Shown here in pieces: positions 1 to 64,000 of a stretch of 64,000 bases of DNA. The number at the start of each line of letters is the position of its first letter. Positions within the stretch are counted from its first letter, which is position 1. This DNA comes from Dehalococcoidia bacterium. Lineage in GTDB: Bacteria; Chloroflexota; Dehalococcoidia; UBA2979. The notes beneath the pieces are model-generated. The model saw only the letters and a list, made by a program, of their open reading frames with translations. It did not search any database and had not been told where the DNA came from. The stretch covers positions 3,483 to 67,482 of the forward strand of contig JAQWMB010000019.1 of the NCBI GenBank assembly GCA_029246995.1, given 5' to 3'. Position numbers and translations under genes: made by a program.

Positions 1-2238
1 TTCTCCAGGTCCTCGAATTTTTAAATCTGCTTCAGCAAGTTCAAATCCATCATTAATAGAGGCAAAAGTTTTTAATCTTAATTCTGATTCTTCATTTGCT
101 TCATTGGCAATTAAGTAACAAAATGATTCCTTATTACTTCTTCCTACCCTACCTCGCAATTGATGTAACTGAGCTAATCCGAATCGATCTGCCCCTTCAA
201 TAATAATTACTGTTGCATCTGGAATATCTATTCCTACTTCAATAACTGATGTAGCAACTAAAATATCTAACTTTTTTTCTTCAAATAATTTCATTATTAG
301 TTCTTTTTCTTTCCCTTTCATTTTGCCGTGCAGCAGGCCAATTCTATCTGCCATTTCGGGAAATTCTATCTCTTGTAATCTTTGATGCTCTGAAATAGCA
401 GCTTTATGATCAATGTGCTCTGATTCTTCTACTAAGGGGCAGATTATAAATGCTTGATTACCTTTTTTGATTTCACTTTTTATTTTTTTAAAAGCGTCTA
501 TTGAGCTATTATCTTTAAGTAGCTCAGTCTTGATTTTTTGTCTTCCTGTTGGCATTTCGTCAATAATAGTCAATTCTAGATCGCCATATACCGTTAATGC
601 TAACGACCTTGGTATGGGAGTTGCAGTCATTACTAAAATATGAGGGTCTATTTCTTTTTTGTCTGCTTTATTTTTTAATTCTGCTCTTTGCATAACACCA
701 AATCTATGTTGTTCATCTATAACAATAAGACCTAAATTTTTGAAAGCAACATTTTCTTGAATTAAAGCATGTGTTCCAATAATAATATTAGCAGTTCCGT
801 TCTCAATCAATTCTAAGGCATAGTTTTTTTCTTTTGTTGTCATGGAGCCTGTCAGGACTACTACTCGTATTGATAGATCAAGCGCTGCAGTGTTTGCTAT
901 ACCAAATAATGCTAATTCTGTTTCGCCAGTCAGTAGTTTCAGAATAGTTTTAAAATGTTGCTCTGCTAAGATTTCTGTAGGAGCCATAATTACTGCTTGG
1001 CTATTACTTGAAATAATTGCAAGCATTGCACATAATGCAACTACTGTTTTGCCTGAACCAACATCTCCTTCTAGCAGTCTTGACATCGGTGAGGTGCTTT
1101 GCAAATCATTCATGATTGTATTAATTGCGTTTTCTTGAGCATTTGTTAAATCAAAAGGAAGAGTACTAATGAACTTATCAATGAGTTTTCTATTAGATAA
1201 TGTGACTGCATTATCTAACTTCGATGCTTCAATTTTTTTGTTTATGACAGCCAATTGAATACCTAAAAGCTCGTCAAAGGCTATACGTTTTTGACCTTCA
1301 TACACATCATTAATTTTATTCGGATAGTGCAATAATCTAATTACATCTTTTAATGGTGGATAATTATACTTATTTCTTATTTCTTCAGGTAAAGTTTCCT
1401 GCACATAAGGAGAATATTTTTCAACTATTTTTGCCGAAAAATTCTTCATTGTTTTTTGCGCAAGCCCTTTTGTTAAGTGGTATGTAGGGAGGATTTTGCC
1501 AACATAATCTGCTCGATTGTTAATCAGTTCATATTCTGGATTATCAAAAGTAATCTGGCCTTTGTATACTTTAACTTTACCAGACAAGGCAATGCTGTAT
1601 CCTTTTTTAATATAAGTAGCGATAAAACCTTGATTGAACCAAAGAATACGCATGCTGGCATTAGCTTCATCCTTAATGATAATTTCAGTTGACTTAAGTC
1701 TTCCACCTCGACCCATTCTTATGATCCTTGAACTTATAACTGCTCCGCGTACAGTTTGAAATTTCCCTACTTCTAAATTATCAATGAGTACGGTTTCGGA
1801 AAAATCAGTATATCTATAAGGAAAGAACATAAGGGCATGATTGATAGATTCTATGCCTAACTTGTTTAACGAACTTATTGTGGAATTTCGTATTCCTAGC
1901 TGGGCTTCTTTAATAGGTAATTTTAAGATTTCTTCATTGGATAATTGAGCTATGATTTTTTTTACAGTTGTTATCTTCTTTTTCTTTGGCTTTTGATGAA
2001 ATTTTTGACTAGAAGCAAGAAGATTGATTGCATTAGTGAGCCATTTTTTTCGTTCAGCAACATCTAAGCTACTATAGCCTGCAAAAGGTAGCATCGCTAT
2101 GACTTGTATGATGGGTGAAGTTGGATTCTGTTGTTTAGCTAAATTAGCAAGTAGATTATTTAAGCCACCATTAACAGCAGTATCATTACAGCCAGTTTTT
2201 AATTCAAGAGAGAGTATATCGATAATTCGATTATTCAT
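1..2238 (-). CDS. recG: ATP-dependent DNA helicase RecG (C-terminus runs off the left window edge)
   Basis: Not in the supplied track because there is no stop codon inside the window. Manual minus-strand translation from ATG 2238 stays open to position 1 (746 codons). It contains GDVGSGKT (Walker A), IDEQHRFGV (DEQH box), MTATPIPRSL and QLHQLRGRVGRS helicase motifs. Confidence 0.9.
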   Translation of the reverse strand, partial: MNNRIIDILSLELKTGCNDTAVNGGLNNLLANLAKQQNPTSPIIQVIAMLPFAGYSSLDVAERKKWLTNAINLLASSQKFHQKPKKKKITTVKKIIAQLSNEEILKLPIKEAQLGIRNSTISSLNKLGIESINHALMFFPYRYTDFSETVLIDNLEVGKFQTVRGAVISSRIIRMGRGGRLKSTEIIIKDEANASMRILWFNQGFIATYIKKGYSIALSGKVKVYKGQITFDNPEYELINNRADYVGKILPTYHLTKGLAQKTMKNFSAKIVEKYSPYVQETLPEEIRNKYNYPPLKDVIRLLHYPNKINDVYEGQKRIAFDELLGIQLAVINKKIEASKLDNAVTLSNRKLIDKFISTLPFDLTNAQENAINTIMNDLQSTSPMSRLLEGDVGSGKTVVALCAMLAIISSNSQAVIMAPTEILAEQHFKTILKLLTGETELALFGIANTAALDLSIRVVVLTGSMTTKEKNYALELIENGTANIIIGTHALIQENVAFKNLGLIVIDEQHRFGVMQRAELKNKADKKEIDPHILVMTATPIPRSLALTVYGDLELTIIDEMPTGRQKIKTELLKDNSSIDAFKKIKSEIKKGNQAFIICPLVEESEHIDHKAAISEHQRLQEIEFPEMADRIGLLHGKMKGKEKELIMKLFEEKKLDILVATSVIEVGIDIPDATVIIIEGADRFGLAQLHQLRGRVGRSNKESFCYLIANEANEESELRLKTFASINDGFELAEADLKIRGPGE

Positions 2239-2268
2239 TAGTCTTTATTAGGAATTAATTTTTAGTAA

Positions 2269-3108
2269 CTATTTAGCAGACACTGCTGCAATTCCTATTG
2301 CTCCAGGTCCTGCATGCACCCCAAGTACTGGTGTGAGTGGCGTAACTAATGGATTAATGTTGCTGTCAATTGCCTTTAATGCTTCTGCTGCTTCTGCTGC
2401 AAGCTCAGGTGCATCACTATGTATAACTCCTGCATATGCAAATGGAGCTAGTTCAGAAATCTTACTTAACATTAAATCAATTGATTTTTTATAGTTTCTT
2501 GTTTTACCACCTTGCCCTACAAGGCCATCCTCAACGGTCAGAATTGGTTTAACATTTAGCTTTGAGCCAATAAACCCTTTTGCCTTACTCATTCTGCCAC
2601 CACGAATTAAATAATCAAGAGTGTCTATGGATAGAAAAATGTTTGAACGGCTAAGCGCATCTTCAGTAACAATTTTAATTTCTTCAAGGTTCTTCCCATT
2701 TTTTAATGCTTCTGCAGCTTCAAGCACGCCAAATCCTAATGGGAGCGAAACAGTTGCTGAATCAATTATTTCAATTTTACAATTAGAAATTTGAGCTGCT
2801 GCCTGAGTCGCGGATTCGTTTGTACCTGAGACTTTCTTTGAAATATGTATAGATAATATTTCCGTTGCACCATTTTCAATCAATTTATTATAAACCTCCA
2901 AGAAAGATCCAACAGATGGTTGTGATGTTGTTGGGTGATTTGGGTCAGTGGTTAGTCGTTTAAAAAATGCTTCAGGAGTTATATCCTGCATATCTAGTAA
3001 TGTTTCTTCACCAAAAGTTAAATTTAGTGGAATAATTGTTATTCCTAAATCATCAGCCATAGCTTGAGAAATATTTGATGTTGAATCTGTAACAATTGCT
3101 AATGTCAT
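2269..3108 (-). CDS. DegV family fatty-acid-binding protein (FakB-like)
   Basis: 279-aa ORF with a DegV-like N-terminus (IAIVTDSTSN). It lies directly downstream of a DAK2/YloV-type gene, which is the FakA/FakB arrangement. Confidence 0.8.
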   Translation of the reverse strand: MTLAIVTDSTSNISQAMADDLGITIIPLNLTFGEETLLDMQDITPEAFFKRLTTDPNHPTTSQPSVGSFLEVYNKLIENGATEILSIHISKKVSGTNESATQAAAQISNCKIEIIDSATVSLPLGFGVLEAAEALKNGKNLEEIKIVTEDALSRSNIFLSIDTLDYLIRGGRMSKAKGFIGSKLNVKPILTVEDGLVGQGGKTRNYKKSIDLMLSKISELAPFAYAGVIHSDAPELAAEAAEALKAIDSNINPLVTPLTPVLGVHAGPGAIGIAAVSAK

Positions 3109-3116
3109 AATGCCTC

Positions 3117-4724
3117 CTATTCAATTGATCCTAGTATATGGTATAAAGGCTGTCCACCATTGTGTAGTTCTATATCTATATCTTTATAATTTTCTTCCAA
3201 GTACTTTTTAATAAATTTGGCTTCTTCTTGGTTAATCATGTCACCCGCATAGAGTGTAATAAGGTCTGCTTCTTTGATAGTATTTAGTACATCCGAGATG
3301 ATTTGCATTAGGTTGATGTTAGTTGAAATTAACTTACCATCAATCATAGCAATATATTCACCAGCTTTTACTGCTTGATTCTCAATCATGGCATCTTTAA
3401 CTGCCGTAGTGATTTCAAGCGAATGAGATGATGTAATTGCATTGTTCATAGCATCAAGCATTTCATTTAATTCTCCGTCTGAGTCGTATTCTAAAGCTGC
3501 AACTATACCTATGGCTGGTGAGGTAGAAGTAATGACCTTGATAAACCCATCAGATAATTCAGAAGCTTGGTGTGCTGCAGCAATAACATTTTTATTATTT
3601 GCTAGAATCACACAATTTTCTGTAGCAATTTCTTTAGACAGTGTTAACATTTCGCCAGTAGCTGGATTTGCACCTTGGCCACCATCGATAAAATGCACAA
3701 CACCAAGTTCACGGTAGATGTCTTTAAAGCCATCACCCTGCAAGACTGCAATAATTCCAATATTTTGTGGTTCAAGTTTCTTATCAATTTTACTTTTATT
3801 TTTTAATGCTTCATGCTGCTCTTGCATATTTTCAATCTTAATATTTTCAACTTCACCTATTTCTTTTCCAATTGTAATTGCATTATCGGGTATTTCCATA
3901 TGTACGTGAATATGCATGATGCGCTCATCGCCTACAACAATAATTGATTGTCCTTCAACAGATTCAAGTTTTTGTTCTATTTCTTTTTTATTCAAAAGAG
4001 TATTTTTAATAAGAAATTCTGTGCAGAAACCAAAATCATCCTCTGAATGTTCAAAATTTAGGTATGCAACTTCGAATTTTGGTAAATCTGGAGGCGTGAT
4101 TTCAGAAAGGCCAAAATATAATCCTTCTAAAATAACTAGTACTCCTATCGCACCAGCATCTACAACTCCTGCTTCTATTAATTCAGGTAATTGCTCTTTT
4201 GTTTTTTCAACGCTTTCTTCTGCTTGGTCAATGCTTATTTTTAATGTATCTGTTACTGATGCTGATGTTTTAAGCTGATCAACTGCTGATTTTGCTGCAT
4301 CTCTCAGAACTGAGAGCATTGTGCCTTCTGCTGGATTAGCCAATGCAGAGTATGCTTTTTTGGCAGCGCCTTCAAGCCCAAGCGCCATGCTCTCAGCAGT
4401 TATGTCTTTATGTTGCTTGAATGATTCAGAGAAACCTTTAAGCATTTGTGACAAAATAACTCCACTGTTACCACGAGCACCTAATAAAGCACCATAAGCT
4501 AATTTTTCAGTAAATTCTGATACAGAATGATACTTATTTTTTTGGACTTCCTTGATGGCTGCTTTCAATGTTAATAACATATTTGTTCCTGTATCACCAT
4601 CTGGCACAGGATATACATTAATTGAATTAATTGATTCTTTATTTGTTGTCAACCATTCTTCTGCTACACTGAACGCACTTTCTAATTCTTGAGTGGCTAT
4701 AGTGAGGCTATTGTCTGTACACAT
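3117..4724 (-). CDS. DAK2-domain protein, YloV/FakA-like (putative fatty acid kinase subunit)
   Basis: 535-aa ORF with the Dak2/DhaL signature PDGDTGTNM near the N-terminus. The neighbourhood rpmB <> yloV-degV-recG is conserved. Confidence 0.8.
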   Translation of the reverse strand: MCTDNSLTIATQELESAFSVAEEWLTTNKESINSINVYPVPDGDTGTNMLLTLKAAIKEVQKNKYHSVSEFTEKLAYGALLGARGNSGVILSQMLKGFSESFKQHKDITAESMALGLEGAAKKAYSALANPAEGTMLSVLRDAAKSAVDQLKTSASVTDTLKISIDQAEESVEKTKEQLPELIEAGVVDAGAIGVLVILEGLYFGLSEITPPDLPKFEVAYLNFEHSEDDFGFCTEFLIKNTLLNKKEIEQKLESVEGQSIIVVGDERIMHIHVHMEIPDNAITIGKEIGEVENIKIENMQEQHEALKNKSKIDKKLEPQNIGIIAVLQGDGFKDIYRELGVVHFIDGGQGANPATGEMLTLSKEIATENCVILANNKNVIAAAHQASELSDGFIKVITSTSPAIGIVAALEYDSDGELNEMLDAMNNAITSSHSLEITTAVKDAMIENQAVKAGEYIAMIDGKLISTNINLMQIISDVLNTIKEADLITLYAGDMINQEEAKFIKKYLEENYKDIDIELHNGGQPLYHILGSIE

Positions 4725-4741
4725 AAATTTTACCTCAGTTA

Positions 4742-4826
4742 CGAAATTTTGAAAAAATTTCGAATACCAACTAGATTACAAACAAGCAAATATATATCAT
4801 TTATATCTATACATTAATAAATGATA
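4742..4826. promoter_or_regulatory. Two perfect inverted repeats in the rpmB / yloV-like divergent intergenic region
   Basis: CGAAATTTT-GAA-AAAATTTCG at 4742-4762 (9-bp arms). TATCATTTAT-N12-ATAAATGATA at 4795-4826 (10-bp arms). Function unknown. Confidence 0.3.
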
Positions 4827-4902
4827 TGTACTGATTATAAAATTGTTATTACATAAATTGAAAGTGTTTTTATATTTTGATTAAGAAATAAAGAGTTAAA
4901 TT

Positions 4903-5127
4903 ATGTCTTCTGGTAAATGTGATTTTTGTGAAAAAGTTGTGGTCTTTGGTCGTAATATTCGACATAAGCACTCTGGTAGATGGGAACGTAAAGCTCCTAA
5001 GACTAGCAGGCAATTTCGTCCAAATGTACAATCAAAGAAAATGATTATTGATGGTAAGCGACAAAAAGTTAATATTTGCACAAAATGTATCAAAACGCAG
5101 ATGAAAAATTTTATCCTCGCGAATTAG
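4903..5127 (+). CDS. rpmB: 50S ribosomal protein L28
   Basis: 74-aa basic ORF. CDFC...FGRNIRHKHSGRWERKAPKT..RPNVQ matches the L28 pattern, with a second CTKC pair (zinc-ribbon type). It is divergent from the yloV-like gene. Confidence 0.8.
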   Translation: MSSGKCDFCEKVVVFGRNIRHKHSGRWERKAPKTSRQFRPNVQSKKMIIDGKRQKVNICTKCIKTQMKNFILAN

Positions 5128-5810
5128 TTTTCACAAATCCCCCGAATTTTTTCTTGCAAATAATGTACTGTATTTTGTCGGTCTAAATCATCATTAAATA
5201 TTGCTGAACCCATCACTACATTACTCGCACCAGCACTTATGCAGAGTTCTAAATTATCCTCTTTGACACCACCATCTACTTGAAAATTGATAGGAATTTC
5301 TATTTTCTTTTTTCTCATGAAATCTTTTATTTCTTTGATTTTTTCTAAGGAATTAGTGATCATTTTTTGTCCACCAAAACCAGGATGGACAGTCATAACA
5401 GTTACTTGATTTAATTCACCGATGTATTTTGTGATTGCTTCAACTGATGTTTCAGGATTAATTGCTAAAGCAAATTCTTTATTATTTTTATGCGTTATTG
5501 AAATTAACTCACTAGGATCTGCTATTGCTTCTATATGAACAATAATCTTATCTACGCCAATATCTATAAATTTTTGTACCTGTTCATGTGGATTTACAAC
5601 CATTAAGTGTACTTCTATTGGTATGTTTGAAATAGATTTTATTTTTTCTACAATATCTTGGCCAAAAGAAATTTGTGGGACGAAATTGCCATCCATTATA
5701 TCCAAATGCCAACAGGCTAATTCTGGATTTTCTACAGATTTAATTTCTTTTTCAATTTGCAAGTAATCCATTGTTAATATCGATGGAGCAATTTTAACAA
5801 TAGATTTCAT
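5124..5810 (-). CDS. rpe: ribulose-phosphate 3-epimerase
   Basis: 228 aa with motifs APSILTMD, HLDIMDGNFVP, MTVHPGFGGQ and VDGGV. Confidence 0.9.
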   Translation of the reverse strand: MKSIVKIAPSILTMDYLQIEKEIKSVENPELACWHLDIMDGNFVPQISFGQDIVEKIKSISNIPIEVHLMVVNPHEQVQKFIDIGVDKIIVHIEAIADPSELISITHKNNKEFALAINPETSVEAITKYIGELNQVTVMTVHPGFGGQKMITNSLEKIKEIKDFMRKKKIEIPINFQVDGGVKEDNLELCISAGASNVVMGSAIFNDDLDRQNTVHYLQEKIRGICEN

Positions 5811-7216
5811 AATTCTTTCTTAAGCTTTTTATTTGTTTGATCCAATTGAGTTTGGGCTTTCTTGATAGCACTTTTTACTTGATTAGGTGCAGTACCACCA
5901 GTGATATTTCTATTTGACAATGATGAATATACATTCAGTCTGGTAATATCACTGGTAAATTTTTTTGAAAACTTTTGGTATTGTTTTAATGTTAGTTCTT
6001 CTAGTGCTAGATTGTTTTCAGTGCAATATTTTACAATTAAGCCCACTATTTCATGAGACTCTCTAAAAGGAATTCCTTTTTTCACTAAATAGTCGGCAAC
6101 ATCTGTAGCAAGCGCAAATCCACTATTTGCTTTATGTTCTGCTTCATCTCTTTTGAAGGTTAGTGCATGAAGTAATCCATCAGTGATTTTGAGGACAGAG
6201 GTAATAGTATTTATTGAATCAAACAATGGTTCTTTATCTTCTTGCAGATCGCGATTATACGTAAGAGGGAGGCCTTTCATTAATACAAGTATCTGCATTA
6301 AATTCCCTATGACTCTTGCACTTTTACCTCTCATTAGTTCTGCAACATCAGGATTTTTCTTTTGAGGCATTATACTTGATCCCGTTGCAAAATCATCACT
6401 AATTTGAACTAGGTTGAATTCTTTTGTCGCCCATAAAATTATTTCTTCCGATAATCTTGATATATGGATCATGCATGTAGCCATTGCTGAGTGCATATCA
6501 ATGACAAAGTCTCGATCGGACACAGCATCCATCGAATTACTTGATATTGCATTAAATCCTAGTTCATTTGCTAATAATTTTCTATCGAACTTATATCCAG
6601 ATCCAGCAAGAGCACCTGAGCCCAGCGGTAAAATATTTGTTTGGTCAATGACGTTTATGAATCGATTAGTATCTCGCATTAACATTGCTTCATATGCTAA
6701 TAAATGATGCCCAAGTAAGATTGGTTGTGCTACTTGGAGATGAGTATATCCTGGGAATACTGTAGCTTGTTCCTTTTCTGCCATACCAATAAATGTTGCC
6801 CGTAACTTCATTAATAATCCAATAATTTCTTTTGAAGCTGCAATGCAATACATTCTTAGATCTGTTGCAATGAGATCATTTCTGGATCTACCCGTATGTA
6901 GATGCCCTGCATCTTTTCCAATCAAATTAAATAATGCTGACTCTATGGATAAATGTATATCTTCATTTTTAATTTTAAAATTAAATTTGTTTGTTTCAAT
7001 TTGTTTTTTAATTTTATTTAAGCCAGTAATTATATTTTTTGCTTTGTTTGCAGTAATTATTTTTTGTTTTTTTAACATGATTGTGTGCGCAATGCAACAA
7101 GCAATCTCTTCATTGTAGAGTGCTTTATCAAATTGAATTGAAGCAGTAAATTCTTCAACACTGCTATCTGTAGCTTTTTGAAAAGCTCCAGACCATAATT
7201 TATTTTTTTGTTTCAA
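5807..7216 (-). CDS. argH: argininosuccinate lyase
   Basis: 469 aa with the fumarate-lyase signature GSSIMPQKKNPDVAE, plus GYTHLQVAQP. Confidence 0.93.
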   Translation of the reverse strand: MKQKNKLWSGAFQKATDSSVEEFTASIQFDKALYNEEIACCIAHTIMLKKQKIITANKAKNIITGLNKIKKQIETNKFNFKIKNEDIHLSIESALFNLIGKDAGHLHTGRSRNDLIATDLRMYCIAASKEIIGLLMKLRATFIGMAEKEQATVFPGYTHLQVAQPILLGHHLLAYEAMLMRDTNRFINVIDQTNILPLGSGALAGSGYKFDRKLLANELGFNAISSNSMDAVSDRDFVIDMHSAMATCMIHISRLSEEIILWATKEFNLVQISDDFATGSSIMPQKKNPDVAELMRGKSARVIGNLMQILVLMKGLPLTYNRDLQEDKEPLFDSINTITSVLKITDGLLHALTFKRDEAEHKANSGFALATDVADYLVKKGIPFRESHEIVGLIVKYCTENNLALEELTLKQYQKFSKKFTSDITRLNVYSSLSNRNITGGTAPNQVKSAIKKAQTQLDQTNKKLKKEL

Positions 7217-7236
7217 ATTTTACTCCTAGAAATGAA

Positions 7237-8460
7237 CTATGAAATATCATTAATATTTTTATCATTGACATGTTTTTGTGCTTTTGCTTGAGTTTTTAAT
7301 GGTTGCCCCCAAATTGCTATAAATCCTTTTGCAATGGATTGATCAAATTCATCATCTTCACTGTATGTTGCAAGCTTTGGATCATATAAAGATTCATTTG
7401 ATTTGATGCCATTGACAATGGCATTGGCATGCCATAATTGCAATCGTACAGTTCCGTTGACAAATTTTTGACTTGAATCTATAAGTGCTTTCATGTCAGC
7501 ATGAAATCTACTAAACCAATGCCCGTCATAAACCATTTTGGCATATTCTTGATCAATGATTGACTTCATATCTTTTTGTTGTCGCGTGAGAGTTAAAGAT
7601 TCAAGAGCATGATGCGCTTGAATTAGTACAGATGCAGCAGGAGACTCATATATTTCTCTTGATTTAATGCCTACGATTCTATCTTCCACCATATCTATTC
7701 TGCCAATACCATGCTTGCCAGCAATAGTATTGAGCGTGGTAATAATTTCAATAGGATCGGATATTTTTTCATTCAATTTTATAGGGATGCCTTGTGTAAA
7801 TTCTATTGTAATGGATTCTGGTTCTATTGGAGTTTTATTTAGCGGCTCTGTCCATTCATAAATTTCTTCTGGGGGTGCTTCCCATGGATCTTCGAGAATG
7901 CCACATTCAATAGAACGCCCCCAAATATTTTCGTCAGTTGAATAAGGAGAAGATTTAATCGGAGGCAAGGGAATCTTGTTTTCTTTTGCATAATTAATTA
8001 CTTCTTCTCTGGTCATATTATTTTCACGACCTGTAGCGATAATGTCTATATCAGGTTTTAATGTTTGCAAGCTAATATCAAATCGAACTTGATCATTCCC
8101 TTTTCCTGTACATCCATGAGCAACTGCACTTGCACCAACTTCTTTTGCTTTTTCAATAAGCATTTTTGCAATTAACGGTCGTGCTAAAGCAGTTGCAAGT
8201 GGATATTTATTTTGATACATTGCATTGGCTTTTAAAGCAGGGAATGCATAATGTTCTAAAAATTCTTTTTTTGCATCTATCATTTGAACTTCTTTTGCAC
8301 CAGCTTCCAATCCTCGTTTAATTATATCTTCATTGTCAGGCAAATTACCTAAATCAGCTGTCATGCAATATACTTCGTAGCCATATTCTTTACGTAAGAT
8401 ATTGACTGCCACAGAAGTATCAAGGCCGCCAGAATATGCGAGTACAATTTTTTTAGACAT
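7237..8460 (-). CDS. argG: argininosuccinate synthase
   Basis: 407 aa with AYSGGLDTS and HGCTGKGNDQVRF signatures. Confidence 0.93.
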   Translation of the reverse strand: MSKKIVLAYSGGLDTSVAVNILRKEYGYEVYCMTADLGNLPDNEDIIKRGLEAGAKEVQMIDAKKEFLEHYAFPALKANAMYQNKYPLATALARPLIAKMLIEKAKEVGASAVAHGCTGKGNDQVRFDISLQTLKPDIDIIATGRENNMTREEVINYAKENKIPLPPIKSSPYSTDENIWGRSIECGILEDPWEAPPEEIYEWTEPLNKTPIEPESITIEFTQGIPIKLNEKISDPIEIITTLNTIAGKHGIGRIDMVEDRIVGIKSREIYESPAASVLIQAHHALESLTLTRQQKDMKSIIDQEYAKMVYDGHWFSRFHADMKALIDSSQKFVNGTVRLQLWHANAIVNGIKSNESLYDPKLATYSEDDEFDQSIAKGFIAIWGQPLKTQAKAQKHVNDKNINDIS

Positions 8461-9670
8461 TTTGTTCCTCTCTTATTGCTTCTGCAATGCTTTTTTCAAT
8501 AATTTTTTTTGCGTCTTTCAGTTGTTTTGTAGATACATTGAGTGGAGGCATTATTCTTAGAACATTTGGCCTCACTGGATTTATTAAAAGGCCATTATTT
8601 ATACATCGTTGAGCAACTTGGGGTGCTATATTTTCTTTTAGTTCAATGCCTCTCAACAATCCCATACCTCTTAATTTAACAACATCTTGATTATCTTGCA
8701 GTAATTCAGTTAGTAGATTATTTAAAATTTTTGATGTGCCTTTTATTGACTTCATCATATTAGTTTTAAAAAGTTTATTAGCAACATAATATGCCCCTGC
8801 GCAAGTCAGAACATTACCACCAAATGTACTGCCATGGTCCCCCGGAGTAAATACATCAACTTCTTTAGTACACATGATGCCTCCAATAGGTAAACCTCCT
8901 CCTAATCCTTTTGCAGTTGTCAGAATATCAGGTTTAATTTTGTTATGCTGATGAGCCCAAGCTATTCCAGTTCTTCCCATACCAGTTTGGATTTCATCTA
9001 GAATCAGAAGTATATTATTTTTATTGCACCATGTTCTTACTCTATTTAAATAATTTTGATTAGGTGTTACTACTCCACCTTCACCTTGAATAGGCTCGAG
9101 TAAAATAGCTACTGTTTTTTTTGTTGTCTTTTTTTTAATATCTGCAATATTATTAAATTCAAAAAATTTAAAACCTTCTAATAGTGGCTCGAAATCTTTT
9201 TTATAATTTTGATTATCTGTTGCTGAAATAGTTGCTATAGTTCTGCCATGGAAACTATTTTTTGCCACTAGTATTTCATATGCACCTTTTTTATTCGCCT
9301 TGCCCCATTTTCTAGCTAGTTTAATGGCTGCTTCATTTGCTTCTGCTCCTGAGTTGCAAAACCAAATTTTATCCATTTTTGCAGATTTTAAAAGAATTTC
9401 TCCAAGAGCAATCTGTGGTTCTGAATAAAAAATATTTGAGATATGCACTAATTTTTTTGCTTGCTTTGAAATTGCTACAGCAAGTCCGCTATCTGCATGT
9501 CCAAGTAGATTAGTTGCAATTCCACAAATGAAGTCTAAATATCTGTTTTCTTTGTCATCCCAAACATATGCACCCTTCCCTCTAATTATTGTTATAGGAA
9601 TACGGTTAGCAACCTGCATAAAAATTTTTGCTTCTTTACGTTTTATATCCTTCAAGGCATTAAGTCCCAA
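8453..9670 (-). CDS. argD: acetylornithine aminotransferase (class III PLP aminotransferase)
   Basis: 405 aa with LILDEIQTGMGRTG and TTAKGLGGG (PLP lysine). Sits within the arg operon. Confidence 0.88.
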   Translation of the reverse strand: MGLNALKDIKRKEAKIFMQVANRIPITIIRGKGAYVWDDKENRYLDFICGIATNLLGHADSGLAVAISKQAKKLVHISNIFYSEPQIALGEILLKSAKMDKIWFCNSGAEANEAAIKLARKWGKANKKGAYEILVAKNSFHGRTIATISATDNQNYKKDFEPLLEGFKFFEFNNIADIKKKTTKKTVAILLEPIQGEGGVVTPNQNYLNRVRTWCNKNNILLILDEIQTGMGRTGIAWAHQHNKIKPDILTTAKGLGGGLPIGGIMCTKEVDVFTPGDHGSTFGGNVLTCAGAYYVANKLFKTNMMKSIKGTSKILNNLLTELLQDNQDVVKLRGMGLLRGIELKENIAPQVAQRCINNGLLINPVRPNVLRIMPPLNVSTKQLKDAKKIIEKSIAEAIREEQNV

Positions 9671-9685
9671 ATCTTCAGTCTACTA

Positions 9686-12472
9686 TTATTGTGAATTTTC
9701 TAATTTAGTAATAATAGTTTTAATTTTTTCAATTTGACTCTCAACATCCTCTAATAAGCCTTGAGCTGTATCAATTAATTCTGATTTTGATTGAGAAATT
9801 TTTTCTGGCAATGATTCAGTTTTTTTCTCTGTATCATCAATTATTGATTTTTTTTCTTTTTCATTAGTATTTTTGGGACCTAAAACATTTGCTAACGCTG
9901 TTTCGAAGTCTTCAGCCATGGATATGCGATTTCCATTAGCAACTACTACTCTTACTAGTTGTGGTAACTTTCGAGTGGCTGCTTGTAAATAGATAGGTTC
10001 AACATAAAGTACAGAATTACCAATTGGTATCATTAACAAGTTCCCTCGTATGACTTCCGAGCCTGTTGAATCCCATAAAGTTAATTGTTGTGAAATACCA
10101 GGATCTTGATCAATTAATGCTTCAATTTGAGTAGGACCAGCAATTTGTTTTTCTGAAGGGAACCTATATGCACGCAATTTACCATAATTATCTCCATCAG
10201 ATCTTCCAGCAAGCCATGCAATTGTATTAGGCCTATTTTGAGGATTGAATGGCAATATTAATGCAAATTCTTCTGTTTTTTCACCAGGGAGAGTCATGAC
10301 AACATAATAAGGCTCAACGACTTGTTCTTTTTGCCTAAATCGTTCAGTTGGAACACTCCAGAAGTCTTCGCCAACAAAAAATATACTAGCATCTGTTACA
10401 TGATACTTTAAGTACATTTCTGATTGTAAACGAAAAAGTGTTTCTGGATATCTGACATGTTCCACTAATTCTGCAGGCATCATATCCGTATCTTTGAATA
10501 AAGTTGGAAACACTTTACTCCATGTTGCTGCAATAAAGTCGCTATCATCAAATAAATATAGATCAATATCGCCATTTTGTGCATTTGTGACAACCTTGAC
10601 GCTATTTCTCATATAGTTAACATCTGTACCATATCCTGAAGAATATGGGAATACGTTAGTATGTGTATATGCATCATGAATCCAAAATAATTCATTGTTA
10701 ATGATTACTGAATATGGATCGGGATCTAATTTTAAAAATGGAGCAATTTTATTGACTCTTTGAAAAATATTTCTATAAAGCAATAATCTTGAATCAGAAC
10801 CAAGTTGATCGGATATTAAGATGTTAACGTCTCCTAATTGCCAAGCAAGTGCACTTTTTTTAATAAAACTGTCTAGCTTAATTCCTTTGTCAGCTGCAAA
10901 TCTGGTTTGTTGATTTTTTCCTTCATCAAGAGGATAATCAAATTCATTTTCATTTGTTTTAGTTAATACATAATGATCTGTCAGTTCTCCAAAATATATT
11001 CGCGACCCATCAGTAGAGAGATTTAATTCTTCTGTAGTAGATTGTGGTGGAATATTGCTTGTTAATAAATCTGGAAGGCCTTCCTCATCAACAGAATTAA
11101 CAGGTGCTATTGCTGCTCCAAAACCATGCGTAAGTTGTAATCTTTCTCTTGTCCAATTTCTATCCGACGTGCTATTGATATCTAGCTCCCTGGAAGCAAC
11201 CATTACTGCACGTAATTTGCCGTCAATGGTATAACGATCGACATCTACATCAATAAATTGATAAAATGGCCGGATAGATTGAATTTCATTAAATGTGTCT
11301 TTTAATGGTCGTGGATCCAATATTCGAATATTATCAATTGTTTCTGGATAAGCTAGAACTTCTTCTTGTGATACAGTCCTATTTGCTGGAAAGTTTTGTT
11401 CCTCTATTTTATCTAATCCCCAGGCTTTTCTTGTGTAGTCTATATTTCTTTGAATATATACTTCTTCTTTTTGTAATTCATTCGGATCTACTGTAAATTG
11501 CTGAATAACTGAGGGGAGAATGCCTCCTCCTACAATACTTACAAATACCCAAAGGCCTATTAAAAATATTGGCAATTTAAAATTTGTAGTTAAAAAGGAA
11601 TTTAAAATTATTGCTATGCCGGTAAATAATGCAATGCCAGCTAAAATATATCTAACCGGTAATCCAACGGCAATATCAGTATATGTTGCACCATAAACTA
11701 TGCCAGTAGCACTAAATAGTATATTAAATATATTTAAAAAGATACCAGCTGCTATTGTGATGACTATCATGCCAACCAGCACAGAGATATGTCGTTTAAC
11801 AGATTGAGGAATTTCAGTAAAATTACCTGATGGATTAGATAAAAAATATATACCTAGAGAAAAAAATGTACTGAATAGTAATACACCTAAAAGCCATCCT
11901 TGAATAAATTTATAAGCTGGAAGTGTAAAAGTATAAAAAGCAATATCTCTATCAAACACTGGATCATTAAAACCAAATGGTACTGAATTTAAAAATTTGT
12001 ATAATGTATCCCAATTATTTGCTGCAGAGCTTCCAAACGTAATAGCAATAAATATCGCTATTGTAATAGTGATAATAGTAGAAATTTTAGTTATTGATGA
12101 TGTAAGCCCAAGCTGGTTCAAGATAGTATTTGATTTTTTTGTAACAGATAATCGTTTTGCCAGTAAAATATTCATTGCTAATATTAGTAGTGAAATGAAA
12201 AAACCGATAATAAATAATATTGTTTTCGCAGATAATACTGTTTTATAAATTGATAAATATGATGCTTGTAAGAAAGAATCTGTTGCAGAAAACCACAGCC
12301 AGTTTACATATATTTCTTTCAATGCACCAAGTACAAACAAGGATATTAAAATAAAGACAGCAGTTACAACAAACTTAATTGGAATGTTTGGAAGCGACAG
12401 GCCTTGCCCATTGAAAGAAAAAACGTCTTCACGATCATCTTTGTTTGAATTTCCAAAATCAAAATAACCCAT
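9686..12472 (-). CDS. UPF0182 family large integral membrane protein
   Basis: 928 aa. About 7 N-terminal TM helices are followed by a roughly 600-aa soluble domain. Motifs I associate with UPF0182 are present (RNIDYTRKAWGL, LTHGFG, YVEPIYLQA). The family call is from memory and is not searched. Confidence 0.7.
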   Translation of the reverse strand: MGYFDFGNSNKDDREDVFSFNGQGLSLPNIPIKFVVTAVFILISLFVLGALKEIYVNWLWFSATDSFLQASYLSIYKTVLSAKTILFIIGFFISLLILAMNILLAKRLSVTKKSNTILNQLGLTSSITKISTIITITIAIFIAITFGSSAANNWDTLYKFLNSVPFGFNDPVFDRDIAFYTFTLPAYKFIQGWLLGVLLFSTFFSLGIYFLSNPSGNFTEIPQSVKRHISVLVGMIVITIAAGIFLNIFNILFSATGIVYGATYTDIAVGLPVRYILAGIALFTGIAIILNSFLTTNFKLPIFLIGLWVFVSIVGGGILPSVIQQFTVDPNELQKEEVYIQRNIDYTRKAWGLDKIEEQNFPANRTVSQEEVLAYPETIDNIRILDPRPLKDTFNEIQSIRPFYQFIDVDVDRYTIDGKLRAVMVASRELDINSTSDRNWTRERLQLTHGFGAAIAPVNSVDEEGLPDLLTSNIPPQSTTEELNLSTDGSRIYFGELTDHYVLTKTNENEFDYPLDEGKNQQTRFAADKGIKLDSFIKKSALAWQLGDVNILISDQLGSDSRLLLYRNIFQRVNKIAPFLKLDPDPYSVIINNELFWIHDAYTHTNVFPYSSGYGTDVNYMRNSVKVVTNAQNGDIDLYLFDDSDFIAATWSKVFPTLFKDTDMMPAELVEHVRYPETLFRLQSEMYLKYHVTDASIFFVGEDFWSVPTERFRQKEQVVEPYYVVMTLPGEKTEEFALILPFNPQNRPNTIAWLAGRSDGDNYGKLRAYRFPSEKQIAGPTQIEALIDQDPGISQQLTLWDSTGSEVIRGNLLMIPIGNSVLYVEPIYLQAATRKLPQLVRVVVANGNRISMAEDFETALANVLGPKNTNEKEKKSIIDDTEKKTESLPEKISQSKSELIDTAQGLLEDVESQIEKIKTIITKLENSQ

Positions 12473-12488
12473 TTAGATTCTCCCTAAA

Positions 12489-13283
12489 CTAATCAATTCT
12501 TGTACCTTTGTCTTTATTCATTAATATATCATCAAGGATACCTATGTGGTTGCCATTTGCAATATGACATGAAATTCCTAGTTCCGCTGCTTTTAGTGCA
12601 CTAGTCACCTTTGGAATCATGCCTTCAATTATAATTTTCTTTTCTATTAGTTCTTTTGCTTTTTGAGAACTTAAATTATTAATAATTGTTCCATTGCTAT
12701 CTTTGACTCCATCTACATCAGATAAAAGTATACACTTATCTGCATTGATTGCAATGGCAATTGCAATGGCAGCAGTATCCGCATTCACATTTAAGATGCT
12801 ACCTTTATCATTTACAGATAATGCTACTGGAGATATCACTGGTAAATAATTATTTTTAATCAATATTTCAATAATTTTTTTATTTACTTTTTTAATTTCT
12901 CCGACGTTACCTATCGGCTCATTAATTTTTTCTGCAAAGAGTAAATTGCCATCTACTCCAGATAAACCGATTGCATCAATCTGATGTTTTGCAAAATTTG
13001 CTACAATATTTTTATTTGTTGTACCTGCAAGAGCACCAATCACTATGCTTAAAGTTTGGTTATCAGTTACGCGAAGACCATTAATAAATTCAGTTTTTTT
13101 ATTCATATCATTTAGCCAGCCAGAGATCAAATTACCACCACCATGGACAATAATTATTTGATTGCCACTATTTGTAATATTAGCAATTTCTCTGATTATT
13201 TTTTTATAATCATTTGATGTAGACCCGCCTATCTTTATAACAATTTTTTTTGACATAGGCTTAATTATACTTTCTTTAAACAT
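12489..13283 (-). CDS. argB: acetylglutamate kinase
   Basis: 264 aa with VIKIGGS and IIIVHGGG motifs. Sits within the arg operon. Confidence 0.9.
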   Translation of the reverse strand: MFKESIIKPMSKKIVIKIGGSTSNDYKKIIREIANITNSGNQIIIVHGGGNLISGWLNDMNKKTEFINGLRVTDNQTLSIVIGALAGTTNKNIVANFAKHQIDAIGLSGVDGNLLFAEKINEPIGNVGEIKKVNKKIIEILIKNNYLPVISPVALSVNDKGSILNVNADTAAIAIAIAINADKCILLSDVDGVKDSNGTIINNLSSQKAKELIEKKIIIEGMIPKVTSALKAAELGISCHIANGNHIGILDDILMNKDKGTRID

Positions 13284-13299
13284 TAAATTCGTTTGTTGT

Positions 13300-14529
13300 T
13301 TAAGTTGTCATCTCGCTATTAATTTTTACATATTCTTCGGTTAAGTCACAACCCCAAGCAATTGCAGATGCATTTCCTTCATGCAAGCTAATAGTTATAG
13401 TCACTGTATCTTCATTCATAGCGCTAATTGCTAATTCTGAATTATTTGTAATTGGTATACCTTTTTCATATACAATTATCTCACCAATTTTTATTGATAT
13501 TTTTTGCTCATTTAATTGCGGGAGTGTATTTCCAAGTGCTGTAATAATTCTTCCACAATTAGGGTCTTTACCTTTTACCATAGTTTTTATTAAAATTGAT
13601 GAAATTACTGATCTAGCAGAATTCTTTGCAATATTTATATCACTTGCAGATTCAATTTTTGCTTCAATAAGTTTTGTTGCACCTTCTCCGTCTCTTGCAA
13701 TTTCTTTTGCAAGGAATTCACAAATTATATAGAGCCCTTCCTTAAATGCACTAGAAGCATAATGTCCTTCATTAATGATATTTTTATTTGCACTAGATTG
13801 AGATATCAGCATAACCATGTCGCAAGGCGAAGTATCCATATCTATATCAATCATATTAAATGTATCATTAGTAATTTCAGATAAAATTTTATCTGCCCAT
13901 TTTTTCTCAATGTTTAAATCAGTAGTGATGAACGCAAGCATAGTTGCAAGATTGGGATGGATCATTCCTGCTCCCTTTGCTGCACCTCCTATAATGAAAA
14001 CTTCATCATTAATTTGTATCTCAACAGCTATTTCTTTATTTCTAGTATCTGTAGTAAGAATTGCATTACTAAAATCACTCCCATTATTTTTTTGTAATTG
14101 AAGTTTCTTAATGCCATTTTTAATTTTTTCAATTGGAAGTTCTATACCAATGATTCCAGTAGAGGCAATGCAGACTTCTGAGGGATTAATTGTGAGTTTT
14201 TTACTGACACTATCGGCAATTATCCTTGCGTGCTCTAATCCAATATTACCTACGGCAGTATTTGCATTACCAGAATTGACTATAATTGCTTTAAAATTAT
14301 TATTTTTTTGGAGTATGTCTCTCGTCCACTTGAGTGATTCGCCGTTCAGTTTATTCTGTGTAAAAAGAGCTGATATGCTGCATGGCGAATCACTATAAAG
14401 TAAGCCTAGATCTAATGAGTCATTTTTTTTGATACCACATGCAACAGCACTTGAATAAAAACCATTCGGTGATGCAATGGTTCCATCTTTGATGATATTT
14501 ATTTTGTGTTCATAGAATTGATTACTCAT
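13300..14529 (-). CDS. argJ: bifunctional ornithine acetyltransferase / N-acetylglutamate synthase
   Basis: 409 aa with the autoproteolytic site motif PNLATMLAFITTD. Confidence 0.92.
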   Translation of the reverse strand: MSNQFYEHKINIIKDGTIASPNGFYSSAVACGIKKNDSLDLGLLYSDSPCSISALFTQNKLNGESLKWTRDILQKNNNFKAIIVNSGNANTAVGNIGLEHARIIADSVSKKLTINPSEVCIASTGIIGIELPIEKIKNGIKKLQLQKNNGSDFSNAILTTDTRNKEIAVEIQINDEVFIIGGAAKGAGMIHPNLATMLAFITTDLNIEKKWADKILSEITNDTFNMIDIDMDTSPCDMVMLISQSSANKNIINEGHYASSAFKEGLYIICEFLAKEIARDGEGATKLIEAKIESASDINIAKNSARSVISSILIKTMVKGKDPNCGRIITALGNTLPQLNEQKISIKIGEIIVYEKGIPITNNSELAISAMNEDTVTITISLHEGNASAIAWGCDLTEEYVKINSEMTT

Positions 14530-14598
14530 ACTAGTCTTTCCTTACTAAAATAATAACGTTAATTTAAGTTATATATGAATATGTAAATCGAGATATTT

Positions 14599-15261
14599 TC
14601 AAATTGAATTCGTAACATCATTTTTTTTACATAGTTTGTTAATAGAACATTTACTGCATATTGGCTTTTTTGCATTACAAATTTTTCTTCCATGTTCAAT
14701 AAAACTTAAATGGAATAAACCATATTCCTGTTTTTTCATCATAGATTCTAATTCATTTTGCACTTCAGTATAATTTAATTTATTTTCTACTAATCCAATT
14801 CTTTTAGCAATTCTTTCAACATGGGTATCAACTGGAATAAATGGAATTCCGTATGCAAATAATAAAACACATGATGCAGTCTTGGAACCAACGCCGGGTA
14901 AATTTATTAGCCAATCTAAAGCATCTGATGTTTTCATTTTTTTTAGAAATGATAGATTATAATTACTATTTTGTTCTTTAACTATTCGTAAGACTTTTTT
15001 AATTGTTTTTGATTTTGTATTTGACATACCTCCTATTTGTATTTGTTGTTTTATTTGCTTGTCCTCTGCCTGCAATACTTGATCCCAATTACTAAATTGT
15101 GATAAGAGTTTTGCAAACGCTTGCCCTGAATTTCTATCAGCAGTATTTTGTGACAATATTGTCAAAATTAATTCACTAATTCCATCACCATGTGGACGGT
15201 TTCTTTTTAATGAGTATTCTTTTTTTAAGCTTTTTAATATTAGTGTTGTCAGTTTGGTCAT
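14599..15261 (-). CDS. nth: endonuclease III
   Basis: 220 aa with an HhH-GPD segment (LPGVGSKTASCVLLFAYG) and a C-terminal 4Fe-4S loop, C-x6-C-x2-C-x5-C (CNAKKPICSKCSINKLC). Confidence 0.9.
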   Translation of the reverse strand: MTKLTTLILKSLKKEYSLKRNRPHGDGISELILTILSQNTADRNSGQAFAKLLSQFSNWDQVLQAEDKQIKQQIQIGGMSNTKSKTIKKVLRIVKEQNSNYNLSFLKKMKTSDALDWLINLPGVGSKTASCVLLFAYGIPFIPVDTHVERIAKRIGLVENKLNYTEVQNELESMMKKQEYGLFHLSFIEHGRKICNAKKPICSKCSINKLCKKNDVTNSI

Positions 15262-15359
15262 TAGGCTACTATTTAATAATTTTTTTATATTTATATAACA
15301 CTCTATTTAAATAAATATATAATATTTCTAACAAAAATTATTCTGAAATTAAAAAACTT

Positions 15360-16400
15360 ATGAACCAAGGAAAAAAAATTCGTCTTTCTTCATTTGCAAA
15401 TTGTGCTGGTTGAGGAGGTAAGTTAAGTCATAAGACTCTTGAACAGGTTTTGTCCAAGCTCAATGTAAATGAATCAGATGAAGTACTCGTAAGTAGCAGT
15501 ACATTTGATGATGCTGCTGTCGTTAAGATTAGTGATAATATTGCTATGGTTCAGACAGTTGATTTCTTTCCTCCAGTAGTCGATGATCCATATCTTTATG
15601 GTAAAATTTCAGCTGTTAATGCATTGTCAGATATTTATTGCATGGGGGCAAAACCAATTACTGCTTTAAATATTTTTGCTGTTCCAGAAGATCTAGACGA
15701 AAAATACATTACAGAAATTTTACAAGGTGGCAATGATGCCGTTGAAGATGCTGGTGCAGCAATAGTTGGTGGGCATACTATTATAGATAAAGAGCCAAAA
15801 TATGGATTAAGCGTTACAGGTATTATAGATCCTAATAACGTAGTGACTTCTAGTGGTGCGTTAGTTGGCGATGATATTATTCTTACAAAAAAAATTGGCA
15901 CAGGAATTTATTTAACTGCTTTTCAAGATGATCAATTAAAAGAGAATGAATATGATGAGTTAATTGCTTCAATGGTTCATTCGAATAAAAAAGCTTCTGA
16001 AATTGCAATATCACACAATGTACATGCAATGACTGATGTCACTGGTTTTGGTCTCTTGGGTCATTTGAGTAATGTAGCCAATGCAAGTAAAGTCGCTATT
16101 AGAATCAATAGTAAAAATATTCCAGTATTTAATAATTTTGAATCGTTAGTATTTCAAGGAGTTACTACTGGTGGTTTTGTTAGAAATTATGAAAGTTTTA
16201 ATCAAAATATATTCAATTTATCAAACATGAATACTCTTGCTCAAATGACTTTATTAGATCCACAAACTTCTGGTGGATTATTGCTTTTTGTAGATAGCAA
16301 TAAGACAAAAAATATATGTGAGGATCTTAAAAAAGCAGGGGAACATGCATTTATAATAGGAAAAGTAATTGAAAAAAATAAAAGCCTCATTGAGTTATGA
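15360..16400 (+). CDS. selD: selenophosphate synthetase, selenocysteine-containing (in-frame TGA at 15411-15413)
   Basis: The track ORF starts at TTG 15450. The frame is open from ATG 15360 if TGA 15411 is decoded, giving MNQGKKIRLSSFANCAG-U-GGKLSHKTLEQVL. This matches the SelD glycine-rich loop, with Sec at the Cys17-equivalent position and Lys at +3. Downstream SelD/AIR-synthase-like motifs are DDAAV, DFFPPVVDDPYLYGKISAVNALSDIYCMG and VGGHT. Confidence 0.9.
15422..15458 (+). promoter_or_regulatory. candidate bacterial SECIS region downstream of the selD UGA
   Basis: There are two alternative imperfect hairpins. One is 15422-15444 (core GUC/GAC-type stem with an AUAA loop and bulges). The other is 15438-15458 (CUUGAAC / GUCCAAG with one mismatch and loop AGGUUUU). 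I did no folding energy calculation. Confidence 0.35.
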
Positions 16401-16434
16401 GGCTTTTATTTTAACTATATAATTATATAGTTTT

Positions 16435-16436
<2 letters not shown>
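16381..16436. terminator. bidirectional Rho-independent terminator between convergent selD and groEL
   Basis: AAAGCCTCA-ttgagtta-TGAGGCTTT (16381-16406) is followed by a T-run on the plus strand and an A-run reads as a T-run on the minus strand. A second perfect 20-nt palindrome, AACTATATAATTATATAGTT (16413-16432), is followed by TTTT. Confidence 0.75.
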
Positions 16437-18117
<1,681 letters not shown>

Positions 18118-18153
18118 CTAAACTAATGAGCTTTTAGCTCAGTTTGACTTATT

Positions 18154-18180
18154 TTAGCAGTCTTTTCTTCAGACTGCTAA
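18154..18180 (-). promoter_or_regulatory. CIRCE-like HrcA operator upstream of groEL
   Basis: TTAGCAGTC-N9-GACTGCTAA is a perfect 9-bp inverted repeat with a 9-nt spacer. The CIRCE consensus is TTAGCACTC-N9-GAGTGCTAA. It lies 52-78 nt upstream of the groEL start. Confidence 0.8.
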
Positions 18181-18245
18181 AATAGTTTCTTGAATCAATC
18201 AATCTAGCGCAAGGGGTAGGATTGTTTTTTTTTGAATTATTTAAA

Positions 18246-18575
18246 TCATAATTTTTTTACTGCATTGATTGGCCAGTATCTAAAAACTGGCTTTCCAATA
18301 ATTTCTTCATTATTAATAGTGCCAAAATTACGACTATCTATGCTGTCGTCTTGGTTATCACCCATTACGAAATACCGATTGATCCCTTTTTCAGATGATA
18401 TTGTAGCCACTCTTTTAATGAATATTTCATTTTGTTTATAAAAAACAATGATATCATCTTCATTTATTTGCATTTTATGACTAAATTTTCGAATAATTAA
18501 CCAATCACCATCGTTTATTGATGGCTCCATTGAATGCCCTGCAATTTTTACTGTGCTATAGCTCAAATCAATCAA
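18246..18575 (-). CDS. sodX: S26-type signal-peptidase-like protease SodX (NiSOD maturation protease)
   Basis: 109 aa with the catalytic Ser motif GHSMEP, a later Lys (FIKRV) and GDNQDDSIDSR. It is immediately downstream of sodN. The start is TTG. Confidence 0.8.
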   Translation of the reverse strand: MIDLSYSTVKIAGHSMEPSINDGDWLIIRKFSHKMQINEDDIIVFYKQNEIFIKRVATISSEKGINRYFVMGDNQDDSIDSRNFGTINNEEIIGKPVFRYWPINAVKKL

Positions 18576-18601
18576 TCTACAAAACTAAGGTTATATTTAC
18601 T

Positions 18602-19036
18602 TTATTTTTTTGTATCCCAAAATATTTTTGCAAATTCAGCAACCTGTTCTCTTAGTTTTTTTGCATCTTCGAGACTAGTGCCTACTCTACATGCAGAAGC
18701 TGTTTTTAAAATGTTCCATGTTTTATCATGAATATCTGGATATTGTTCTAAATGTGGAGGTTTAAAATAGTCACCCCATATGATTCTTACTTCATGCTTT
18801 ACAATTTCAGCATGTTTCTCTTTAACATCTACATAACGAGCCATAGAATTAAGAGCATCTTTAGAGTTAGTTTCTTCTAGATCAGCTATTAATGACATCA
18901 TTTTTTCAACAGTTTCTGCTGCTGTTTCTGCTGCTTTTGGATCATAAATCCCACAAGGTATGTCACAATGAGCAAAAGCAGTTTCCCTAGGAATAAAATT
19001 TAGTTTAATTTTATTAAATAGATTATTATTTTTCAT
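18602..19036 (-). CDS. sodN: nickel-containing superoxide dismutase precursor
   Basis: 144 aa. The Ni-hook HCDIPCGIYDP follows a 22-aa propeptide (..ETAFA|HCD..). Confidence 0.93.
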   Translation of the reverse strand: MKNNNLFNKIKLNFIPRETAFAHCDIPCGIYDPKAAETAAETVEKMMSLIADLEETNSKDALNSMARYVDVKEKHAEIVKHEVRIIWGDYFKPPHLEQYPDIHDKTWNILKTASACRVGTSLEDAKKLREQVAEFAKIFWDTKK

Positions 19037-19177
19037 ATTGCCTCCAGTATAATTATTTCACAAATGAATATTGCCTTTCTAATATATATAAATTGTTAAA
19101 TTAATATCAATTCATTATGATTAATTTATTCTAAATTTATTCATTCGTTATATTATATTTTAAGTTAAGGAGTACAA

Positions 19178-19489
19178 ATGCGAAGACATATATATAATTT
19201 TAATTTTAAAGATGATGTTAGTGATGAACAGTATAGTGAGATTTATTCTGCTTTTGAGGATGAGTTTAATGCAAATCCAGGCATGATACATTTTTCAATG
19301 GGTAAAAATATCTCTGAATCTAAAAGACCAATGAAATTCAATACAATTATGACTATGGATTTTGAAGATTATAAATCTTTTAGAGACTATGAAGATAATG
19401 ATAATCATCAAGCTATAAAATTATTGTTACATGAAGCTATTGATGGAATTATGGGTACTGATTATGATATTGGGAATACGCCAAAATAA
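19178..19489 (+). CDS. Dabb (stress-responsive alpha/beta barrel) domain protein
   Basis: 103 aa with a ferredoxin-like Dabb pattern: H..NF.FKDDV at the N-terminus, F.DYKSFRDYEDNDNHQA, and a C-terminal DYDI. Confidence 0.6.
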   Translation: MRRHIYNFNFKDDVSDEQYSEIYSAFEDEFNANPGMIHFSMGKNISESKRPMKFNTIMTMDFEDYKSFRDYEDNDNHQAIKLLLHEAIDGIMGTDYDIGNTPK

Positions 19490-19504
19490 AGAATAAATAC
19501 TACG

Positions 19505-20128
19505 TTAAGTTTTGAATAATTCTTCAAGTTCGACACGAATTGGATCGTTTTCTGGTAAATATTTTGAGAAATCACCTGTTGGTTCAGATCTTTCTCGCTC
19601 ACCAGTTTTTTCATATTCTTTGATTCTTTCTTGAAGTAGCATTAATCCTTGAAGAAGAGACTCTGGTCTTGGCGGACAACCAGGTACATATACATCTACG
19701 GGATTGATGAGATTAACACCAGGTAATACGGAATAAGCGTATGCAAATGGGCCACCCATAGTTGCACACCCTCCCATTGAAATTACCCATTTAGGATCTG
19801 CCATTTGCATATATATTCTTCTTACTACAGGCGCCATTTTCCAAGTCACTGTTCCAGCAACAATCATTAAATCTGCCTGTCTTGGAGATGCTCGAAAAAC
19901 TTCTGATCCAAATCTAGCGATATCATATCGTGACGACGCAGATGCAATCATTTCTATAGCACAGCATGCTAAACCAAATGTCACAGGCCATAATGAAGAC
20001 GAGCGCGCCCATTTCACGATATTATCTACAGAAGTTAATAAAACATTTTTTCTAACTTCTTCTTCGATGGCTTCGTTGATTCCATCATTTATTCCAGGTA
20101 AAGCTATGTCAGTCATAATTTTTTCCAT
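19505..20128 (-). CDS. nuoB: NADH-quinone oxidoreductase subunit B (NuoB/PSST-like 4Fe-4S protein), with no other nuo genes adjacent
   Basis: 207 aa with [20 protein letters not shown] and VPGCPPRPE, which are the N2-cluster cysteines. Confidence 0.88.
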
Positions 20129-20146
20129 TCAAATCATAATCACAAT

Positions 20147-21364
20147 TTAGTTATTAAGCCATTCACTTTCTATTTTTTTGAACTGTTTTTTTTGTGAAGA
20201 CATCGAACGTAAATTTTTAATTATGGAAGGTAATATTTGTAGGAAATCATTTATATCTTTTTCGTTATTCATTCTACCAATACTTAATCTTAACGAACCT
20301 CTTGCTAGTTCATTAGGTATACCCATGGCTGTTAAAACATGACTTGGTTCAATTGATCCAGTAGAACAAGCAGAACCTGATGATGCTGATACCCCCTGAA
20401 TATCTAAGGCAAGCAAGATAGATTCACCTTCTACGCCATCTACAAGCATTGAGAGCATTCCGGGTATTCTTTGCTGAATTTTTTTTGGGCCTGTAAAACC
20501 AATGTCAGGTATGGATTTTTTTAATCCATTTTGTAACTGTTCAAATAATAGTTGATCGCGCTCTATATCTTTTTGTCTGTTATTTACACTAATTTCCATT
20601 GCTTTCGATAAACCTATGATGGCAGCTAAATTTTCAGTACCTGCTCGGATATTGTTCTCTTGACCGCCACCAAGAATTTGTGGAACTATTTTTACTCCAT
20701 TTTTAATGTACAAAACACCACAACCTCTCGGTCCATAAAATTTGTGACCAGTTAATGTTAATAAATCAACTCCTAAATTTTTTACATCAATGTCATAATG
20801 TGCAACATATTGTACTGAGTCAGAATGAAATATTATATCTGGACGTTTGGATTTTACCTTATCTACAATTTCTTTAATATTATTAATTGCGCCAACCTCG
20901 TTATTTGCATGCATTATAGATATGAGTTTTGTATCTTTTTTTATACTTTTAATGACTTCATCTGAATGAATAATTCCTTCTTTATCTGGCGAAATTGTTG
21001 AAAAAGTTATTTTATTTTGATGGGATAACAATTCTATGGGATCGATAACAGCATGATGTTCAGTTGCACTAGTCAATATATGCACCGGAACATTTAGGTG
21101 CATGTCAATGATGCCTTTAATAGCAAGGTTGTTAGATTCAGATCCTCCTGAAGTAAAATATATTTCTTCAGATTTTGCTCCAATCATTTTTGCAATACTC
21201 ATTCTTGCCTCATCAATCACACGTGCAGCTTTTTGACCTTCAAAATAGATTGAAGATGGATTGTGCCAATTGCTTATAAAGAAATTTTGCATTTCGTCGA
21301 TTACAAATCTATCTACAGGTGTAGTAGCTGCATGGTCAAGATAAATTCTTTGGTTTGTTGACAT
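20147..21364 (-). CDS. cysteine desulfurase, class I (NifS/IscS type)
   Basis: 405 aa with LDHAATTP, the PLP-Lys motif LTGHKFYGPRG, and the active-site loop SSGSACSTGSIEPSHVL. Confidence 0.9.
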   Translation of the reverse strand: MSTNQRIYLDHAATTPVDRFVIDEMQNFFISNWHNPSSIYFEGQKAARVIDEARMSIAKMIGAKSEEIYFTSGGSESNNLAIKGIIDMHLNVPVHILTSATEHHAVIDPIELLSHQNKITFSTISPDKEGIIHSDEVIKSIKKDTKLISIMHANNEVGAINNIKEIVDKVKSKRPDIIFHSDSVQYVAHYDIDVKNLGVDLLTLTGHKFYGPRGCGVLYIKNGVKIVPQILGGGQENNIRAGTENLAAIIGLSKAMEISVNNRQKDIERDQLLFEQLQNGLKKSIPDIGFTGPKKIQQRIPGMLSMLVDGVEGESILLALDIQGVSASSGSACSTGSIEPSHVLTAMGIPNELARGSLRLSIGRMNNEKDINDFLQILPSIIKNLRSMSSQKKQFKKIESEWLNN

Positions 21365-21521
21365 CTATGCCTTATCACTATTTATACTATTCTATAATAT
21401 CTTGATATAAATAAATAACTTATTTTATTCGTTATTGAGTAAAAATAATTTTTGATTTATCATTCTATTATATATAAATATGCTTAAACATATAAAGAAT
21501 TTCATTTAAGGAGATTTTGTA

Positions 21522-21974
21522 ATGAACAGAGATCTAACTGCAGCCAATACACAGAATGATAGTGATGTCAATAGGGATCTGACTGTTGGCTCCCCATTAG
21601 TTAATGTAAGTAATAAAGAAATCGTGAACATTACTTCATTTGCTGCAGAAAAAGCGAAACAATTAATGCAAGACAGAAATTTGAATGATGCTGCATTAAG
21701 AATATTTGTAACACCGGGAGGATGTGCTGGATATGAATACGGCATGTCTATAGCTGAGACTGTTGAAGTATCAGATAAATTAATCGAATCAGAAGGATTG
21801 AAAATTGTAGTTGATAATGCTGCAGTACCACTGATTAGTGGCATGGAAATTGATTACATTGATGATATTATGAAATCAGGATTTACAATTAATAATCCAA
21901 ATGCAACAGCATCTTGTAAATGTGGGACTTCTTTTCAAACAGCTGGTAATTCAGGTAGCCCAAGTTCATGTTAA
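21522..21974 (+). CDS. HesB/IscA/ErpA-family iron-sulfur cluster insertion protein with an N-terminal extension
   Basis: 150 aa with LRIFVTPGGCAGYEY and a C-terminal CKCGTSF cysteine triad. AAGGAG lies 8 nt upstream of the ATG. The first ~35 aa are low-complexity and carry a duplicated NRDLT. Confidence 0.88.
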   Translation: MNRDLTAANTQNDSDVNRDLTVGSPLVNVSNKEIVNITSFAAEKAKQLMQDRNLNDAALRIFVTPGGCAGYEYGMSIAETVEVSDKLIESEGLKIVVDNAAVPLISGMEIDYIDDIMKSGFTINNPNATASCKCGTSFQTAGNSGSPSSC

Positions 21975-21990
21975 TGTAATGAGCTAACAA

Positions 21991-22473
21991 GTGATTTCTT
22001 CAAGGCCTGATCCAAGAGATTCTAACTGGAACAATATTGATTATTGGAATGATAGAATTAAAGATGTTGTTGGTGGTTCAATTCCTATTATTTTTGAAGA
22101 AGTCTCATTAGACCAAGTTATTTTAAGTTTAGAAGTTGATCATCGTTCTCATCAACCAAGTGGTATTTTGCATGGAGGTATTTCAGTTTTATTGGCTGAA
22201 ACAGCTGCCTCAGTTGCTGCACATAGAAATACGGCTCCAGGCAAAAGAATTGTAGGACTTGAAATTAATGCAAATCATATTCGCTCCGTATCAAGCGGTA
22301 AGATTTATGCAAAGGCTGAACCTATACATATTGGTCGCTCAACACAAATATGGTCTATAAAGATTACTGACTCTAAAAAAAGAACAGTATGTTTATCGAG
22401 ATGCACCATTGCAGTTCTCGAAAAAAGTTCCGACGAAGTGGAAAATGAAATTCCAGAAAAATACAGAAGTTAG
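21991..22473 (+). CDS. PaaI-type hotdog-fold thioesterase
   Basis: 160 aa with the motif HQPSGILHGGISVLLAETAAS. Confidence 0.8.
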   Translation: MISSRPDPRDSNWNNIDYWNDRIKDVVGGSIPIIFEEVSLDQVILSLEVDHRSHQPSGILHGGISVLLAETAASVAAHRNTAPGKRIVGLEINANHIRSVSSGKIYAKAEPIHIGRSTQIWSIKITDSKKRTVCLSRCTIAVLEKSSDEVENEIPEKYRS

Positions 22474-22489
22474 TCAATTAAGTTTAGTA

Positions 22490-23029
22490 ATGAGGGCAAT
22501 TATGGATAATCAAGAATCAGAGATATTAAAAAAGTTTGCCTCACAGTTTATTGGTGAGTTAATACAAAAATTCATAGATGTTATTGATGATTGCTCAATG
22601 GAAGATTTGCATTATGTTCCTGTAGGAACAGGCAATCATATTGGCTTTTTGGCATGGCATGTTATGAGAAGCATTGATAATGTTATTTTCTTTGCCTTTG
22701 ATAGAGAAAAACCAATTTGGTTACAGAAAAAATATAATGAATTAATGGATTTGCCAAAAATAGATCAAGGGACAGATTATTCTTCTGAAGAAGCTAATCA
22801 ATTAATTATTCATGAAAAAGAGCATTTGATTAATTACTGTAAAGATTTAGCCAAGGCTATCGATGAAAAAATACTTAATGTCGATGATCATTATTTATTT
22901 GAAATTAATAAAGTTGTACCTTGGGGTGAGATACCGCGTATTGAATCTATAGGTAAAATGATGATTGCCCATGGTAATGAACATTTGGGTGAAGCGCAGG
23001 CAATTTTGTCAATTACAAAAAATAAATAA
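22490..23029 (+). CDS. DinB-family (four-helix bundle, metal-binding) protein
   Basis: His-containing helices are present (LAWHVMRSID; IAHGNEHLGEA). The track start at 22409 overlaps the upstream gene by 65 nt, so ATG 22490 is preferred. Confidence 0.55.
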   Translation: MRAIMDNQESEILKKFASQFIGELIQKFIDVIDDCSMEDLHYVPVGTGNHIGFLAWHVMRSIDNVIFFAFDREKPIWLQKKYNELMDLPKIDQGTDYSSEEANQLIIHEKEHLINYCKDLAKAIDEKILNVDDHYLFEINKVVPWGEIPRIESIGKMMIAHGNEHLGEAQAILSITKNK

Positions 23030-23040
23030 AAGATGTAAAT

Positions 23041-23925
23041 ATGAGCTTAGAGCCACTTCCTCTGGTAGTTTTATTAGGCATGATGCAAATTATTTTAGGA
23101 GGGTATTTTTTTCTATCTCTTATTGAAAATAAGCTTGATGCACCACGCTCTAGTAGAGGATATATATTAACTCTTACAATTACTTATTTTCCTTTCACAG
23201 TCTTATCTTTTTTGCTATTTTTTTCATCATATGAAAATTTTCAAAAAATTATAATGTTTGCTCTTAATGAGCCATTAATTTTAAATTTTACAAGCGTAAG
23301 TATTTTAGAAGCTCTTTTTGCAATTATGGCTATTGCTTCTTTTTTACATTTTTTATGTACATGGCGATTTAATAGTAAGAAATTTTTATCGTCAGATAAG
23401 ACAAGATTAAAAATTTCTAATTTTATTATTTTTATTATAATAATTATTTTTTTATTGCTATTCAAGAATTTTGAAACAAGTTGGCAAGGCGTACTATTGT
23501 TATTAATTCATTCAGTGATAGTTGGATTATTCGTTTCAGGTGCACTCACTGCAATGACTTGGGGTCATTGGTATTTAGTCACACCAAGCTTACCAAAGGA
23601 GCCACTTGAATTTTTAACGAAATCTTTGATCATGATTATTATTTTAAGTTGCTTTTTTTTCGTGATAGGATTGGCATTAAATTATAAAGTTGTTGATATA
23701 GGTATTAATACTTTAGGTATTAATCTTGTAGTGAATCCTGCACTATGGTTACGGTTTATGATTGGTATTTTTCTACCATTGATTTTAACTTATTTTGCCT
23801 ATAAAGCATCAAAAATGAATGGGATGATGTCAGCGACAGGTTTGTTATATTTAGTTTTAGGTGCTGCCCTTGCTGGGAGTTTTTTGTCAAATGCTTTAAT
23901 ATTTGAAATTGGAATTACAACATAA
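23041..23925 (+). CDS. hypothetical polytopic membrane protein
   Basis: 294 aa with about 8 hydrophobic segments. I recognise no family motif. Confidence 0.55.
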   Translation: MSLEPLPLVVLLGMMQIILGGYFFLSLIENKLDAPRSSRGYILTLTITYFPFTVLSFLLFFSSYENFQKIIMFALNEPLILNFTSVSILEALFAIMAIASFLHFLCTWRFNSKKFLSSDKTRLKISNFIIFIIIIIFLLLFKNFETSWQGVLLLLIHSVIVGLFVSGALTAMTWGHWYLVTPSLPKEPLEFLTKSLIMIIILSCFFFVIGLALNYKVVDIGINTLGINLVVNPALWLRFMIGIFLPLILTYFAYKASKMNGMMSATGLLYLVLGAALAGSFLSNALIFEIGITT

Positions 23926-23935
23926 TATTAAATTA

Positions 23936-24994
23936 TTATTCTGATAAGCGCTTAGAAATGTATAGTAATGTTTCTCTTAAAAATGCATATCCAGGTAGAG
24001 CGAACAATAGACCAAAGAAACCAAACAGATATCCGCAAATGACTAATAAAAGTAGTGTTATTGCTGGCTGTACATCAATAGTATCAGAATGAACTTTTGG
24101 TACTAAGATTAAATTTTCAATTAATTGAATTGCAAAATAAATAAGAATTACAGGGAGTATTAGTCCAGAATCAAAACTTAGTACAATAAGTAATGCTGGT
24201 ATTAAAGCAATCCATGGACCAATAACAGGAATTAATTCTGTTATACCGGCTATGATTCCTAAAGCAAATGACATTGGAACATCAATAATAGTTAATGCAA
24301 TCCCAGTTGCAATTCCTACAACGATAGCTAGAATAAATTGCCCTCTAAAATAATTTCCGATTATTTTTTCAAAAATACCAATAACATTTTTGATATCTTT
24401 ACTCATATGATCTGGGACAATCTCCAATATATTCTTTTTATTGAAAGTATCATCTCTCATTACATAGAACATCCAAAATGGAGTTAACAAAAAACCAAAA
24501 AGAATTGCAATTGTATTTGTAAGATAACTTATGAAATTCTTGGTAAATTGAGCAATATTATCTGATAATGTTAGACTTACTTCTGAAAGGTAGCTATCTA
24601 TCTGGACTTGAGTTTCGATTGGCACTTGATTTCGATACTGGTTTAGTAAATCAATAAATTGAACTCTCGCTTTTTCAGTTATTTCTGGTAGGTCATCTGT
24701 GAATTGGATAACTTGTTTGGAAATTCCATCTCCAATGATTAATAGTGTCATTAAGGTTATTATTCCTAAAAAGCCGTATACAAAAATGATGGCTATCATT
24801 CTTTTCAATTGCGGAGATGCTATTCCAGATTTTTGTATCAAGGTGGCAGTTCGATTTACAAGTGGTTTTAAGATATATGCGAGGATACCACCTATGAAGA
24901 ATGGAATCAGTGCTGTGCGTGCAAGCCAGACCATTGTAATTATAATAGCTGCGACACTTAACCAAAGATAAAAAAGGAGATGGTTTTTTTTCAT
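23936..24994 (-). CDS. AI-2E (PerM/UPF0118) family transporter
   Basis: 352 aa, polytopic, with a characteristic ELIPVIGPWIALIPA segment. Confidence 0.72.
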   Translation of the reverse strand: MKKNHLLFYLWLSVAAIIITMVWLARTALIPFFIGGILAYILKPLVNRTATLIQKSGIASPQLKRMIAIIFVYGFLGIITLMTLLIIGDGISKQVIQFTDDLPEITEKARVQFIDLLNQYRNQVPIETQVQIDSYLSEVSLTLSDNIAQFTKNFISYLTNTIAILFGFLLTPFWMFYVMRDDTFNKKNILEIVPDHMSKDIKNVIGIFEKIIGNYFRGQFILAIVVGIATGIALTIIDVPMSFALGIIAGITELIPVIGPWIALIPALLIVLSFDSGLILPVILIYFAIQLIENLILVPKVHSDTIDVQPAITLLLLVICGYLFGFFGLLFALPGYAFLRETLLYISKRLSE

Positions 24995-25052
24995 AAATCA
25001 AAGCAATCTAAATATATTTTTTATGAGTATAATGTTAGCAGATTACTTATGT

Positions 25053-26375
25053 TTAGTTACTAGAAGATATCCACTCATTATAATTATTGTGATAATTAAC
25101 CTTTTTTTGTAGTTCATGTATTTTTGTAATTATTTTTTCAAACTGTTGTTCATTTAAACTTTCTTTTTTGTTAAGGAAATCTTGTACTGCATCAGCAGTT
25201 AGTTTACCAGCTTGATTATCTAATGGATTTAAGTAACTATTAATAACATAATCAGCTACTTTTTCGGCGTGCTTTAATGAGTCTCGTATATTTCCTTTAC
25301 CAGTCACTACATTACCTGCTAAGAAAACCCCTTCTTTTTCTGCATAAATACCCAGCGACTTATCCATTACTTTAAAGGTTTCACCCTCCATGGCTATCCC
25401 TTTAATTGGTTCTGGTATTGAGCCAATGGATGATATAATTTGATTAGTATTTATTATTACAGTCTCATCTAAAACTTTCACTTTTCCTTCACTGATAGCT
25501 GTTTTATTAATAGTTATCCCTTCAAGGATATTATTATTTATAATTAATGAATTTGGTGAAGAAAGTGATTGAAAATTGAATAAAAACTTGTCTTTTGCTT
25601 TATTTAGTATTTTTTTACGAACATTTTTAATTTTTTCTCTAGCATCATTCGTTGCATTTTCAGGTAAATCTGCTAAGGGCATATCTTCTGCATTTCTTCT
25701 GTAAATGATTGTGCAGCCTTTAATCTTTAAATCATCATAATTGATATTAAGTTTTTCACAAATTCTTGGAATACCAAGTGTCTCTATTTCTTCAATGTCT
25801 AAATGCTGATTTAATTTATTATTGATTGCATTACGAAATAATTCAATTTGACAAGCTTTGGCTACATCAATTGATGCAAGGCCTCCACCAATAATGACTA
25901 CGCCATCTTTTATTTCTATATTATTTTTTTGACTTATTTCGTCTTGGTGATTAAACCAATATATGAAATCATTTTGATAAATAAATGAATTAGGTTCTAA
26001 GTTATCTAAGCCATCAAGTAGCAATGGTCTATCTTTTGATGCACCTATTGCTAAGATAATAGCTGAAAAATTAAGCTCATTAACAAGTTCTTCAAAATCT
26101 ATGTCTTTACCAAGCTTCGTTTTGGGAACGTAGAAAATGTTAGGATTATTGAGCCTATCATTAATTTTTTCGTATTCTTGTTCACGTTGCCTTTTATGCC
26201 ATTTAGGTAAGCCATCTTCAATTTTTCCAAATGGTTTTGCATTTTGTTCTATCACAACAACTTGATAACCTTTTTCAGTTAAAGAAGATGCAGCCACTGA
26301 ACCAGAAACAGCACCACCAATAACTGCAATGAAGTGATTGTTATTTTTTGACAAAAGTACTTCCTTTTTGATCAA
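25053..26375 (-). CDS. FAD/NAD(P)-binding oxidoreductase (FprA / glutamate-synthase-small-subunit-like)
   Basis: 440 aa with two dinucleotide-binding folds (AVIGGAVSGSVAA; VVIIGGGLASIDVA). Confidence 0.7.
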   Translation of the reverse strand: MIKKEVLLSKNNNHFIAVIGGAVSGSVAASSLTEKGYQVVVIEQNAKPFGKIEDGLPKWHKRQREQEYEKINDRLNNPNIFYVPKTKLGKDIDFEELVNELNFSAIILAIGASKDRPLLLDGLDNLEPNSFIYQNDFIYWFNHQDEISQKNNIEIKDGVVIIGGGLASIDVAKACQIELFRNAINNKLNQHLDIEEIETLGIPRICEKLNINYDDLKIKGCTIIYRRNAEDMPLADLPENATNDAREKIKNVRKKILNKAKDKFLFNFQSLSSPNSLIINNNILEGITINKTAISEGKVKVLDETVIINTNQIISSIGSIPEPIKGIAMEGETFKVMDKSLGIYAEKEGVFLAGNVVTGKGNIRDSLKHAEKVADYVINSYLNPLDNQAGKLTADAVQDFLNKKESLNEQQFEKIITKIHELQKKVNYHNNYNEWISSSN

Positions 26376-26506
26376 TTGTTTTTTATTATCAATAAAACGT
26401 ATATCTAATTTTCCTTTCGCTCAATCTTTATTTAAAACAAAATAGGAATGAAATAAGAATGCTATAGAATTAGGATCTCAAAAATTAATAATTAGTTAGG
26501 ACATTT

Positions 26507-26899
26507 ATGAAGTTGAATTTTTTCTCTCTGGAGCAAGATTTTTCTTTTAGTGAAGAAATAGTATTTAGTAATGATTATTTTCAAAAATATAATGCTGCTA
26601 CATCATCTCAAATTAGTAATCAATTTTCTGATAAAATATCTCCTCTTGCAGCTACAGCAATTATCCTTGGACAATTGTTAGATAAATTTGATATCCCAAT
26701 AGGATTATTCCATACTGGGCAAAACGTAAATGCGTTTAATTTTATTTACCCAAGTATTAAATTAGATTTGCTTTTTGCAATATCTAGATCAACAATTAAA
26801 AATAACGCAAAATTTGTAACATTTGATTTTCAATTAATGCATGATCGGAAGCTCCTTATTTCAGGGAATACAAATGTTACTGCAAAGTTAGAAAACTGA
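26507..26899 (+). CDS. hypothetical protein, possible non-catalytic hotdog partner subunit
   Basis: 130-aa ORF that ends 2 nt before a MaoC-type gene. The size and position mirror the other split hotdog pairs in this window. No diagnostic motif. Confidence 0.45.
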   Translation: MKLNFFSLEQDFSFSEEIVFSNDYFQKYNAATSSQISNQFSDKISPLAATAIILGQLLDKFDIPIGLFHTGQNVNAFNFIYPSIKLDLLFAISRSTIKNNAKFVTFDFQLMHDRKLLISGNTNVTAKLEN

Positions 26900-26901
26900 T
26901 C

Positions 26902-27291
26902 ATGATTAATAAAGTATTAACTATTCCTTCAATAATAAAAAAAATTGACCAGCAGTTAGTTAATAAATATGCGATTGCTGCCAATGATCCAAACCCTATC
27001 CATACCGATCCGAATATAGCTCAACATACTATTTTTAAAAAACCTGTCGCTCATGGAATGTTGATTGCTTCTGCAATTTCTGAAGCTATGACATCAGCAT
27101 ATGGTGATGATTGGTTTCAGTATGGTTCTATTCAAATAAAATGGAAAGCACCAGCGATTACTCCGATTGAAATATTTACAGAGATAACTTTTGCTAAGGA
27201 AGATGAAGTAGCAATTACTTACAATGCAAAGTGTTTTAATGAAGACGGCACTATGCTCATTATTGGCAAAGTGTCACTAAGAAGAAATTAA
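26902..27291 (+). CDS. MaoC-like (R)-specific enoyl-CoA hydratase-fold protein
   Basis: 129 aa with the motif NDPNPIHTDPNIAQHTIFKKPVAHGML. Confidence 0.8.
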   Translation: MINKVLTIPSIIKKIDQQLVNKYAIAANDPNPIHTDPNIAQHTIFKKPVAHGMLIASAISEAMTSAYGDDWFQYGSIQIKWKAPAITPIEIFTEITFAKEDEVAITYNAKCFNEDGTMLIIGKVSLRRN

Positions 27292-27301
27292 TAATATATT
27301 T

Positions 27302-27733
27302 ATGAATAATTTTAAATTACGACAACACAATTGTTTTGGCTGCGGGTTGAAAAATGATATTGGCTTAAAATTAAATTTCACTAAAAAAAATGATTTAATT
27401 GTTGGAAGCTTCGTTGCACACAAAGATTATGAGGGATTTCCTGATATTTTACATGGAGGGATCCAGACAACTATTCTTGATGAGGCAATGAATTGGGCCT
27501 TTCTTGTTGAAGGAATATTTGTATTTACTATAAAGGTAGAAATGAAATTTAGAATTCCAATTCGGATTGGTCAAAAAGTTATAATCGAAGCCGAGGGTCA
27601 AAGAGATAAGAAAAAATTTAAAGCATCTGGAAGAATTTATATAGAGTCTGGCAAGCTAGCAACTGAAGCATTAGGTGAATTTTATCAAATGAAGAATGAT
27701 GAAAAAAATAATTTTTTAAAGCAAATTAATTAA
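27302..27733 (+). CDS. PaaI/4HBT-family hotdog thioesterase
   Basis: 143 aa with an N-terminal CFGCG..N..GL and the motif ILHGGIQTTILDEAM. Confidence 0.75.
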   Translation: MNNFKLRQHNCFGCGLKNDIGLKLNFTKKNDLIVGSFVAHKDYEGFPDILHGGIQTTILDEAMNWAFLVEGIFVFTIKVEMKFRIPIRIGQKVIIEAEGQRDKKKFKASGRIYIESGKLATEALGEFYQMKNDEKNNFLKQIN

Positions 27734-27743
27734 GCACAGACAT

Positions 27744-28946
27744 TTATATTAGTTGAACGTTATTGCGTTTTTCTTTTCCAAAGATTATAAAAAAGACTAG
27801 AGCAATAATAATAATTATTGTATTTGCTGTTAGGCTTGCTCCAAGACCATGTTTATCTGCAATGTAGCCTAAAATTGGTGGTCCAATAACAAAGCCTACA
27901 TCACCAGCAGTTCGGTACATACTCATTGCTATTCCTGTAATTTCTTTTGGAGTGATATCAACGACAAATGCTGCAGGTGCTGGACCGGCCATTGCCATTG
28001 AAATACTAATTAAAATTGATGCAATTAGAAAAAAGATAAAATTATTTGCTATTACAAATAAAAGAAGGAAGATCGATGTTGCGGCTATACTAGGAATAAT
28101 AAGCCATCGTCTTCCTATTTTATCTGCTAAGAATGATGCTGGAAATAGAAAACAAAAATGAACAACTGCTTGAATTGTGAATATTGCTCCTAGAAGACCA
28201 GTCGTGATATTTAATTTTGTTACAGCTAATAAAGGAATGATTGTATGCCTGCTTCCTTGCCTTGTTAAGAATATGCATACAGTAATAAGTGCAATAGAAA
28301 TGAATTGTGACGACTTTAATAATTTTAAAAATAGCGCCATTTTATTTTTTGATTGTGCAGATTTTCCTTTTTTAGATCTCTGTTTTTTAAGAGTCTCTGG
28401 TAAATAAAAAGCACTATAGATACTAGTAATTGCAACTACTATACTGATTACATAAAATGGCATTCGAAGATTATAAATTTCGGCAAGTATACCACCAATT
28501 GCAGGTCCAATTGCAACGCCTGTTAAAAGAGCCGCTTGATTCATACCAATAAATCTTGCCCGATTATGATCGCTTGCAATATCTGATATGTAAGCTAATG
28601 CTGCCAATGTATACATGCCATGTCCAATACCTGAAATAAATCTTGAAATTAATAAAATTGTTAAATTAGTTGAAAAGCCAGTAAGTAAAATACCGCATGC
28701 ATTAATTAATGGCCCTATGATCAGTAAAGGCCTCCTACCAATCTTATCTGTCAAAATTCCTATCGGAAAATTAAATAATAATCTAGCAAATGCAAAAATT
28801 GAAACAGCAAATCCTATAGAACGAATACTTACATTTAATTCTTTCGCAAATATGGGTAAAATAGGAGAAATAACTCCCTGTCCAGATGAAATGAGAGCAG
28901 TTGCAATGCATAGTATCAGTAGTTGATTTTTTAAGATTTTATTAAT
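27744..28946 (-). CDS. MFS transporter (start codon uncertain; conserved N-terminus lacks ATG/GTG/TTG)
   Basis: The track ORF (TTG 28754) begins inside MFS motif A (GILTDKIGRRPLL). The frame is open 64 codons further upstream to stop TAA 28947-28949. That stretch encodes a typical TM1-loop-TM2 (INKILKNQLLILCIATALISSGQGVISPILPIFAKELNVSIRSIGFAVSIFAFARLLFNFPIG). AAGGA lies 9 nt upstream of ATT 28946. Confidence 0.75.
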   Translation of the reverse strand: MNKILKNQLLILCIATALISSGQGVISPILPIFAKELNVSIRSIGFAVSIFAFARLLFNFPIGILTDKIGRRPLLIIGPLINACGILLTGFSTNLTILLISRFISGIGHGMYTLAALAYISDIASDHNRARFIGMNQAALLTGVAIGPAIGGILAEIYNLRMPFYVISIVVAITSIYSAFYLPETLKKQRSKKGKSAQSKNKMALFLKLLKSSQFISIALITVCIFLTRQGSRHTIIPLLAVTKLNITTGLLGAIFTIQAVVHFCFLFPASFLADKIGRRWLIIPSIAATSIFLLLFVIANNFIFFLIASILISISMAMAGPAPAAFVVDITPKEITGIAMSMYRTAGDVGFVIGPPILGYIADKHGLGASLTANTIIIIIALVFFIIFGKEKRNNVQLI

Positions 28947-29106
28947 TTATGGAATTCCTTATTATTTTTTACTTACTTATGTGTAAATTTATATTCATAG
29001 CATTGTGGAGTTAGTCAATAATTATTTATTAATTGTAGACTATTATAGTAAAGTATATTAAATTTGATAACGCCGGGATAGTTCATTATTATACTTTGGA
29101 GTAAAT

Positions 29107-29859
29107 GTGACAAAAAAACTATTAGATATAAAAGATTTACATGTTTCTTTATCTGAAAATAAAGATATAAAAATTTTAAACGGCCTGGAACTTTCAATTA
29201 ATCCAGGTGAGATACATGCAATTATGGGTCCTAACGGCTCAGGTAAAAGCACTTTAGCAAATACTATTGCTGGCAATCCAATGTATAAAATTGATGGAGG
29301 TGGCATTGCTTTGAATGAAGAAGATATCACTAGTTTAAGTCCTGATGAAAGAGCTAGAAAAGGATTATTTTTATCATTTCAGTATCCCACAGCTATTCCC
29401 GGAGTAACAATGGTGAACATGCTTCGATCTTCAATTAAATCTATAAGAGGTGAAGAGCCTTCTGCTCGTGAATTTATTAATGAGTTGAAAGAAACTTTAA
29501 ATAGGCTACAAATGGATGAATCATTTGCAAGAAGGTACGTAAATGATGGTTTTTCTGGTGGTGAAAAAAAACGTGCTGAAATTCTTCAACTAGGTATGTT
29601 AAAACCAAATTTAGCAATTTTAGATGAAACTGATTCAGGTTTAGATGTAGATGCACTACGTGCTGTAGCTGATGGTATTAATACTCTAAAGACACCAGAA
29701 ATGGGTATTTTAATGATTACTCATTATGAAAGAATATTGAATTACGTTACTCCTGATTACGTGCATATTTTAGTAGATGGAAAAATCGTTAAATCAGGCG
29801 GATTCGAATTAGCAAAAGAAATTGAGGCTCAAGGTTACGATCCTATATTAAAAGAGTAG
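29107..29859 (+). CDS. sufC: Fe-S cluster assembly ATPase SufC
   Basis: 250 aa with GPNGSGKST, FSGGEKKR and ILDETDSGLD. GTG start, preceded by GGAG. Confidence 0.95.
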   Translation: MTKKLLDIKDLHVSLSENKDIKILNGLELSINPGEIHAIMGPNGSGKSTLANTIAGNPMYKIDGGGIALNEEDITSLSPDERARKGLFLSFQYPTAIPGVTMVNMLRSSIKSIRGEEPSAREFINELKETLNRLQMDESFARRYVNDGFSGGEKKRAEILQLGMLKPNLAILDETDSGLDVDALRAVADGINTLKTPEMGILMITHYERILNYVTPDYVHILVDGKIVKSGGFELAKEIEAQGYDPILKE

Positions 29860-29970
29860 ATACTGTAACTGTTATGCAGTAATGACTATGAATAAAGCTT
29901 ATGGAGCCTAATCATAGAATAGAAATTGAAATTGAAATAAACTAATATCAGTATAAAGATTGGGTAACAA

Positions 29971-31383
29971 ATGGTAAAACCAGAAGCAAAATCAGTAGTT
30001 GGTGAGTACAAGTGGGGCTTTCATGATGATGAAAAACCTTTATATAAAGCTGACAAAGGGCTTAATGAAGAAATAGTCAGGGAAATATCAAAGATAAAAT
30101 CTGAACCAAAATGGATGTTAGAAAAGCGTCTTAATGCTTTAGAAATATTTAATCAAGCCAAAAATCCTGAATGGCCTGGCGGTTCAGATTTACTTGAAAG
30201 CATAGACTTTGATAATATTAGATATTACGTTCGAGCAACTGATAAAGATTCTACAGACTGGGACGACGTACCTGAATACATCAAAGACACATTTGACAAA
30301 CTTGGTATTCCTGAAGCAGAAAAGCAATTTTTGGCTGGCGCTGGGGCTCAGTATGATTCTGAAGTTGTTTATCATAATATTCGTGAAGATTTAGCCAAGC
30401 AAGGTGTTTTATTTTTAGCGATGGACCAAGCTTTAGAAGAGTATCCTGAAATTGTTAAAGAATACTTTGGCACAGTTATCCCTTCAGGTGACAATAAATA
30501 TGCTGCCTTAAATACTTCTGTGTGGTCGGGTGGTTCATTTATTTACGTCCCACCAGGTGTTAAAATTGATATTCCTTTACAAGCTTATTTTAGAATTAAC
30601 ACTGAAAATATGGGCCAATTTGAGAGAACATTGATTATTGCTGATGAAGGTTCTTATGTTCATTACGTTGAAGGATGTACTGCGCCCACTTATAGTACTG
30701 ATTCTCTTCACTCTGCAGTTGTAGAAATTATTGTAAAGAAAAATGCACGTGTAAGATATACGACAATCCAAAATTGGTCTAATAATGTTTATAATTTGGT
30801 TACAAAGCGAGCTGTTGCTTATCAAGATGCTGTGATGGAATGGGTTGATGGTAATATAGGTTCTAAATTGACCATGAAATATCCTTCAGTTTATTTGATG
30901 GAACCAGGAGCTCATGGAGAAATTCTTTCATTAGCATTTGCAGGTGATAATCAACATCAAGATGCAGGTGGAAAAGTAGTACATGTTGCTCCAAACACTT
31001 CCTCGGCAATTGTATCGAAGTCTGTTTCCAGAGGGGCTGGCCGGACATCCTATAGAGGCTTGTTGAAGGTACATGAAGGAGCAGAAAACAGTTCGTCTAC
31101 AGTTCGTTGTGATGCATTATTACTAGATGATTTATCTAGGTCAGATACTTACCCAACTATGGAAGTTGATTCTGACAATGTTAATATTGGTCACGAGGCG
31201 TCTGTTTCAAAGCTGGGTGATGATCAGCTGTTCTATCTTATGAGTCGTGGAATCAATGAAGAAGAAGCAGCAAAGATGGTTGTGAATGGTTTTGTGGAGC
31301 CAATTGTTAAAGAGCTTCCAATGGAATATGCAATTGAATTAAATCGTCTAATAGAATTACAAATGGAAGGTTCAGTTGGCTAG
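29971..31383 (+). CDS. sufB: Fe-S cluster assembly scaffold SufB
   Basis: 470 aa following sufC, with a conserved SufB core ([22 protein letters not shown]). Confidence 0.95.
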
Positions 31384-31419
31384 TTCAATATTTAAAATTA
31401 GCTTGAATAGACTATAATT

Positions 31420-32589
31420 ATGAGCAAAAATTTTCTATCCAATGAAAAGCTAAATAAATTTAATCAAAAATCTGTACAATCTTTTAATGAATTCAAGATG
31501 CCTACAAGAAAAGATAGGCCTTGGAGATATACTGATGTTAATCATATTGATCTAGATACGTTTGATTTAAGTAATGCAAGCTGTAAAGTTAATATTACAA
31601 ATAATAATCAATCTGGTATTAACGTAGATTCATTTGAAATTAGTCAAATGGAAGATAACATCAAGCTATTTCCTAATCATATTGGTGTAACTGATGCTAT
31701 TAATACGGATAAATTTTCTTTAGCAAATGATGCTTTTTGGAATCATGGACTTTTAATTCATTCTGATAAAAATGCAGTAACTGAAGAAATAATTAATATT
31801 GATATGATTGCTGACAGTATTGCGGCTTTACCAAGGATAATAATTGTAGCTGAAGAAAATTCTGAAATAAATATTCAAATAAATTCATCATCTGTCAAAA
31901 TGACTCAGTTAGTTATTAGCTCAGTAGAAGTAATTGCGCATAAGTCATCTAGGATAAAATTATTTTTTGTAAGTAATTTTGACCAAGATACTGAAGAATT
32001 TTTGTATATACGTAGTAAAGTAGAAGATAACGCTGATTTAGAAATTGGGCTTTTACCAATTGATGGTAAACTTTTTAAACATACGATAGAAAATTCTCTC
32101 ATTGGAAAAGGTTCAAATGCATCAATTAGAGGTTTTGCATTGGGCAATGAACGGCAACATTTTGACTTTGTAACAATTCAAGATCATGTAGGAAGCAAGA
32201 GTACTTCTAAAGTTGATATTAAATCAGCATTAGGTGATTTTGCAAGGAATATTTATTATGGCATTACGCGAGTTGAAGAATCAGCATCAGATGCTGAGGC
32301 TGAACAATCAAATAGAAACTTGCTATTGTCTTCAAATGCTAAGGCTGATTCTGACCCAGTTTTAGAAATTCTAACTTCTCAAGTTATTAAATGTGGTCAT
32401 GCTGCAACCGTTGGACCAATTGATGATGATGCCTTGTATTACTTACAAAGTAGAGGGTTAACTAAACTTGAATCAACCAAATTACTGGTAGCAGGTTCAT
32501 ATAATCAGACTTTTGAAAATATGCATTTGAATAATATACAAGAAAAATTTTTGAATCAAATTAATGATAAACTGGAGTTAATTAAATGA
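31420..32589 (+). CDS. sufD: Fe-S cluster assembly protein SufD
   Basis: 389 aa, a SufB paralogue-like beta-helix protein following sufB. The C-terminus reads GHAATVGPIDDDALYYLQSRGL. Confidence 0.88.
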   Translation: MSKNFLSNEKLNKFNQKSVQSFNEFKMPTRKDRPWRYTDVNHIDLDTFDLSNASCKVNITNNNQSGINVDSFEISQMEDNIKLFPNHIGVTDAINTDKFSLANDAFWNHGLLIHSDKNAVTEEIINIDMIADSIAALPRIIIVAEENSEINIQINSSSVKMTQLVISSVEVIAHKSSRIKLFFVSNFDQDTEEFLYIRSKVEDNADLEIGLLPIDGKLFKHTIENSLIGKGSNASIRGFALGNERQHFDFVTIQDHVGSKSTSKVDIKSALGDFARNIYYGITRVEESASDAEAEQSNRNLLLSSNAKADSDPVLEILTSQVIKCGHAATVGPIDDDALYYLQSRGLTKLESTKLLVAGSYNQTFENMHLNNIQEKFLNQINDKLELIK

Positions 32590-32894
32590 TTTTTGTTTGC
32601 AAAGCTGACGAAATTACTAATGGTCAGTGCAAATCATTTAACCTGGATGACAATCGTTATTTAATTTCAAATGTCAATGATGTTTATTTTGCTATAGAAG
32701 ATATATGCACTCATGATGGTGAACAATTAAGTGGTGGCAAGTTGCTAGGTAATCAAATTTCATGTCCTAGGCATGGAGCATTATTTGATGTTACTACTGG
32801 TAAAGTTAAATCTTTGCCAGCCTTATATGATGTGAAATCATTCTCAGTTGTTAATAAATCGGGTGATTTATATATTGAGATTGATACTGAATAA
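32586..32894 (+). CDS. Rieske [2Fe-2S] ferredoxin-like protein embedded in the suf operon
   Basis: 102 aa with Rieske ligand motifs CTHDG and CPRHG. The start overlaps the sufD stop by 4 nt. Confidence 0.88.
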   Translation: MIFVCKADEITNGQCKSFNLDDNRYLISNVNDVYFAIEDICTHDGEQLSGGKLLGNQISCPRHGALFDVTTGKVKSLPALYDVKSFSVVNKSGDLYIEIDTE

Positions 32895-34141
32895 TGAAAT
32901 TTAAATTAGATAAACTTGCAAGTAATGTTAAAGCAATTCGTCAAGATTTTCCTATTTTAGATAGGGAGGTTAATGGTAAACGATTAGCATATTTAGACAA
33001 TGCTGCTTCAAGTCAAAGACCAGTATCTGTTATTAATAAATTTAATGAGATATATTCAAATAATTATTCAAATGTACATAGGGGGGTGCACACTCTTTCT
33101 ATGGAATCTACTGAACTATATGAAAATGTACGTAAAAAAATCGCTAATTTTATTAATGTAGATGATCAAAATGAAATCATTTATACAAAAGGAACTACTG
33201 AGTCAATTAACATTGTTGCTCGTGGCTGGGCAAAGTATAATTTAAAAAAAGGGGATAAAGTCGTTTTATCTGAAGTTGAACACCATGCAAATTTAGTTCC
33301 ATGGTTTATGCTTAGAGACGAGATAGGTATTATCATTGAATTTATCCCAGTTCTTGATGACTTTAACTTAGATTTAGATTCTTTAGAAAAAATTATTGAT
33401 AAAAAGACACGACTTGTCGCAGTCTCACAGATATCTAACTCGTTAGGAACTATTATTCCACTTAATCAAATTATTGAGACTGCTCATAGTAATGGAGCAT
33501 TAGTATTAATTGATGCTGCTCAAAGTGCGCCACATCAAAAAATTGATGTGAAGGATTTGGGAGCTGACTTCTTGGTCTTTTCTGCTCATAAATTATTGGG
33601 ACCTAATGGTGTGGGTGTTCTTTGGGCTAAGATGGATATTTTAGAGCAATTTAAGCCATTTATTGGTGGAGGGGATATGATTTCAAAAGTTACTTTTGAA
33701 AATGCAACGTGGAATGAAATCCCTTATAGATTTGAAGCGGGCACACCAAATATTACAGGAGTAATTGCATTTGGTGAGGCAATTGATTATTTGAATAATA
33801 ATAATTATGTTGAGCTTTGTCAGTATGCTCATTATTTGTCTGAATTTGCAAGAAAAGAACTATCAGCTTTATCTTATATAGAAATACTTGGGCCCTCAGA
33901 TCCAAGCTTACGTTCTAGTTTGTTTTCCTTCGATATTAAAGGTGTACATCCTCATGATGTGGCTCAAATATTAGATAGTGCTGGTGTTGCTATTCGTGCT
34001 GGTCATCATTGTGCTCAACCAACTTTGAATAGGTTTGGTTTTTCATCTACAGCAAGAGCATCATTTTATTTGTATAATGATATGAATGATGTAGAACAGT
34101 TTATTGAATCTATTGATTTAGTCGAAAAGAGATTTTTATAA
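32894..34141 (+). CDS. sufS: cysteine desulfurase SufS (class II)
   Basis: 415 aa with HHANLVPW, SAHKLLGPNG (PLP Lys) and RAGHHCAQP (catalytic Cys). Confidence 0.94.
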   Translation: MKFKLDKLASNVKAIRQDFPILDREVNGKRLAYLDNAASSQRPVSVINKFNEIYSNNYSNVHRGVHTLSMESTELYENVRKKIANFINVDDQNEIIYTKGTTESINIVARGWAKYNLKKGDKVVLSEVEHHANLVPWFMLRDEIGIIIEFIPVLDDFNLDLDSLEKIIDKKTRLVAVSQISNSLGTIIPLNQIIETAHSNGALVLIDAAQSAPHQKIDVKDLGADFLVFSAHKLLGPNGVGVLWAKMDILEQFKPFIGGGDMISKVTFENATWNEIPYRFEAGTPNITGVIAFGEAIDYLNNNNYVELCQYAHYLSEFARKELSALSYIEILGPSDPSLRSSLFSFDIKGVHPHDVAQILDSAGVAIRAGHHCAQPTLNRFGFSSTARASFYLYNDMNDVEQFIESIDLVEKRFL

Positions 34142-34581
34142 TGGATGCTTCATTAGATGATTTATATAGAGAAATAATTTTGGATCATAATAGAAATCCA
34201 AGAAATTATGGTGCTCTTAATGAAGGTAATATTGTAGAAATTGAAGAATTTAATCCTTTATGTGGTGACAAGATTGTTTTATATCTTCAGTCTGATAAAG
34301 AGATTATTGTCAATGTGCACTTTACTGGAGAAGGATGTTCAATTTCACAAGCATCTGCATCTATTATGACAGATTTAATGATAGGTAAAAAAATTAATGA
34401 AGCTGATGAGTTGTTAGATAAATTTCGTCTTTATATGACTGATTTAAATAATAGTGAGCCTGATGTTAATTTGGGTGATATAGATGCCTTTCAAGGTGTA
34501 AAAAAGTTCCCAGCACGGGTTAAATGTGCAGGTCTTGCTTGGAATAGCTTAGGTAAAGCGCTTCAAGAGCTGAATAGTTAA
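34141..34581 (+). CDS. sufU: SufU-type sulfur acceptor / scaffold (IscU-like)
   Basis: 146 aa with NPLCGD, GEGCSISQASAS and KCAGLAW. Confidence 0.9.
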   Translation: MDASLDDLYREIILDHNRNPRNYGALNEGNIVEIEEFNPLCGDKIVLYLQSDKEIIVNVHFTGEGCSISQASASIMTDLMIGKKINEADELLDKFRLYMTDLNNSEPDVNLGDIDAFQGVKKFPARVKCAGLAWNSLGKALQELNS

Positions 34582-34592
34582 TTAAGGAGGTT

Positions 34593-34943
34593 TTGATGTC
34601 AAAAGAAGTAAATCAAGATGAAAGTTTGAATGAGGATGAATATACAAGTGAGTCTTTAATGAAAGTTTTACAAGTTATTGAAGATCCTGAATTAAAGATG
34701 AGCATTGTTGACTTAGGACTCATTTATAAGATTGTAGTTTCTGATGATTTAAATATAACTGTCGATATGACTTTAACATCACCAGGGTGTCCGGTTGGCC
34801 CACTTATTCAAAGTCAAATTTACTACAAGTTAATGGATTTAGAGAATATTGATGATGTAGTTGTGGATATTGTATGGGATCCTCCATGGGATCCAAAAAC
34901 AATGGCTTCTGATGAAGTTAAATTAATGCTAGGAATATTTTAA
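34593..34943 (+). CDS. sufT: DUF59 / SufT-family Fe-S assembly protein
   Basis: 116 aa with the DUF59 motif TLTSPGCP. It is the terminal gene of the suf operon. Confidence 0.85.
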   Translation: MMSKEVNQDESLNEDEYTSESLMKVLQVIEDPELKMSIVDLGLIYKIVVSDDLNITVDMTLTSPGCPVGPLIQSQIYYKLMDLENIDDVVVDIVWDPPWDPKTMASDEVKLMLGIF

Positions 34944-35551
34944 TTTCTTAAGCCAATTCCCTTACCATATTTTGGTTGACCAAAGAGAATATTTTGTTCA
35001 CTAGAACATTTTAATTTACTGTTGAAAGAATTGTTTTTTTCCGGATTATTTACTACTGAACATATTCCATATTTAACTTTATTAACATTGATTGTTAGTT
35101 TATTGCCATTATTAATTATTTCAAATTCATCTAAATTCTTTTTTTGTTGATTTGATAGAATAGCACCAATGTTAGTGAAGTAGGTATTATTACATGTACT
35201 TGAAAAAACTGGGTTAAACTCTTTGATTTTTATATCTTTTCTGAAAGATATATTACAGCCAGTATTAGGATCTCTAGAATAGAATGCTCTAATACTGTTG
35301 TTGTTTTCTTTGATAAACCACACTCCATGTACATCATTTTTTTCATCATGACCAAATCTAATAATTGGATAAAATTTACTACCAGATAAATTAACTTCTT
35401 GAGAATCTATACTGAAAGTAGATGATTCATCATCATCATTAAAAATCATTAATGAGCATGATAAGCTAAATATAAATAAAAAGAATATTGAGAAAGTCCG
35501 AAAAAGCGTCCTGGAAGTTTTTTTATTTTTTGTAATAATTTTTCTTTTCAA
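34940..35551 (-). CDS. hypothetical secreted protein / lipoprotein
   Basis: 203 aa with a basic N-terminus, a hydrophobic segment and a possible lipobox (FSLSC). Asn-rich, with several Cys. No family recognised. Confidence 0.5.
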   Translation of the reverse strand: MKRKIITKNKKTSRTLFRTFSIFFLFIFSLSCSLMIFNDDDESSTFSIDSQEVNLSGSKFYPIIRFGHDEKNDVHGVWFIKENNNSIRAFYSRDPNTGCNISFRKDIKIKEFNPVFSSTCNNTYFTNIGAILSNQQKKNLDEFEIINNGNKLTINVNKVKYGICSVVNNPEKNNSFNSKLKCSSEQNILFGQPKYGKGIGLRN

Positions 35552-35654
35552 AATGATTGTAATTATTTTATTAAATTATACTTCATTGATAATTGCTATA
35601 TTATTTATAAATATTACAATATTTTTATTCTTGAAGTAATGGGGAAAGACTATA

Positions 35655-37262
35655 ATGCAATTAAGACGAAGGCAGTTCTTAAATTTAACAGGCATGTCAC
35701 TATTTGGATTTATAATGAATGCTTGTAGTAATAATCGATCTTTGAATTCTCTTAGTAATGAGCAGCAATTATTTTTAAATAAATTTGATTCTCCAGATAT
35801 TATATCTAGGGCAAGTAGTTATGTTATTGGCTTATATAGTATTAGCGATCAATTATTGATGGATAATTATATATTTCCTTTAACTTATTCAACATTACTT
35901 GATTTTGATATAACTGACGGTAAGCTATATTCTGATATTGCAAAGAATTTAGAAATCATTAACTCTAAGAATTTCTTATTTACAATTCGAGAAGATATTT
36001 TTTTTCACCCAGATGAAAATGGTTTTGCCGAACCTTTAACAGCTGAAGATATCAAAAATGATTTTAATAAGAGAATTAAAAATAAAGAACCTTTTTTCTA
36101 TAATGTTATTAAAAGCTTAGAGATTGTAAATAATAAATTATTAATTTCATTAAAAAATCCTTTTCCATATTTTATTGAATTTATCTCAAATAGCTCTGTT
36201 GCTGGAATAAGACATTCCAAAGTTTATGAAAAAGGCTCTTTATTTCGTGGATCTGGCCCTTATATCCCCGTTCAAGTTAATAAAAATGATTACACACTCG
36301 TTGCTAATACCTTCTATCATGAAGATAGATTGCCTTTGCTAAATTTTATTTATATTAAGAAATATTTTGATATTAGCATAATGAAGAAAGATTTTTCTGA
36401 TAATTCCTTTGATTTAATTTTATCTAATCAATTCGTAAACTCGTTAAATTCCATTGCATTGAGTCAGATTAAGTTAAAAAATCCATCAAAAGAAATTATA
36501 ATTTTTGCATTGTCAATGGCTCAAAATAAAGGTGGAACAGATGTTAAATATATTGAAGCCTTTCAAAATCCTAAAGTTAGGAAAGCGATATCAAAAAGTA
36601 TCAATCGTAATTTATTAATTGAAGAATTTGATGGATTCATTACTGGAACAGTCCCTCCGTCTTTTCCATTAGATGCTTTGAATGAATCTGAAATTAATCA
36701 AATTGATTTTATGATTTATGATCCAATTGAGGCAAAGCAATTGTTATTAGATAGTGGCTTTAGTGGTTTAGAATTTAGAATTGATTTGCCTAATACAGTC
36801 TTTTTTAGTACGCTAGGTGTCCTTTTAGCAAAGCAATTATCTAAAGTAGGGTTTGAACCACGACTTGTTTTTAGTGATGTAGATAAACTTAAAAATAGTT
36901 TAGAACTTGGTGATTTTGAAGCCGTGCTATATACGCAGAAGTTTGATATTTCACCTGACGTTGGCTTAATGATGAATACCTCATTGGGTATTAATAATCA
37001 ATATTCTAAAACTGGTTTTTCTAGTCCGCTATACGATTATGAGATTGAAAAATCTTTTTATGAATACGATCCTATTAAAAGAGGTGAATTAGCAAAAAAA
37101 GCTCAAAAAAATTTATTCGAGCAATCACCAGCAGAAGTACCTCTTTTTTGTACTGCTGATATTGGTTTATCTAATAAACTTATAAGTGGTTTTCAATTTG
37201 AAAAACTTTCAAGTAATTTTAAAATTTTTAGTAAGTATTGGGTTAAGGATGTATCTAGTTAG
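35655..37262 (+). CDS. family-5 (peptide/nickel type) ABC substrate-binding lipoprotein with a Tat-like signal, no cognate permease/ATPase nearby
   Basis: 535 aa. The N-terminus MQLRRRQFLNLTGMSLFGFIMNAC carries a twin-arginine motif plus a lipobox Cys. Length and pattern fit the SBP_bac_5 class. Confidence 0.72.
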   Translation: MQLRRRQFLNLTGMSLFGFIMNACSNNRSLNSLSNEQQLFLNKFDSPDIISRASSYVIGLYSISDQLLMDNYIFPLTYSTLLDFDITDGKLYSDIAKNLEIINSKNFLFTIREDIFFHPDENGFAEPLTAEDIKNDFNKRIKNKEPFFYNVIKSLEIVNNKLLISLKNPFPYFIEFISNSSVAGIRHSKVYEKGSLFRGSGPYIPVQVNKNDYTLVANTFYHEDRLPLLNFIYIKKYFDISIMKKDFSDNSFDLILSNQFVNSLNSIALSQIKLKNPSKEIIIFALSMAQNKGGTDVKYIEAFQNPKVRKAISKSINRNLLIEEFDGFITGTVPPSFPLDALNESEINQIDFMIYDPIEAKQLLLDSGFSGLEFRIDLPNTVFFSTLGVLLAKQLSKVGFEPRLVFSDVDKLKNSLELGDFEAVLYTQKFDISPDVGLMMNTSLGINNQYSKTGFSSPLYDYEIEKSFYEYDPIKRGELAKKAQKNLFEQSPAEVPLFCTADIGLSNKLISGFQFEKLSSNFKIFSKYWVKDVSS

Positions 37263-37801
37263 TTATCAATTATTTTTGATAAACTGTGTAATCCACTAAC
37301 CCTAGTAATTTTATTATTTAAACTATAATCTTCATTATATTTCCAGTTTCTAAGAAATAGCTTGCATTGAGTTAACTCAGATAATAAATGTATGGTATGT
37401 GCATCATCATCAATATGTTCATTTGCACCAATTTCTATAATTTTATTTAATTTGTAATGCGAACTATTATCTTTAGTATTATTAAAAATAATATTTGTAA
37501 AAAATTTTTCAATGTTATAATTTTTTAACCAATTCTTTGGACTACTTCTTCTTCCAGTTAGTAATACTAGTTCTCTTTTTGAAAATAATAATTCTAATGC
37601 ATTATGTGTATCTGGTAAAATTGGTCTAAAGGCATATCTTAGCTTATCTAATGGCTCACGAAAAAATTTTGGTGGGACTATAGCTTTTTTTGGTAGTATT
37701 TTAGATTGAATACTTTTTTTATTTATACCTAACTTAAATGGATAGGGAGTGCCACAAATTACTCCATCAAAATCTATAGTAAGAATCTTTTTTTGTTTCA
37801 T
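37259..37801 (-). CDS. HAD-superfamily hydrolase-like protein
   Basis: 180 aa with the N-terminal HAD motif I, LTIDFDGVI. The start is 1 nt after the PrpD-like stop. Confidence 0.55.
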   Translation of the reverse strand: MKQKKILTIDFDGVICGTPYPFKLGINKKSIQSKILPKKAIVPPKFFREPLDKLRYAFRPILPDTHNALELLFSKRELVLLTGRRSSPKNWLKNYNIEKFFTNIIFNNTKDNSSHYKLNKIIEIGANEHIDDDAHTIHLLSELTQCKLFLRNWKYNEDYSLNNKITRVSGLHSLSKIIDN

Positions 37802-37802
37802 T

Positions 37803-39197
37803 TTATATTCTAATTTTTTTTAGAGAATTGATCATTTTTTTGGGTGTGAAATTGTTTGTTTTTATCAAGAATGAGTGCACAAAGATATCTACTTCTTTCT
37901 CTTTTAAAATACTACTAGTTAGTGTGATAAATTTCTTTTTTAATTCATAATTTGTTACTCTGTTTTCTGGATCTCCAAGGGGATAGAGAATATTTTTATT
38001 CATCGATTTGCGATCTTGCATGTTAATTGTTATATTACTTGGCCATTTTTTAGGGTAATATTTGTCTAAAATATGATTAGTTGTAAAGGTAATATTTTTA
38101 GCTAAGCTAAGAACTTTTTTGTCTTTGATTGTTTTTTCTGTAAATCTTTCTGGACCAAGATCTCCATAAATTAAAGCTGATGCAATGCAAAATGGAAGAT
38201 TAAATTTTGCTGCATAAGGAGTATTAGCTGAAACATCAGATAGCAATTCTAATGCTTGAGAATATATTTCAATTTCAACCGATTTAATTTTATCATAATG
38301 AATTGAGTATTCATTTTTTAACTGTAAAGCACCTTCAACTGCAGGATGTGTATGACGACATGATGCATACATTTTGAATGATACATTTTCTATTTTCCAT
38401 TTTTTTTGATTTAATGATAAATCCTTAATAATTTTCAATGGTTTTGCCTTGGGAGCCATCGCTGCAAAAATACCTTTTTCCCCTTCAATAATCTTAGTAG
38501 CACTAGAGAAGTTATTTTTTGCTAACAAGCATGCTAATATGCCATCATGTGCTGCTTTAGCAGGATGTAGTTGTTTTGACATAGCTCCATCATTAAGGAA
38601 TTCCCATAATCCTGCAGTCATAGTTCCTGCTGATCCAATTGCCATTAAAGTTTGCTCTGTATTAAATTTTGAAATCCTAGATATTGCTGCAGCTACACCA
38701 ATTGTTCCAGCAGTACCAGTTGTATGCCAGAACTTATAATGCTCTGTACCCAATACTTCACCTACTCTAATCATTACCTCGTAACCAATAATTATTGCAT
38801 CTAATAAATCGTTCATATTCTTTTTTTGATATTCGGCAGTAGCTAAAGCAGATGCAATAATTGAAGATCCTGGATGTGAAATAGATCCTCTGTCTAAATC
38901 ATCCATCTCTATGACATGTGCTGCAGCAGCATTAATAAATGCGGCATGAGTGATGCTCGTAGATTTATGACTAAATAGTATTGTTGCCTGTCCTTTGCCG
39001 CCTAACTCAGACAATGTTTTTTCAATAGCTTGAATAGGCTTAGTTTTGCTACCAGCTATCACTGATGCAATCCAATCAATTAGATACCTTTTTGCAATTT
39101 TACGTGTTTGCTGATTAATCTTAGCATTAACAATAAAATCTGCTATTTCCTTAGAGATATGTTTTTTTGCCATACATTTATTATACAATTGTGACAT
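37803..39197 (-). CDS. MmgE/PrpD family protein (2-methylcitrate dehydratase-like)
   Basis: 464 aa. Length and overall pattern resemble PrpD-family proteins. Citrate synthase and acyl-CoA synthetase genes are nearby. Called from recognition only. Confidence 0.7.
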   Translation of the reverse strand: MSQLYNKCMAKKHISKEIADFIVNAKINQQTRKIAKRYLIDWIASVIAGSKTKPIQAIEKTLSELGGKGQATILFSHKSTSITHAAFINAAAAHVIEMDDLDRGSISHPGSSIIASALATAEYQKKNMNDLLDAIIIGYEVMIRVGEVLGTEHYKFWHTTGTAGTIGVAAAISRISKFNTEQTLMAIGSAGTMTAGLWEFLNDGAMSKQLHPAKAAHDGILACLLAKNNFSSATKIIEGEKGIFAAMAPKAKPLKIIKDLSLNQKKWKIENVSFKMYASCRHTHPAVEGALQLKNEYSIHYDKIKSVEIEIYSQALELLSDVSANTPYAAKFNLPFCIASALIYGDLGPERFTEKTIKDKKVLSLAKNITFTTNHILDKYYPKKWPSNITINMQDRKSMNKNILYPLGDPENRVTNYELKKKFITLTSSILKEKEVDIFVHSFLIKTNNFTPKKMINSLKKIRI

Positions 39198-39248
39198 TAT
39201 TTATGCTTGCTTAATCAATAGATAGTAAGATGTTAGTTAGGTACTCGA

Positions 39249-40238
39249 ATGCATGCTGTAATTATTTCACAACCCGGTGATCCAGATGTTTTAAAGTTAC
39301 AAGAATTGCCTGATCCTACAATCAATGACAATGAAGTGTTAATTCAAGTTGCAGGGGCAGGCGTCAATAGAGCAGATCTTTTACAGCGAAGAGGCTTGTA
39401 TCCAAGTCCAGAAGGATATCGAGATGAATTACCAGGCTTAGAAATATCTGGCATTATTATCAGGCTAGGAAAGAATGTTCCTGATAAATGGAGAATTAAT
39501 CAAGAAGTAATGGCATTAGTTGATGGTGAAGGGTATGCATCACTAGCGGCAGTTGATTATAAAATGCTTATGCCTGTTCCTAAAAATATCGATTTATTAC
39601 ATGCAGCTGCTATTCCAGAAGTTTTTTTAACAGCTTATGATGCCTTAGTTTTACAATGCGGATTAAAACGTCAAGATAAAATATTGATACATGCAGCTGG
39701 TTCTGGTGTTGGCACTGCTGCTATACAAATTGCGAGTAGATTTAATTGTGATATTTATGGTACTGCTAGCAATAATGACAAGCTTGCCTTTGCTAAATCT
39801 TTAGGTTTAAATCATGGAATAAATTACAATATAGATAAATTTGATGATTATATTTCTAACAACACAAATCAATTAGGTGTAGATATCATATTAGATGTTG
39901 TTGGTTCTAATTATTTTGAACAGAATATTAATTCTTTATCGATCATGGGGCGCATGATAGTCATAGGCCTGCTGAGTGGAGACAAGGTAAATTTATCATT
40001 GAATAAAATTTTAAGAAGAAGACTACACATCATAGGTACTGTTTTGCGTTCACGAACTCGTGATGAAAAAATTGTTTTAACCAATGAATTTTCAGTCAAT
40101 TTTTTAGATTATTTTTATTCTAGTAATGTTAAGCCAGTAGTAGATCAAGTTTTTTCTGCAGATGAAGCAAATCAAGCACATGCTTTTATGGAAAATAATC
40201 TAAATACAGGTAAAATTATTCTTGATTTTACGTTATGA
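39249..40238 (+). CDS. NAD(P)H:quinone oxidoreductase (zinc-independent MDR, Qor/PIG3 type)
   Basis: 329 aa with GVNRADLLQRRGLYP and the nucleotide fold HAAGSGVGTAAIQIA. Confidence 0.82.
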   Translation: MHAVIISQPGDPDVLKLQELPDPTINDNEVLIQVAGAGVNRADLLQRRGLYPSPEGYRDELPGLEISGIIIRLGKNVPDKWRINQEVMALVDGEGYASLAAVDYKMLMPVPKNIDLLHAAAIPEVFLTAYDALVLQCGLKRQDKILIHAAGSGVGTAAIQIASRFNCDIYGTASNNDKLAFAKSLGLNHGINYNIDKFDDYISNNTNQLGVDIILDVVGSNYFEQNINSLSIMGRMIVIGLLSGDKVNLSLNKILRRRLHIIGTVLRSRTRDEKIVLTNEFSVNFLDYFYSSNVKPVVDQVFSADEANQAHAFMENNLNTGKIILDFTL

Positions 40239-40240
40239 AA

Positions 40241-41161
40241 TTATAGTAGAATATTATTTTTTACTAACCATAAAAGTAAAGTTAATGTAAAGAAACTCAG
40301 TGTAGTTGAACCTACTACGATTGTGGTAGCAAGTTCTGGCTTTGCATTAAATTCAGTTGCTAAAATTATAGTAAAGACTGCAGTAGGTAGCCCAGCAGAA
40401 ACAATGAGTACATTACTATAAATATCCGGTAGGCCTATAATGTAAGTAATAAAAAACATTAAAATGGGCGCAATGCAAAGTCTAAAACCTATTGCTGCGC
40501 AAGCATCTTTTATTGATTTGGCTTCAACGCCCTTATATATTTGTAAACCTAAAACTAGTAACATGGTTGGTATGGCAGCATCACCAAGAAAATTGATTGA
40601 TTTCATCATTGTTTGTGGCATTTCTAAGTTACTAAAGTTAAAAATTACTCCTAAAATTGAAGCATAAACCATTGGATATTTTAGAAATTCAAACATTGAT
40701 GCCTTAGACATTTTATTTGCTCTTGAAGCAATAAAAACATTCACGGTTGAGTACAGCGTTGTATTGGCAACCAGAAAAATAATTGCTACCTCCAATCCAA
40801 TATCACCAAAACCTAAATAGCCAATTGGTAAGCCCATATTACCAGCATTAATTGTAGTGACAGAAAGTGAAAAACTTGCTTTAGTTTCATCATCATGTGA
40901 TTTTTTTCTTATTATACTCCAGACTCTAGCCCATACCAAACCAATAAAAAAAATGCTCCATGTTGCGATAATTACTTTAATTGCTATGTCATTGCTCATT
41001 GTAGATTCAGACAAAGATCGAAAAATTAATGCTGGGCTAAATAAATAAAATACTGAAGCAGATATTGACTTGATGTCTATGGATTTATATTTCCCAAGGA
41101 TAATTCCTGTTACAGCAATAAGATATACTGGTAAAATAACTTCCAACAATATCGATATCAT
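40241..41161 (-). CDS. AEC (auxin efflux carrier) family membrane transporter
   Basis: 306 aa with about 10 TM segments arranged in two halves, as in the PF03547 class. Confidence 0.65.
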   Translation of the reverse strand: MISILLEVILPVYLIAVTGIILGKYKSIDIKSISASVFYLFSPALIFRSLSESTMSNDIAIKVIIATWSIFFIGLVWARVWSIIRKKSHDDETKASFSLSVTTINAGNMGLPIGYLGFGDIGLEVAIIFLVANTTLYSTVNVFIASRANKMSKASMFEFLKYPMVYASILGVIFNFSNLEMPQTMMKSINFLGDAAIPTMLLVLGLQIYKGVEAKSIKDACAAIGFRLCIAPILMFFITYIIGLPDIYSNVLIVSAGLPTAVFTIILATEFNAKPELATTIVVGSTTLSFFTLTLLLWLVKNNILL

Positions 41162-41182
41162 TTTTCCCCTTATATCAGATTA

Positions 41183-42313
41183 TTATCTCTTTTCAATTGG
41201 GATGTATTCTCTTTGATGAGGGCCATTGTATTCTAGTAATGGCCTGATCAAAATATTTTTCTCATATTGTTCAATAATACTTATAATCCAGCCTGGTATT
41301 CTACCAATAGCAAAAATTGGTACAAAAAATTCATGAGGAATATTTAATAGATAATAAACAACTCCAGCGTAGAAATCAACATTAGCTGCAACTCCTAGTC
41401 TTTTATAGGGAGCCATTTCTTTTTCAACAGCATCTAATATTTGTAGCCACTGCATTTCATTAAATTTTTCGGATAAATCTTTTACCCCACTTTTAAGGTG
41501 TTTGGCTCTAGGGTCTTCTGTTCGATATACTCTATGGCCAAAGCCCATAATTGGTTCTTTATTTTTTCTCTTAGTTTTAACATATTGCTCTGCATTTTTT
41601 GGATTTTCAATTTCTAATGCCATTGTCATAACATTTTCTGCGGCTCCACCATGTGCTGGTCCAGATAATGCAGCAATTGCAGCAGTTATCGATGCATATA
41701 CATTTGCGCCAGTTCCGGCGACTACTCTTGCAGTAAATGATGATGCATTTGAACTGTGTTCAGCATGTAATATAAAATCTTTATCAATTAATGTCGATTC
41801 ATCTTTAGAAGGTAATTTATTGGACATCATATATAAAAAATTTTCTGCATGATTTAATTCTTTATTTGGATGTACAATAGCTTCATTTTCACGGATCCTT
41901 TTATGAAAGGCTATAATAGTTGGCGTTTTTGCAATGATATTTATGCCAATTTCTTTGACCTCTTCTAATACATGTGAATTGTTATTTTCTAGCCCGCCTA
42001 AATATGAGAAAGAAGTTTGTAGCACATCCATTGGGTGTGAATCTTTCATGTTCGTTATAAGTTCAATTAATTTTTGAGGTATATTTCTTTTTTCAGCTAT
42101 TTTTTCTTTATATTCATGTAGTTGTTTCAGATTAGGAAGATAACCTTCAATTAATAAGTAACAGATTTCTTCAAATGTTGATTGTTCTGCAAGATCGTCT
42201 ATAGAATAGCCTCTATAGAGCAGTATGCCTTTTTTACCATCAATAAAGGTTACATTCGATCTATCAAAATAAACTCCTTGTAAGCCTCTGTGGATTTCAC
42301 TCTTATCTGACAT
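41183..42313 (-). CDS. citrate synthase / 2-methylcitrate synthase (short type)
   Basis: 376 aa with the signature GFGHRVYRTEDPRA and the catalytic-His context LHAEHSSNAS. Confidence 0.9.
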   Translation of the reverse strand: MSDKSEIHRGLQGVYFDRSNVTFIDGKKGILLYRGYSIDDLAEQSTFEEICYLLIEGYLPNLKQLHEYKEKIAEKRNIPQKLIELITNMKDSHPMDVLQTSFSYLGGLENNNSHVLEEVKEIGINIIAKTPTIIAFHKRIRENEAIVHPNKELNHAENFLYMMSNKLPSKDESTLIDKDFILHAEHSSNASSFTARVVAGTGANVYASITAAIAALSGPAHGGAAENVMTMALEIENPKNAEQYVKTKRKNKEPIMGFGHRVYRTEDPRAKHLKSGVKDLSEKFNEMQWLQILDAVEKEMAPYKRLGVAANVDFYAGVVYYLLNIPHEFFVPIFAIGRIPGWIISIIEQYEKNILIRPLLEYNGPHQREYIPIEKR

Positions 42314-42364
42314 AAATTACTTTCTAACTACTAAAATGTGAATAATAAAATAAGTGTAAAGAAA

Positions 42365-44104
42365 TTAATCATCTTCTAAAGTAGAGGTATCTCCTTCTGG
42401 TAGCCCTAACTCTCTAGCTTTTAACAAGCGACGCATTATTTTACCTGACCTTGTTTTTGGTAAGGTGTCTATAAATTCTATTTCTCTGGGCGCTGTGCCA
42501 GGACCAAGTTTATTTCTACAATGCCCAATTAGCTCTCTTCTTAATTCGTCACTTTGCTCGAATCCTTCTGATAATGATACAAAAGCCTTTACTATTTCCA
42601 TAGCTACTGGATCAGGTTTTCCAATAACTCCTGCTTCTGCAACTGCTTCATGTTCAATAAGTGCACTTTCAACTTCAAATGGTCCTACCAAATGACCGGC
42701 TGTATTAATCACATCATCATCTCGACCAATAAACCAAAAATAATCATCGATATCTTTTTTAGCTCTATCTCCAGTTATATACCATTCTCCTTTAAACCTT
42801 GATTGGTATCTTTCTTCATCATTCCAGTATGTTCTAAACATCGATGGCCATCCGGGCTTAACTGCTAGCTGTCCTTCCACATCAGGCTCAGTAATTTCTT
42901 TAAAATTATCATCAATGATTGCTACTTTAATTCCAGGGAATGCTTTACCCATCGAGCCTGGTCGAATATTAAGAGAGGGATAATTTGCAACCATGATTGC
43001 GCCAGTTTCTGTTTGCCACCAATTATCATGTATGGGCAAATTAAATGCTGCTTCTCCCCATACAACTCCTTCAGGATTTAATGGTTCGCCAACTGACATG
43101 ATGTATCTTAATGATTGGAGGTCCATGCTTTTTGGTAATTCGCTACCAGCTTTCATTAATAACCTAATTGCAGTTGGGGCTGTATACCAAACAGTAACAT
43201 TGTGTTTTTTGATTACTTCGTACCATTTTCTTGCACTAAATCCTCCTTCATAAATTATGCTAGTAACACCATTGCTCCATGGCGCAAACATACCATAAGA
43301 AGTACCTGTTACCCATCCAGGATCTGCAGTACACCAATATATATCATCTTCATGTAAATCCAATACGTATTTACCGGTTGCATAATGACTAATTAATGCA
43401 TTATGTACATGCGCAGCTCCCTTTGGTAAACCTGTTGTTCCAGAAGTGAAATGCATTACTGCCCAGTCTTCTCTGTCTGAATTAACAATTTCAAAATCTT
43501 TCGACATATCTTTCATGATTTCATGGTATTGAAGTACATTTCCAAGTTCACTTTGCTTTGATCTATGAGAAATAACAATGATTGCTTTTAGAGAGGGCAG
43601 TTCGCTGCGTATAGATTCAATTTTACTTAATAGATTTGGGGTTGTAATAATATATTCACCTTCTGCACGATTAAATCTTTCTGCAACTGGTTCTGGTCCA
43701 AAAGCTGAAAAAAGTGGGGCTATGATTCCTCCTGCTTTCAATACACCAAAACATGCAAAGTATAATTCTGGTATTCTGTCTGTAAAGAAAAAAACTCTAT
43801 CACTCTTTTGTAAACCAACTTTTGTAATTGCATTTGCGAATTTATTAGATTCTTCACGAAATTGTTGAAAGGTGTAATTTTCGATTGCATCATTGGCTCC
43901 ATGCCAAATCATTGCAAGTTTTTCAGGATTTTTTTCAGCATGTCTGTCTACACAAATGTATGCTTGATTGAACTTCTTATTCGGTATCTCAAGTTCATTT
44001 TCAATTTGTTCCCATGACCAATTATCTGTTCTTTGTTTTAAATCATTTAAATTAGGTGAGGTTGCATAATCGTCAATATTTTTATTAATTTCTGGATAGT
44101 CCAT
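42365..44104 (-). CDS. AMP-forming acyl-CoA synthetase (acetate/propionate-CoA ligase-like)
   Basis: 579 aa with FTSGTTGLPKGA, YITGDRA..D.DDYFWFIGRDDDVI and LPKTRSGKIMRR. Confidence 0.9.
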   Translation of the reverse strand: MDYPEINKNIDDYATSPNLNDLKQRTDNWSWEQIENELEIPNKKFNQAYICVDRHAEKNPEKLAMIWHGANDAIENYTFQQFREESNKFANAITKVGLQKSDRVFFFTDRIPELYFACFGVLKAGGIIAPLFSAFGPEPVAERFNRAEGEYIITTPNLLSKIESIRSELPSLKAIIVISHRSKQSELGNVLQYHEIMKDMSKDFEIVNSDREDWAVMHFTSGTTGLPKGAAHVHNALISHYATGKYVLDLHEDDIYWCTADPGWVTGTSYGMFAPWSNGVTSIIYEGGFSARKWYEVIKKHNVTVWYTAPTAIRLLMKAGSELPKSMDLQSLRYIMSVGEPLNPEGVVWGEAAFNLPIHDNWWQTETGAIMVANYPSLNIRPGSMGKAFPGIKVAIIDDNFKEITEPDVEGQLAVKPGWPSMFRTYWNDEERYQSRFKGEWYITGDRAKKDIDDYFWFIGRDDDVINTAGHLVGPFEVESALIEHEAVAEAGVIGKPDPVAMEIVKAFVSLSEGFEQSDELRRELIGHCRNKLGPGTAPREIEFIDTLPKTRSGKIMRRLLKARELGLPEGDTSTLEDD

Positions 44105-44148
44105 ATTACTCTTCTTTCGCCAATCATTTATACAATGAGAGGTTAATT

Positions 44149-44352
44149 CTACTTCTTCCCTTTTTCTTCAATGTATTTTGCACTACTTTGGAATTCCTTA
44201 CAGTCTATGCAAAGTACTGATTTTTCTCTGAATAATACACCATCTTTAATGACATATTTACCACAAATTGCACATTTACCTTCAGGACCATTTTCACCAA
44301 TTTTTATAGACAAATTTTTCTCCAAGACTTTAATTTTTAGAAATATTTTCAC
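44149..44352 (-). CDS. small zinc-ribbon-like protein (hypothetical)
   Basis: 67-aa ORF with CAIC...CIDC pairs, on the same strand 44 nt upstream of the acyl-CoA synthetase. GTG start. Confidence 0.35.
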   Translation of the reverse strand: MKIFLKIKVLEKNLSIKIGENGPEGKCAICGKYVIKDGVLFREKSVLCIDCKEFQSSAKYIEEKGKK

Positions 44353-44516
44353 TATGAATAATATACTTTTATGGTAGTTTATGCATTAGTTAGTATGACT
44401 TTTCTTAAATCATTCGAATGGAATTGACCAATTAATTGCATTTAAGTTCATTTGATTTTATGATAAATCCTGGGTTTAACATCAAATAAATAATAAGATT
44501 GGTAAAATAAGTCATA

Positions 44517-45977
44517 ATGGAACTAAAAGAAAAGATACTAGACTTACTACATCGTTCTACTTTTTTAACTCTCGGAACTTCAGTTGCAGGCAATCCATCA
44601 GTTGCAAATGTTTATTTTGCTAATGAGGGATTGGATATTTTCTTTTTCACATTTAATCCAACTCGAAAAGCTATGCAAATTAATTTTAACCCTCATGTTC
44701 AATGTGTAATCAGGCCAGAAAATGAAGATGGTATTAAAGAATTGCAAATTGACGGTATTGCTACAAAAATTACAGATGATGTTGAGAAGCAAAAAGCTAA
44801 GCAATCAATTTTAAAAGTAACAAAAGCCTTTGAAGAATACATGAATGATGATTTTCTTATTGAAAATGATGTAGTTGGTTATTATAAAATTAGCCCTGTT
44901 ACTATTAAATATGTAGATTTCTATGCAGAAAAACAATTTGAATGGCTTGAGCTCTCTGAAAATAAACTAAGTTTTTTTAATGAACTTTTTGGTTCCGTAA
45001 TTAATAAGATTAAATACTTGCTATTGATTATCCGTGCTCCTTTTCTGACTGCAACAATAGCACCAATTTTACTTGGCTCATCAATAGCATATTGGCAGTT
45101 TAGTGCATTTAATTGGAGTATTTTTTGGTTAACATTATTAGGTGGTATCTTTGCTCATTGTGGCACCAATATGATTAATGATTACTTTGATCATGTATCA
45201 AGGAATGATGAAACGAATAAATTATTTAGTCCTTTTAATGGTGGTTCTAGGACTATTCAAGCTGGCTTGATGAATCCTGTCACTGTTTTATTGTTTTCAG
45301 TAATGTTTTTTATTGGGACAATTTTAATAGGTTTAAAACTTAACTATGATATTAATGAAGCTTATTTTGCTCTTTCACCATTAATGTATTTAGGTATTGT
45401 GGGTATTTTACTAGGCATAATGTATACCGGATTTTTGAGACTTGCATATAATGGATTTGGAGACTTAGCTGTTTTCTTAGGATTTGGCCCAGTTATGGTT
45501 TATGGTGCTGGTTATATCCAGAATCAATCTATAGATTTATCAACGACCCTTTTATTTTCAATTCCTATAGGGATTTTCATTGCTTTAGTTTTATTTATTA
45601 ATTGTTTTCAAGATTACAATGCAGATAAAGCAACTAATAAAAACAGTTGGGTGGTCAGGCTTGCTGGTCCGCATGAAAAAGCTAATTACAGAAGGCCTTT
45701 TGTAGTTTGGCAATATTCTATGATTATAGGCTTTATTTTTATTTTAATTGGTGCTATTTCCATAAATCCAATAACCATCATTGGGTTATTACCTGCTTTT
45801 TTATTCTACTTTGGTCTTAAAAAAGGTAGAGCCTGGTTATTAGAGTGGGAAAAAGAAGATGCCAATATTCAACAATTACCTTATGAATTACTAATTGTTA
45901 ATGTTTCTACAATAGGGACACATTTTTTAACTGGAATTTTATTAACAATGGGCTTTCTTATCAGTGCGTGGATATAA
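44517..45977 (+). CDS. fusion protein: N-terminal PNPOx-like FMN-binding split-barrel domain plus C-terminal UbiA/MenA-type membrane prenyltransferase
   Basis: 486 aa. Residues 1 to ~150 are soluble and PNPOx/GSP26-like (STFLTLGT...NPSVANVYFA). From ~170 on there are ~8 TM helices with the UbiA Asp-rich motifs NMINDYFDHVSRND and FQDYNADK. Confidence 0.75.
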   Translation: MELKEKILDLLHRSTFLTLGTSVAGNPSVANVYFANEGLDIFFFTFNPTRKAMQINFNPHVQCVIRPENEDGIKELQIDGIATKITDDVEKQKAKQSILKVTKAFEEYMNDDFLIENDVVGYYKISPVTIKYVDFYAEKQFEWLELSENKLSFFNELFGSVINKIKYLLLIIRAPFLTATIAPILLGSSIAYWQFSAFNWSIFWLTLLGGIFAHCGTNMINDYFDHVSRNDETNKLFSPFNGGSRTIQAGLMNPVTVLLFSVMFFIGTILIGLKLNYDINEAYFALSPLMYLGIVGILLGIMYTGFLRLAYNGFGDLAVFLGFGPVMVYGAGYIQNQSIDLSTTLLFSIPIGIFIALVLFINCFQDYNADKATNKNSWVVRLAGPHEKANYRRPFVVWQYSMIIGFIFILIGAISINPITIIGLLPAFLFYFGLKKGRAWLLEWEKEDANIQQLPYELLIVNVSTIGTHFLTGILLTMGFLISAWI

Positions 45978-46032
45978 TTATATTTATTCAAATAAATAGT
46001 ATGTTTAATAACATAAGGCTTAAGATAAAAAG

Positions 46033-46683
46033 ATGATTTATTTAGACCTACATGCTCATTCTACAGATGCATCAGATGATGCTGGTGCTACCGTTGAAGG
46101 TTATTTAAAATGGTGCATGGTCCGTAAAAATAAAGGTCATAATATAGATGGTTTTGTATTAACTGAGCATAGATCTTTTGATCATAAGATATCTTATGAT
46201 TCTATTGCAGATAAGTATGGTCTATTAGTTCTAAAAGGGGCGGAATTAGAAACAGATATTGGCCATATGTTAGTATATGGATTGGATAAAAAATTTGTTA
46301 ATCATTTTGATTTATCTGATGTCCATCTATCACATGCAGATCTTATTAATGCCTTAAATGATATCGGTGGGTTTGCTGTGCCTGCTCATGCAGGAAGGCC
46401 ATCCATTGGCATGTCTGAATATATTGATAATAATTTGGTTGAAATAGAAAAAATTATTGCAGTAGAAGCTCTGAATGGTGGTTCAAATAATGAAGAAAAT
46501 GCAAGAGCACAATTAATTGCTGATAAGTATAATTTTAAGACTGTTGGTGGAAGTGATGCTCATTTTGTATCTAGCATTGGTAAGTGTGTTACATTATTTA
46601 AAAGTGTCATTAAAAATGAAGAAGATCTTGTAAATGCTCTAAAAAATGATGATTATTCAGCATACGCAGGTCAAAATGATTAG
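46033..46683 (+). CDS. PHP-domain metal-dependent phosphoesterase
   Basis: 216 aa with an N-terminal DLHAHS and the later His motifs TEHR, PAHAGR and GGSDAH. Confidence 0.7.
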   Translation: MIYLDLHAHSTDASDDAGATVEGYLKWCMVRKNKGHNIDGFVLTEHRSFDHKISYDSIADKYGLLVLKGAELETDIGHMLVYGLDKKFVNHFDLSDVHLSHADLINALNDIGGFAVPAHAGRPSIGMSEYIDNNLVEIEKIIAVEALNGGSNNEENARAQLIADKYNFKTVGGSDAHFVSSIGKCVTLFKSVIKNEEDLVNALKNDDYSAYAGQND

Positions 46684-46707
46684 TTATAATTAATTTAAGG
46701 AACTAAA

Positions 46708-47160
46708 ATGATTGATTATAATGATAAAGTTATTGGAAAAAAAATTGAGTTTGGTTCTTTTGTGGCAACTAAGGATCTTATAGAAGCTTATTGTTTATCT
46801 GTTAATGAAACAAACCCTCTTTATTTAGATGAATCTTATGCTAAAAAATCTGCATATGGTAAATTAATTGCACCTCCTTTGATATTTGTATCTGTTCAGT
46901 TTGATACTGAATTACCTGATCCTGAAATAAATTTTGGTAATGCAAGATTTTTAGCTGGACAAAAAATAGAGTCATTTATCCCTATATTTGTTGGAGATAC
47001 AATAAGAGCCATAGGTTCTATCACTGAAGTCTATGAAAAGACTGGAAGGACAGGCACTATGGTATTTGTTGTAAATGAAACCGAGTATATTAATCAAAAT
47101 GATTTACTTGTTGCAACTAGGGAATCATCTATGGTCCACAGGGAGGTTGATGGTGAATAA
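46708..47160 (+). CDS. MaoC_dehydrat_N-type hotdog protein (partner subunit of a split hydratase)
   Basis: 150 aa with APPLIFVS, typical of N-terminal-type hotdog subunits. Its end overlaps the start of the following MaoC gene. Confidence 0.68.
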   Translation: MIDYNDKVIGKKIEFGSFVATKDLIEAYCLSVNETNPLYLDESYAKKSAYGKLIAPPLIFVSVQFDTELPDPEINFGNARFLAGQKIESFIPIFVGDTIRAIGSITEVYEKTGRTGTMVFVVNETEYINQNDLLVATRESSMVHREVDGE

Positions 47161-47596
47161 ACAGCTTCTTTTTTCCGATATAGAACTTGGGCAAGAATTT
47201 TCTGATACATATATAGCAAGTGCAGAAAAAGTCCAACAGTTTCTTGATGCTAATCGTACTTTAGAAAGAACTGAAATTGAAGATGGTCGGTTTACTAGCA
47301 AGGAAGGTGCGTCTACTCTTGGTTTAGAGAAACCAATTCTTCCAGGGGTAATGAGCATGTCAATAATATCAAAATTAATCACTGATATTATTGCACCTAA
47401 TGGCAAACTACATAAACTTGATGCAAGTTTTCGAAGGCCAGTTTTTCATAATGATTCTTTAAGCTTGTCTGCCCTTGTCGTTGATACAGTTATTGAAGAA
47501 GATAAAGGAATTATTAAACTTGATGTTGCACTAGAAAATGATAGAGGCGAAAAGCCTTTGCAGGGTACAGCAGTAGTTGAATTGCCAATTAAATAA
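47150..47596 (+). CDS. MaoC-like dehydratase hotdog protein
   Basis: ATG 47150 is preceded by GGGAGG. The track start at 47075 would overlap the upstream gene by 86 nt. Hotdog-sized, 148 aa. Confidence 0.68.
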   Translation: MVNKQLLFSDIELGQEFSDTYIASAEKVQQFLDANRTLERTEIEDGRFTSKEGASTLGLEKPILPGVMSMSIISKLITDIIAPNGKLHKLDASFRRPVFHNDSLSLSALVVDTVIEEDKGIIKLDVALENDRGEKPLQGTAVVELPIK

Positions 47597-47598
47597 TG

Positions 47599-48387
47599 TT
47601 ATTTATTTTTCTTCTTCATAAATTCTTTTGGTCCAGCTTTTGCTTCATCAGTTTGTCCTATGATCCATCTAATGGCATGCCCCATTCTCAAAGCTTCGCT
47701 TAAAGACAGATCACGTGAATGATTTGCGATTTCTTTAGCACCAATTATTGCCATTGGTGCATTCGCAGCAATATCGCTAGCAATTTCTTTTGCAACGTTT
47801 AATAAATTTTCAGGAGTGACAATTCTTGAAATAACTCCCCAATTCCATGCATCTTGTGCAGAGTAACTATTACCAGTTAGTACCATTTCCATTGCAGGGG
47901 CTTGCGGAATAGCTTTTAAAATTCTTTGAATACCTCCACCACCAGGTACAAAACCTCGTTTTACTTCTGGTAATCCAAAAGATGAACGTTCAGTTGCTAT
48001 GCGGATATCACAAGTTAGTGCAAGTTCTAGGCCTCCTCCAAGGCAATATCCATCAATAGCAGCAATCATGGGTTTTCTTACGGGTATTGTAAAAAAATTA
48101 TCAACAGGGTTATGATTAATGAATTCCTCAACAAGACCACCAGATGCTCCAGTTGAACCAGGTTGTGACCATTCTTTCAAATCAGCACCAGCGCTAAACG
48201 CTTTTCCTCCAGCTCCCGTAATTATTCCAACTTGAATGTCCGTATCATTATGAATTCTACTCAATGCATCCATTAGAATATCACGAGCTGCACTATTGAG
48301 TGCATTCATTGCTTGCGGCCTATTTAATGTAATAAGCCCAACTTTATCTTCAATTTCAAAAATCACTGGTGAATCATTATTCATCAA
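47599..48387 (-). CDS. enoyl-CoA hydratase/isomerase (crotonase) family protein
   Basis: 262 aa with GYCLGGGLELALTCDIRIATERSSFGLPEVKRG. Confidence 0.9.
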   Translation of the reverse strand: MMNNDSPVIFEIEDKVGLITLNRPQAMNALNSAARDILMDALSRIHNDTDIQVGIITGAGGKAFSAGADLKEWSQPGSTGASGGLVEEFINHNPVDNFFTIPVRKPMIAAIDGYCLGGGLELALTCDIRIATERSSFGLPEVKRGFVPGGGGIQRILKAIPQAPAMEMVLTGNSYSAQDAWNWGVISRIVTPENLLNVAKEIASDIAANAPMAIIGAKEIANHSRDLSLSEALRMGHAIRWIIGQTDEAKAGPKEFMKKKNK

Positions 48388-48405
48388 AAAACTCTCATAA
48401 TTTTT

Positions 48406-48819
48406 TTATAGCTTAATTTCTACTTCTACAGGTTTAAGCACGTCCCTATTGTCTTTTTCAACTTTAACATTAATTAAGACATTTAGCACAGTCATATTGT
48501 TCACTAATCTAGAATCCGCAACATCAAAATCAAATTTGACTGTTTCACCTATCATTACCATGGATAGATATCTTAGTTTCATTTTTACTATAGATGCATT
48601 TTGACCTAATTCTGATATCAAGTGTTTTGCAATTATTGCTCCAAACATTTGGCCATCAACAATTGGTTTATTAACGTTTAATTTTTCTTTTACAAATTGA
48701 GAATCATAATGAAATCTATGAAAATCCCAAGTTGCACCAGCATAAGACACTAATAACTGAGGTGTTATATGTATTGATAAACTTTGAATTGTCAATTTTT
48801 CTTTCATTATTATTCTCAA
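48406..48819 (-). CDS. MaoC-like hotdog dehydratase subunit
   Basis: 137 aa with the pattern WDFHRFHYDSQFVKE...VDGQM. It overlaps the upstream partner by 4 nt. Confidence 0.68.
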   Translation of the reverse strand: MRIIMKEKLTIQSLSIHITPQLLVSYAGATWDFHRFHYDSQFVKEKLNVNKPIVDGQMFGAIIAKHLISELGQNASIVKMKLRYLSMVMIGETVKFDFDVADSRLVNNMTVLNVLINVKVEKDNRDVLKPVEVEIKL

Positions 48820-49313
48820 TTAGTAGGCATGTATATCATGTCTTCAATATTTTCAGCTAATAAAACTTTGTCTTGATTAAAGTATTGTATATTTGAAGAA
48901 ATTATTAAAAATGCAGAATCTTTTCCTTGCTTCTCAATAATGTTTACAATTTTCCATTTAACCTCAAGCTTTGTTGTAGGAAGTAGTGGATGATAAATTT
49001 TATATTCATTGCCACCCCTCACAATGGAATATTCAACATCTAAGGGAATATCCCATGAATGACCAATATATCCTTGTTCATCCATTGTTTTATTCATATA
49101 TTGATTTGTTTCAAAAATAAATGTTGGCGGAGCCACTACGTTTGCCATTTTAGGCTGATCAAGTGACGATTGATTATCATCGATTTGCTTTTTGTTATTA
49201 AGTGCTAATTCAAAATATCTGATAGAAGCAAAGCCAATTTCTTCATTAGCAAGATACGTTACCTCTTTTCCGATCATTTTCTTTACCGCTTCAGATATTA
49301 AACTCATGCTCAT
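48816..49313 (-). CDS. MaoC_dehydrat_N-type hotdog subunit
   Basis: 165 aa with the VAPPTFIF motif. It overlaps its neighbours by 4 nt on each side. Confidence 0.65.
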   Translation of the reverse strand: MSMSLISEAVKKMIGKEVTYLANEEIGFASIRYFELALNNKKQIDDNQSSLDQPKMANVVAPPTFIFETNQYMNKTMDEQGYIGHSWDIPLDVEYSIVRGGNEYKIYHPLLPTTKLEVKWKIVNIIEKQGKDSAFLIISSNIQYFNQDKVLLAENIEDMIYMPTN

Positions 49314-50416
49314 TCTTCCAATAGTGCTATTGTTTCAATTTCAATCATGAGGCCTTTTCTTATTAATCTTTCGCAGACAATTCCAGTAGAAGTTGGGAAA
49401 GGGGAGCTCAATAATTTTTTTCTAATTTTATCAGTTTTGGCGTAGCTAGGTAATCCGTCACTTGCAACATAATCTACTGTCCGAACAATATTCTTTAAAC
49501 TTCCACCGCATGCCTTTAATATTTTATTGGTTTCTTTGAATATATATTCTGTTTGCTTTTCTATATCGCCTGGAAACAAAACATCCCCAGTCGCATAATC
49601 AAAAGCAGCAAGCCCAGAAATAAAAATTAAATTGTTAGCTTTTATTGCTGGTGAAAAAGTAAGGGAGGGATGCCATTTTTTATAAGGGTTTACTATTTGC
49701 TTACTTGTTTTGGAGAGCGTAAAGTGTATTTGTATTAATTGATTATCTTCCATAAGCTTCTTCATAATGATTCCTGTAGATGCTGGATATGGTGCTGAAA
49801 AATACTTCTTTCTGATGGAATTAGTTTCTTTATATTCATGCAAAATATCTTTTCGAATAAATTCTGTTGTATTGACTACATTGTCCCAATTCATTCCTAA
49901 TTGTTTAATTTCGTCATCAACCTCTTTATAAATATTTTCTGCTTGTTCTTCTAATGTTGCAAAAGTTTTACCAGTTTTAGAAATATACAAGAGGTCTCCT
50001 GAATTTGATAAATTGTTATAAATAATTTCAATTTCTATATGTGCTTCTTTTCTTAATAGTCGATTAGACATGATTTGAGTATGTGCAACTTGCTCATTTT
50101 GCAAAAATTTCTCTCTCGTCTGATTTATAAGTTCTATCTCTTCTGCAGCTTCTGGGGTGATGTATTCAATAAAATGCAAGATACTTTGAGATTCAGATAT
50201 TGCTATTATTGACTTAATTTTTTTGTATACAATATCTAGCTGCTCTTCTAATGTGCCTGCAGCTGATACTATGTCCTTTTCTTTAATATATCTTGATGCA
50301 GTATGCCCAGATAAGAAAGTCAATTCTGGAGTATGCATTCCTAAGCTAAAACTATATCTTGAAGCGTCAAGCCAAGGAAATTTATTTGGTTCCAATGCAT
50401 ATTGATGCTTGTTCAT
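49310..50416 (-). CDS. tandem RidA/YjgF/Endoribonuclease L-PSP domain protein
   Basis: Two repeats each end in the RidA-type C-terminal motif (PYPASTGIIMKKL...IQIHFTL and PFPTSTGIVCERL...IEIETIAL). ATG 50416 forms an ATGA overlap with the upstream stop. The track start is GTG 50428. Confidence 0.65.
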   Translation of the reverse strand: MNKHQYALEPNKFPWLDASRYSFSLGMHTPELTFLSGHTASRYIKEKDIVSAAGTLEEQLDIVYKKIKSIIAISESQSILHFIEYITPEAAEEIELINQTREKFLQNEQVAHTQIMSNRLLRKEAHIEIEIIYNNLSNSGDLLYISKTGKTFATLEEQAENIYKEVDDEIKQLGMNWDNVVNTTEFIRKDILHEYKETNSIRKKYFSAPYPASTGIIMKKLMEDNQLIQIHFTLSKTSKQIVNPYKKWHPSLTFSPAIKANNLIFISGLAAFDYATGDVLFPGDIEKQTEYIFKETNKILKACGGSLKNIVRTVDYVASDGLPSYAKTDKIRKKLLSSPFPTSTGIVCERLIRKGLMIEIETIALLEE

Positions 50417-51231
50417 TGATTTATCCACTTTGGTTTTCGTTTTTCTTTATATGCATCCAAAGCTTCTGTTGCATCAAGAGTCTCTCGATTAATTTTTTGT
50501 AGTTCATAGATTTTTTTCATTGATGAAGATAAATCATTTTCCAAGGCATGTGTTATTGATTTCTTAAGGTCTTTTGCTGTAAGTGGCGGCACATAAGTTG
50601 CTATTTCTTCAGCAATTTCATAACATCGCTTCATTAAATTTTTTTCAGAGGTTATTTCATTTATAAAACCAAGCTTCAGAGCTTCTTCTGCTGATATGGT
50701 TGATGCTGTCATTGCCCATTGGAATGTTTTAGGATAACCAAGAATATCCAATATTAATTTCAAGCTTCCGTCATCAGGCAAAATGCCTCTTCTGGCAAAA
50801 ACCCATGCAAATTTTGATTGTTCATTTGCAATTCTAATATCACATGCAGCTGCAAGGCCTATGCCTGAACCAACTGCTGCACCATTTATACCACCAATAA
50901 TCGGTTTTTGTATATTTCTCATGAGATAGGTAACTGCTCGAATATCGGAGATGTGTTCAGGTAAATCATTAGTAGTAATTGGCTCTTCTGGTTCTAGTGC
51001 TTTGCCCTCTTGAACCATTTTTTTTATGTTGCCACCACCACAAAATACATCACCAACAGCAGAAAAAATGATCACTCGAACGCTATCATTTGTATCATAT
51101 TCTGTAAGTACATTGATAATTTCTTGATTCATATCAAAATTGACAGCATTTTTATTTACTGGATCATTAATCAGTATTTCTGCTATGCCAATATCGCTAA
51201 TGTGGGTCGTAATATATTTATTTTCTTTCAT
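50413..51231 (-). CDS. enoyl-CoA hydratase/isomerase family protein
   Basis: 272 aa with GAAVGSGIGLAAACDIRIANEQSKF. Confidence 0.85.
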   Translation of the reverse strand: MKENKYITTHISDIGIAEILINDPVNKNAVNFDMNQEIINVLTEYDTNDSVRVIIFSAVGDVFCGGGNIKKMVQEGKALEPEEPITTNDLPEHISDIRAVTYLMRNIQKPIIGGINGAAVGSGIGLAAACDIRIANEQSKFAWVFARRGILPDDGSLKLILDILGYPKTFQWAMTASTISAEEALKLGFINEITSEKNLMKRCYEIAEEIATYVPPLTAKDLKKSITHALENDLSSSMKKIYELQKINRETLDATEALDAYKEKRKPKWINQ

Positions 51232-51254
51232 GAGTTCATTTTATCGAAAAATGA

Positions 51255-53663
51255 TTAATTAAATATGTTTTTTTCTTCTAATTCTTCTATTTCTTTGCTG
51301 GATAGATGCAGGACATTTGCAAGAATTTCTTGAGTATGCTCACCTAAAAGTGGAGCAGGGACAAGTAATGATTTTAAATTATCAATACGCCAAGGTACAC
51401 CGGGATGTTTTACGGTCCCGCCGGTTGGATGATTGGTTTCAATAATAAATTCTCTGTGTATCAACTGAGGATCAGATAATAAGTCATCTGGCTGTAAAAT
51501 TGGACCTGATTTAATTCCTTTTTTTTGTAACTTTGTTGTTAATTCAAGGTTAGTAAATGATTGCGTCCAAGATGCAATTATATTTTCTAATTCATCTTCA
51601 TGTTTTTTTCTATTCTCATTTTTATTGAATTTATTTGAGTTAAGGATTTCACTAGCTATACAATCTTTTAATTGCTCCCATTCTTCTTCAGAAGTTATTG
51701 AAATTGCAATCCATCGATCATAACCTCTAGTCGGAAAAAAACCATGCGGTGCATACTGATCACTTCTATTACCAATTCTGCTATGCTGGACATTGTTTAA
51801 TGTCGTATCGATAATAGCATTTGGAATTAAAGTGAGCATTGGTTCAAACATTGAACCATCTATGTATTGCCCTGTGTTTGTTAATTGAGCATCGATTAGT
51901 GATGCTATAATTGCGAAAACACCATAAGACCCTGCCAATGGATCTGGCATCACCGCTCCTAAAATTCTAGGCATGCCATCTTGATAGCCAGTTAGCTCAG
52001 CTACTCCACTAAATAAATTAATTGCACTATGTAATCCGCCATGACTTGCCATTGGCCCACTTCTACCAAAGGCTCCAAGTGATAATTGTACAATTTTAGG
52101 GTTTAATTCTCTAATGGTTTCTTTAGAAAGACCTAGCTTACTCATTACGCCTGTTTTGAAGTTATCTACCACTACATCAGCAGTTTTAATAATTTCTTTT
52201 GCAAGCTTTCGAGCTTCTTCGTTTTCTAGATCTAGCTGGATACTTTTTTTACCTTCGTTTAATAAATTGAAGTGGCCACTGTTATTATAGTGGTCCTCAT
52301 TATTAGCAAACGGAGCTGTCACACGAGTAGTCATATGTTTGCTAGTTTCAAATAGAATAACTTCTGCACCCATGCGTGACAGCCATTGCGTTGCAAATGG
52401 AAGAGCAACCACTTGTCCGAAGTCAGCTATTCTTATTCCTTGCAAAGGCAGCGTTGATTCTTTATTTTCTATTTCATGCAAAATAAGAGGATGCCTCTCG
52501 GATGACCATTGTAGATCATTATTAGATTGGTCTGGGTTTATTGAATGAATTTGAATTGGTGTTTTTTCTAATTTCATTTGTGGACCAGGCATACTAAATT
52601 TCTTTTTGTTGATATTTAGATTTAAAATACTTTCACGTTGTTTAACATGCTCAGAATTAAGCATGTCGCGAATACTGTAATATGCAAAAAATGGCAAACC
52701 ATTTTTATCAGCTAATTGAATAATCTCTTTTCCAGATAACTCCATAGTCCAATTGATAATTAATTGCCTCAAGGCATCCCAATTGGCTGTTCGATCGTAC
52801 ACATTAGCAAAAACTTCAGAATCTGCCCAATCTGGATTATCCATCATAATTTTCAATTTCTCCCATTGATGATCCCAAGGTGCAGCAATTGCAACATACC
52901 CATCTTTACAAGGAACATAATAATTTGGCATTCTTGATAATGACGTTGGCAATCGTCCAATAAGTAATTCCCCATAGGCCCAGGCAGTTAAATCCCTTTG
53001 TTCATAAGAAGCGACTGCTTCTTGTATGCTGACATCAACATGATGCCCATTCCCACTGTTGATTCTCTCAAATAATGCTAGGATTGTTGCATCAGCACCT
53101 ACAATTCCAGCAATGGATTCAGCAATATTTGTATTTGGATGTAATGGTGGCTCATTTTCTTGGTCAGTAACTACATCTGGTACTCCAGGAGAAGCATATG
53201 CCATGCCACTCATAGCATATACAATTAATTCATCAGCAAAAAAATCTGAATAAGGACCATCTAAGCCAAATGGGGTAATTGTAGTAAAAACTAATTTTTT
53301 AAATTGTGTAGTAATTGTTGCTGGGGTTAGCCCGATTGCATCTAAATCAGCAAATGAAAAATCTGTAATCAAAATATCAACAGTATCTAAAATATCCAAT
53401 AATTTTTCAAAGTCAGGTTTGTCATAAACATCAAGAGTAACTGATCGTTTATTTGTACTCGTATAGATAAACGATCCACTAAATTTTAGGTCCTCTTGAT
53501 TATCGGGGAATGGTCCAATTTTTCTTAGTGGATGGCCATCGTGATTCTCGATAATGACAACCTCTGCGCCATAATCGGCAAATTGCTTTGCTGCAATTGC
53601 ACCGCTGAATCCTTTTGTTAATTCAAGGACACGTAATCCTTTTAGTGCAGAAGAGTCACTCAT
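51255..53663 (-). CDS. double-domain family III (CaiB/BaiF) CoA-transferase
   Basis: There are two CoA-transferase III N-terminal signatures: LKGLRVLELTKGFSGAIAAKQFADYGAEVVIIE, and at about residue 430 LQGIRIADFGQVVALPFATQWLSRMGAEVILFE. ATG 53663 is preferred over track start 53738 because it gives an 8-nt overlap with the upstream stop. Confidence 0.8.
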   Translation of the reverse strand: MSDSSALKGLRVLELTKGFSGAIAAKQFADYGAEVVIIENHDGHPLRKIGPFPDNQEDLKFSGSFIYTSTNKRSVTLDVYDKPDFEKLLDILDTVDILITDFSFADLDAIGLTPATITTQFKKLVFTTITPFGLDGPYSDFFADELIVYAMSGMAYASPGVPDVVTDQENEPPLHPNTNIAESIAGIVGADATILALFERINSGNGHHVDVSIQEAVASYEQRDLTAWAYGELLIGRLPTSLSRMPNYYVPCKDGYVAIAAPWDHQWEKLKIMMDNPDWADSEVFANVYDRTANWDALRQLIINWTMELSGKEIIQLADKNGLPFFAYYSIRDMLNSEHVKQRESILNLNINKKKFSMPGPQMKLEKTPIQIHSINPDQSNNDLQWSSERHPLILHEIENKESTLPLQGIRIADFGQVVALPFATQWLSRMGAEVILFETSKHMTTRVTAPFANNEDHYNNSGHFNLLNEGKKSIQLDLENEEARKLAKEIIKTADVVVDNFKTGVMSKLGLSKETIRELNPKIVQLSLGAFGRSGPMASHGGLHSAINLFSGVAELTGYQDGMPRILGAVMPDPLAGSYGVFAIIASLIDAQLTNTGQYIDGSMFEPMLTLIPNAIIDTTLNNVQHSRIGNRSDQYAPHGFFPTRGYDRWIAISITSEEEWEQLKDCIASEILNSNKFNKNENRKKHEDELENIIASWTQSFTNLELTTKLQKKGIKSGPILQPDDLLSDPQLIHREFIIETNHPTGGTVKHPGVPWRIDNLKSLLVPAPLLGEHTQEILANVLHLSSKEIEELEEKNIFN

Positions 53664-54543
53664 TTTCTTCCTCGTCAGGCAACAAGGCAGATTTTGACCA
53701 ACTTCTTGGATCTCTTGATGGCCATGAATCATCTTCAACTTGATTTAAAAATTTTTCAATCATTTGATTAAATAGATCAGGCTCTTCAAGATTTACGGTA
53801 TGTCCAGTATTTGGAACAATAAATAATCCAGATGTAGGAATACATCTTTTCATAAAAATCGATGGTTCAAGGCAGGGCTCATCTTCATCACCAGTAATTA
53901 TTAATGCAGGTATATTAATTGCTTTCATTTCTTTTTCTAAAGAAAGAATTGAAGGTCGATTTCTTTGAACTCCTAACATTGTATTAGCATGTCCTAAAGA
54001 TGAAGAATTTTGAAAAAGTCTCTTAAATTCTTCCCAAGCTTTTCGGTCTTTGTTTTGAAGTTGAACTCTCGTAGCACTGACAGTATAAACATCTCCAAAC
54101 TTTTCGATACCTTCTTGAAGTATTCGATTTGCAACATGCTCTGCATCTTTTTCAAAATTACTACGGTCTTTTGTGCTGCCATATCCAACGCCCGCAATTG
54201 TTATAGATAAACATCTTTCAGGGAACTGAATCCCAAACAAAAGAGTAGCATAACCGCCCATCGACAATCCTATAATGTGTGCTTTTTCAATATTTAATTC
54301 ATCTAATATAGATAGAATATCCTGTACAGCAATGTCTTGCGAATAACTTTTCTCTGATTCTGGTACATCAGATGGAGGATAGCCACGAGCGTTATAGGTA
54401 ATTGCTTGATATTTTTCAGAAAAATATTCAACTTGCTTTGCCCAACTAGCGTGCTCTCCAGCAAATTCATGTACAAATACTACTGGAATTCCTGAACCAG
54501 TAACTTCGTAATATAATTGCACGTCATTATTTGTTAGCGACAT
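53656..54543 (-). CDS. alpha/beta hydrolase
   Basis: 295 aa with the oxyanion VVFVHEF, the nucleophile elbow GLSMGG and a C-terminal PNTGHTVNLE. Confidence 0.85.
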   Translation of the reverse strand: MSLTNNDVQLYYEVTGSGIPVVFVHEFAGEHASWAKQVEYFSEKYQAITYNARGYPPSDVPESEKSYSQDIAVQDILSILDELNIEKAHIIGLSMGGYATLLFGIQFPERCLSITIAGVGYGSTKDRSNFEKDAEHVANRILQEGIEKFGDVYTVSATRVQLQNKDRKAWEEFKRLFQNSSSLGHANTMLGVQRNRPSILSLEKEMKAINIPALIITGDEDEPCLEPSIFMKRCIPTSGLFIVPNTGHTVNLEEPDLFNQMIEKFLNQVEDDSWPSRDPRSWSKSALLPDEEENE

Positions 54544-54571
54544 TGACTATTTTTCTCTTTTTAATTATGAA

Positions 54572-55573
54572 TTATTTATTTCCGAATGTTTCAAAAATCT
54601 CGTCATAATATTGGAGATTCACCTCATGCTCAACGCCATGCCTTGGAGAAAAGAAAATAACTCTATCTAAAACCCCGTCATATCTGCCTACTTGGTCTCG
54701 AACATCTTGTGGAGTTCCATATAAACAACATGAATTTAACATATCATCACTAATTGCATCAGCAACATTTTCCATATCACCTGTACGAAATGCTTCTCTC
54801 ACTTCAACTTTTTCTTTTTCCCATCCTCCAGCATCAAAAATATTATCAAAGGCTTTTGGAGAAAGATAAAAACCAAGATTCTTTGCCGCATCACGTCTTG
54901 CAATAGATCTGTCTTTATGAATTGCTGTAATCACATCACTGGAAAAATTAAATTCATTTCTTTCTCTCGATCGCTCTTGTAAACCTTCACCAATAATTGG
55001 AAGCACTGAATTTTTAAGATGTTGCATGCTATTAATTGGATGACCAATTAAACCATCAGCGACACGTCCTGCTACTTTTAATGAAAACTTATTAACCGCA
55101 GCTAAATATATTGGTAGTGGATGCTTGCAAACGATACCTCTCGATCCTCTAAGTTGAAAGAATTTTTTTTCCCAAACCACAGGTTCTCCATTTAATGACA
55201 TTACATGTTTAATCAATTCAATAAATTCTTGTACTCTTGGTGCGGGATGCTCAGCTTGATCACCAAAAATTCCGAAAAAACGATTTAACTGTGGTTTTAC
55301 TCCTGATCCAATGCCAAACATGCATCTGCCATCAGATAATTCTTGGAGATCGATCATGCTGACGATGTGAGCTATTGGATTCATTAAAGGTTGCACAACT
55401 ACAGCAGTGCCAAGTTTGATTTTTTTTGTTGCTTGCGCAAAAGCTGCTAGTCTTACGTATCCTTGCGGACCACTGACCCATGCACTTTCAAATCCTGCTG
55501 CTTCAGCTTTTTGAACTATTTTTAGCCCTTCATTAATAGGAATTTCTATTGGGGCGATTCCATATTCTGGCAT
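54572..55573 (-). CDS. luciferase-like (LLM class) flavin/F420-dependent oxidoreductase
   Basis: 333 aa with a TIM-barrel LLM pattern (AEAAGFESAWVS...; GIGSG). Confidence 0.75.
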   Translation of the reverse strand: MPEYGIAPIEIPINEGLKIVQKAEAAGFESAWVSGPQGYVRLAAFAQATKKIKLGTAVVVQPLMNPIAHIVSMIDLQELSDGRCMFGIGSGVKPQLNRFFGIFGDQAEHPAPRVQEFIELIKHVMSLNGEPVVWEKKFFQLRGSRGIVCKHPLPIYLAAVNKFSLKVAGRVADGLIGHPINSMQHLKNSVLPIIGEGLQERSRERNEFNFSSDVITAIHKDRSIARRDAAKNLGFYLSPKAFDNIFDAGGWEKEKVEVREAFRTGDMENVADAISDDMLNSCCLYGTPQDVRDQVGRYDGVLDRVIFFSPRHGVEHEVNLQYYDEIFETFGNK

Positions 55574-55630
55574 AAATTTCTCCTTAATTGTTATTGAATA
55601 AAGATAGCTTGATTATCTACACATTGTACA

Positions 55631-56719
55631 TTATTGAAATGCAGGAATAATTTCTTTTCCAAATTTTTTCATTGATTCTTGTACTTTTACTTGATCCATG
55701 TCGCCCCAATCAAAACAAGCCATTAAGGAACGGATATCTTTTTTATCAAGTTCGTCAATTTTTTCTTTTACAGTTTTTACTGAACCATAAATAACACCTC
55801 TTTGTAGGTAATCGGCAACTCCCTCATCTGGAGTAAAAACTGGGGAGCTCCATTTTTGTGAATCGTGACCCTTGGCTTTTTCCTCTTGATTGCTTTCCTC
55901 TGGGTTAAATTTTGCTCGTGTAGTTAGTAGATGTTTACGCAACCTGTGTGTAGGCTCTTGGACATTTTCATAAGCTTCTTCATCTGTCTCAGCAACATGA
56001 ATACTGCGTTGTAAAGTGGAAATGTTTAAATTATTTTGTACACTTTGCTCAGAATGACCAGCAGACTCCATTTGTTCTTTATAGAAATTTAATCTTTCTA
56101 CTGCTATTTCAATTCCCATTCTTGGGAGCATAATTGGACAATTGTTAATTGCTGCCCATGCTAATGTTTCGTTAGACGAACCAGACATTTGGATGAGAGG
56201 ATGTGGTGTTTGTACTGGCTTTGGTCTTACGCCAGGTATTGAAAGATTGAAAAAATTGCCATTATAATTTAGTGGCTCGCCATTTGCTTGCCATGCTTTT
56301 TTCATATAATCAACTCCTTCAAACATGCGTTCTCTATGTTCAGTTTCATCGCCATCAACTCCGAATGCTACATATTCAAATTCGTTAAATTTTGAACCAC
56401 GCCCAATTCCTACAGTTAGTCTTCCATTCAATAGATTATCCAATAAGCTTGTTTGTAAAAGAATACGAGTTGGATGATGGATAGCCATTTGCAATATAGC
56501 AAAACCTATTCGTATTTTTTTTGTTCTTTGTGCAAGCGCTGCAGCCAATGGTATGGGGTCTCCATATGCGTCTTCTCCAGTAAAGTTATGCTCAGTCAAC
56601 CAAGCACATTCAAACCCAAGATTTTCTGCTAATTCAATACAGTCAAATTGCTGATTAATAACTCTGTAATCTTCTTCTGGAGATGGACTTAAAGGTAAAT
56701 GGAAAGTTCCGAATTGCAT
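55631..56719 (-). CDS. luciferase-like (LLM class) flavin-dependent monooxygenase
   Basis: 362 aa with MQFGTF...AENLGFECAWLTEHNF and GIGRGS. Confidence 0.78.
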   Translation of the reverse strand: MQFGTFHLPLSPSPEEDYRVINQQFDCIELAENLGFECAWLTEHNFTGEDAYGDPIPLAAALAQRTKKIRIGFAILQMAIHHPTRILLQTSLLDNLLNGRLTVGIGRGSKFNEFEYVAFGVDGDETEHRERMFEGVDYMKKAWQANGEPLNYNGNFFNLSIPGVRPKPVQTPHPLIQMSGSSNETLAWAAINNCPIMLPRMGIEIAVERLNFYKEQMESAGHSEQSVQNNLNISTLQRSIHVAETDEEAYENVQEPTHRLRKHLLTTRAKFNPEESNQEEKAKGHDSQKWSSPVFTPDEGVADYLQRGVIYGSVKTVKEKIDELDKKDIRSLMACFDWGDMDQVKVQESMKKFGKEIIPAFQ

Positions 56720-56779
56720 TTTTGTTTTCCTTAATTAGGTTCATACTTTAACTACTTGATAATATGTTCAGTATGCACT

Positions 56780-57658
56780 TTATGCAAGCATAACTGTGCC
56801 TACAATGACTTCTTCTGTATTATCTTTTTCAGCCCATACACGCAAAAATCCTTCTTCAATTTCTGAATAGAATGCATTTATTTGTTCACCTGCCCATACT
56901 GGCCTAACAAATTTTAATGACATTTTACCTCCTGATGTAAAGCGATCAGAAAAATCATTGGCTATCAGTCTTGAAATTAAACCAAAACCAAATGCACCTT
57001 GGGATAATGGGCCAGGATTTCCTTGTTTTTTTGCTAAGTCGACATTAGTGTGACCATTAATTTCGCCAGGGCCTTCAAATTGATTCATGCGATCCTGTGA
57101 TAATAATAATTGCAAATGATTGGACTCAAAATTATCTGGGCGGGGTGGTATTGGCTTGCTAGCATTTTTTTCAGGATGCTTATCAAGCTCATCTTCAGGA
57201 ATTGCAAAATACCAACTTCTTCTATTTTTTTGAATTAATTTATCTTGATCGAATATTGATGTTTCCCAATCGACATATCCTCGGCCTTTTCGAATCGATT
57301 TCTCTATAACATTGCCGGAAACAGTCAAGTCAATACCACGAGGTATATTTTCTATAAAGTCTATTTCTAATGATGCTAGTCCAGCAGAAATATCACGAAA
57401 AGGAGTAATGACATTTTGTCCAGAATAATAACTGATATAACTTGGAGCATAGTTATTATAGAGTTCTGTATTATCATCGTATAGTTCACAGCACCTTATA
57501 ATGTCCTTTTCTGAAATATTCATTACGCATGCATTAGGTAATGGACCTAATTTAAAATCATTCCAACTGATACTACGAGAATCTTGTTTTTTTTCAATTT
57601 TATTTATGGCAGGTATATTTATTAATTCTTCACTCATTTTACTTACCTCAGAAAACAT
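56780..57658 (-). CDS. fused double-hotdog (MaoC_dehydrat_N + MaoC) hydratase-like protein
   Basis: 292 aa. The C-terminal half carries HTNVDLAKKQGNPGPLSQG, a MaoC-like motif. The N-terminal half is hotdog-sized. Confidence 0.6.
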   Translation of the reverse strand: MFSEVSKMSEELINIPAINKIEKKQDSRSISWNDFKLGPLPNACVMNISEKDIIRCCELYDDNTELYNNYAPSYISYYSGQNVITPFRDISAGLASLEIDFIENIPRGIDLTVSGNVIEKSIRKGRGYVDWETSIFDQDKLIQKNRRSWYFAIPEDELDKHPEKNASKPIPPRPDNFESNHLQLLLSQDRMNQFEGPGEINGHTNVDLAKKQGNPGPLSQGAFGFGLISRLIANDFSDRFTSGGKMSLKFVRPVWAGEQINAFYSEIEEGFLRVWAEKDNTEEVIVGTVMLA

Positions 57659-57708
57659 ATTACATGAAATTATAATCTATTAATATAAATATATTTGAAA
57701 TATGACGC

Positions 57709-59259
57709 ATGAAGTGTTTAAATAGATTTTATAACATTTTTGAAAGTTTGCTTATGTCACAAAAATTAATTATTGCAACTCCTCCAACAACAAATGGATT
57801 TGACGCTGAATCAAGGGGCTTAAACGGTCTCTTTATTAGGATGTGTTATAGTAGATTGTTTGCGTATCCTGCAATTGAAGATGAGGATGGCAATCTAGTG
57901 GGTGATACTTCTAAAGTTATTGGAGTACTTGCTGATAGCTATGAAGTTTCAGAAGATAAAATGACTTATCTTGTCAATCTTAAGAAAGGCATTAAATCAT
58001 TTTATGGCAATGAATTGACAGCTAAAGATGTTGTATGGGGGTGGCAGAGAGCTTTTGCACTAAGAGATGTGGGTAAATGGGTTGCAATTATTGGTTCAGT
58101 TGTAAGTTCTGACTCAGTTGAATCGATTAGCGATTATCAAGTTAAATTTTCTTTAAGAGCCCCAAATCTAACCTTTTTACAACAATTAACTCGTGTTACT
58201 CCAGTGATTAATGATTCTACTGAAGCGTTAAAGCATGTTACCTCTGATGATCCTTGGGCCAGTAAATGGCTTTTTTCTAACCCTTGTGGATTTGGTCCAT
58301 ATCATCTTGATTCTCTTGATCCATGGAGGCAGGCGACATTTACAATAAATCCGAATTTTTATGAAGCACCTAATATTAAAGAAGTACAAGTCTTATTTGA
58401 ATCTAGCTCACGAAAGCGTGCCGCATTGCTTTCACAAGGAGAAGTAGATCTGATTCCAAACTTAGAAACTTCCCTTAAAGAATCATTGACAAATCAAAAC
58501 AATATTGTTGTAAGTCAAATTCCTTCAGGTAGGCATGCCGTTCTTGGTATGCATTTTAATCATAAGCCATTTGATGAACCATTAGTTCGTAAGGCAATTG
58601 CTTGTGCAATTCCTTACGATGCGATCATACAAGAGGCTTATCATCAAGCAGCTCATCGTTGGACCAGTCCAATGCCAATGGGAACACCCATGGCACTTGA
58701 TGTAGATTGGCCATACAATTATAACTTAGAACAAGCTCAAAAATTTCTTTTGCAGACTGACTACAAAGATGGATTTGAATCTGATTTATTTGTAGATGCA
58801 GCTGATGCAGAACACGTTGCGATGGCTGAATTAATCGCCCATTCTTTAAAAAGCATCAATATAAATATCAATATTGAAAAAATGGAGTCAGGATTATTTT
58901 GGGCTGGCGCTAGATATTTCAGACCATTTTCAATGTTAATATATGAAGATCTGCATCAAGTCCCTGATCCTTATTATACTTTAGTGCATGATTACACTAC
59001 TGGAGGAATGGGCCTTATTAATGTTGGTCAGTATCATAATGAAGAGTTAATGGATATTATAAAATCAATTGAATCCGCTGGTGTTATAGGGGAGCGTCAG
59101 GTCTTAGTAGAACAAGCACAAGAAATTATTATCGATGATTGTCCTTATGCAAATTTAGTAGCGCCTGATTTCCTAGCTGCACATAGTAGTAAAATAAATA
59201 ATTGTTATTGGGCTCCTGATCGGAGCTTAGCAGTTGAAAAAATCTCTTTTAAAAATTAG
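57709..59259 (+). CDS. family-5 ABC substrate-binding-protein homologue with no signal peptide (start uncertain: 57709 or 57754)
   Basis: 516 aa with an SBP_bac_5-like pattern (DSYEVSEDKMTYLVNLKKGIKSFYGNELTAKDVVW). The N-terminus, from either candidate Met, has no hydrophobic or Tat signal. Confidence 0.7.
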   Translation: MKCLNRFYNIFESLLMSQKLIIATPPTTNGFDAESRGLNGLFIRMCYSRLFAYPAIEDEDGNLVGDTSKVIGVLADSYEVSEDKMTYLVNLKKGIKSFYGNELTAKDVVWGWQRAFALRDVGKWVAIIGSVVSSDSVESISDYQVKFSLRAPNLTFLQQLTRVTPVINDSTEALKHVTSDDPWASKWLFSNPCGFGPYHLDSLDPWRQATFTINPNFYEAPNIKEVQVLFESSSRKRAALLSQGEVDLIPNLETSLKESLTNQNNIVVSQIPSGRHAVLGMHFNHKPFDEPLVRKAIACAIPYDAIIQEAYHQAAHRWTSPMPMGTPMALDVDWPYNYNLEQAQKFLLQTDYKDGFESDLFVDAADAEHVAMAELIAHSLKSINININIEKMESGLFWAGARYFRPFSMLIYEDLHQVPDPYYTLVHDYTTGGMGLINVGQYHNEELMDIIKSIESAGVIGERQVLVEQAQEIIIDDCPYANLVAPDFLAAHSSKINNCYWAPDRSLAVEKISFKN

Positions 59260-59274
59260 ATTAGTGAACTAAAT

Positions 59275-60519
59275 TTGTTAAAAAAACTTTTTCCTAATAT
59301 TTATGAAGGCTGGATTGTCGTTGTGGCATCAAGTTTTATCATGATGCTATCAGGTAGCACTTTCTTTTATGGCCTTAGTGCTATTTTTACTTCATTGCTA
59401 ATTGATTTTAATTGGAGTGTTGCTTCATTGTCCTTAGCCTTTTCTTTAAGAACTGAAGTCCAAGGCCTTACGGGCCCAATCATAGGTTTAAGTATTGATA
59501 GGCTTGGCCCAAGGTTTACAATTATTATGGGTATTTTAATCGCAGGGATTGCACTTTTTTGTCTTTCTCTAATTACAAACTTAGTACAATTTTATATCGT
59601 CATGTTAATTTCTGCACTTGGCATTGGAGCAGCAGGAGGACAAGTAGGGATGGCTGCTGTAGTTACTTGGTTTTCAAAGAAAAGATCTAGGGCACTCTCA
59701 ATAATGACAGTCGGTGGTGGTATATCTGGTGCATTAGTATTTATAGTTGCATGGCTAGTTGAATTTTATGGCTGGCGAACAGCAGTGCAAATCTTATCAA
59801 TATATTATTTATTAATGGGGTTATTTTTTGCAATCAATGTTAGATCTCGTCCAGACAACCATCATCAACCAATTGATGGCATTATTTTGGAATCAGAAGA
59901 CAAGATTTCACATGTCGCTCGTGGAGTGGGCTTACGCCAAGCATTAAAAACTCAATCACTTTGGGCTATAGCTTTTTCAACATCCCTGTGCTTGTTTGCT
60001 GGAGTGCCCGTCATTCTTCTAACAATCCCATTCTTAGAATCTCTTGAATACCCAAAGACTACTGCGAGTATTGGTATGATTGCATTTACGATTTCTACTG
60101 TTCTTGGGCGATTGGGCTCTGGTTATTTAGGAGATAAGTATAGTAATAAATTAATTTTACTGATTGGATACATACTTGTTAGTATTGGCACTGGGTTATT
60201 GTTTTTTGCACAAGATATATATTCTACTATGTGTTTTCTTTTAATTATTGGACCCGGATTTGGTGCAACAATTCCTCTTAGAGCATCATTAATAGCTGAA
60301 TACTTTGGTACTATTAATTTTGGTACTATTAATGGCTTTGTTGTCTTTATATCAACTTTAGGAGCTGTTTTTGGTCCATGGATAGTGGGAATAATCGTTG
60401 ATTCTTCAGGTAGTTACAGTTTAGGTTGGTTGATTTCAGGCATTGTTGCATTTTTAGCAGTTCCTGTTTTGATGATATTTGTAAAACCAATAGAAAAGTG
60501 TAAGGATAGCAATTTATGA
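59275..60519 (+). CDS. MFS transporter (oxalate/formate-antiporter-like class)
   Basis: 414 aa with 12 predicted TM segments. TTG start. Confidence 0.8.
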   Translation: MLKKLFPNIYEGWIVVVASSFIMMLSGSTFFYGLSAIFTSLLIDFNWSVASLSLAFSLRTEVQGLTGPIIGLSIDRLGPRFTIIMGILIAGIALFCLSLITNLVQFYIVMLISALGIGAAGGQVGMAAVVTWFSKKRSRALSIMTVGGGISGALVFIVAWLVEFYGWRTAVQILSIYYLLMGLFFAINVRSRPDNHHQPIDGIILESEDKISHVARGVGLRQALKTQSLWAIAFSTSLCLFAGVPVILLTIPFLESLEYPKTTASIGMIAFTISTVLGRLGSGYLGDKYSNKLILLIGYILVSIGTGLLFFAQDIYSTMCFLLIIGPGFGATIPLRASLIAEYFGTINFGTINGFVVFISTLGAVFGPWIVGIIVDSSGSYSLGWLISGIVAFLAVPVLMIFVKPIEKCKDSNL

Positions 60520-61342
60520 ATAAAAAAAGTTATTTGTTAATAATGTTAATCTTACTTATACAGATTCACAAAATGGATATCCAGTTATTTTTCAACATGG
60601 TTATACAAATTCAAAAAAAGTTTGGCAAGAAATTACTCCTCATATTCAATCTGATTATAGATGTATAACCTTTGATTCAAGGGGTTGTGGTGAAAGCGAT
60701 AGGCCAATTGATGGATTTACATTAGATGGGTATGTTAAAGATATAATTAGCTTGGCAGATAAACTTAATATTGATAAATTTCACTTTGTTGGCCATAGTA
60801 TGGGTGGCTTAATTGGTATGTGGTTAGCACATTGTTTTCCAAAAAGAATTGATAAAATGATTTTAATTGCACCTGCTCCTTCAGTAGGGGTGAGAGATGG
60901 ATTACTATTTGATGACATGATGAAGCGAAATCGAAGAATTAGAAAAGATCAAGATATAGATTTATTAATAAAAGAAAGAATAAAAACTTCGAGTTTACCA
61001 ATCACTGAAGAGCAAGCTAGAGAACGATCTCTTGATTTTTTAGATGTTAGTGATGAACATTTTGAACAATCTGGAAAAATGATTGCAAGTGCAAATATCA
61101 GAAAAGAATTAGAATTAATAACTAATGATGTAATGTATATTGTTGGAGCAGCTGATTTTTTATTGAAAGATAATTTAGAAGATTTTTTAGTAATGAAGAA
61201 TGCTTCATTGCATGTATTTAGTAGAATAGGACATAGTATTCCTCGAGAAATTCCCATAGAATGCTCACAAGTAATAAAAGATTTTTTCAAACATGGTGTT
61301 GTTAATTTCAAAACATTAACTCAAAAAGTAAGTGATTCATAA
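60516..61342 (+). pseudogene. alpha/beta hydrolase with its reading frame broken at an A7 tract (60522-60528)
   Basis: ATG 60516 overlaps the MFS stop (ATGA). Reading ATG AAT AAA AAA then shifting -1 (equivalent to A8) gives MNKKKLFVNNVNLTYTDSQNGYPVIFQHGYTNSKKVW...FDSRGCGESD..., which is continuous with track ORF 60752-61342 (GHSMGG nucleophile elbow). The 76 conserved codons 60524-60751 contain no ATG, GTG or TTG. Confidence 0.8.
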
Positions 61343-61343
61343 T

Positions 61344-61862
61344 ATGCCTATTTATACATTAGGAAACTTATCTCCAAAAATTCATCCAGATGCATACGTT
61401 GCTCCATCGGCAGATATAATCGGCGATGTTACTGTAGAAGCAAATGCTTCTATTTGGTTTGGCGCGGTGCTTAGAGGCGATTCGGGTCCAATTGTGATAG
61501 GTGAAAATTCAAATATTCAAGATTTATGTATTTTGCATGAAGCTGTTACGATTGGTAAAAACTGCGTATTAGGTCATGGAGTTCTTGCACATGGCATAAC
61601 CATGCATGAAGGAGCTGCTCTCGGCAATGGCGCATTGGTTCATGAAGGAAGTGCCATAGGAGCTGGTGCTATTGTCGCTGCAGGTTCTGTTGTAAATGCA
61701 AATACTATAATACCAAAAAATACTATTTGGATGGGTATTCCAGCAATATTGAGAGGCCAGGTTCCAGAAAGAATTTCTAGCCGATTTAAAAATACGTTAA
61801 GTGATTATTTAGAACTCAAAGTTCAATATGCAAATAGTCTTATAGAAGAGATTGAAAAGTAA
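61344..61862 (+). CDS. gamma-carbonic-anhydrase-like / PaaY-like left-handed beta-helix protein
   Basis: IHPDAYVAPSADIIGDVTVEANASIWFGAVLRGDSGPIVIGENSNIQD..ILH is the typical gamma-CA family N-terminus. ATG 61344 lies 1 nt after the upstream stop. Confidence 0.85.
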   Translation: MPIYTLGNLSPKIHPDAYVAPSADIIGDVTVEANASIWFGAVLRGDSGPIVIGENSNIQDLCILHEAVTIGKNCVLGHGVLAHGITMHEGAALGNGALVHEGSAIGAGAIVAAGSVVNANTIIPKNTIWMGIPAILRGQVPERISSRFKNTLSDYLELKVQYANSLIEEIEK

Positions 61863-61883
61863 TTTTTATGGTATAATTACTTT

Positions 61884-62933
61884 ATGAGTAAACACAATTA
61901 TACTGTTTTAGAATCAAATAGTTCTCAAGAAATTTTATTAGAATTACGTGATAATAATCTATGGATTGGTCAAGATGATTTATCATTAAAATTGAATTGG
62001 ACCTTAAAGCCTGAAGGTCTTTGTAAAGAAGAAATATGTGTACCTGTTAAGCAACCGACTTTATTATCTTCGGATAGTCAAATTAATTTAATGCAATTTG
62101 CTCAAGAGCTTAATCGTCCCCTTACTTTAGAATTAAATAAAAACGTAGTCTTTTTAGGAGAATCAGCGTATGACCGCTCTGTCGCATTGTATTCTCAGCA
62201 AGCACCAGAAATTACACTTCCCGATTTAGATGGAAATCTACATAATCTATCTGAACATTTTGGAAAAAAATTATGCTTAGTCGTTCATGCTTCATGGTGA
62301 GGATGCAGACAAGATTTGCCAGTTTGGCAGAAAATATACTCTGAATTATCTAATTACAATTTTACAGTTTTTTCTGTAATGGAAGATAAGAATATTGATG
62401 ATGCTCGCCCTTGGATAGAGGGAGCCAATGCTGAATTTCCATGTACAATTGATACTAAACATATTGTTTCAGATTTGTACAACATGTTTAATGTCCCTAC
62501 AATAGTTTGGATTGATGAATCGGGAAAAATAGTACGACCAAATGATGTTGTAGTTATGAATGAAAGTGGAGCTAAGCTTGTTAAAGTTGATCCAGAAGAA
62601 TATATTCAAAAGATTAGAAATTGGGTTATTAATGATTCAAGCCCAGTTTCTTCAAAGGATGAATTCATTAAATTAAAAAATCAAAGAACTCCTGCAGATA
62701 AAGAACAATTGGCGAGAGCAGAATTTGCATTAGGACAATGGTTGTTTGATAATAAGGAAATTAGTTTAGCAGGTAATCACTTTGAACGTGCGACTGAATT
62801 ATCTCCCGCTGATATCATGATACAAAGGGGGACTATGTCAATGAGAGGCATGGATCCTATGAAAGATTATGGTCCCATTGCTGGTGAAATAATACAAAAG
62901 GGATTTAAGCTGTATAGACCTATTAGAGATTAG
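61884..62933 (+). CDS. thioredoxin-fold (TlpA/ResA/redoxin-like) selenoprotein, W-U-G-C redox motif (in-frame TGA at 62298-62300)
   Basis: Track ORFs 61884-62300 and 62316-62933 are in the same frame (offset 432 nt) and are separated only by the TGA. The joined sequence reads APEITLPDLDGNLHNLSEHFGKKLCLVVHASW-U-GCRQDLPVWQKIY...FSVMEDKN...FPCTIDTKHIVSDLYNMFNVPTIVWIDESGKIV. This is the canonical redoxin pattern with Sec replacing the first Cys of WCxxC. Confidence 0.85.
62315..62331 (+). promoter_or_regulatory. candidate SECIS hairpin downstream of the UGA in the redoxin selenoprotein
   Basis: UUUGCCA-GUU-UGGCAGA. The core is 5 Watson-Crick pairs (62317-62321 with 62325-62329), extended by a U.G and a U-A pair. 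It starts 14 nt after the UGA, and the loop contains G. Confidence 0.5.
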
Positions 62934-62949
62934 TATTTGAGGAGATAAA

Positions 62950-63759
62950 ATGACTTATAAAGACTATGAAACTTTAGTGATTGATTTTACTGGTTATGTT
63001 GCAACTGTAAGGATGAATCGTCCAGAAAAACTTAATGCATTTGATCAAATAATGGGTAAAGAGTTAATTAAGGTTACAGATGATTTAAAAAACAACGATG
63101 ATGTGAGATGCATTATTTTGACTGGAACCGGTAGAGGATTCTGCTCAGGAGTCGACTTAGGTCAAGATAGAACACCAGCAAAAGAAAATATTTTCAGCAG
63201 AGGAATGCTTGATGAGCATGGTTTTAGTGGTCGCGTGGCACTAGCTTGGAATGAAATTGATAAGCCAACTATTGCTGCTATTAATGGCGTTGCGGCTGGA
63301 GGTGGTCTTGGTTTAGCAATGCTTCAAGATATACGAATAGCTGCTGAATCTGCAAGATTAATTCCAATCTTTTCAAGACGTGGGATTGCACCAGAACTTG
63401 GTATGAGTTGGACTACACCTAATGTTATTGGATACAGTAAAGCTCTCGAATGGTTTTATACAGGAGATGAATTATCTGGTCAACAAGCTTTTGATTTAGG
63501 TGTTGCAAATCATGTAGTAGAAGATGCCAGGCTACAAGAATATGCTTTAGAGTTAGCTACAAAGATATCTGAATGGAGCTCTCCTATAGCAACAAGGCTC
63601 ACAAAACGGACAGTCTATGCTAGCTTAAACTCAGATAGCTTAAGGCAACATTTAATTTATGAAGCTATGAATGTAGGTCTAGGAAGTTCTACAGAAGATA
63701 CTGTGGAAGGGCGTGCATCTATTATTGAAAAAAGAAAACCTGAATTTAAAGGTAAGTAA
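62950..63759 (+). CDS. enoyl-CoA hydratase/isomerase family protein
   Basis: 269 aa with GVAAGGGLGLAMLQDIRIAAESARL. Confidence 0.88.
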   Translation: MTYKDYETLVIDFTGYVATVRMNRPEKLNAFDQIMGKELIKVTDDLKNNDDVRCIILTGTGRGFCSGVDLGQDRTPAKENIFSRGMLDEHGFSGRVALAWNEIDKPTIAAINGVAAGGGLGLAMLQDIRIAAESARLIPIFSRRGIAPELGMSWTTPNVIGYSKALEWFYTGDELSGQQAFDLGVANHVVEDARLQEYALELATKISEWSSPIATRLTKRTVYASLNSDSLRQHLIYEAMNVGLGSSTEDTVEGRASIIEKRKPEFKGK

Positions 63760-63769
63760 TTTTTTTAAT

Positions 63770-64000
63770 TTAATGAATGAATTTATTTATAATTTCTGCC
63801 CATTGCTCAGGATTTTTATCAAGGTTCATTAGTGAGATGCTTTCGGGTCTTAATCCCTCACCATTAGGTAGGCCATTTACAAAGTCATTATGTTGAACCC
63901 CTAATGCACTTTGGCTACCATGTACAACCAATGTAGGCACTGTGATGTTTTTAATTGCTTCAAAAAAATCATACTTGAGCATGCAAAATGGTATAGCACC
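63770..64000 (-). CDS. alpha/beta hydrolase, C-terminal part (N-terminus beyond the right window edge)
   Basis: The track ORF 63770-63982 encodes only a C-terminal ABH segment (ITVPTLVVHGSQS...). The frame continues upstream to the window end. Confidence 0.6.
   Translation of the reverse strand, partial: GAIPFCMLKYDFFEAIKNITVPTLVVHGSQSALGVQHNDFVNGLPNGEGLRPESISLMNLDKNPEQWAEIINKFIH

Follow-up and report, generated by a model that had tools for sequence, protein, structure and literature searches.

A conserved 16-gene divergent operon pair in Dehalococcoidia as a candidate CoA-thioester catabolic unit

We describe a pair of divergent operons, 16 genes in all, in the window, i.e. the whole 64,000-nucleotide stretch of a Dehalococcoidia contig that was analysed. 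Our favoured reading, to which we give slightly better than an even chance, is that the pair is a co-inherited catabolic unit of marine, genome-streamlined, SAR202-type Dehalococcoidia, in which an imported carboxylic acid is processed as its CoA thioester. A (di)carboxylate that is bulky, branched or alicyclic is the likeliest substrate. The operon pair offers a compact test case for how abundant SAR202-type bacteria of the ocean consume hard-to-degrade dissolved carbon.

Layout of the operon pair

The genes, spacing and four junction overlaps given by a sequence-only reading of this DNA were all reproduced by ORF calling, and its family names were all confirmed by a Pfam profile search. The features are as follows.

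46708..47596, plus strand: second split hotdog pair (150 + 173 aa; ORFs), a convergent, conserved cluster neighbour
47599..48387, minus strand: ECH_a, canonical enoyl-CoA hydratase, 261-262 aa, last minus-operon gene (Pfam ECH_1, 6e-56)
48406..48819, minus strand: MaoC subunit of a split hydratase pair, 133-137 aa (Pfam MaoC_dehydratas, 2e-12)
48816..49313, minus strand: hotdog N-type subunit of the same pair, 163-165 aa (Pfam FAS1_DH_region)
49310..50428, minus strand: 3x-Rid protein, 368-372 aa, single-chain pseudo-trimer of Rid/YjgF repeats (three Pfam stretches)
50413..51231, minus strand: ECH_b, PaaG/isomerase-like crotonase, 272 aa (Pfam ECH_1)
51255..53663, minus strand: fused double class III CoA-transferase, 802 aa (two Pfam CoA_transf_3 stretches)
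53656..54543, minus strand: ABH1, MenH/PcaD-like alpha/beta hydrolase, 295 aa (Pfam Abhydrolase_1; GLSMGG nucleophile elbow)
54572..55573, minus strand: LLM2, Mer/F420-type luciferase-like oxidoreductase, 333 aa (NCBIfam, PDB)
55631..56719, minus strand: LLM1, candidate luciferase-like FMN-type oxygenase, 362 aa (Pfam Bac_luciferase, 1.3e-49)
56780..57637, minus strand: fused double hotdog, hydratase-2 type, 285 aa, first minus-operon gene (weak Pfam MaoC match)
57638..57753: divergent intergenic region, 116 bp
57754..59259, plus strand: SBP_bac_5 homologue, 501 aa, predicted cytoplasmic (Pfam, 2.8e-63)
59275..60519, plus strand: MFS transporter, monocarboxylate/oxalate-formate antiporter type, 414 aa (Pfam MFS_1)
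60516..61342, plus strand: ABH2, PcaD-like alpha/beta hydrolase, frame broken (Pfam Abhydrolase_1, NCBIfam)
61344..61862, plus strand: gamma-carbonic-anhydrase-like hexapeptide protein, PaaY/CaiE-like, 172 aa (Pfam Hexapep)
61884..62933, plus strand: ResA/AhpC-TSA-like redoxin with an in-frame TGA (Pfam AhpC-TSA/Redoxin)
62950..63759, plus strand: ECH_c, PaaG-like crotonase, 269 aa, last plus-operon gene (Pfam ECH_1)

By Pfam, the minus operon holds a MaoC-type double hotdog, two Bac_luciferase genes, a double CoA_transf_3, a Ribonuc_L-PSP protein and a FAS1_DH_region + MaoC pair; the plus operon holds SBP_bac_5, MFS_1, Hexapep and AhpC-TSA/Redoxin. Three ECH_1 and two Abhydrolase_1 genes are spread over both.

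The ten minus-operon genes, which begin at 57637/57658 and end at 47599, leave gaps of 60, 57, 28, 23 and 18-21 nt. Counted with starts backed by homologues, the overlapping junctions are ABH1/CoA-transferase (8 nt), crotonase/Rid (4-16 nt), Rid/hotdog-N (4 nt) and hotdog-N/MaoC (4 nt, or alternatively an 8-nt gap). The six plus-operon genes span 57754-63759 with gaps of at most 21 nt. The divergent spacer, previously put at 50-95 bp, is longer, since homologues place the double hotdog start at 57637 and the SBP start at 57754; it contains blocks kept among low-GC lineages in the intergenic alignment, e.g. GTGTTTAAATGGATT, and matched no Rfam family. As had been noted, none of the 16 genes encodes a regulator. 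Orthologues of the convergent second hotdog pair are FAS1_DH_region + MaoC genes, in the same position in L001-L011 and L014.

The double hotdog has only seven homologue clusters, whose named members all come from Dehalococcoidia or Chloroflexi MAGs. This supports affiliation with the Chloroflexota, as does the GC content of 0.32, which agrees with 'genome-streamlined SAR202' (PMC11994032).

Enzymes and proposed route

In the proposed route, the acid would be imported by the MFS carrier, whose top NCBIfam match is the L-lactate MFS transporter SfMCT (145 bits vs a cutoff of 320), followed by the OFA family. The neighbouring SBP homologue has a non-hydrophobic N-terminus, and the in-frame stops that its relatives carry just upstream of the start bear out its description as signal-less. 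In contrast, the other SBP_bac_5 gene of the window (35655) begins with an RRRQF...MNAC Tat/lipobox signal. In the PDB the operon SBP is nearest to HbpA, YliB/GsiB and NikA.

Activation would follow by CoA transfer, for which succinyl-CoA or acetyl-CoA, for example, could be the donor. The C- and N-terminal halves of the fused transferase best match 9fn0_B and 9fn0_A, the two subunits of benzylsuccinate CoA-transferase, and its closest solved relatives use dicarboxylates (benzylsuccinate, glutarate/hydroxymethylglutarate and oxalate). The enzyme thus resembles a fused BbsE-BbsF pair, with the difference that only the C-terminal aspartate is invariant: D574 is present in 119/119 fused homologues, while the equivalent E182 of the N-terminal half varies. 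Asp574 is the probable catalytic residue, and the protein may be a covalent pseudo-heterodimer of BbsE-BbsF type in which it forms the single obligatory active site.

The double hotdog, the heteromeric hotdog pair and ECH_a would then add or remove water at enoyl-CoA bonds. The double hotdog carries a conserved variant of the hydratase motif, GPGEINGHTNV, and its AlphaFold model (pLDDT 69) matches MFE-2 hydratase 2, HtdX, Rv3389c, MeaC and PaIch, a predicted likeness to hydratase-2 enzymes acting on bulky or branched acyl-CoAs, as well as to mesaconyl- and itaconyl-CoA hydratases. Hydration had been ascribed to the crotonases as well. This holds for ECH_a, which has both catalytic glutamates (motifs GGGLELAL and GLPEV in an alignment of the three crotonases; top NCBIfam match EchA19, 224 bits vs a cutoff of 400), but not for ECH_b and ECH_c, from which both are missing. 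ECH_b has G and F at those positions when aligned to 2pbp/2ej5, and its top PDB matches include 4fzw_C (PaaG); ECH_c scores 172 bits against PaaG (cutoff 345). Like PaaG, these two would shift double bonds or open/hydrolyse a ring.

Oxygen insertion would fall to LLM1, whose top NCBIfam match is the MupA/Atu3671 family (101 bits vs a cutoff of 244). In the PDB it is nearest to 8cbb, a homodimeric LuxA luciferase, and more distant from the type II Baeyer-Villiger enzymes of camphor breakdown, none of which appears among its matches at E<=1e-5. The second of the LLM monooxygenases originally proposed is Mer/F420-like instead. LLM2 has F420-dependent LLM subfamilies and Mer as its top NCBIfam matches, all under cutoff, and methylene-H4MPT reductases as its best PDB matches; it may be a reductase rather than an oxygenase, and would catalyse a redox step with flavin or F420. 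No partner flavin reductase for either LLM is encoded among the 16 genes.

The two PcaD-like hydrolases would cleave the ester, lactone or enol-lactone so formed. ABH1 scores 95 bits against MenH (cutoff 209) and 88 against PcaD (cutoff 256). The reported frameshift in ABH2 was confirmed as a 7-A run at 60522-60528, just past the ATG at 60516; one added A restores the reading MNKKKLFVNNVNL..., and the orthologues in relatives are intact at 274-275 aa.

Accessory roles, in peroxide/thiol control and the handling of off-pathway thioesters, are suggested for the selenocysteine redoxin and the PaaY/CaiE-like protein. That the redoxin is a selenoprotein was upheld: its in-frame TGA (62298-62300; motif HASW-U-GC) recurs at this codon in each of four lineages (L001, L002, L004 and L007). 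A hairpin with a 7-bp stem and a GUU loop (62315-62331) lies 17 nt downstream, and NCBIfam NF041054, 'ResA-like WAxxUGC motif-containing protein', matches at 219.6 bits (cutoff 300). A SelD gene is present in the same window. The hexapeptide protein scores 124 bits against gamma-CA (cutoff 250), 101 against PaaY (320) and 97 against CaiE (305). We count against the catabolic reading that there is no substrate-specific family match and no flavin reductase partner, that LLM1 is nearer to LuxA than to the Baeyer-Villiger enzymes and LLM2 may be a reductase, that the 16 genes fall short of a full oxidation cycle, and that ABH2 is frameshifted.

Five of the genes form a collinear core found elsewhere: the CoA-transferase, the PaaG-like crotonase, 3x-Rid and the split hotdog/MaoC pair. 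In a Burkholderiales MAG the respective identities are 42%, 44% (ECH_b), 25%, 39% (hotdog-N) and 41%, and there, as in deeper Chloroflexi, two acyl-CoA dehydrogenases (ACADs) stand right after the transferase. With these dehydrogenases, the core in other phyla is a beta-oxidation-type module. L025, L022 (Bradyrhizobium) and L023 have related arrangements. An unlikely but credible account is a bbs-like pathway that takes a substituted succinate or another dicarboxylate through beta-oxidation and never oxygenates a ring; both LLMs would then be F420/FMN-dependent reductases or dehydrogenases standing in for lost acyl-CoA dehydrogenases or SDRs. The transferase matches and the position of the ACADs speak for it, as do the Mer/F420 likeness of LLM2, the PNPOx-like split-barrel proteins found with the cluster, which often depend on F420 or FMN, and a thiolase and zf-ChsH2/DUF35-type protein in L025 that are BbsAB-like. 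However, LLM1 groups with FMN oxygenases of the LuxA and MupA family, two to four lactonase-type hydrolases, which pure beta-oxidation does not need, are conserved in and beside the cluster, and equivalents of BbsG, BbsCD and BbsAB are absent from the window's version.

The 3x-Rid protein was previously called a tandem RidA; the family is right, but there are three repeats, not two. Its model (pLDDT 92.3) has as best full-length structural matches the chorismatases 4bps/5a3k/5ag3 (TM 0.55-0.63), and homologues fall into ~328 representative clusters at E<=1e-30. In five other genomes the gene goes together with those of a heteromeric MaoC hydratase within beta-oxidation-type clusters: hotdog-N follows directly in L014, L022, L023 and L024, and lies ~2.4 kb downstream in L025, past an LLM and an NMO gene, and the MaoC subunit gene is collinear with hotdog-N at distant loci. 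In the repeat alignment, His, Ser and Ser stand in place of Arg105, and an arginine is needed for imine hydrolysis by Rid proteins (Niehaus 2015, PMC4433059). This arginine's absence from all three repeats and the linkage to MaoC hydratases speak against the imine/enamine clean-up first suggested. For the 3x-Rid protein we purely infer a role, namely that with the heteromeric hydratase it would act on an enol/enamine-type CoA intermediate.

The same evidence makes a Rut-like route quite improbable. Here an LLM would oxidatively cleave the amide or lactam of an N-containing ring or amino-acid-derived acid, the redoxin would reduce peroxy species, and Rid and the hydrolases would clear intermediates of enamine, imine or peracid type. 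The triad of LLM, Rid and alpha/beta hydrolase recalls RutA/RutC/RutD, the clusters of deeper relatives also encode a 490-aa Amidohydro_1 enzyme and an AhpD-like CMD protein, and aminotransferases lie near the 3x-Rid genes of L022 and L023. Yet the RutC (54.6 bits) and RutD (63-68 bits) matches are far under cutoff, no RutA-type LLM was matched, RutB, RutE and RutF are absent, and the partners of the Rid gene are consistently MaoC hydratases and ACADs rather than PLP enzymes or amine oxidases.

Conservation, reduction and exchange

Independent Dehalococcoidia assemblies preserve the order of all 16 genes, at 62-92% identity (double hotdog protein), so the juxtaposition is more than chance. An enlarged version occurs at ~43% identity in L014, L017, L019 and L020. 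In deeper relatives the cluster also holds the two ACADs, the amidohydrolase and the CMD gene, along with two dehydrogenases, a pair of class I CoA-transferase genes, and a Fur-family gene accompanied by a transporter of CbiMNQ/O type. As it is without these genes, the window's cluster is derived by reduction from a larger ancestral one and is not a complete pathway. Its 16 genes do not add up to a full oxidation cycle, as none encodes a thiolase, a lyase, an acyl-CoA dehydrogenase or a 3-hydroxyacyl-CoA dehydrogenase; acyl-CoA dehydrogenation and thiolysis must be supplied elsewhere or have been dropped.

A 9.0-kb block of nine genes, LLM1 through ECH_a (47700..56692), is ~99.6% identical in DNA to another lineage, whereas its flanks are ~75% identical between the same two. 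This indicates either that the cassette was exchanged recently or that the assembly is chimeric; a near-identical block of this kind is as expected of a selectable unit. Exactly identical proteins were recorded in 38-50 blocks of a public assembly index, the contigs read including some from Tara, JGI, ENA and Logan assemblies.

These observations make it very unlikely that the genes are a decaying remnant, no longer acting together in a streamlined lineage that is losing the pathway. The losses relative to deeper relatives and the broken ABH2 would fit such decay, but that break is a 1-nt homopolymer change in a gene unbroken in relatives, the other reading frames are intact, and the order persists in several low-GC lineages, quite apart from the shared block and the identical proteins.

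Comparison with known pathways

DddD, the transferase/lyase of DMSP catabolism, is likewise a fused double class III CoA-transferase. Breakdown of an algal osmolyte, DMSP through a DddD-like enzyme or a carnitine-type betaine through a CaiB/CaiD/CaiE-like trio, nevertheless has very little to commend it: the family triad is present, the lineage is from the surface ocean and DddD is the top Swiss-Prot match of some SAR202 transferases (Landry 2017, PMC5395668), but DddD is named in none of the 120 best homologues of our transferase, CaiB (147 vs 413 bits), CaiD (164 vs 500) and CaiE fall far short of their cutoffs with other families scoring higher, a BCCT transporter, CaiA and CaiC are absent, and these routes have no use for the LLMs, 3x-Rid, the two hotdog hydratases or the lactonases.

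Returning to the catabolic unit that we favour, none of the 16 genes reaches a curated NCBIfam equivalog cutoff, and none of the Paa, Cai, Rut, bbs, steroid and beta-ketoadipate pathways fits. With all equivalog scores under cutoff, no characterised pathway matches the gene set, and the novelty claimed for it stands. Of the scheme proposed with it (uptake, CoA transfer, LLM oxygenation and hydrolysis), the families, layout and synteny hold up, while the roles of Rid, LLM2 and two crotonases, and its completeness, do not. With its lactone hydrolysis and beta-oxidation, this scheme is in essence the published SAR202 hypothesis (Landry 2017, PMC5395668); what is new is the specific conserved cluster rather than the general idea.

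Layout, conservation and relatives of the cluster

An ORF listing of the 44-64 kb region reproduces both arms of the divergent operon pair that the sequence-only reading had proposed, with ten minus-strand genes running from 57658/57637 down to 47599 and six plus-strand genes from 57709/57754 to 63759, the latter with gaps of 21 nt or less. The minus-strand order is a double hotdog protein, two luciferase-like flavin enzymes (LLM1, LLM2), an alpha/beta hydrolase (ABH1), a fused CoA-transferase, a crotonase (ECH_b), a Rid-family protein, hotdog-N, MaoC and another crotonase (ECH_a). On the plus strand lie SBP_bac_5, an MFS carrier, a second alpha/beta hydrolase (ABH2), a gamma-CA/PaaY-like hexapeptide protein, a redoxin selenoprotein and a third crotonase (ECH_c). 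All of the gene families first named for these 16 genes are borne out by Pfam. Start sites were revised by orthologue lengths; after this revision, successive minus-strand genes are separated by 60, 57, 28, 23 and 18-21 nt, and the four overlapping junctions persist (ABH1/CoA-transferase, 8 nt; crotonase/Rid, 4-16 nt; Rid/hotdog-N, 4 nt; hotdog-N/MaoC, 4 nt or else an 8-nt gap). Two details had to be corrected. The divergent spacer is 116 bp long (57638-57753) and not 50-95 bp, and the "tandem RidA" is indeed a Rid protein, but one with three repeats instead of two (3x-Rid).

The substrate-binding protein had been called signal-less, and its relatives agree, as they have in-frame stops just 5' of the same MSQKLII... 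start. This protein (57754-59259) is signal-less in all lineages and is presumably cytoplasmic; a second SBP_bac_5 in the window (35655-37262) carries a twin-arginine and lipobox signal (MQLRRRQFLNLTGMSLFGFIMNAC). The reported frameshift in ABH2 is also real in the sequence: an A7 run at 60522-60528 throws the frame off the ATG at 60516, orthologues are intact at 274-275 aa, and one added A yields an N-terminus homologous to theirs. Within 60516-60530, the run lies four bases past the ATG and is one A short. A sequencing error in the homopolymer, a recent pseudogene or slippage-dependent expression could each account for the break.

The complete sixteen-gene set recurs in the same order and orientation (16/16) in orthologue contigs whose double hotdog proteins are 62-71% identical to that of the window, and the split redoxin ORF is kept there too. 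Proteins exactly identical to LLM1, P0003 and P0006 occur in 38-50 blocks of a public assembly index. Synteny in related genomes had been named as a check on this cluster, and on that comparison a chance juxtaposition of the 16 genes can be taken as excluded. The cluster is confirmed as a real, conserved and uncharacterised unit, predicted from its families to be catabolic.

The double hotdog protein has just seven homologue clusters among 5.8 billion proteins, and those with a named source come from Dehalococcoidia/Chloroflexi MAGs. A pattern-based scan of 185,579 species-representative genomes, a method of limited sensitivity, returned six loci, all from Dehalococcoidia/Chloroflexi. Low GC content and a small genome are the hallmark of "genome-streamlined SAR202", and the streamlined lineages are reported to make up >90% of SAR202 in the euphotic zone (PMC11994032). 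The GC content of the window (~32%, or 0.32) and the source names of the homologues would fit such a lineage. A search for the MAG names in the supplements of that paper returned none.

Deeper Chloroflexi relatives (L014, L017, L019 and L020; double hotdog ~43% identical) have the same divergent layout with extra genes. Their SBP side reads SBP5, SDR, MFS, ABH2, gamma-CA-like, Fur-family, CbiM, PDGLE, a fused ABC ATPase, PNPOx-like and ECH_c. The other side starts with the double hotdog, LLM1, a class I CoA-transferase A/B pair, LLM2 and an Amidohydro_1 protein of ~490 aa, continues with a 3-hydroxyisobutyrate-dehydrogenase-like protein, a CMD protein on the other strand and ABH1, and ends with the fused transferase, two acyl-CoA dehydrogenases (ACADs), ECH_b, 3x-Rid, hotdog-N, MaoC and ECH_a. 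An intermediate lineage (L004-L006, L016) retains the class I transferase pair between its two LLMs. Seen from the deeper relatives, the window cluster is a reduced version. This bears on the absence of a regulator gene, which holds within the window; since the deeper relatives carry a Fur-family gene in the cluster, the absence is a feature of the streamlined derivative. Searches of the whole window with Rfam (at gathering thresholds) and for tRNAs gave no matches, so by these searches the divergent spacer holds no riboswitch or RNA regulator. In this AT-rich DNA, a sigma-70 consensus scan found fewer promoter-like sites than in shuffled sequences, and a terminator consensus scan found terminator-like sites no more often than in shuffles.

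The nine genes from LLM1 to ECH_a have a history of their own. From ~47,700 to ~56,692 the window shares ~99.6% DNA identity with a Mediterranean Dehalococcoidia MAG, GCA_045562675.1, and both flanks only 63-84%; the proteins are 99-100% identical inside this block versus 70-90% outside. One breakpoint lies within ECH_a and the other among the first codons of LLM1, and the block contains a 120-bp patch (51,348-51,465) that is ~79% identical to every lineage compared. On the 2.6-kb contig L026, which comes from a lineage that is sister to that of the window, identity is 85-97% over the double hotdog and the start of SBP and falls to 75-83% exactly at the LLM1 start, so the block is foreign to the window's own lineage. 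Either a recent homologous cassette replacement or a chimeric assembly of two co-occurring populations would produce this pattern. If the near-identical block is real, it shows plainly that a catabolic cassette has passed from one uncultured lineage to another that had diverged from it. GCA_045562675.1 is a long-read MAG (loci L002/L010), and a Logan short-read assembly of the same population (L001/L009) differs from it by small indels. The indels in the MAG shorten its MFS and ABH2 calls to 394 and 225 aa, compared with 410 and 275 aa, and are probably sequencing errors.

Enzymes of the cluster

In three orthologues, the three repeats of 3x-Rid carry His, Ser and Ser at the position that aligns with the RidA arginine (E. 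coli Arg105). Imine hydrolysis depends on that arginine, which binds the carboxylate of the substrate (Niehaus 2015, PMC4433059), and 3x-Rid does not have it. Three-domain "3x-RidA" fusions are themselves on record (Niehaus et al. 2015, PMC4433059), and a profile search yields ~328 representative 3x-Rid clusters at E<=1e-30. As a whole, the protein barely passes the generic Rid subfamily model TIGR00004 (107 vs 106.25). Its AlphaFold model (pLDDT 92.3, pTM 0.92) has as top Foldseek matches 5a3k, 4bps and 5ag3, the chorismatases FkbO/Hyg5, with TM scores of 0.55-0.63 over ~346 aligned columns. By this model, 3x-Rid would share with FkbO, Hyg5 and XanB2 a single-chain pseudo-trimer of three Rid/YjgF folds. 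However, at 14-16% identity it falls outside the chorismatase sequence family, and its NCBIfam matches include no chorismatase model. The contexts differ as well, since chorismatases serve shikimate metabolism and polyketide starter units whereas 3x-Rid has acyl-CoA enzymes as neighbours in six loci.

The two halves of the fused CoA-transferase have different relatives among solved structures. The C-half matches 9fn0_B (a benzylsuccinate CoA-transferase subunit, E 4.6e-49), SUGCT, YfdE and Frc in the PDB; the sole strong match of the N-half is the other Bbs subunit, 9fn0_A (E 1.8e-35). D574, at about residue 170 of the C-half where the catalytic aspartate is expected, is invariant in an alignment of 119 fused homologues, and the equivalent position of the N-half varies between D, E, Y, H and Q (E182 in the window). 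We read the protein as a pseudo-heterodimer whose halves are covalently joined and in which a single active site is obligatory; its substrate is probably of the dicarboxylate type.

The remaining enzymes can be placed by family and fold. The double hotdog model is of moderate quality (pLDDT 69) and resembles the hydratase-2 domains of MFE-2, HtdX, Rv3389c and the mesaconyl-CoA and itaconyl-CoA hydratases, with a conserved GPGEINGH where GDxNPxH is expected. Hotdog-N (FAS1_DH_region) followed by MaoC with a 4-nt overlap has the architecture of a split pair. Both catalytic glutamates are present in ECH_a; ECH_b and ECH_c have Gly and Phe at these positions together with a PaaG-like ...RRGI(L/A)P(D/E)... 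segment, and the best solved relatives of ECH_b include PaaG (4fzw_C). LLM1 has its nearest relatives among LuxA-type and MupA-family FMN oxygenases, and LLM2 among F420-dependent LLM families and Mer; the cluster has no gene for a flavin reductase. ABH1 and ABH2 are most like 3-oxoadipate enol-lactonase or MenH, under the cutoffs. Among carriers, the MFS protein most resembles those for lactate and for oxalate/formate; the nearest families of the hexapeptide protein are gamma-CA, PaaY and CaiE.

The redoxin (61884-62933, plus strand) had been reported to contain an in-frame TGA, and this is confirmed at 62298-62300 in a W-U-G-C motif. The TGA occupies the same codon in four lineages, within the motif HASW-U-GC; the flanking protein is 55-83% identical and the frame continues past the TGA. 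NCBIfam NF041054 ("ResA-like WAxxUGC motif-containing protein") matches with 219.6 bits vs a cutoff of 300, over model positions 8-205 of 354, and therefore the redoxin appears to belong to, or adjoin, an already curated selenoprotein family. A hairpin made of a 7-bp stem and a GUU loop begins 17 nt past the TGA, and its pairing is kept between lineages via G/A exchanges. This SECIS-like hairpin folds as expected with an energy that is not significant against shuffles (z = -0.86), so support for selenocysteine comes from TGA conservation and SelD. The selD gene (15360-16400, plus strand) passes two NCBIfam equivalog cutoffs and has its own N-terminal in-frame TGA at 15411-15413 in a CAG-U-GGK loop, by which SelD in the window is itself a predicted selenoprotein; the ORF finder had reported only the part after the TGA. 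Given SelD and the redoxin TGA, the organism very probably decodes selenocysteine. The redoxin is missing from the deeper relatives, where Fur-family, CbiM/PDGLE/ABC metal-uptake and PNPOx-like genes hold its place (L019, 881-4634).

Part of the cluster is found well beyond Chloroflexi. The fused class III CoA-transferase architecture has 342 matches, in Chloroflexi, Burkholderiales, Deltaproteobacteria, Binatia and Acidobacteria. A good example is L024, from a Burkholderiales MAG, where the order is fused transferase, ACAD, ACAD, crotonase, Rid, hotdog-N and MaoC. It is collinear with the window save for the two ACADs, at identities of 42% (transferase), 44% (crotonase, to ECH_b), 39% (hotdog-N) and 41% (MaoC). 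In Bradyrhizobium (L022) and at locus L023, 3x-Rid is directly followed by the hotdog-N/MaoC pair, with ACADs, a FadB-type enzyme, thiolase and AMP ligases as neighbours. Locus L025 has zf-ChsH2/ACP_syn_III-like and thiolase genes, then transferase, 3x-Rid, LLM, an NMO-type gene, hotdog-N, two ACADs, MaoC and a crotonase. The core-bearing operon is thus organised around a beta-oxidation-type module, one that SAR202 shares with other bacteria and whose function is undescribed. A paralogous module of LLM, fused transferase, ABH and crotonase, with RidA and CMD nearby, is seen at L012/L013 (OZ253555.1, ~3.17-3.19 Mb) and L025, and such a second module sits elsewhere on the 3.67-Mb Dehalococcoidia chromosome that carries L020. 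Paralogous modules within the same chromosomes show that the module has undergone duplication inside genomes, in keeping with the paralogue expansions reported for SAR202.

A proposed route, its rivals and the neighbouring genes

The sequence-only reading has fared well as an observation, and its pathway interpretation is supported in part. With the operon structure, the conservation, the family and fold assignments and the cross-phylum core established, a route can be proposed. A carboxylate would be imported by the MFS carrier, after which CoA transfer, and not a ligase, would activate it. The hotdogs and ECH_a would hydrate or dehydrate the CoA ester, ECH_b and ECH_c would shift a double bond or open a ring, and the LLMs would carry out flavin-dependent oxygenation and/or reduction. 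The PcaD-like hydrolases would cleave an ester or lactone, and 3x-Rid may catalyse a step coupled to the heteromeric hydratase. We favour a bulky, branched or alicyclic (di)carboxylate as the substrate, as suggested by enzymes of a kind usual for bulky or branched acyl-CoAs (hydratase-2, heteromeric MaoC and, in the fuller versions, paired ACADs), by the dicarboxylate-type relatives of the transferase and by the multiple lactonases. Because the window cluster has neither dehydrogenases nor thiolase, a complete pathway cannot be written.

Genes just upstream of the cluster (37803-44104) could take up acetyl- or propionyl-CoA made by it; we found no evidence of linkage between these genes and the cluster:

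within 37803-44104, minus strand: divergent MmgE/PrpD-family protein (46-48 bits to PrpD models)
within 37803-44104, plus strand: Zn-dependent dehydrogenase
within 37803-44104, minus strand: AEC-type membrane transporter
within 37803-44104, minus strand: citrate/2-methylcitrate synthase II (passes TIGR01800)
42365-44104, minus strand: AMP-forming acetate-CoA ligase (passes the equivalog cutoff)

The AMP-forming ligase was considered as a pathway member and set aside, since as an acetate-CoA ligase equivalog it is probably a housekeeping enzyme. Hotdog hydratase loci number at least four across the window, namely a small-gene trio at 26507-27733 (plus strand), a pair at 46708-47596 and two in the cluster. 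In the trio, the MaoC hotdog (26902-27291) lies between ORFs of 130 and 143 aa, neither of which has a family match. A MenA-type prenyltransferase (44517-45977, plus strand) barely passes TIGR00751 and carries a PNPOx-like FMN/F420-binding split-barrel domain fused at its N-terminus. Its gene is kept beside the cluster in the low-GC lineages; the deeper relatives have a free-standing PNPOx-like gene inside the cluster. The window also encodes a nickel superoxide dismutase (Sod_Ni, 18602-19036, minus strand), and the deeper relatives have CbiM-type Ni/Co uptake inside the cluster.

Among the rivals, the one that survives best is a route like that of the bbs operon (BbsEF, BbsG, BbsH, BbsCD and BbsAB; benzylsuccinate beta-oxidation, PMC10818641), in which no oxygenation takes place. 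In its favour, both systems have a class III CoA-transferase of two different halves (the N-half like 9fn0 chain A and the C-half like chain B, a likeness at the level of architecture and similarity), and in both, a substituted dicarboxyl-CoA would next be dehydrogenated and hydrated. The likeness extends to relatives, through the ACADs of the deeper ones and the thiolase with a DUF35-type partner in L025. The differences are that the window transferase is one chain, that MaoC-type hotdogs stand beside crotonases and that LLMs, lactonases and 3x-Rid are extra; furthermore, bbs belongs to an anaerobic toluene degrader and the cluster to an aerobic marine organism. BbsG, the BbsCD SDR pair and BbsAB thiolase/DUF35 have no counterpart among the 16 genes, and ACADs appear only in the distant versions.

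A Rut-like route for a nitrogenous ring would give the Rid protein and the hydrolases a place as RutC and RutD. Their scores are far under the cutoffs (RutC 54.6 vs 169; RutD 62.9 and 67.5 vs 238.5), and neither RutA nor RutB is matched. An osmolyte route, in the manner of DddD or Cai, draws on the tandem class III domains of the transferase, which shows two CoA_transf_3 stretches in 802 aa by Pfam. DddD, the DMSP CoA-transferase/lyase of Marinomonas, is likewise a fused tandem class III CoA-transferase of ~800 aa, with its essential aspartate in the C-terminal half. That said, the ddd cluster neighbours are unrelated to those in the window, and the 120 best homologues of the fused transferase include none that is named DddD. 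A plasmid tblastn for DddD-like sequence gave at best unnamed transferases of 25-29% identity, and the match inspected resolved into a pair of separate genes for transferases, which lie in an unrelated acyl-CoA cluster. The Cai pathway fares no better (CaiB 147 vs 413, CaiD 164 vs 500, CaiE 96.8 vs 305), and the cluster has no ACAD, ligase or BCCT carrier. Finally, a decaying remnant would explain the broken ABH2 frame and the reduced gene set, and is hard to reconcile with sixteen genes kept in order and orientation.

Preferring the carboxylate route, we can also sketch a broader joint reading, one that we regard as rather unlikely in its entirety. The collinear core of fused BbsEF-like transferase, PaaG-like crotonase, 3x-Rid pseudo-trimer and heteromeric MaoC hydratase would be an undescribed cross-phylum acyl-CoA module. 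The chorismatase-like Rid would catalyse a new CoA-thioester reaction; it might, for instance, hydrolyse or tautomerise an intermediate that is an enol-ether, enol-lactone or enamine. In surface-ocean SAR202, the core, LLMs and lactonases would form a mobile nine-gene cassette directed against carboxyl-rich alicyclic DOM and swapped between diverged lineages by homologous recombination.

Comparison with known systems

In SAR202 bacteria, which abound in the ocean, the families of flavin enzymes and of CoA-transferases are expanded. These expansions have been proposed as the means by which the bacteria oxidise recalcitrant dissolved organic carbon, a proposal without biochemical proof. In the portions of Landry et al. 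2017 (PMC5395668) drawn on here, this role is given to paralogues of FMNO (LLM) and CaiB/BaiF CoA-transferases, and DddD-like transferases are noted in SAR202. The scheme of uptake, CoA transfer and LLM oxygenation first offered for the window is essentially this published hypothesis, so its general logic was anticipated. The likeness covers FMNO, lactone, esterase/lactonase, ATP-free CoA transfer, beta-oxidation-like steps and MFS transport, the bacterial class is the same, and the SAR202-type set is present in the cluster (Bac_luciferase twice, CoA_transf_3 twice in one fusion, and MFS_1, by Pfam). The same portions count families genome-wide, whereas the window adds a defined syntenic 16-gene unit in low-GC surface lineages, and the hypothesis does not extend to 3x-Rid, hetero- and double-hotdog hydratases or the selenoprotein, all of which are in the window cluster. 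Text searches of the available parts of that paper and of the 2020 pangenome paper did not find the words operon or synteny. In the literature searched, which lay outside subscription journals, we found no paper on this operon.

Actinobacterial catabolism of the steroid side chain and rings C/D (ChsE1-E2, ChsH1-H2, IpdAB, EchA19/EchA20; PMC5380842) resembles the cluster in having adjacent N-type and MaoC-type hotdog genes for a heteromeric hydratase, a likeness of gene architecture only. The fuller versions (L004, L014) add paired ACADs and a class I CoA-transferase-like A/B pair, and the best NCBIfam match of ECH_a is EchA19, at 224 bits vs a cutoff of 400. Unlike the steroid system, the window cluster has no KstD/Ksh/Hsa, thiolase, aldolase, ligase or ACAD, and activation would be by a class III transferase. 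With Paa it shares the glutamate-less PaaG-like ECH_b and ECH_c, the PaaF-like ECH_a, the hotdogs, the PaaY-like hexapeptide protein and, putatively, CoA-bound ring chemistry. Scores are low (PaaG TIGR02280: ECH_c 172 and ECH_b 112 vs 345; PaaY TIGR02287: 100.7 vs 319.6), and PaaABCDE, PaaK, PaaZ, PaaJ and PaaH are absent from the Pfam and NCBIfam results for the 16 genes.

Two further candidates were rejected. Menaquinone biosynthesis was suggested by the MenH-like ABH, a MenA 1.6 kb away, the crotonases and the hotdogs; MenH scores 95 vs 209, and the crotonase matches listed include no MenB equivalog. An itaconate/mesaconate route, suggested by a CoA-transferase with a double hotdog, has no citramalyl-CoA lyase, and the mesaconate transferase model scores 329 vs 700.

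The expectation that the gene set would match no characterised pathway is upheld, as none of the 16 genes reaches an NCBIfam equivalog (function-specific) cutoff and, judged from these family profiles, no characterised pathway matches on its defining features. The cluster turns a genome-wide idea about SAR202 into a small, defined, conserved and expressible gene set. All of its proteins come from known superfamilies; what is new is their composition and two enzyme forms without a known function in this setting, the 3x-Rid partnered with a heteromeric hydratase and the one-chain, BbsEF-like CoA-transferase.

Follow-up and report, generated by a model that had tools for sequence, protein, structure and literature searches.

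A gene split by an in-frame UGA in a marine Dehalococcoidia genome probably encodes a three-domain member of the Prx-like (UGC-containing) selenoprotein family

The "Prx-like (UGC-containing)" selenoprotein family was catalogued in the GOS selenoproteome by Zhang and Gladyshev in 2008 (PMC2398784) and is also listed in a 2026 review. Where the 2008 work catalogues the family, it lists the family and its motif and does not describe the N-terminal domain, the SECIS element or the function. A protein of the same type is described by the NCBIfam profile NF041054, "ResA-like WAxxUGC motif-containing protein" (WAxxUGC_long, 354 positions). The nearest characterized folds are those of the extracytoplasmic oxidoreductases ResA, TlpA, DsbE (CcmG) and StoA. 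For the RNA signal, the closest reference is the SECIS element of Escherichia coli fdhF, whose upper hairpin spans 17 nt (nt 15–31) and carries G23 and U24 in its loop (PMC8659212).

The locus compared here lies within a 64-kb window (the whole stretch of DNA that was analyzed). An ATG at 61884 opens an ORF of 138 codons that stops at TGA 62298–62300 in the context ..LVVHASW-TGA-GGA-TGC. The ORF at 62316–62933 is in the same frame as the start at 61884, with an offset of 432 nt or 144 codons. Past the TGA, the sole further in-frame stop is TAG 62931–62933, which gives a fused product of 349 aa. The gene was split into two ORF calls because the in-frame UGA was taken for a stop. An earlier note on this DNA had read the two adjacent ORFs as one thioredoxin-fold selenoprotein with a W-U-G-C active site. 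The termination of the first ORF at TGA 62298–62300 and the in-frame position of the second, both part of that reading, are seen directly in the sequence, and the reading itself is borne out by the shared frame, a Pfam match across the TGA, Cys orthologues and a conserved hairpin. The probability that 61884–62933 is one gene and encodes a cytoplasmic selenoprotein of three domains is estimated at about 0.93. The features of the locus, and selD from the same window, are as follows.

15360–16400, plus strand: selD (selenophosphate synthetase), 371 bits on TIGR00476, with an in-frame UGA at 15411–15413 (Sec18)
61884–62933, plus strand: complete predicted selenoprotein gene, 349 aa and TAG, called as ORFs of 138 and 205 aa
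61884–62168, plus strand: N-terminal beta-rich domain, about aa 1–95, with an AlphaFold2 pLDDT of 94.4 on the window sequence
62022–62024 and 62037–62039, plus strand: Cys47 and Cys52, on a beta-hairpin of the N-terminal domain
62181–62558, plus strand: TlpA/ResA-like thioredoxin-fold core, about aa 100–225, from Pfam, PDB profiles and Foldseek
62298–62300, plus strand: UGA codon, Sec139, predicted to be the attacking residue in the active site W-U-G-C-R, aligned with Cys or TGA in orthologues
62304–62306, plus strand: Cys141 (TGC), predicted to be the resolving Cys in the UxC motif, conserved in all 70 family members aligned
62315–62331, plus strand: proposed SECIS hairpin, UUUGCCA-GUU-UGGCAGA, 7 bp with a 3-nt loop, −6.4 kcal/mol
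62490–62501, plus strand: probable cis-Pro loop N203-V204-P205-T206 within the core
62559–62930, plus strand: C-terminal all-helical domain, about aa 226–349, with one TPR-like repeat (EQLARAEFALGQWLF...HFERATELSP)

The gene belongs to a selenoprotein family that has been known as a prediction since 2008 and is not new. Four GOS "Prx-like UGC-containing" reads were aligned with the fused protein by BLASTP at 33–41% identity (E 2e-24 to 4e-53, residues 7–349), and the similarity extends over all three domains. The features in common are U-G-C in a pfam00578/cd02966 fold with the flank SSWUGCRxDLPVWQ, the N-domain motif GWxxKPEGLCxxxxC, and a C-terminal helical region. The window member differs in coming from a low-GC (33%) marine Dehalococcoidia, just 33–41% identical to the reads. 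Profile NF041054 matched with an E value of 7e-65 over residues 28–227 and a second stretch; the length class and the UGC motif are the same. The score of 219.6 bits is below the curated equivalog cut-off of 300 bits. Eight other Sec forms from the compared loci scored 210–266 and the Cys form P0004 scored 281.5, which places the clade of the window protein outside the equivalog, as a sister group. The two motifs also differ: H-A-S-W-U-G-C is found in the window protein and W-A-x-x-U-G-C in NF041054, with the first W of the motif replaced by His. Literature searches for "WAxxUGC" returned no match.

The core was identified with Cys put in place of the TGA. Pfam models AhpC-TSA (E 3e-13) and Redoxin (E 4e-9) cover residues 105–217/220 and span the TGA at codon 139. 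PDB profile matches of the core to ResA and DsbE have E values of 1e-20 to 5e-22, and Foldseek gives TM scores of 0.82–0.87 against the same proteins. With ResA, TlpA, DsbE (CcmG) and StoA the core shares a thioredoxin fold that includes the ResA-type insertion, a Trp before the nucleophile and a V-P-T loop at the cis-Pro position. From this fold, Pro205 would be expected in the cis conformation. In the alignment to the WCxxC motif of ResA/DsbE, Sec139 takes the place of the first Cys and Cys141 that of the second, with a one-residue deletion between them. The earlier placement of the TGA at the first-Cys position thus stands, but the motif is not WCxxC; it is UxC, which has one residue fewer than the CxxC of ResA. 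The invariant residues of the family are W138, U/C139, G140, C141, R142 and N203-V204-P205. In comparison with the extracytoplasmic oxidoreductases, the window protein has CxC (as UGC) rather than CxxC, Sec rather than Cys, two extra domains, no signal peptide or anchor, and no cytochrome-maturation genes as neighbors. As had been noted before, the protein has no signal peptide, and it has no membrane anchor either; the N-terminus, MSKHNYTVLESNSSQEILLEL, lacks a hydrophobic segment and forms the first beta-strand of a folded domain (pLDDT 94).

The codon at the W-U-G-C position was compared across orthologous loci. It reads TGA in 84 gene copies (the window, L001–L012 and most of L014–L087), and TGC or TGT occupies the same column in 13 others, which supplies the Cys orthologues aligned at the U position. 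The TGA copies come from about eight phyla (Chloroflexota, Binatia, Rokubacteria, Dormibacterota, Myxococcota, Acidimicrobiia, Thermodesulfobacteriota and Acidobacteria), with GC contents of 33–75%. Among uncultured soil and marine phyla there are roughly 5–10 Sec forms for every Cys form. Full-length Cys homologues (more than 100, of about 346 aa, with ASWCGCR) span 99% of the fused protein. The upstream ORF was searched against 1.84 billion representatives, and the 150 best matches inspected were mostly proteins of about 135–145 aa aligned up to their final residue; one of these, P0243, terminates in ..YASW. The top match in that search, P0241 (4677 aa), was set aside as an artifact: it is a repeat protein, and its score is the total of 23 weak stretches. 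The downstream half is 81% identical to P0001 and 78% identical to P0002. These two proteins, P0006 and others are recorded as "hypothetical proteins" of 205–207 aa, each beside a neighbor of 138–146 aa. Genes of the relatives are usually misannotated in this way as two hypothetical proteins.

Structure models were made of the full-length Cys homologue P0004, which is 43% identical, and of the N-terminal domain from the window sequence itself. In the AlphaFold2 model of P0004 (pLDDT 96, pTM 0.93) the three domains fold together, and the additional N- and C-terminal domains proposed around the redoxin core are thus real in this model. The architecture does not stand out as the earlier note had suggested; it is standard for the family already described. 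The N-terminal motif is W39-x-L-K-P-E-G-L-C-x4-C-x-P, and all 70 aligned members have both C47 and C52, which are missing from one Rokubacteria subclade. The loss of CX4C in this subclade indicates that it is not an obligatory part of the catalytic cycle. Searches with the N-terminal domain returned only noise from Pfam at E ≤ 10 and no fold match in the PDB at E ≤ 0.001. The best PDB fold match, an usher N-terminal domain, was rejected as not significant (E 0.08, TM 0.40–0.47). The C-terminal domain, helical in the P0004 model, gave sub-threshold matches to TPR_2 (E 0.02–0.05) and weak matches to designed TPR proteins.

The compact hairpin that had been pointed out at 62315–62331 is present. 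It begins 14 nt past the TGA and folds with 7 bp; the core stem pairs 62316–62321 with 62325–62330 around the loop GUU (62322–62324), and the hairpin encodes Leu145-Pro-Val-Trp-Gln149. Single-sequence folding of 81 nt around the TGA did not distinguish the hairpin from shuffled sequences (z = −0.15), a value that is uninformative because the hairpin is short and the RNA AT-rich. Comparative analysis of Sec and Cys forms was used in its place, and its evidence is strong. RNAalifold gave one consensus hairpin for the Sec forms at nt 19–33 counted from the U of UGA. The hairpin is conserved in related genomes: all 79 unique Sec sequences form the five pairs, against 4 of the 13 Cys forms. Among the Sec forms the closing pair is C-G in 74, U-A in 3 and U.G in 2, and the Leu codon of the stem is CTG or TTG in every one of the 79; elsewhere in the same genes the commonest Leu codon is CTC (49%). 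Loop residue G25 is invariant in the Sec forms and the next base is U or G. The family-wide definition is CUGCC-N-G-U/G-N-U-GGCAG, which in Sec forms allows only Val or Gly at one residue. By these sequence comparisons, the hairpin is maintained at synonymous sites, with covariation, only where the TGA is present. Conservation of the peptide L-P-V-W-Q, found in Cys forms too, also accounts for part of the hairpin.

Like the fdhF element, the candidate SECIS is a short hairpin within the coding region directly 3' of the UGA, with G-U in the apical loop (G25-U26 in the family, G23-U24 in fdhF). It differs in that the window stem begins 15 nt after the UGA rather than 11 nt, and in that the family hairpin is 15 nt long rather than 17 nt. 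A bulged U like U17 of fdhF is not evident. An Rfam scan of the whole window at gathering thresholds gave zero matches and no curated bacterial SECIS family, and literature searches with the SECIS core sequence returned no match.

The selD gene that had been reported to carry an in-frame TGA does so, and this UGA-bearing gene supports the use of selenium and Sec decoding in the genome. A second ORF, 23936–25042 on the minus strand with a TGA at codon 14, was considered as selD and rejected; the gene starts downstream of the TGA and codes for a membrane protein. Within the 64-kb window no tRNA was found, and selA and selB are absent from the annotated genes. The neighbors in the window include genes for SBP_bac_5, MFS, alpha/beta-hydrolase and hexapeptide proteins and an enoyl-CoA hydratase; ccm, res and sco genes are missing from the neighborhood of the selenoprotein gene. 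The description of this neighborhood as a CoA-thioester catabolic operon was not upheld, as it rests on one adjoining enoyl-CoA hydratase gene, a context common only to the two closest relatives (L001 and L002) and therefore lineage-specific. Clustering of 80–85 neighborhoods revealed no partner conserved beyond the lineage. The alpha/beta-hydrolase was considered as such a partner and discarded: its recurring copies are just 24–26% identical to that of the window and so provide no evidence of a conserved partnership. The alpha/beta-hydrolase gene next door (60524–61342) looks frameshifted in an A7 run.

The division into two ORFs could be genuine, with the TGA a real stop after Trp138 and a separate protein of 205 aa starting at TTG 62316. 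Gene callers have annotated the relatives as pairs (205–207 aa and 138–146 aa), and UGA-GGA provides a Shine-Dalgarno-like GAGGA 11 nt ahead of this TTG. The GAGG arises automatically from UGA followed by the Gly codon, however, and the start codon downstream varies by lineage, being Leu145 in the window and Val147 in GC-rich forms. Two genes would also cut the thioredoxin fold exactly at its active site, the Cys orthologues are uninterrupted, and synonymous-site selection acts on the hairpin only if the TGA occurs; two genes are extremely improbable. It is nearly as improbable that the UGA is read as an amino acid other than Sec, by a tRNA-Sec-like tRNA charged with Cys or under a variant code in which TGA specifies Trp or Gly. 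SelB-dependent insertion of Cys has been described in a few bacteria, and it would yield a functional protein here, since the aligned residue in homologues is Cys. Against this, selD is present and itself contains a UGA, and catalogues record the family as a selenoprotein from many lineages that use Sec. For the window, an alternative genetic code was rejected: many other well-supported genes terminate at TGA, which is therefore an ordinary stop, and the genome is not recoded. Least probable of all is a pseudogene or a sequencing error, by which a Cys-type redoxin gene would carry a nonsense mutation. The apparent frameshift in the adjoining hydrolase means that local errors or decay may exist, but 84 independent copies from different phyla and of different GC content have the identical TGA, both halves are conserved as protein, and the covarying hairpin is kept.

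A selenoprotein encoded by the same single gene could have a chemistry other than that of a disulfide reductase or isomerase, either as a GPx/Prx-like peroxidase or in metal or metalloid handling with U139, C141 and the CX4C of the N-terminal domain as ligands. Sec at a nucleophilic position often confers peroxidase activity, CxC motifs can chelate metals, and Sco, a known substrate of TlpA, is a copper protein. AhpC-TSA is the best Pfam match, the JGI name for homologues is "peroxiredoxin", some homologues have weak GSHPx (PF00255) matches, and the Sco structure 4txo is among the Foldseek matches of the core. The peroxiredoxin PxxxTxxC(U) signature is missing, however; the residues before the active site are KKLCLVVHASWUGC with no PxxxT, and PrxQ/BCP models match with E values of only about 1e-2 to 1e-7. 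The nearest structures and profiles are those of the thiol-disulfide oxidoreductases ResA, DsbE and StoA, and the Cys pair of the N-terminal domain is dispensable in one subclade. Such a chemistry is considered unlikely, though a good deal less so than the alternatives to Sec decoding.

For the preferred reading, a single gene decoded through its UGA, the following mechanism is proposed. The UGA at 62298–62300 would be decoded as selenocysteine by the standard bacterial mechanism, consistent with the comparative evidence, and the hairpin at 62316–62330, 15 nt downstream with G-U in its loop, may recruit SelB and Sec-tRNA(Sec). Sec139, at the position of the nucleophilic Cys of ResA/TlpA, would lie where helix alpha1 begins. 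Judging by the fold and by thioredoxin-fold chemistry, it is expected to attack a substrate disulfide or another oxidized sulfur or selenium species. Cys141, one residue off (UxC rather than UxxC), would then resolve the intermediate as a selenenylsulfide. The N-terminal domain with its Cys47-x4-Cys52 hairpin and the TPR-like C-terminal domain are predicted to pack onto the core and most likely give specificity for a substrate or partner. We infer the enzymatic activity of the family from its fold. A more speculative and rather doubtful extension is that the N-terminal domain has a new fold and that the Cys47-x4-Cys52 hairpin is a second redox or metal center that communicates with the U-G-C site. 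If so, the family would be a two-center cytoplasmic selenoenzyme with a SECIS provided almost wholly by the codons for the peptide L-P-V/G-W-Q.

The scientific value of the finding is modest, since the family has been a predicted selenoprotein since 2008; it is widespread, and its biochemical function is not a pressing question. The comparative data add a SECIS definition, a high-confidence three-domain model, an N-terminal domain without a known structural relative, and the predominance of Sec over Cys forms in the genomes of many phyla. Merging the two ORFs corrects the proteome of this marine Dehalococcoidia lineage and adds one selenoprotein to its selenoproteome.

The ORF that begins with the ATG at 61884 is terminated by the TGA at 62298-62300 (codon 139) in the context ..CAT GCT TCA TGG TGA GGA TGC AGA.., and the ORF at 62316-62933 occupies the same frame with no stops between the two. 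Read-through yields a product of 349 aa. When the TGA was translated as Cys, position 139 was spanned by the Pfam models AhpC-TSA (E 3e-13) and Redoxin (E 4e-9), which cover residues 105-217/220. The earlier note had claimed that the first ORF stops at a redoxin active site and that the second continues the fold, and both statements were borne out. The segment 61884-62933 is one gene, and the UGA sits at the position of the nucleophile. A reassigned genetic code was excluded since TGA ordinarily terminates many genes in this window, the G+C content of which is 33%.

More than 190 relatives of the fused protein were retrieved from 5.8 billion proteins, in two classes. Members of the first, ~346 aa long, align with 99% of the fused query and contain A-S-W-C-G-C-R, with Cys aligned at the proposed Sec position. 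Members of the second are "fragments" of 205-207 aa that match the downstream ORF alone. The DNA of five fragments was inspected, and each has an upstream ORF of 138-146 aa that ends in TGA exactly at W-[TGA]-G-C-R; this split was seen in contigs of 34-36% G+C (homologous loci L001 and L002) and of 74% G+C (L003-L007). With each GTDB species represented by a single genome, a scan provided 80 loci, with TGA at the active-site codon in 67 and TGC or TGT in 13. The hosts of the Sec forms are Chloroflexota (Dehalococcoidia, Tepidiformaceae), Binatia, Rokubacteria/Methylomirabilota, Dormibacterota, Myxococcota, Acidimicrobiia, Thermodesulfobacteriota, and Acidobacteria. The 138-aa upstream ORF was also compared exhaustively by HMMER with 1.84 billion cluster representatives, and 536 relatives were returned. 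Among the best 150, roughly 125 are ~135-145 aa long with a match reaching the last residue (protein P0243 ends ..VAYASW), and about a dozen others, at 303-443 aa, are full-length. The top match, a 4677-aa repeat protein (P0241, E 2e-35), was rejected as an artefact, its score being built up from 23 weak alignments to one 32-residue stretch; whole-sequence E-values mislead for such repetitive targets.

The TGA thus occurs at an identical codon across phyla and G+C contents, and therefore neither a nonsense mutation, nor a sequencing error, nor two independent genes can explain the orthologue pattern. The split annotation was correctly merged, and the earlier note was right in identifying a single selenoprotein gene of 349 aa. 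At 62299-62316 the UGA and the Gly codon always give GAGG, which resembles a Shine-Dalgarno sequence and precedes by 11-12 nt the TTG/GTG that gene-calling programs assign as the "downstream ORF" start; it is probably one reason for the systematic split annotation. Nine of the 67 TGA loci hold two tandem TGA-containing copies (L012, L014, L029, L030, L031, L033, L037, L039, and L043; about 4800-7000 in each). These belong to Tepidiformaceae and related Chloroflexota, lie ~1.1 kb apart, and both copies carry the TGA at U-G-C and the SECIS hairpin.

RNAalifold identified a single consensus hairpin, CUGCC-NGUNU-GGCAG, at nt 19-33 (U of UGA as nt 1) in 79 unique Sec-form sequences and no such consensus in 13 Cys forms. 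The corresponding element in the window is:

62316-62330, extended by one more pair to 62315-62331, + strand: SECIS element, UUGCCA-GUU-UGGCAG, -6.4 kcal/mol

These coordinates are exactly those of the compact hairpin proposed earlier, and the hairpin does fold, but taken alone it is indistinguishable from shuffled sequence (z = -0.15), so the case for a SECIS rests on comparative data. Three stem pairs are fixed by amino acids because the stem encodes the Leu-Pro and Trp-Gln of D-L-P-V-W-Q, a conserved peptide; the other stem positions are synonymous and informative. The stem Leu codon is CTG or TTG in 79/79 Sec forms, whereas the rest of these genes uses CTC most often for Leu (49%). The stem is closed by C-G in 74 of them, U-A in 3, and U.G in 2, and never by a mismatch. 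Codon usage alone gives a chance of ~0.33 per sequence that the stem is kept. Kinship among the sequences inflates any simple probability, but with protein identity of 35-55% across phyla, saturation is expected at third-codon positions. All 79 Sec forms keep the hairpin, compared with all five pairs in only 4/13 Cys forms, the rest having a CTC Leu codon or CTG opposite CAA. Loop nt 25 is G in every Sec form and is followed by U (73) or G (6), which restricts the encoded residue to Val or Gly; Cys forms also have Ala and Ser. The comparison shows that conservation of, and selection on, the hairpin are confined to forms that carry UGA. In the E. coli fdhF SECIS the upper hairpin is 17 nt long (nt 15-31) and its loop contains the essential G23 and U24; the family hairpin is close to it in geometry but has no evident bulged U (PMC8659212).

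A selD gene with an in-frame TGA, reported previously for this window, was confirmed:

15360-16400, + strand: selD, 371 bits on TIGR00476; in-frame TGA at 15411-15413, ..FANCAG-U-GGKLSH..

This selD is itself a selenoprotein gene (Sec18). When the 55 nt that follow its UGA were folded as a single sequence, no convincing fdhF-like hairpin appeared (z = +0.44), only a small AGUC-AUAA-GACU stem. The ORF at 23936-25042 (-) was rejected as selD; it encodes a membrane protein and its upstream TGA is irrelevant.

The Cys homologue P0004 (43% identical) was modeled with AlphaFold2 from 64 aligned sequences as one compact three-domain body (pLDDT 96, pTM 0.93), in which the two extra domains are predicted to pack on the core. 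The core (~aa 100-225) has a ResA-like fold (TM 0.82-0.87 to ResA, DsbE, and StoA structures; profile E 1e-20 to 5e-22). U139 aligns with the first, nucleophilic Cys of these proteins and C141 with the second after a one-residue deletion (WCG-CR vs WCxPC). Sec at the first Cys therefore stands as proposed, but the WCxxC spacing does not, since the active site is CxC/UxC rather than CxxC. Residues invariant in 70 family sequences include W138, U/C139, G140, C141, R142, W148, Q149, D190, N203-V204-P205 (cis-Pro loop position), W209-I210-D211, R218-P219, and W247.

The proposed N-terminal domain without a recognized motif (aa 1 to ~95) was recovered when the window's own sequence was folded (pLDDT 94.4). 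Rich in beta structure and with two short helices, it has no Pfam model, and its best PDB fold match reached only E 0.08. Neighboring strands of a hairpin carry Cys47 and Cys52, which are invariant in the 70 sequences aligned. The N-domain is shortened and this hairpin deleted in a Rokubacteria/Methylomirabilota subclade (L034, L041, L045, L057, L058, L059, and L069) that keeps W-U-G-C and the SECIS, so the CX4C pair is accessory and not obligatory. The C-terminal tail (~aa 226-349), described earlier as helical and TPR-like, is all-helical with one sub-threshold TPR repeat. No signal peptide was found, again as claimed; the polar N-terminus forms the first strand of the N-domain, and the protein is most likely cytoplasmic.

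The surrounding genes are as follows:

57709-63759, same-strand run: SBP_bac_5, MFS transporter, alpha/beta-hydrolase, hexapeptide protein, selenoprotein, enoyl-CoA hydratase
16435-19036 and 51255-56719, - strand: GroEL, sodN, luciferase-like monooxygenases, CoA-transferase

Gaps of 21 and 16 nt flank the selenoprotein gene. Upstream, the opposite strand encodes two luciferase-like monooxygenases and a family III CoA-transferase. The earlier reading of a CoA-thioester catabolic operon depends on the one adjoining enoyl-CoA hydratase gene, a neighbor common only to the nearest relatives, L001 and L002, and clustering of the flanking ORFs at 85 loci revealed no partner retained outside single lineages; that reading is therefore weak and lineage-specific. 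Recurrent alpha/beta-hydrolases at other loci are only 24-26% identical to the window's. SBP_bac_5 and MFS transporter genes adjoin the selenoprotein gene both here (57709-60519) and in 74%-G+C Dehalococcoidia relatives (L003/L005/L009/L010, about 6650-9660), where the orientation differs. The alpha/beta-hydrolase gene just upstream (60516-61342, +) has an apparent frameshift: the frame from 60524 lacks a start codon and the ATG at 60516 is in another frame. One added A in the A7 run at 60522-60528 would give MNKKKLFVNNVNLTYTDS.., matching a 274-aa orthologue in L001; a sequencing error, a pseudogene, or slippage could be responsible. GroEL is 92-95% identical to proteins of marine Dehalococcoidia/Chloroflexota MAGs, Tara samples included, and sodN (Ni-superoxide dismutase) adjoins its maturation protease. 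The repertoire of sodN, luciferase-like monooxygenases, and CoA-transferase is reminiscent of SAR202-type Chloroflexota, here at only 33% G+C.

The protein matches NF041054 (NCBIfam "ResA-like WAxxUGC motif-containing protein", WAxxUGC_long, 354 positions) with E 7e-65. It scores 219.6 bits, eight other Sec forms 210-266, and the Cys form P0004 281.5, all below the curated cut-off of 300 bits; the clade is thus homologous to the curated equivalog but falls outside it, as a sister group. Among the families of a metagenomic (GOS) selenoproteome is "Prx-like (UGC-containing)" (pfam00578, motif UGC, 46 selenoprotein sequences, 855 Cys homologues), whose Dataset S1 reads include ..GWTLKPEGLCQDDTCV.. 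and ..SSWUGCRHDLPVWQ.. (Zhang and Gladyshev 2008, PMC2398784). By BLASTP, residues 7-349 are 33-41% identical to four GOS reads (E 2e-24 to 4e-53), which have the UGC motif and the three-part architecture in common with the window protein. The selenoprotein, motif, and architecture had thus been recorded before, in publications and databases; the literature searched contained no experimental characterization of the UGC-redoxin family.

Sec would be inserted by SelB at the UGA at 62298-62300. Sec139 would then attack an oxidized substrate and Cys141 would resolve the intermediate with formation of a selenenylsulfide, while the flanking domains may recognize the substrate or a partner. CxC disulfides are reportedly strained and comparatively oxidizing. 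Such properties would fit exchange of an isomerase-like or oxidase-like kind, or else rapid reductase cycling with Sec; a role as a peroxidase or in metal handling seems unlikely. The window protein adds a new member, from a low-G+C lineage of marine Dehalococcoidia, to a family whose selenoprotein status has been predicted since 2008, and the novelty left lies in the unexplained N-domain and the function of the family.
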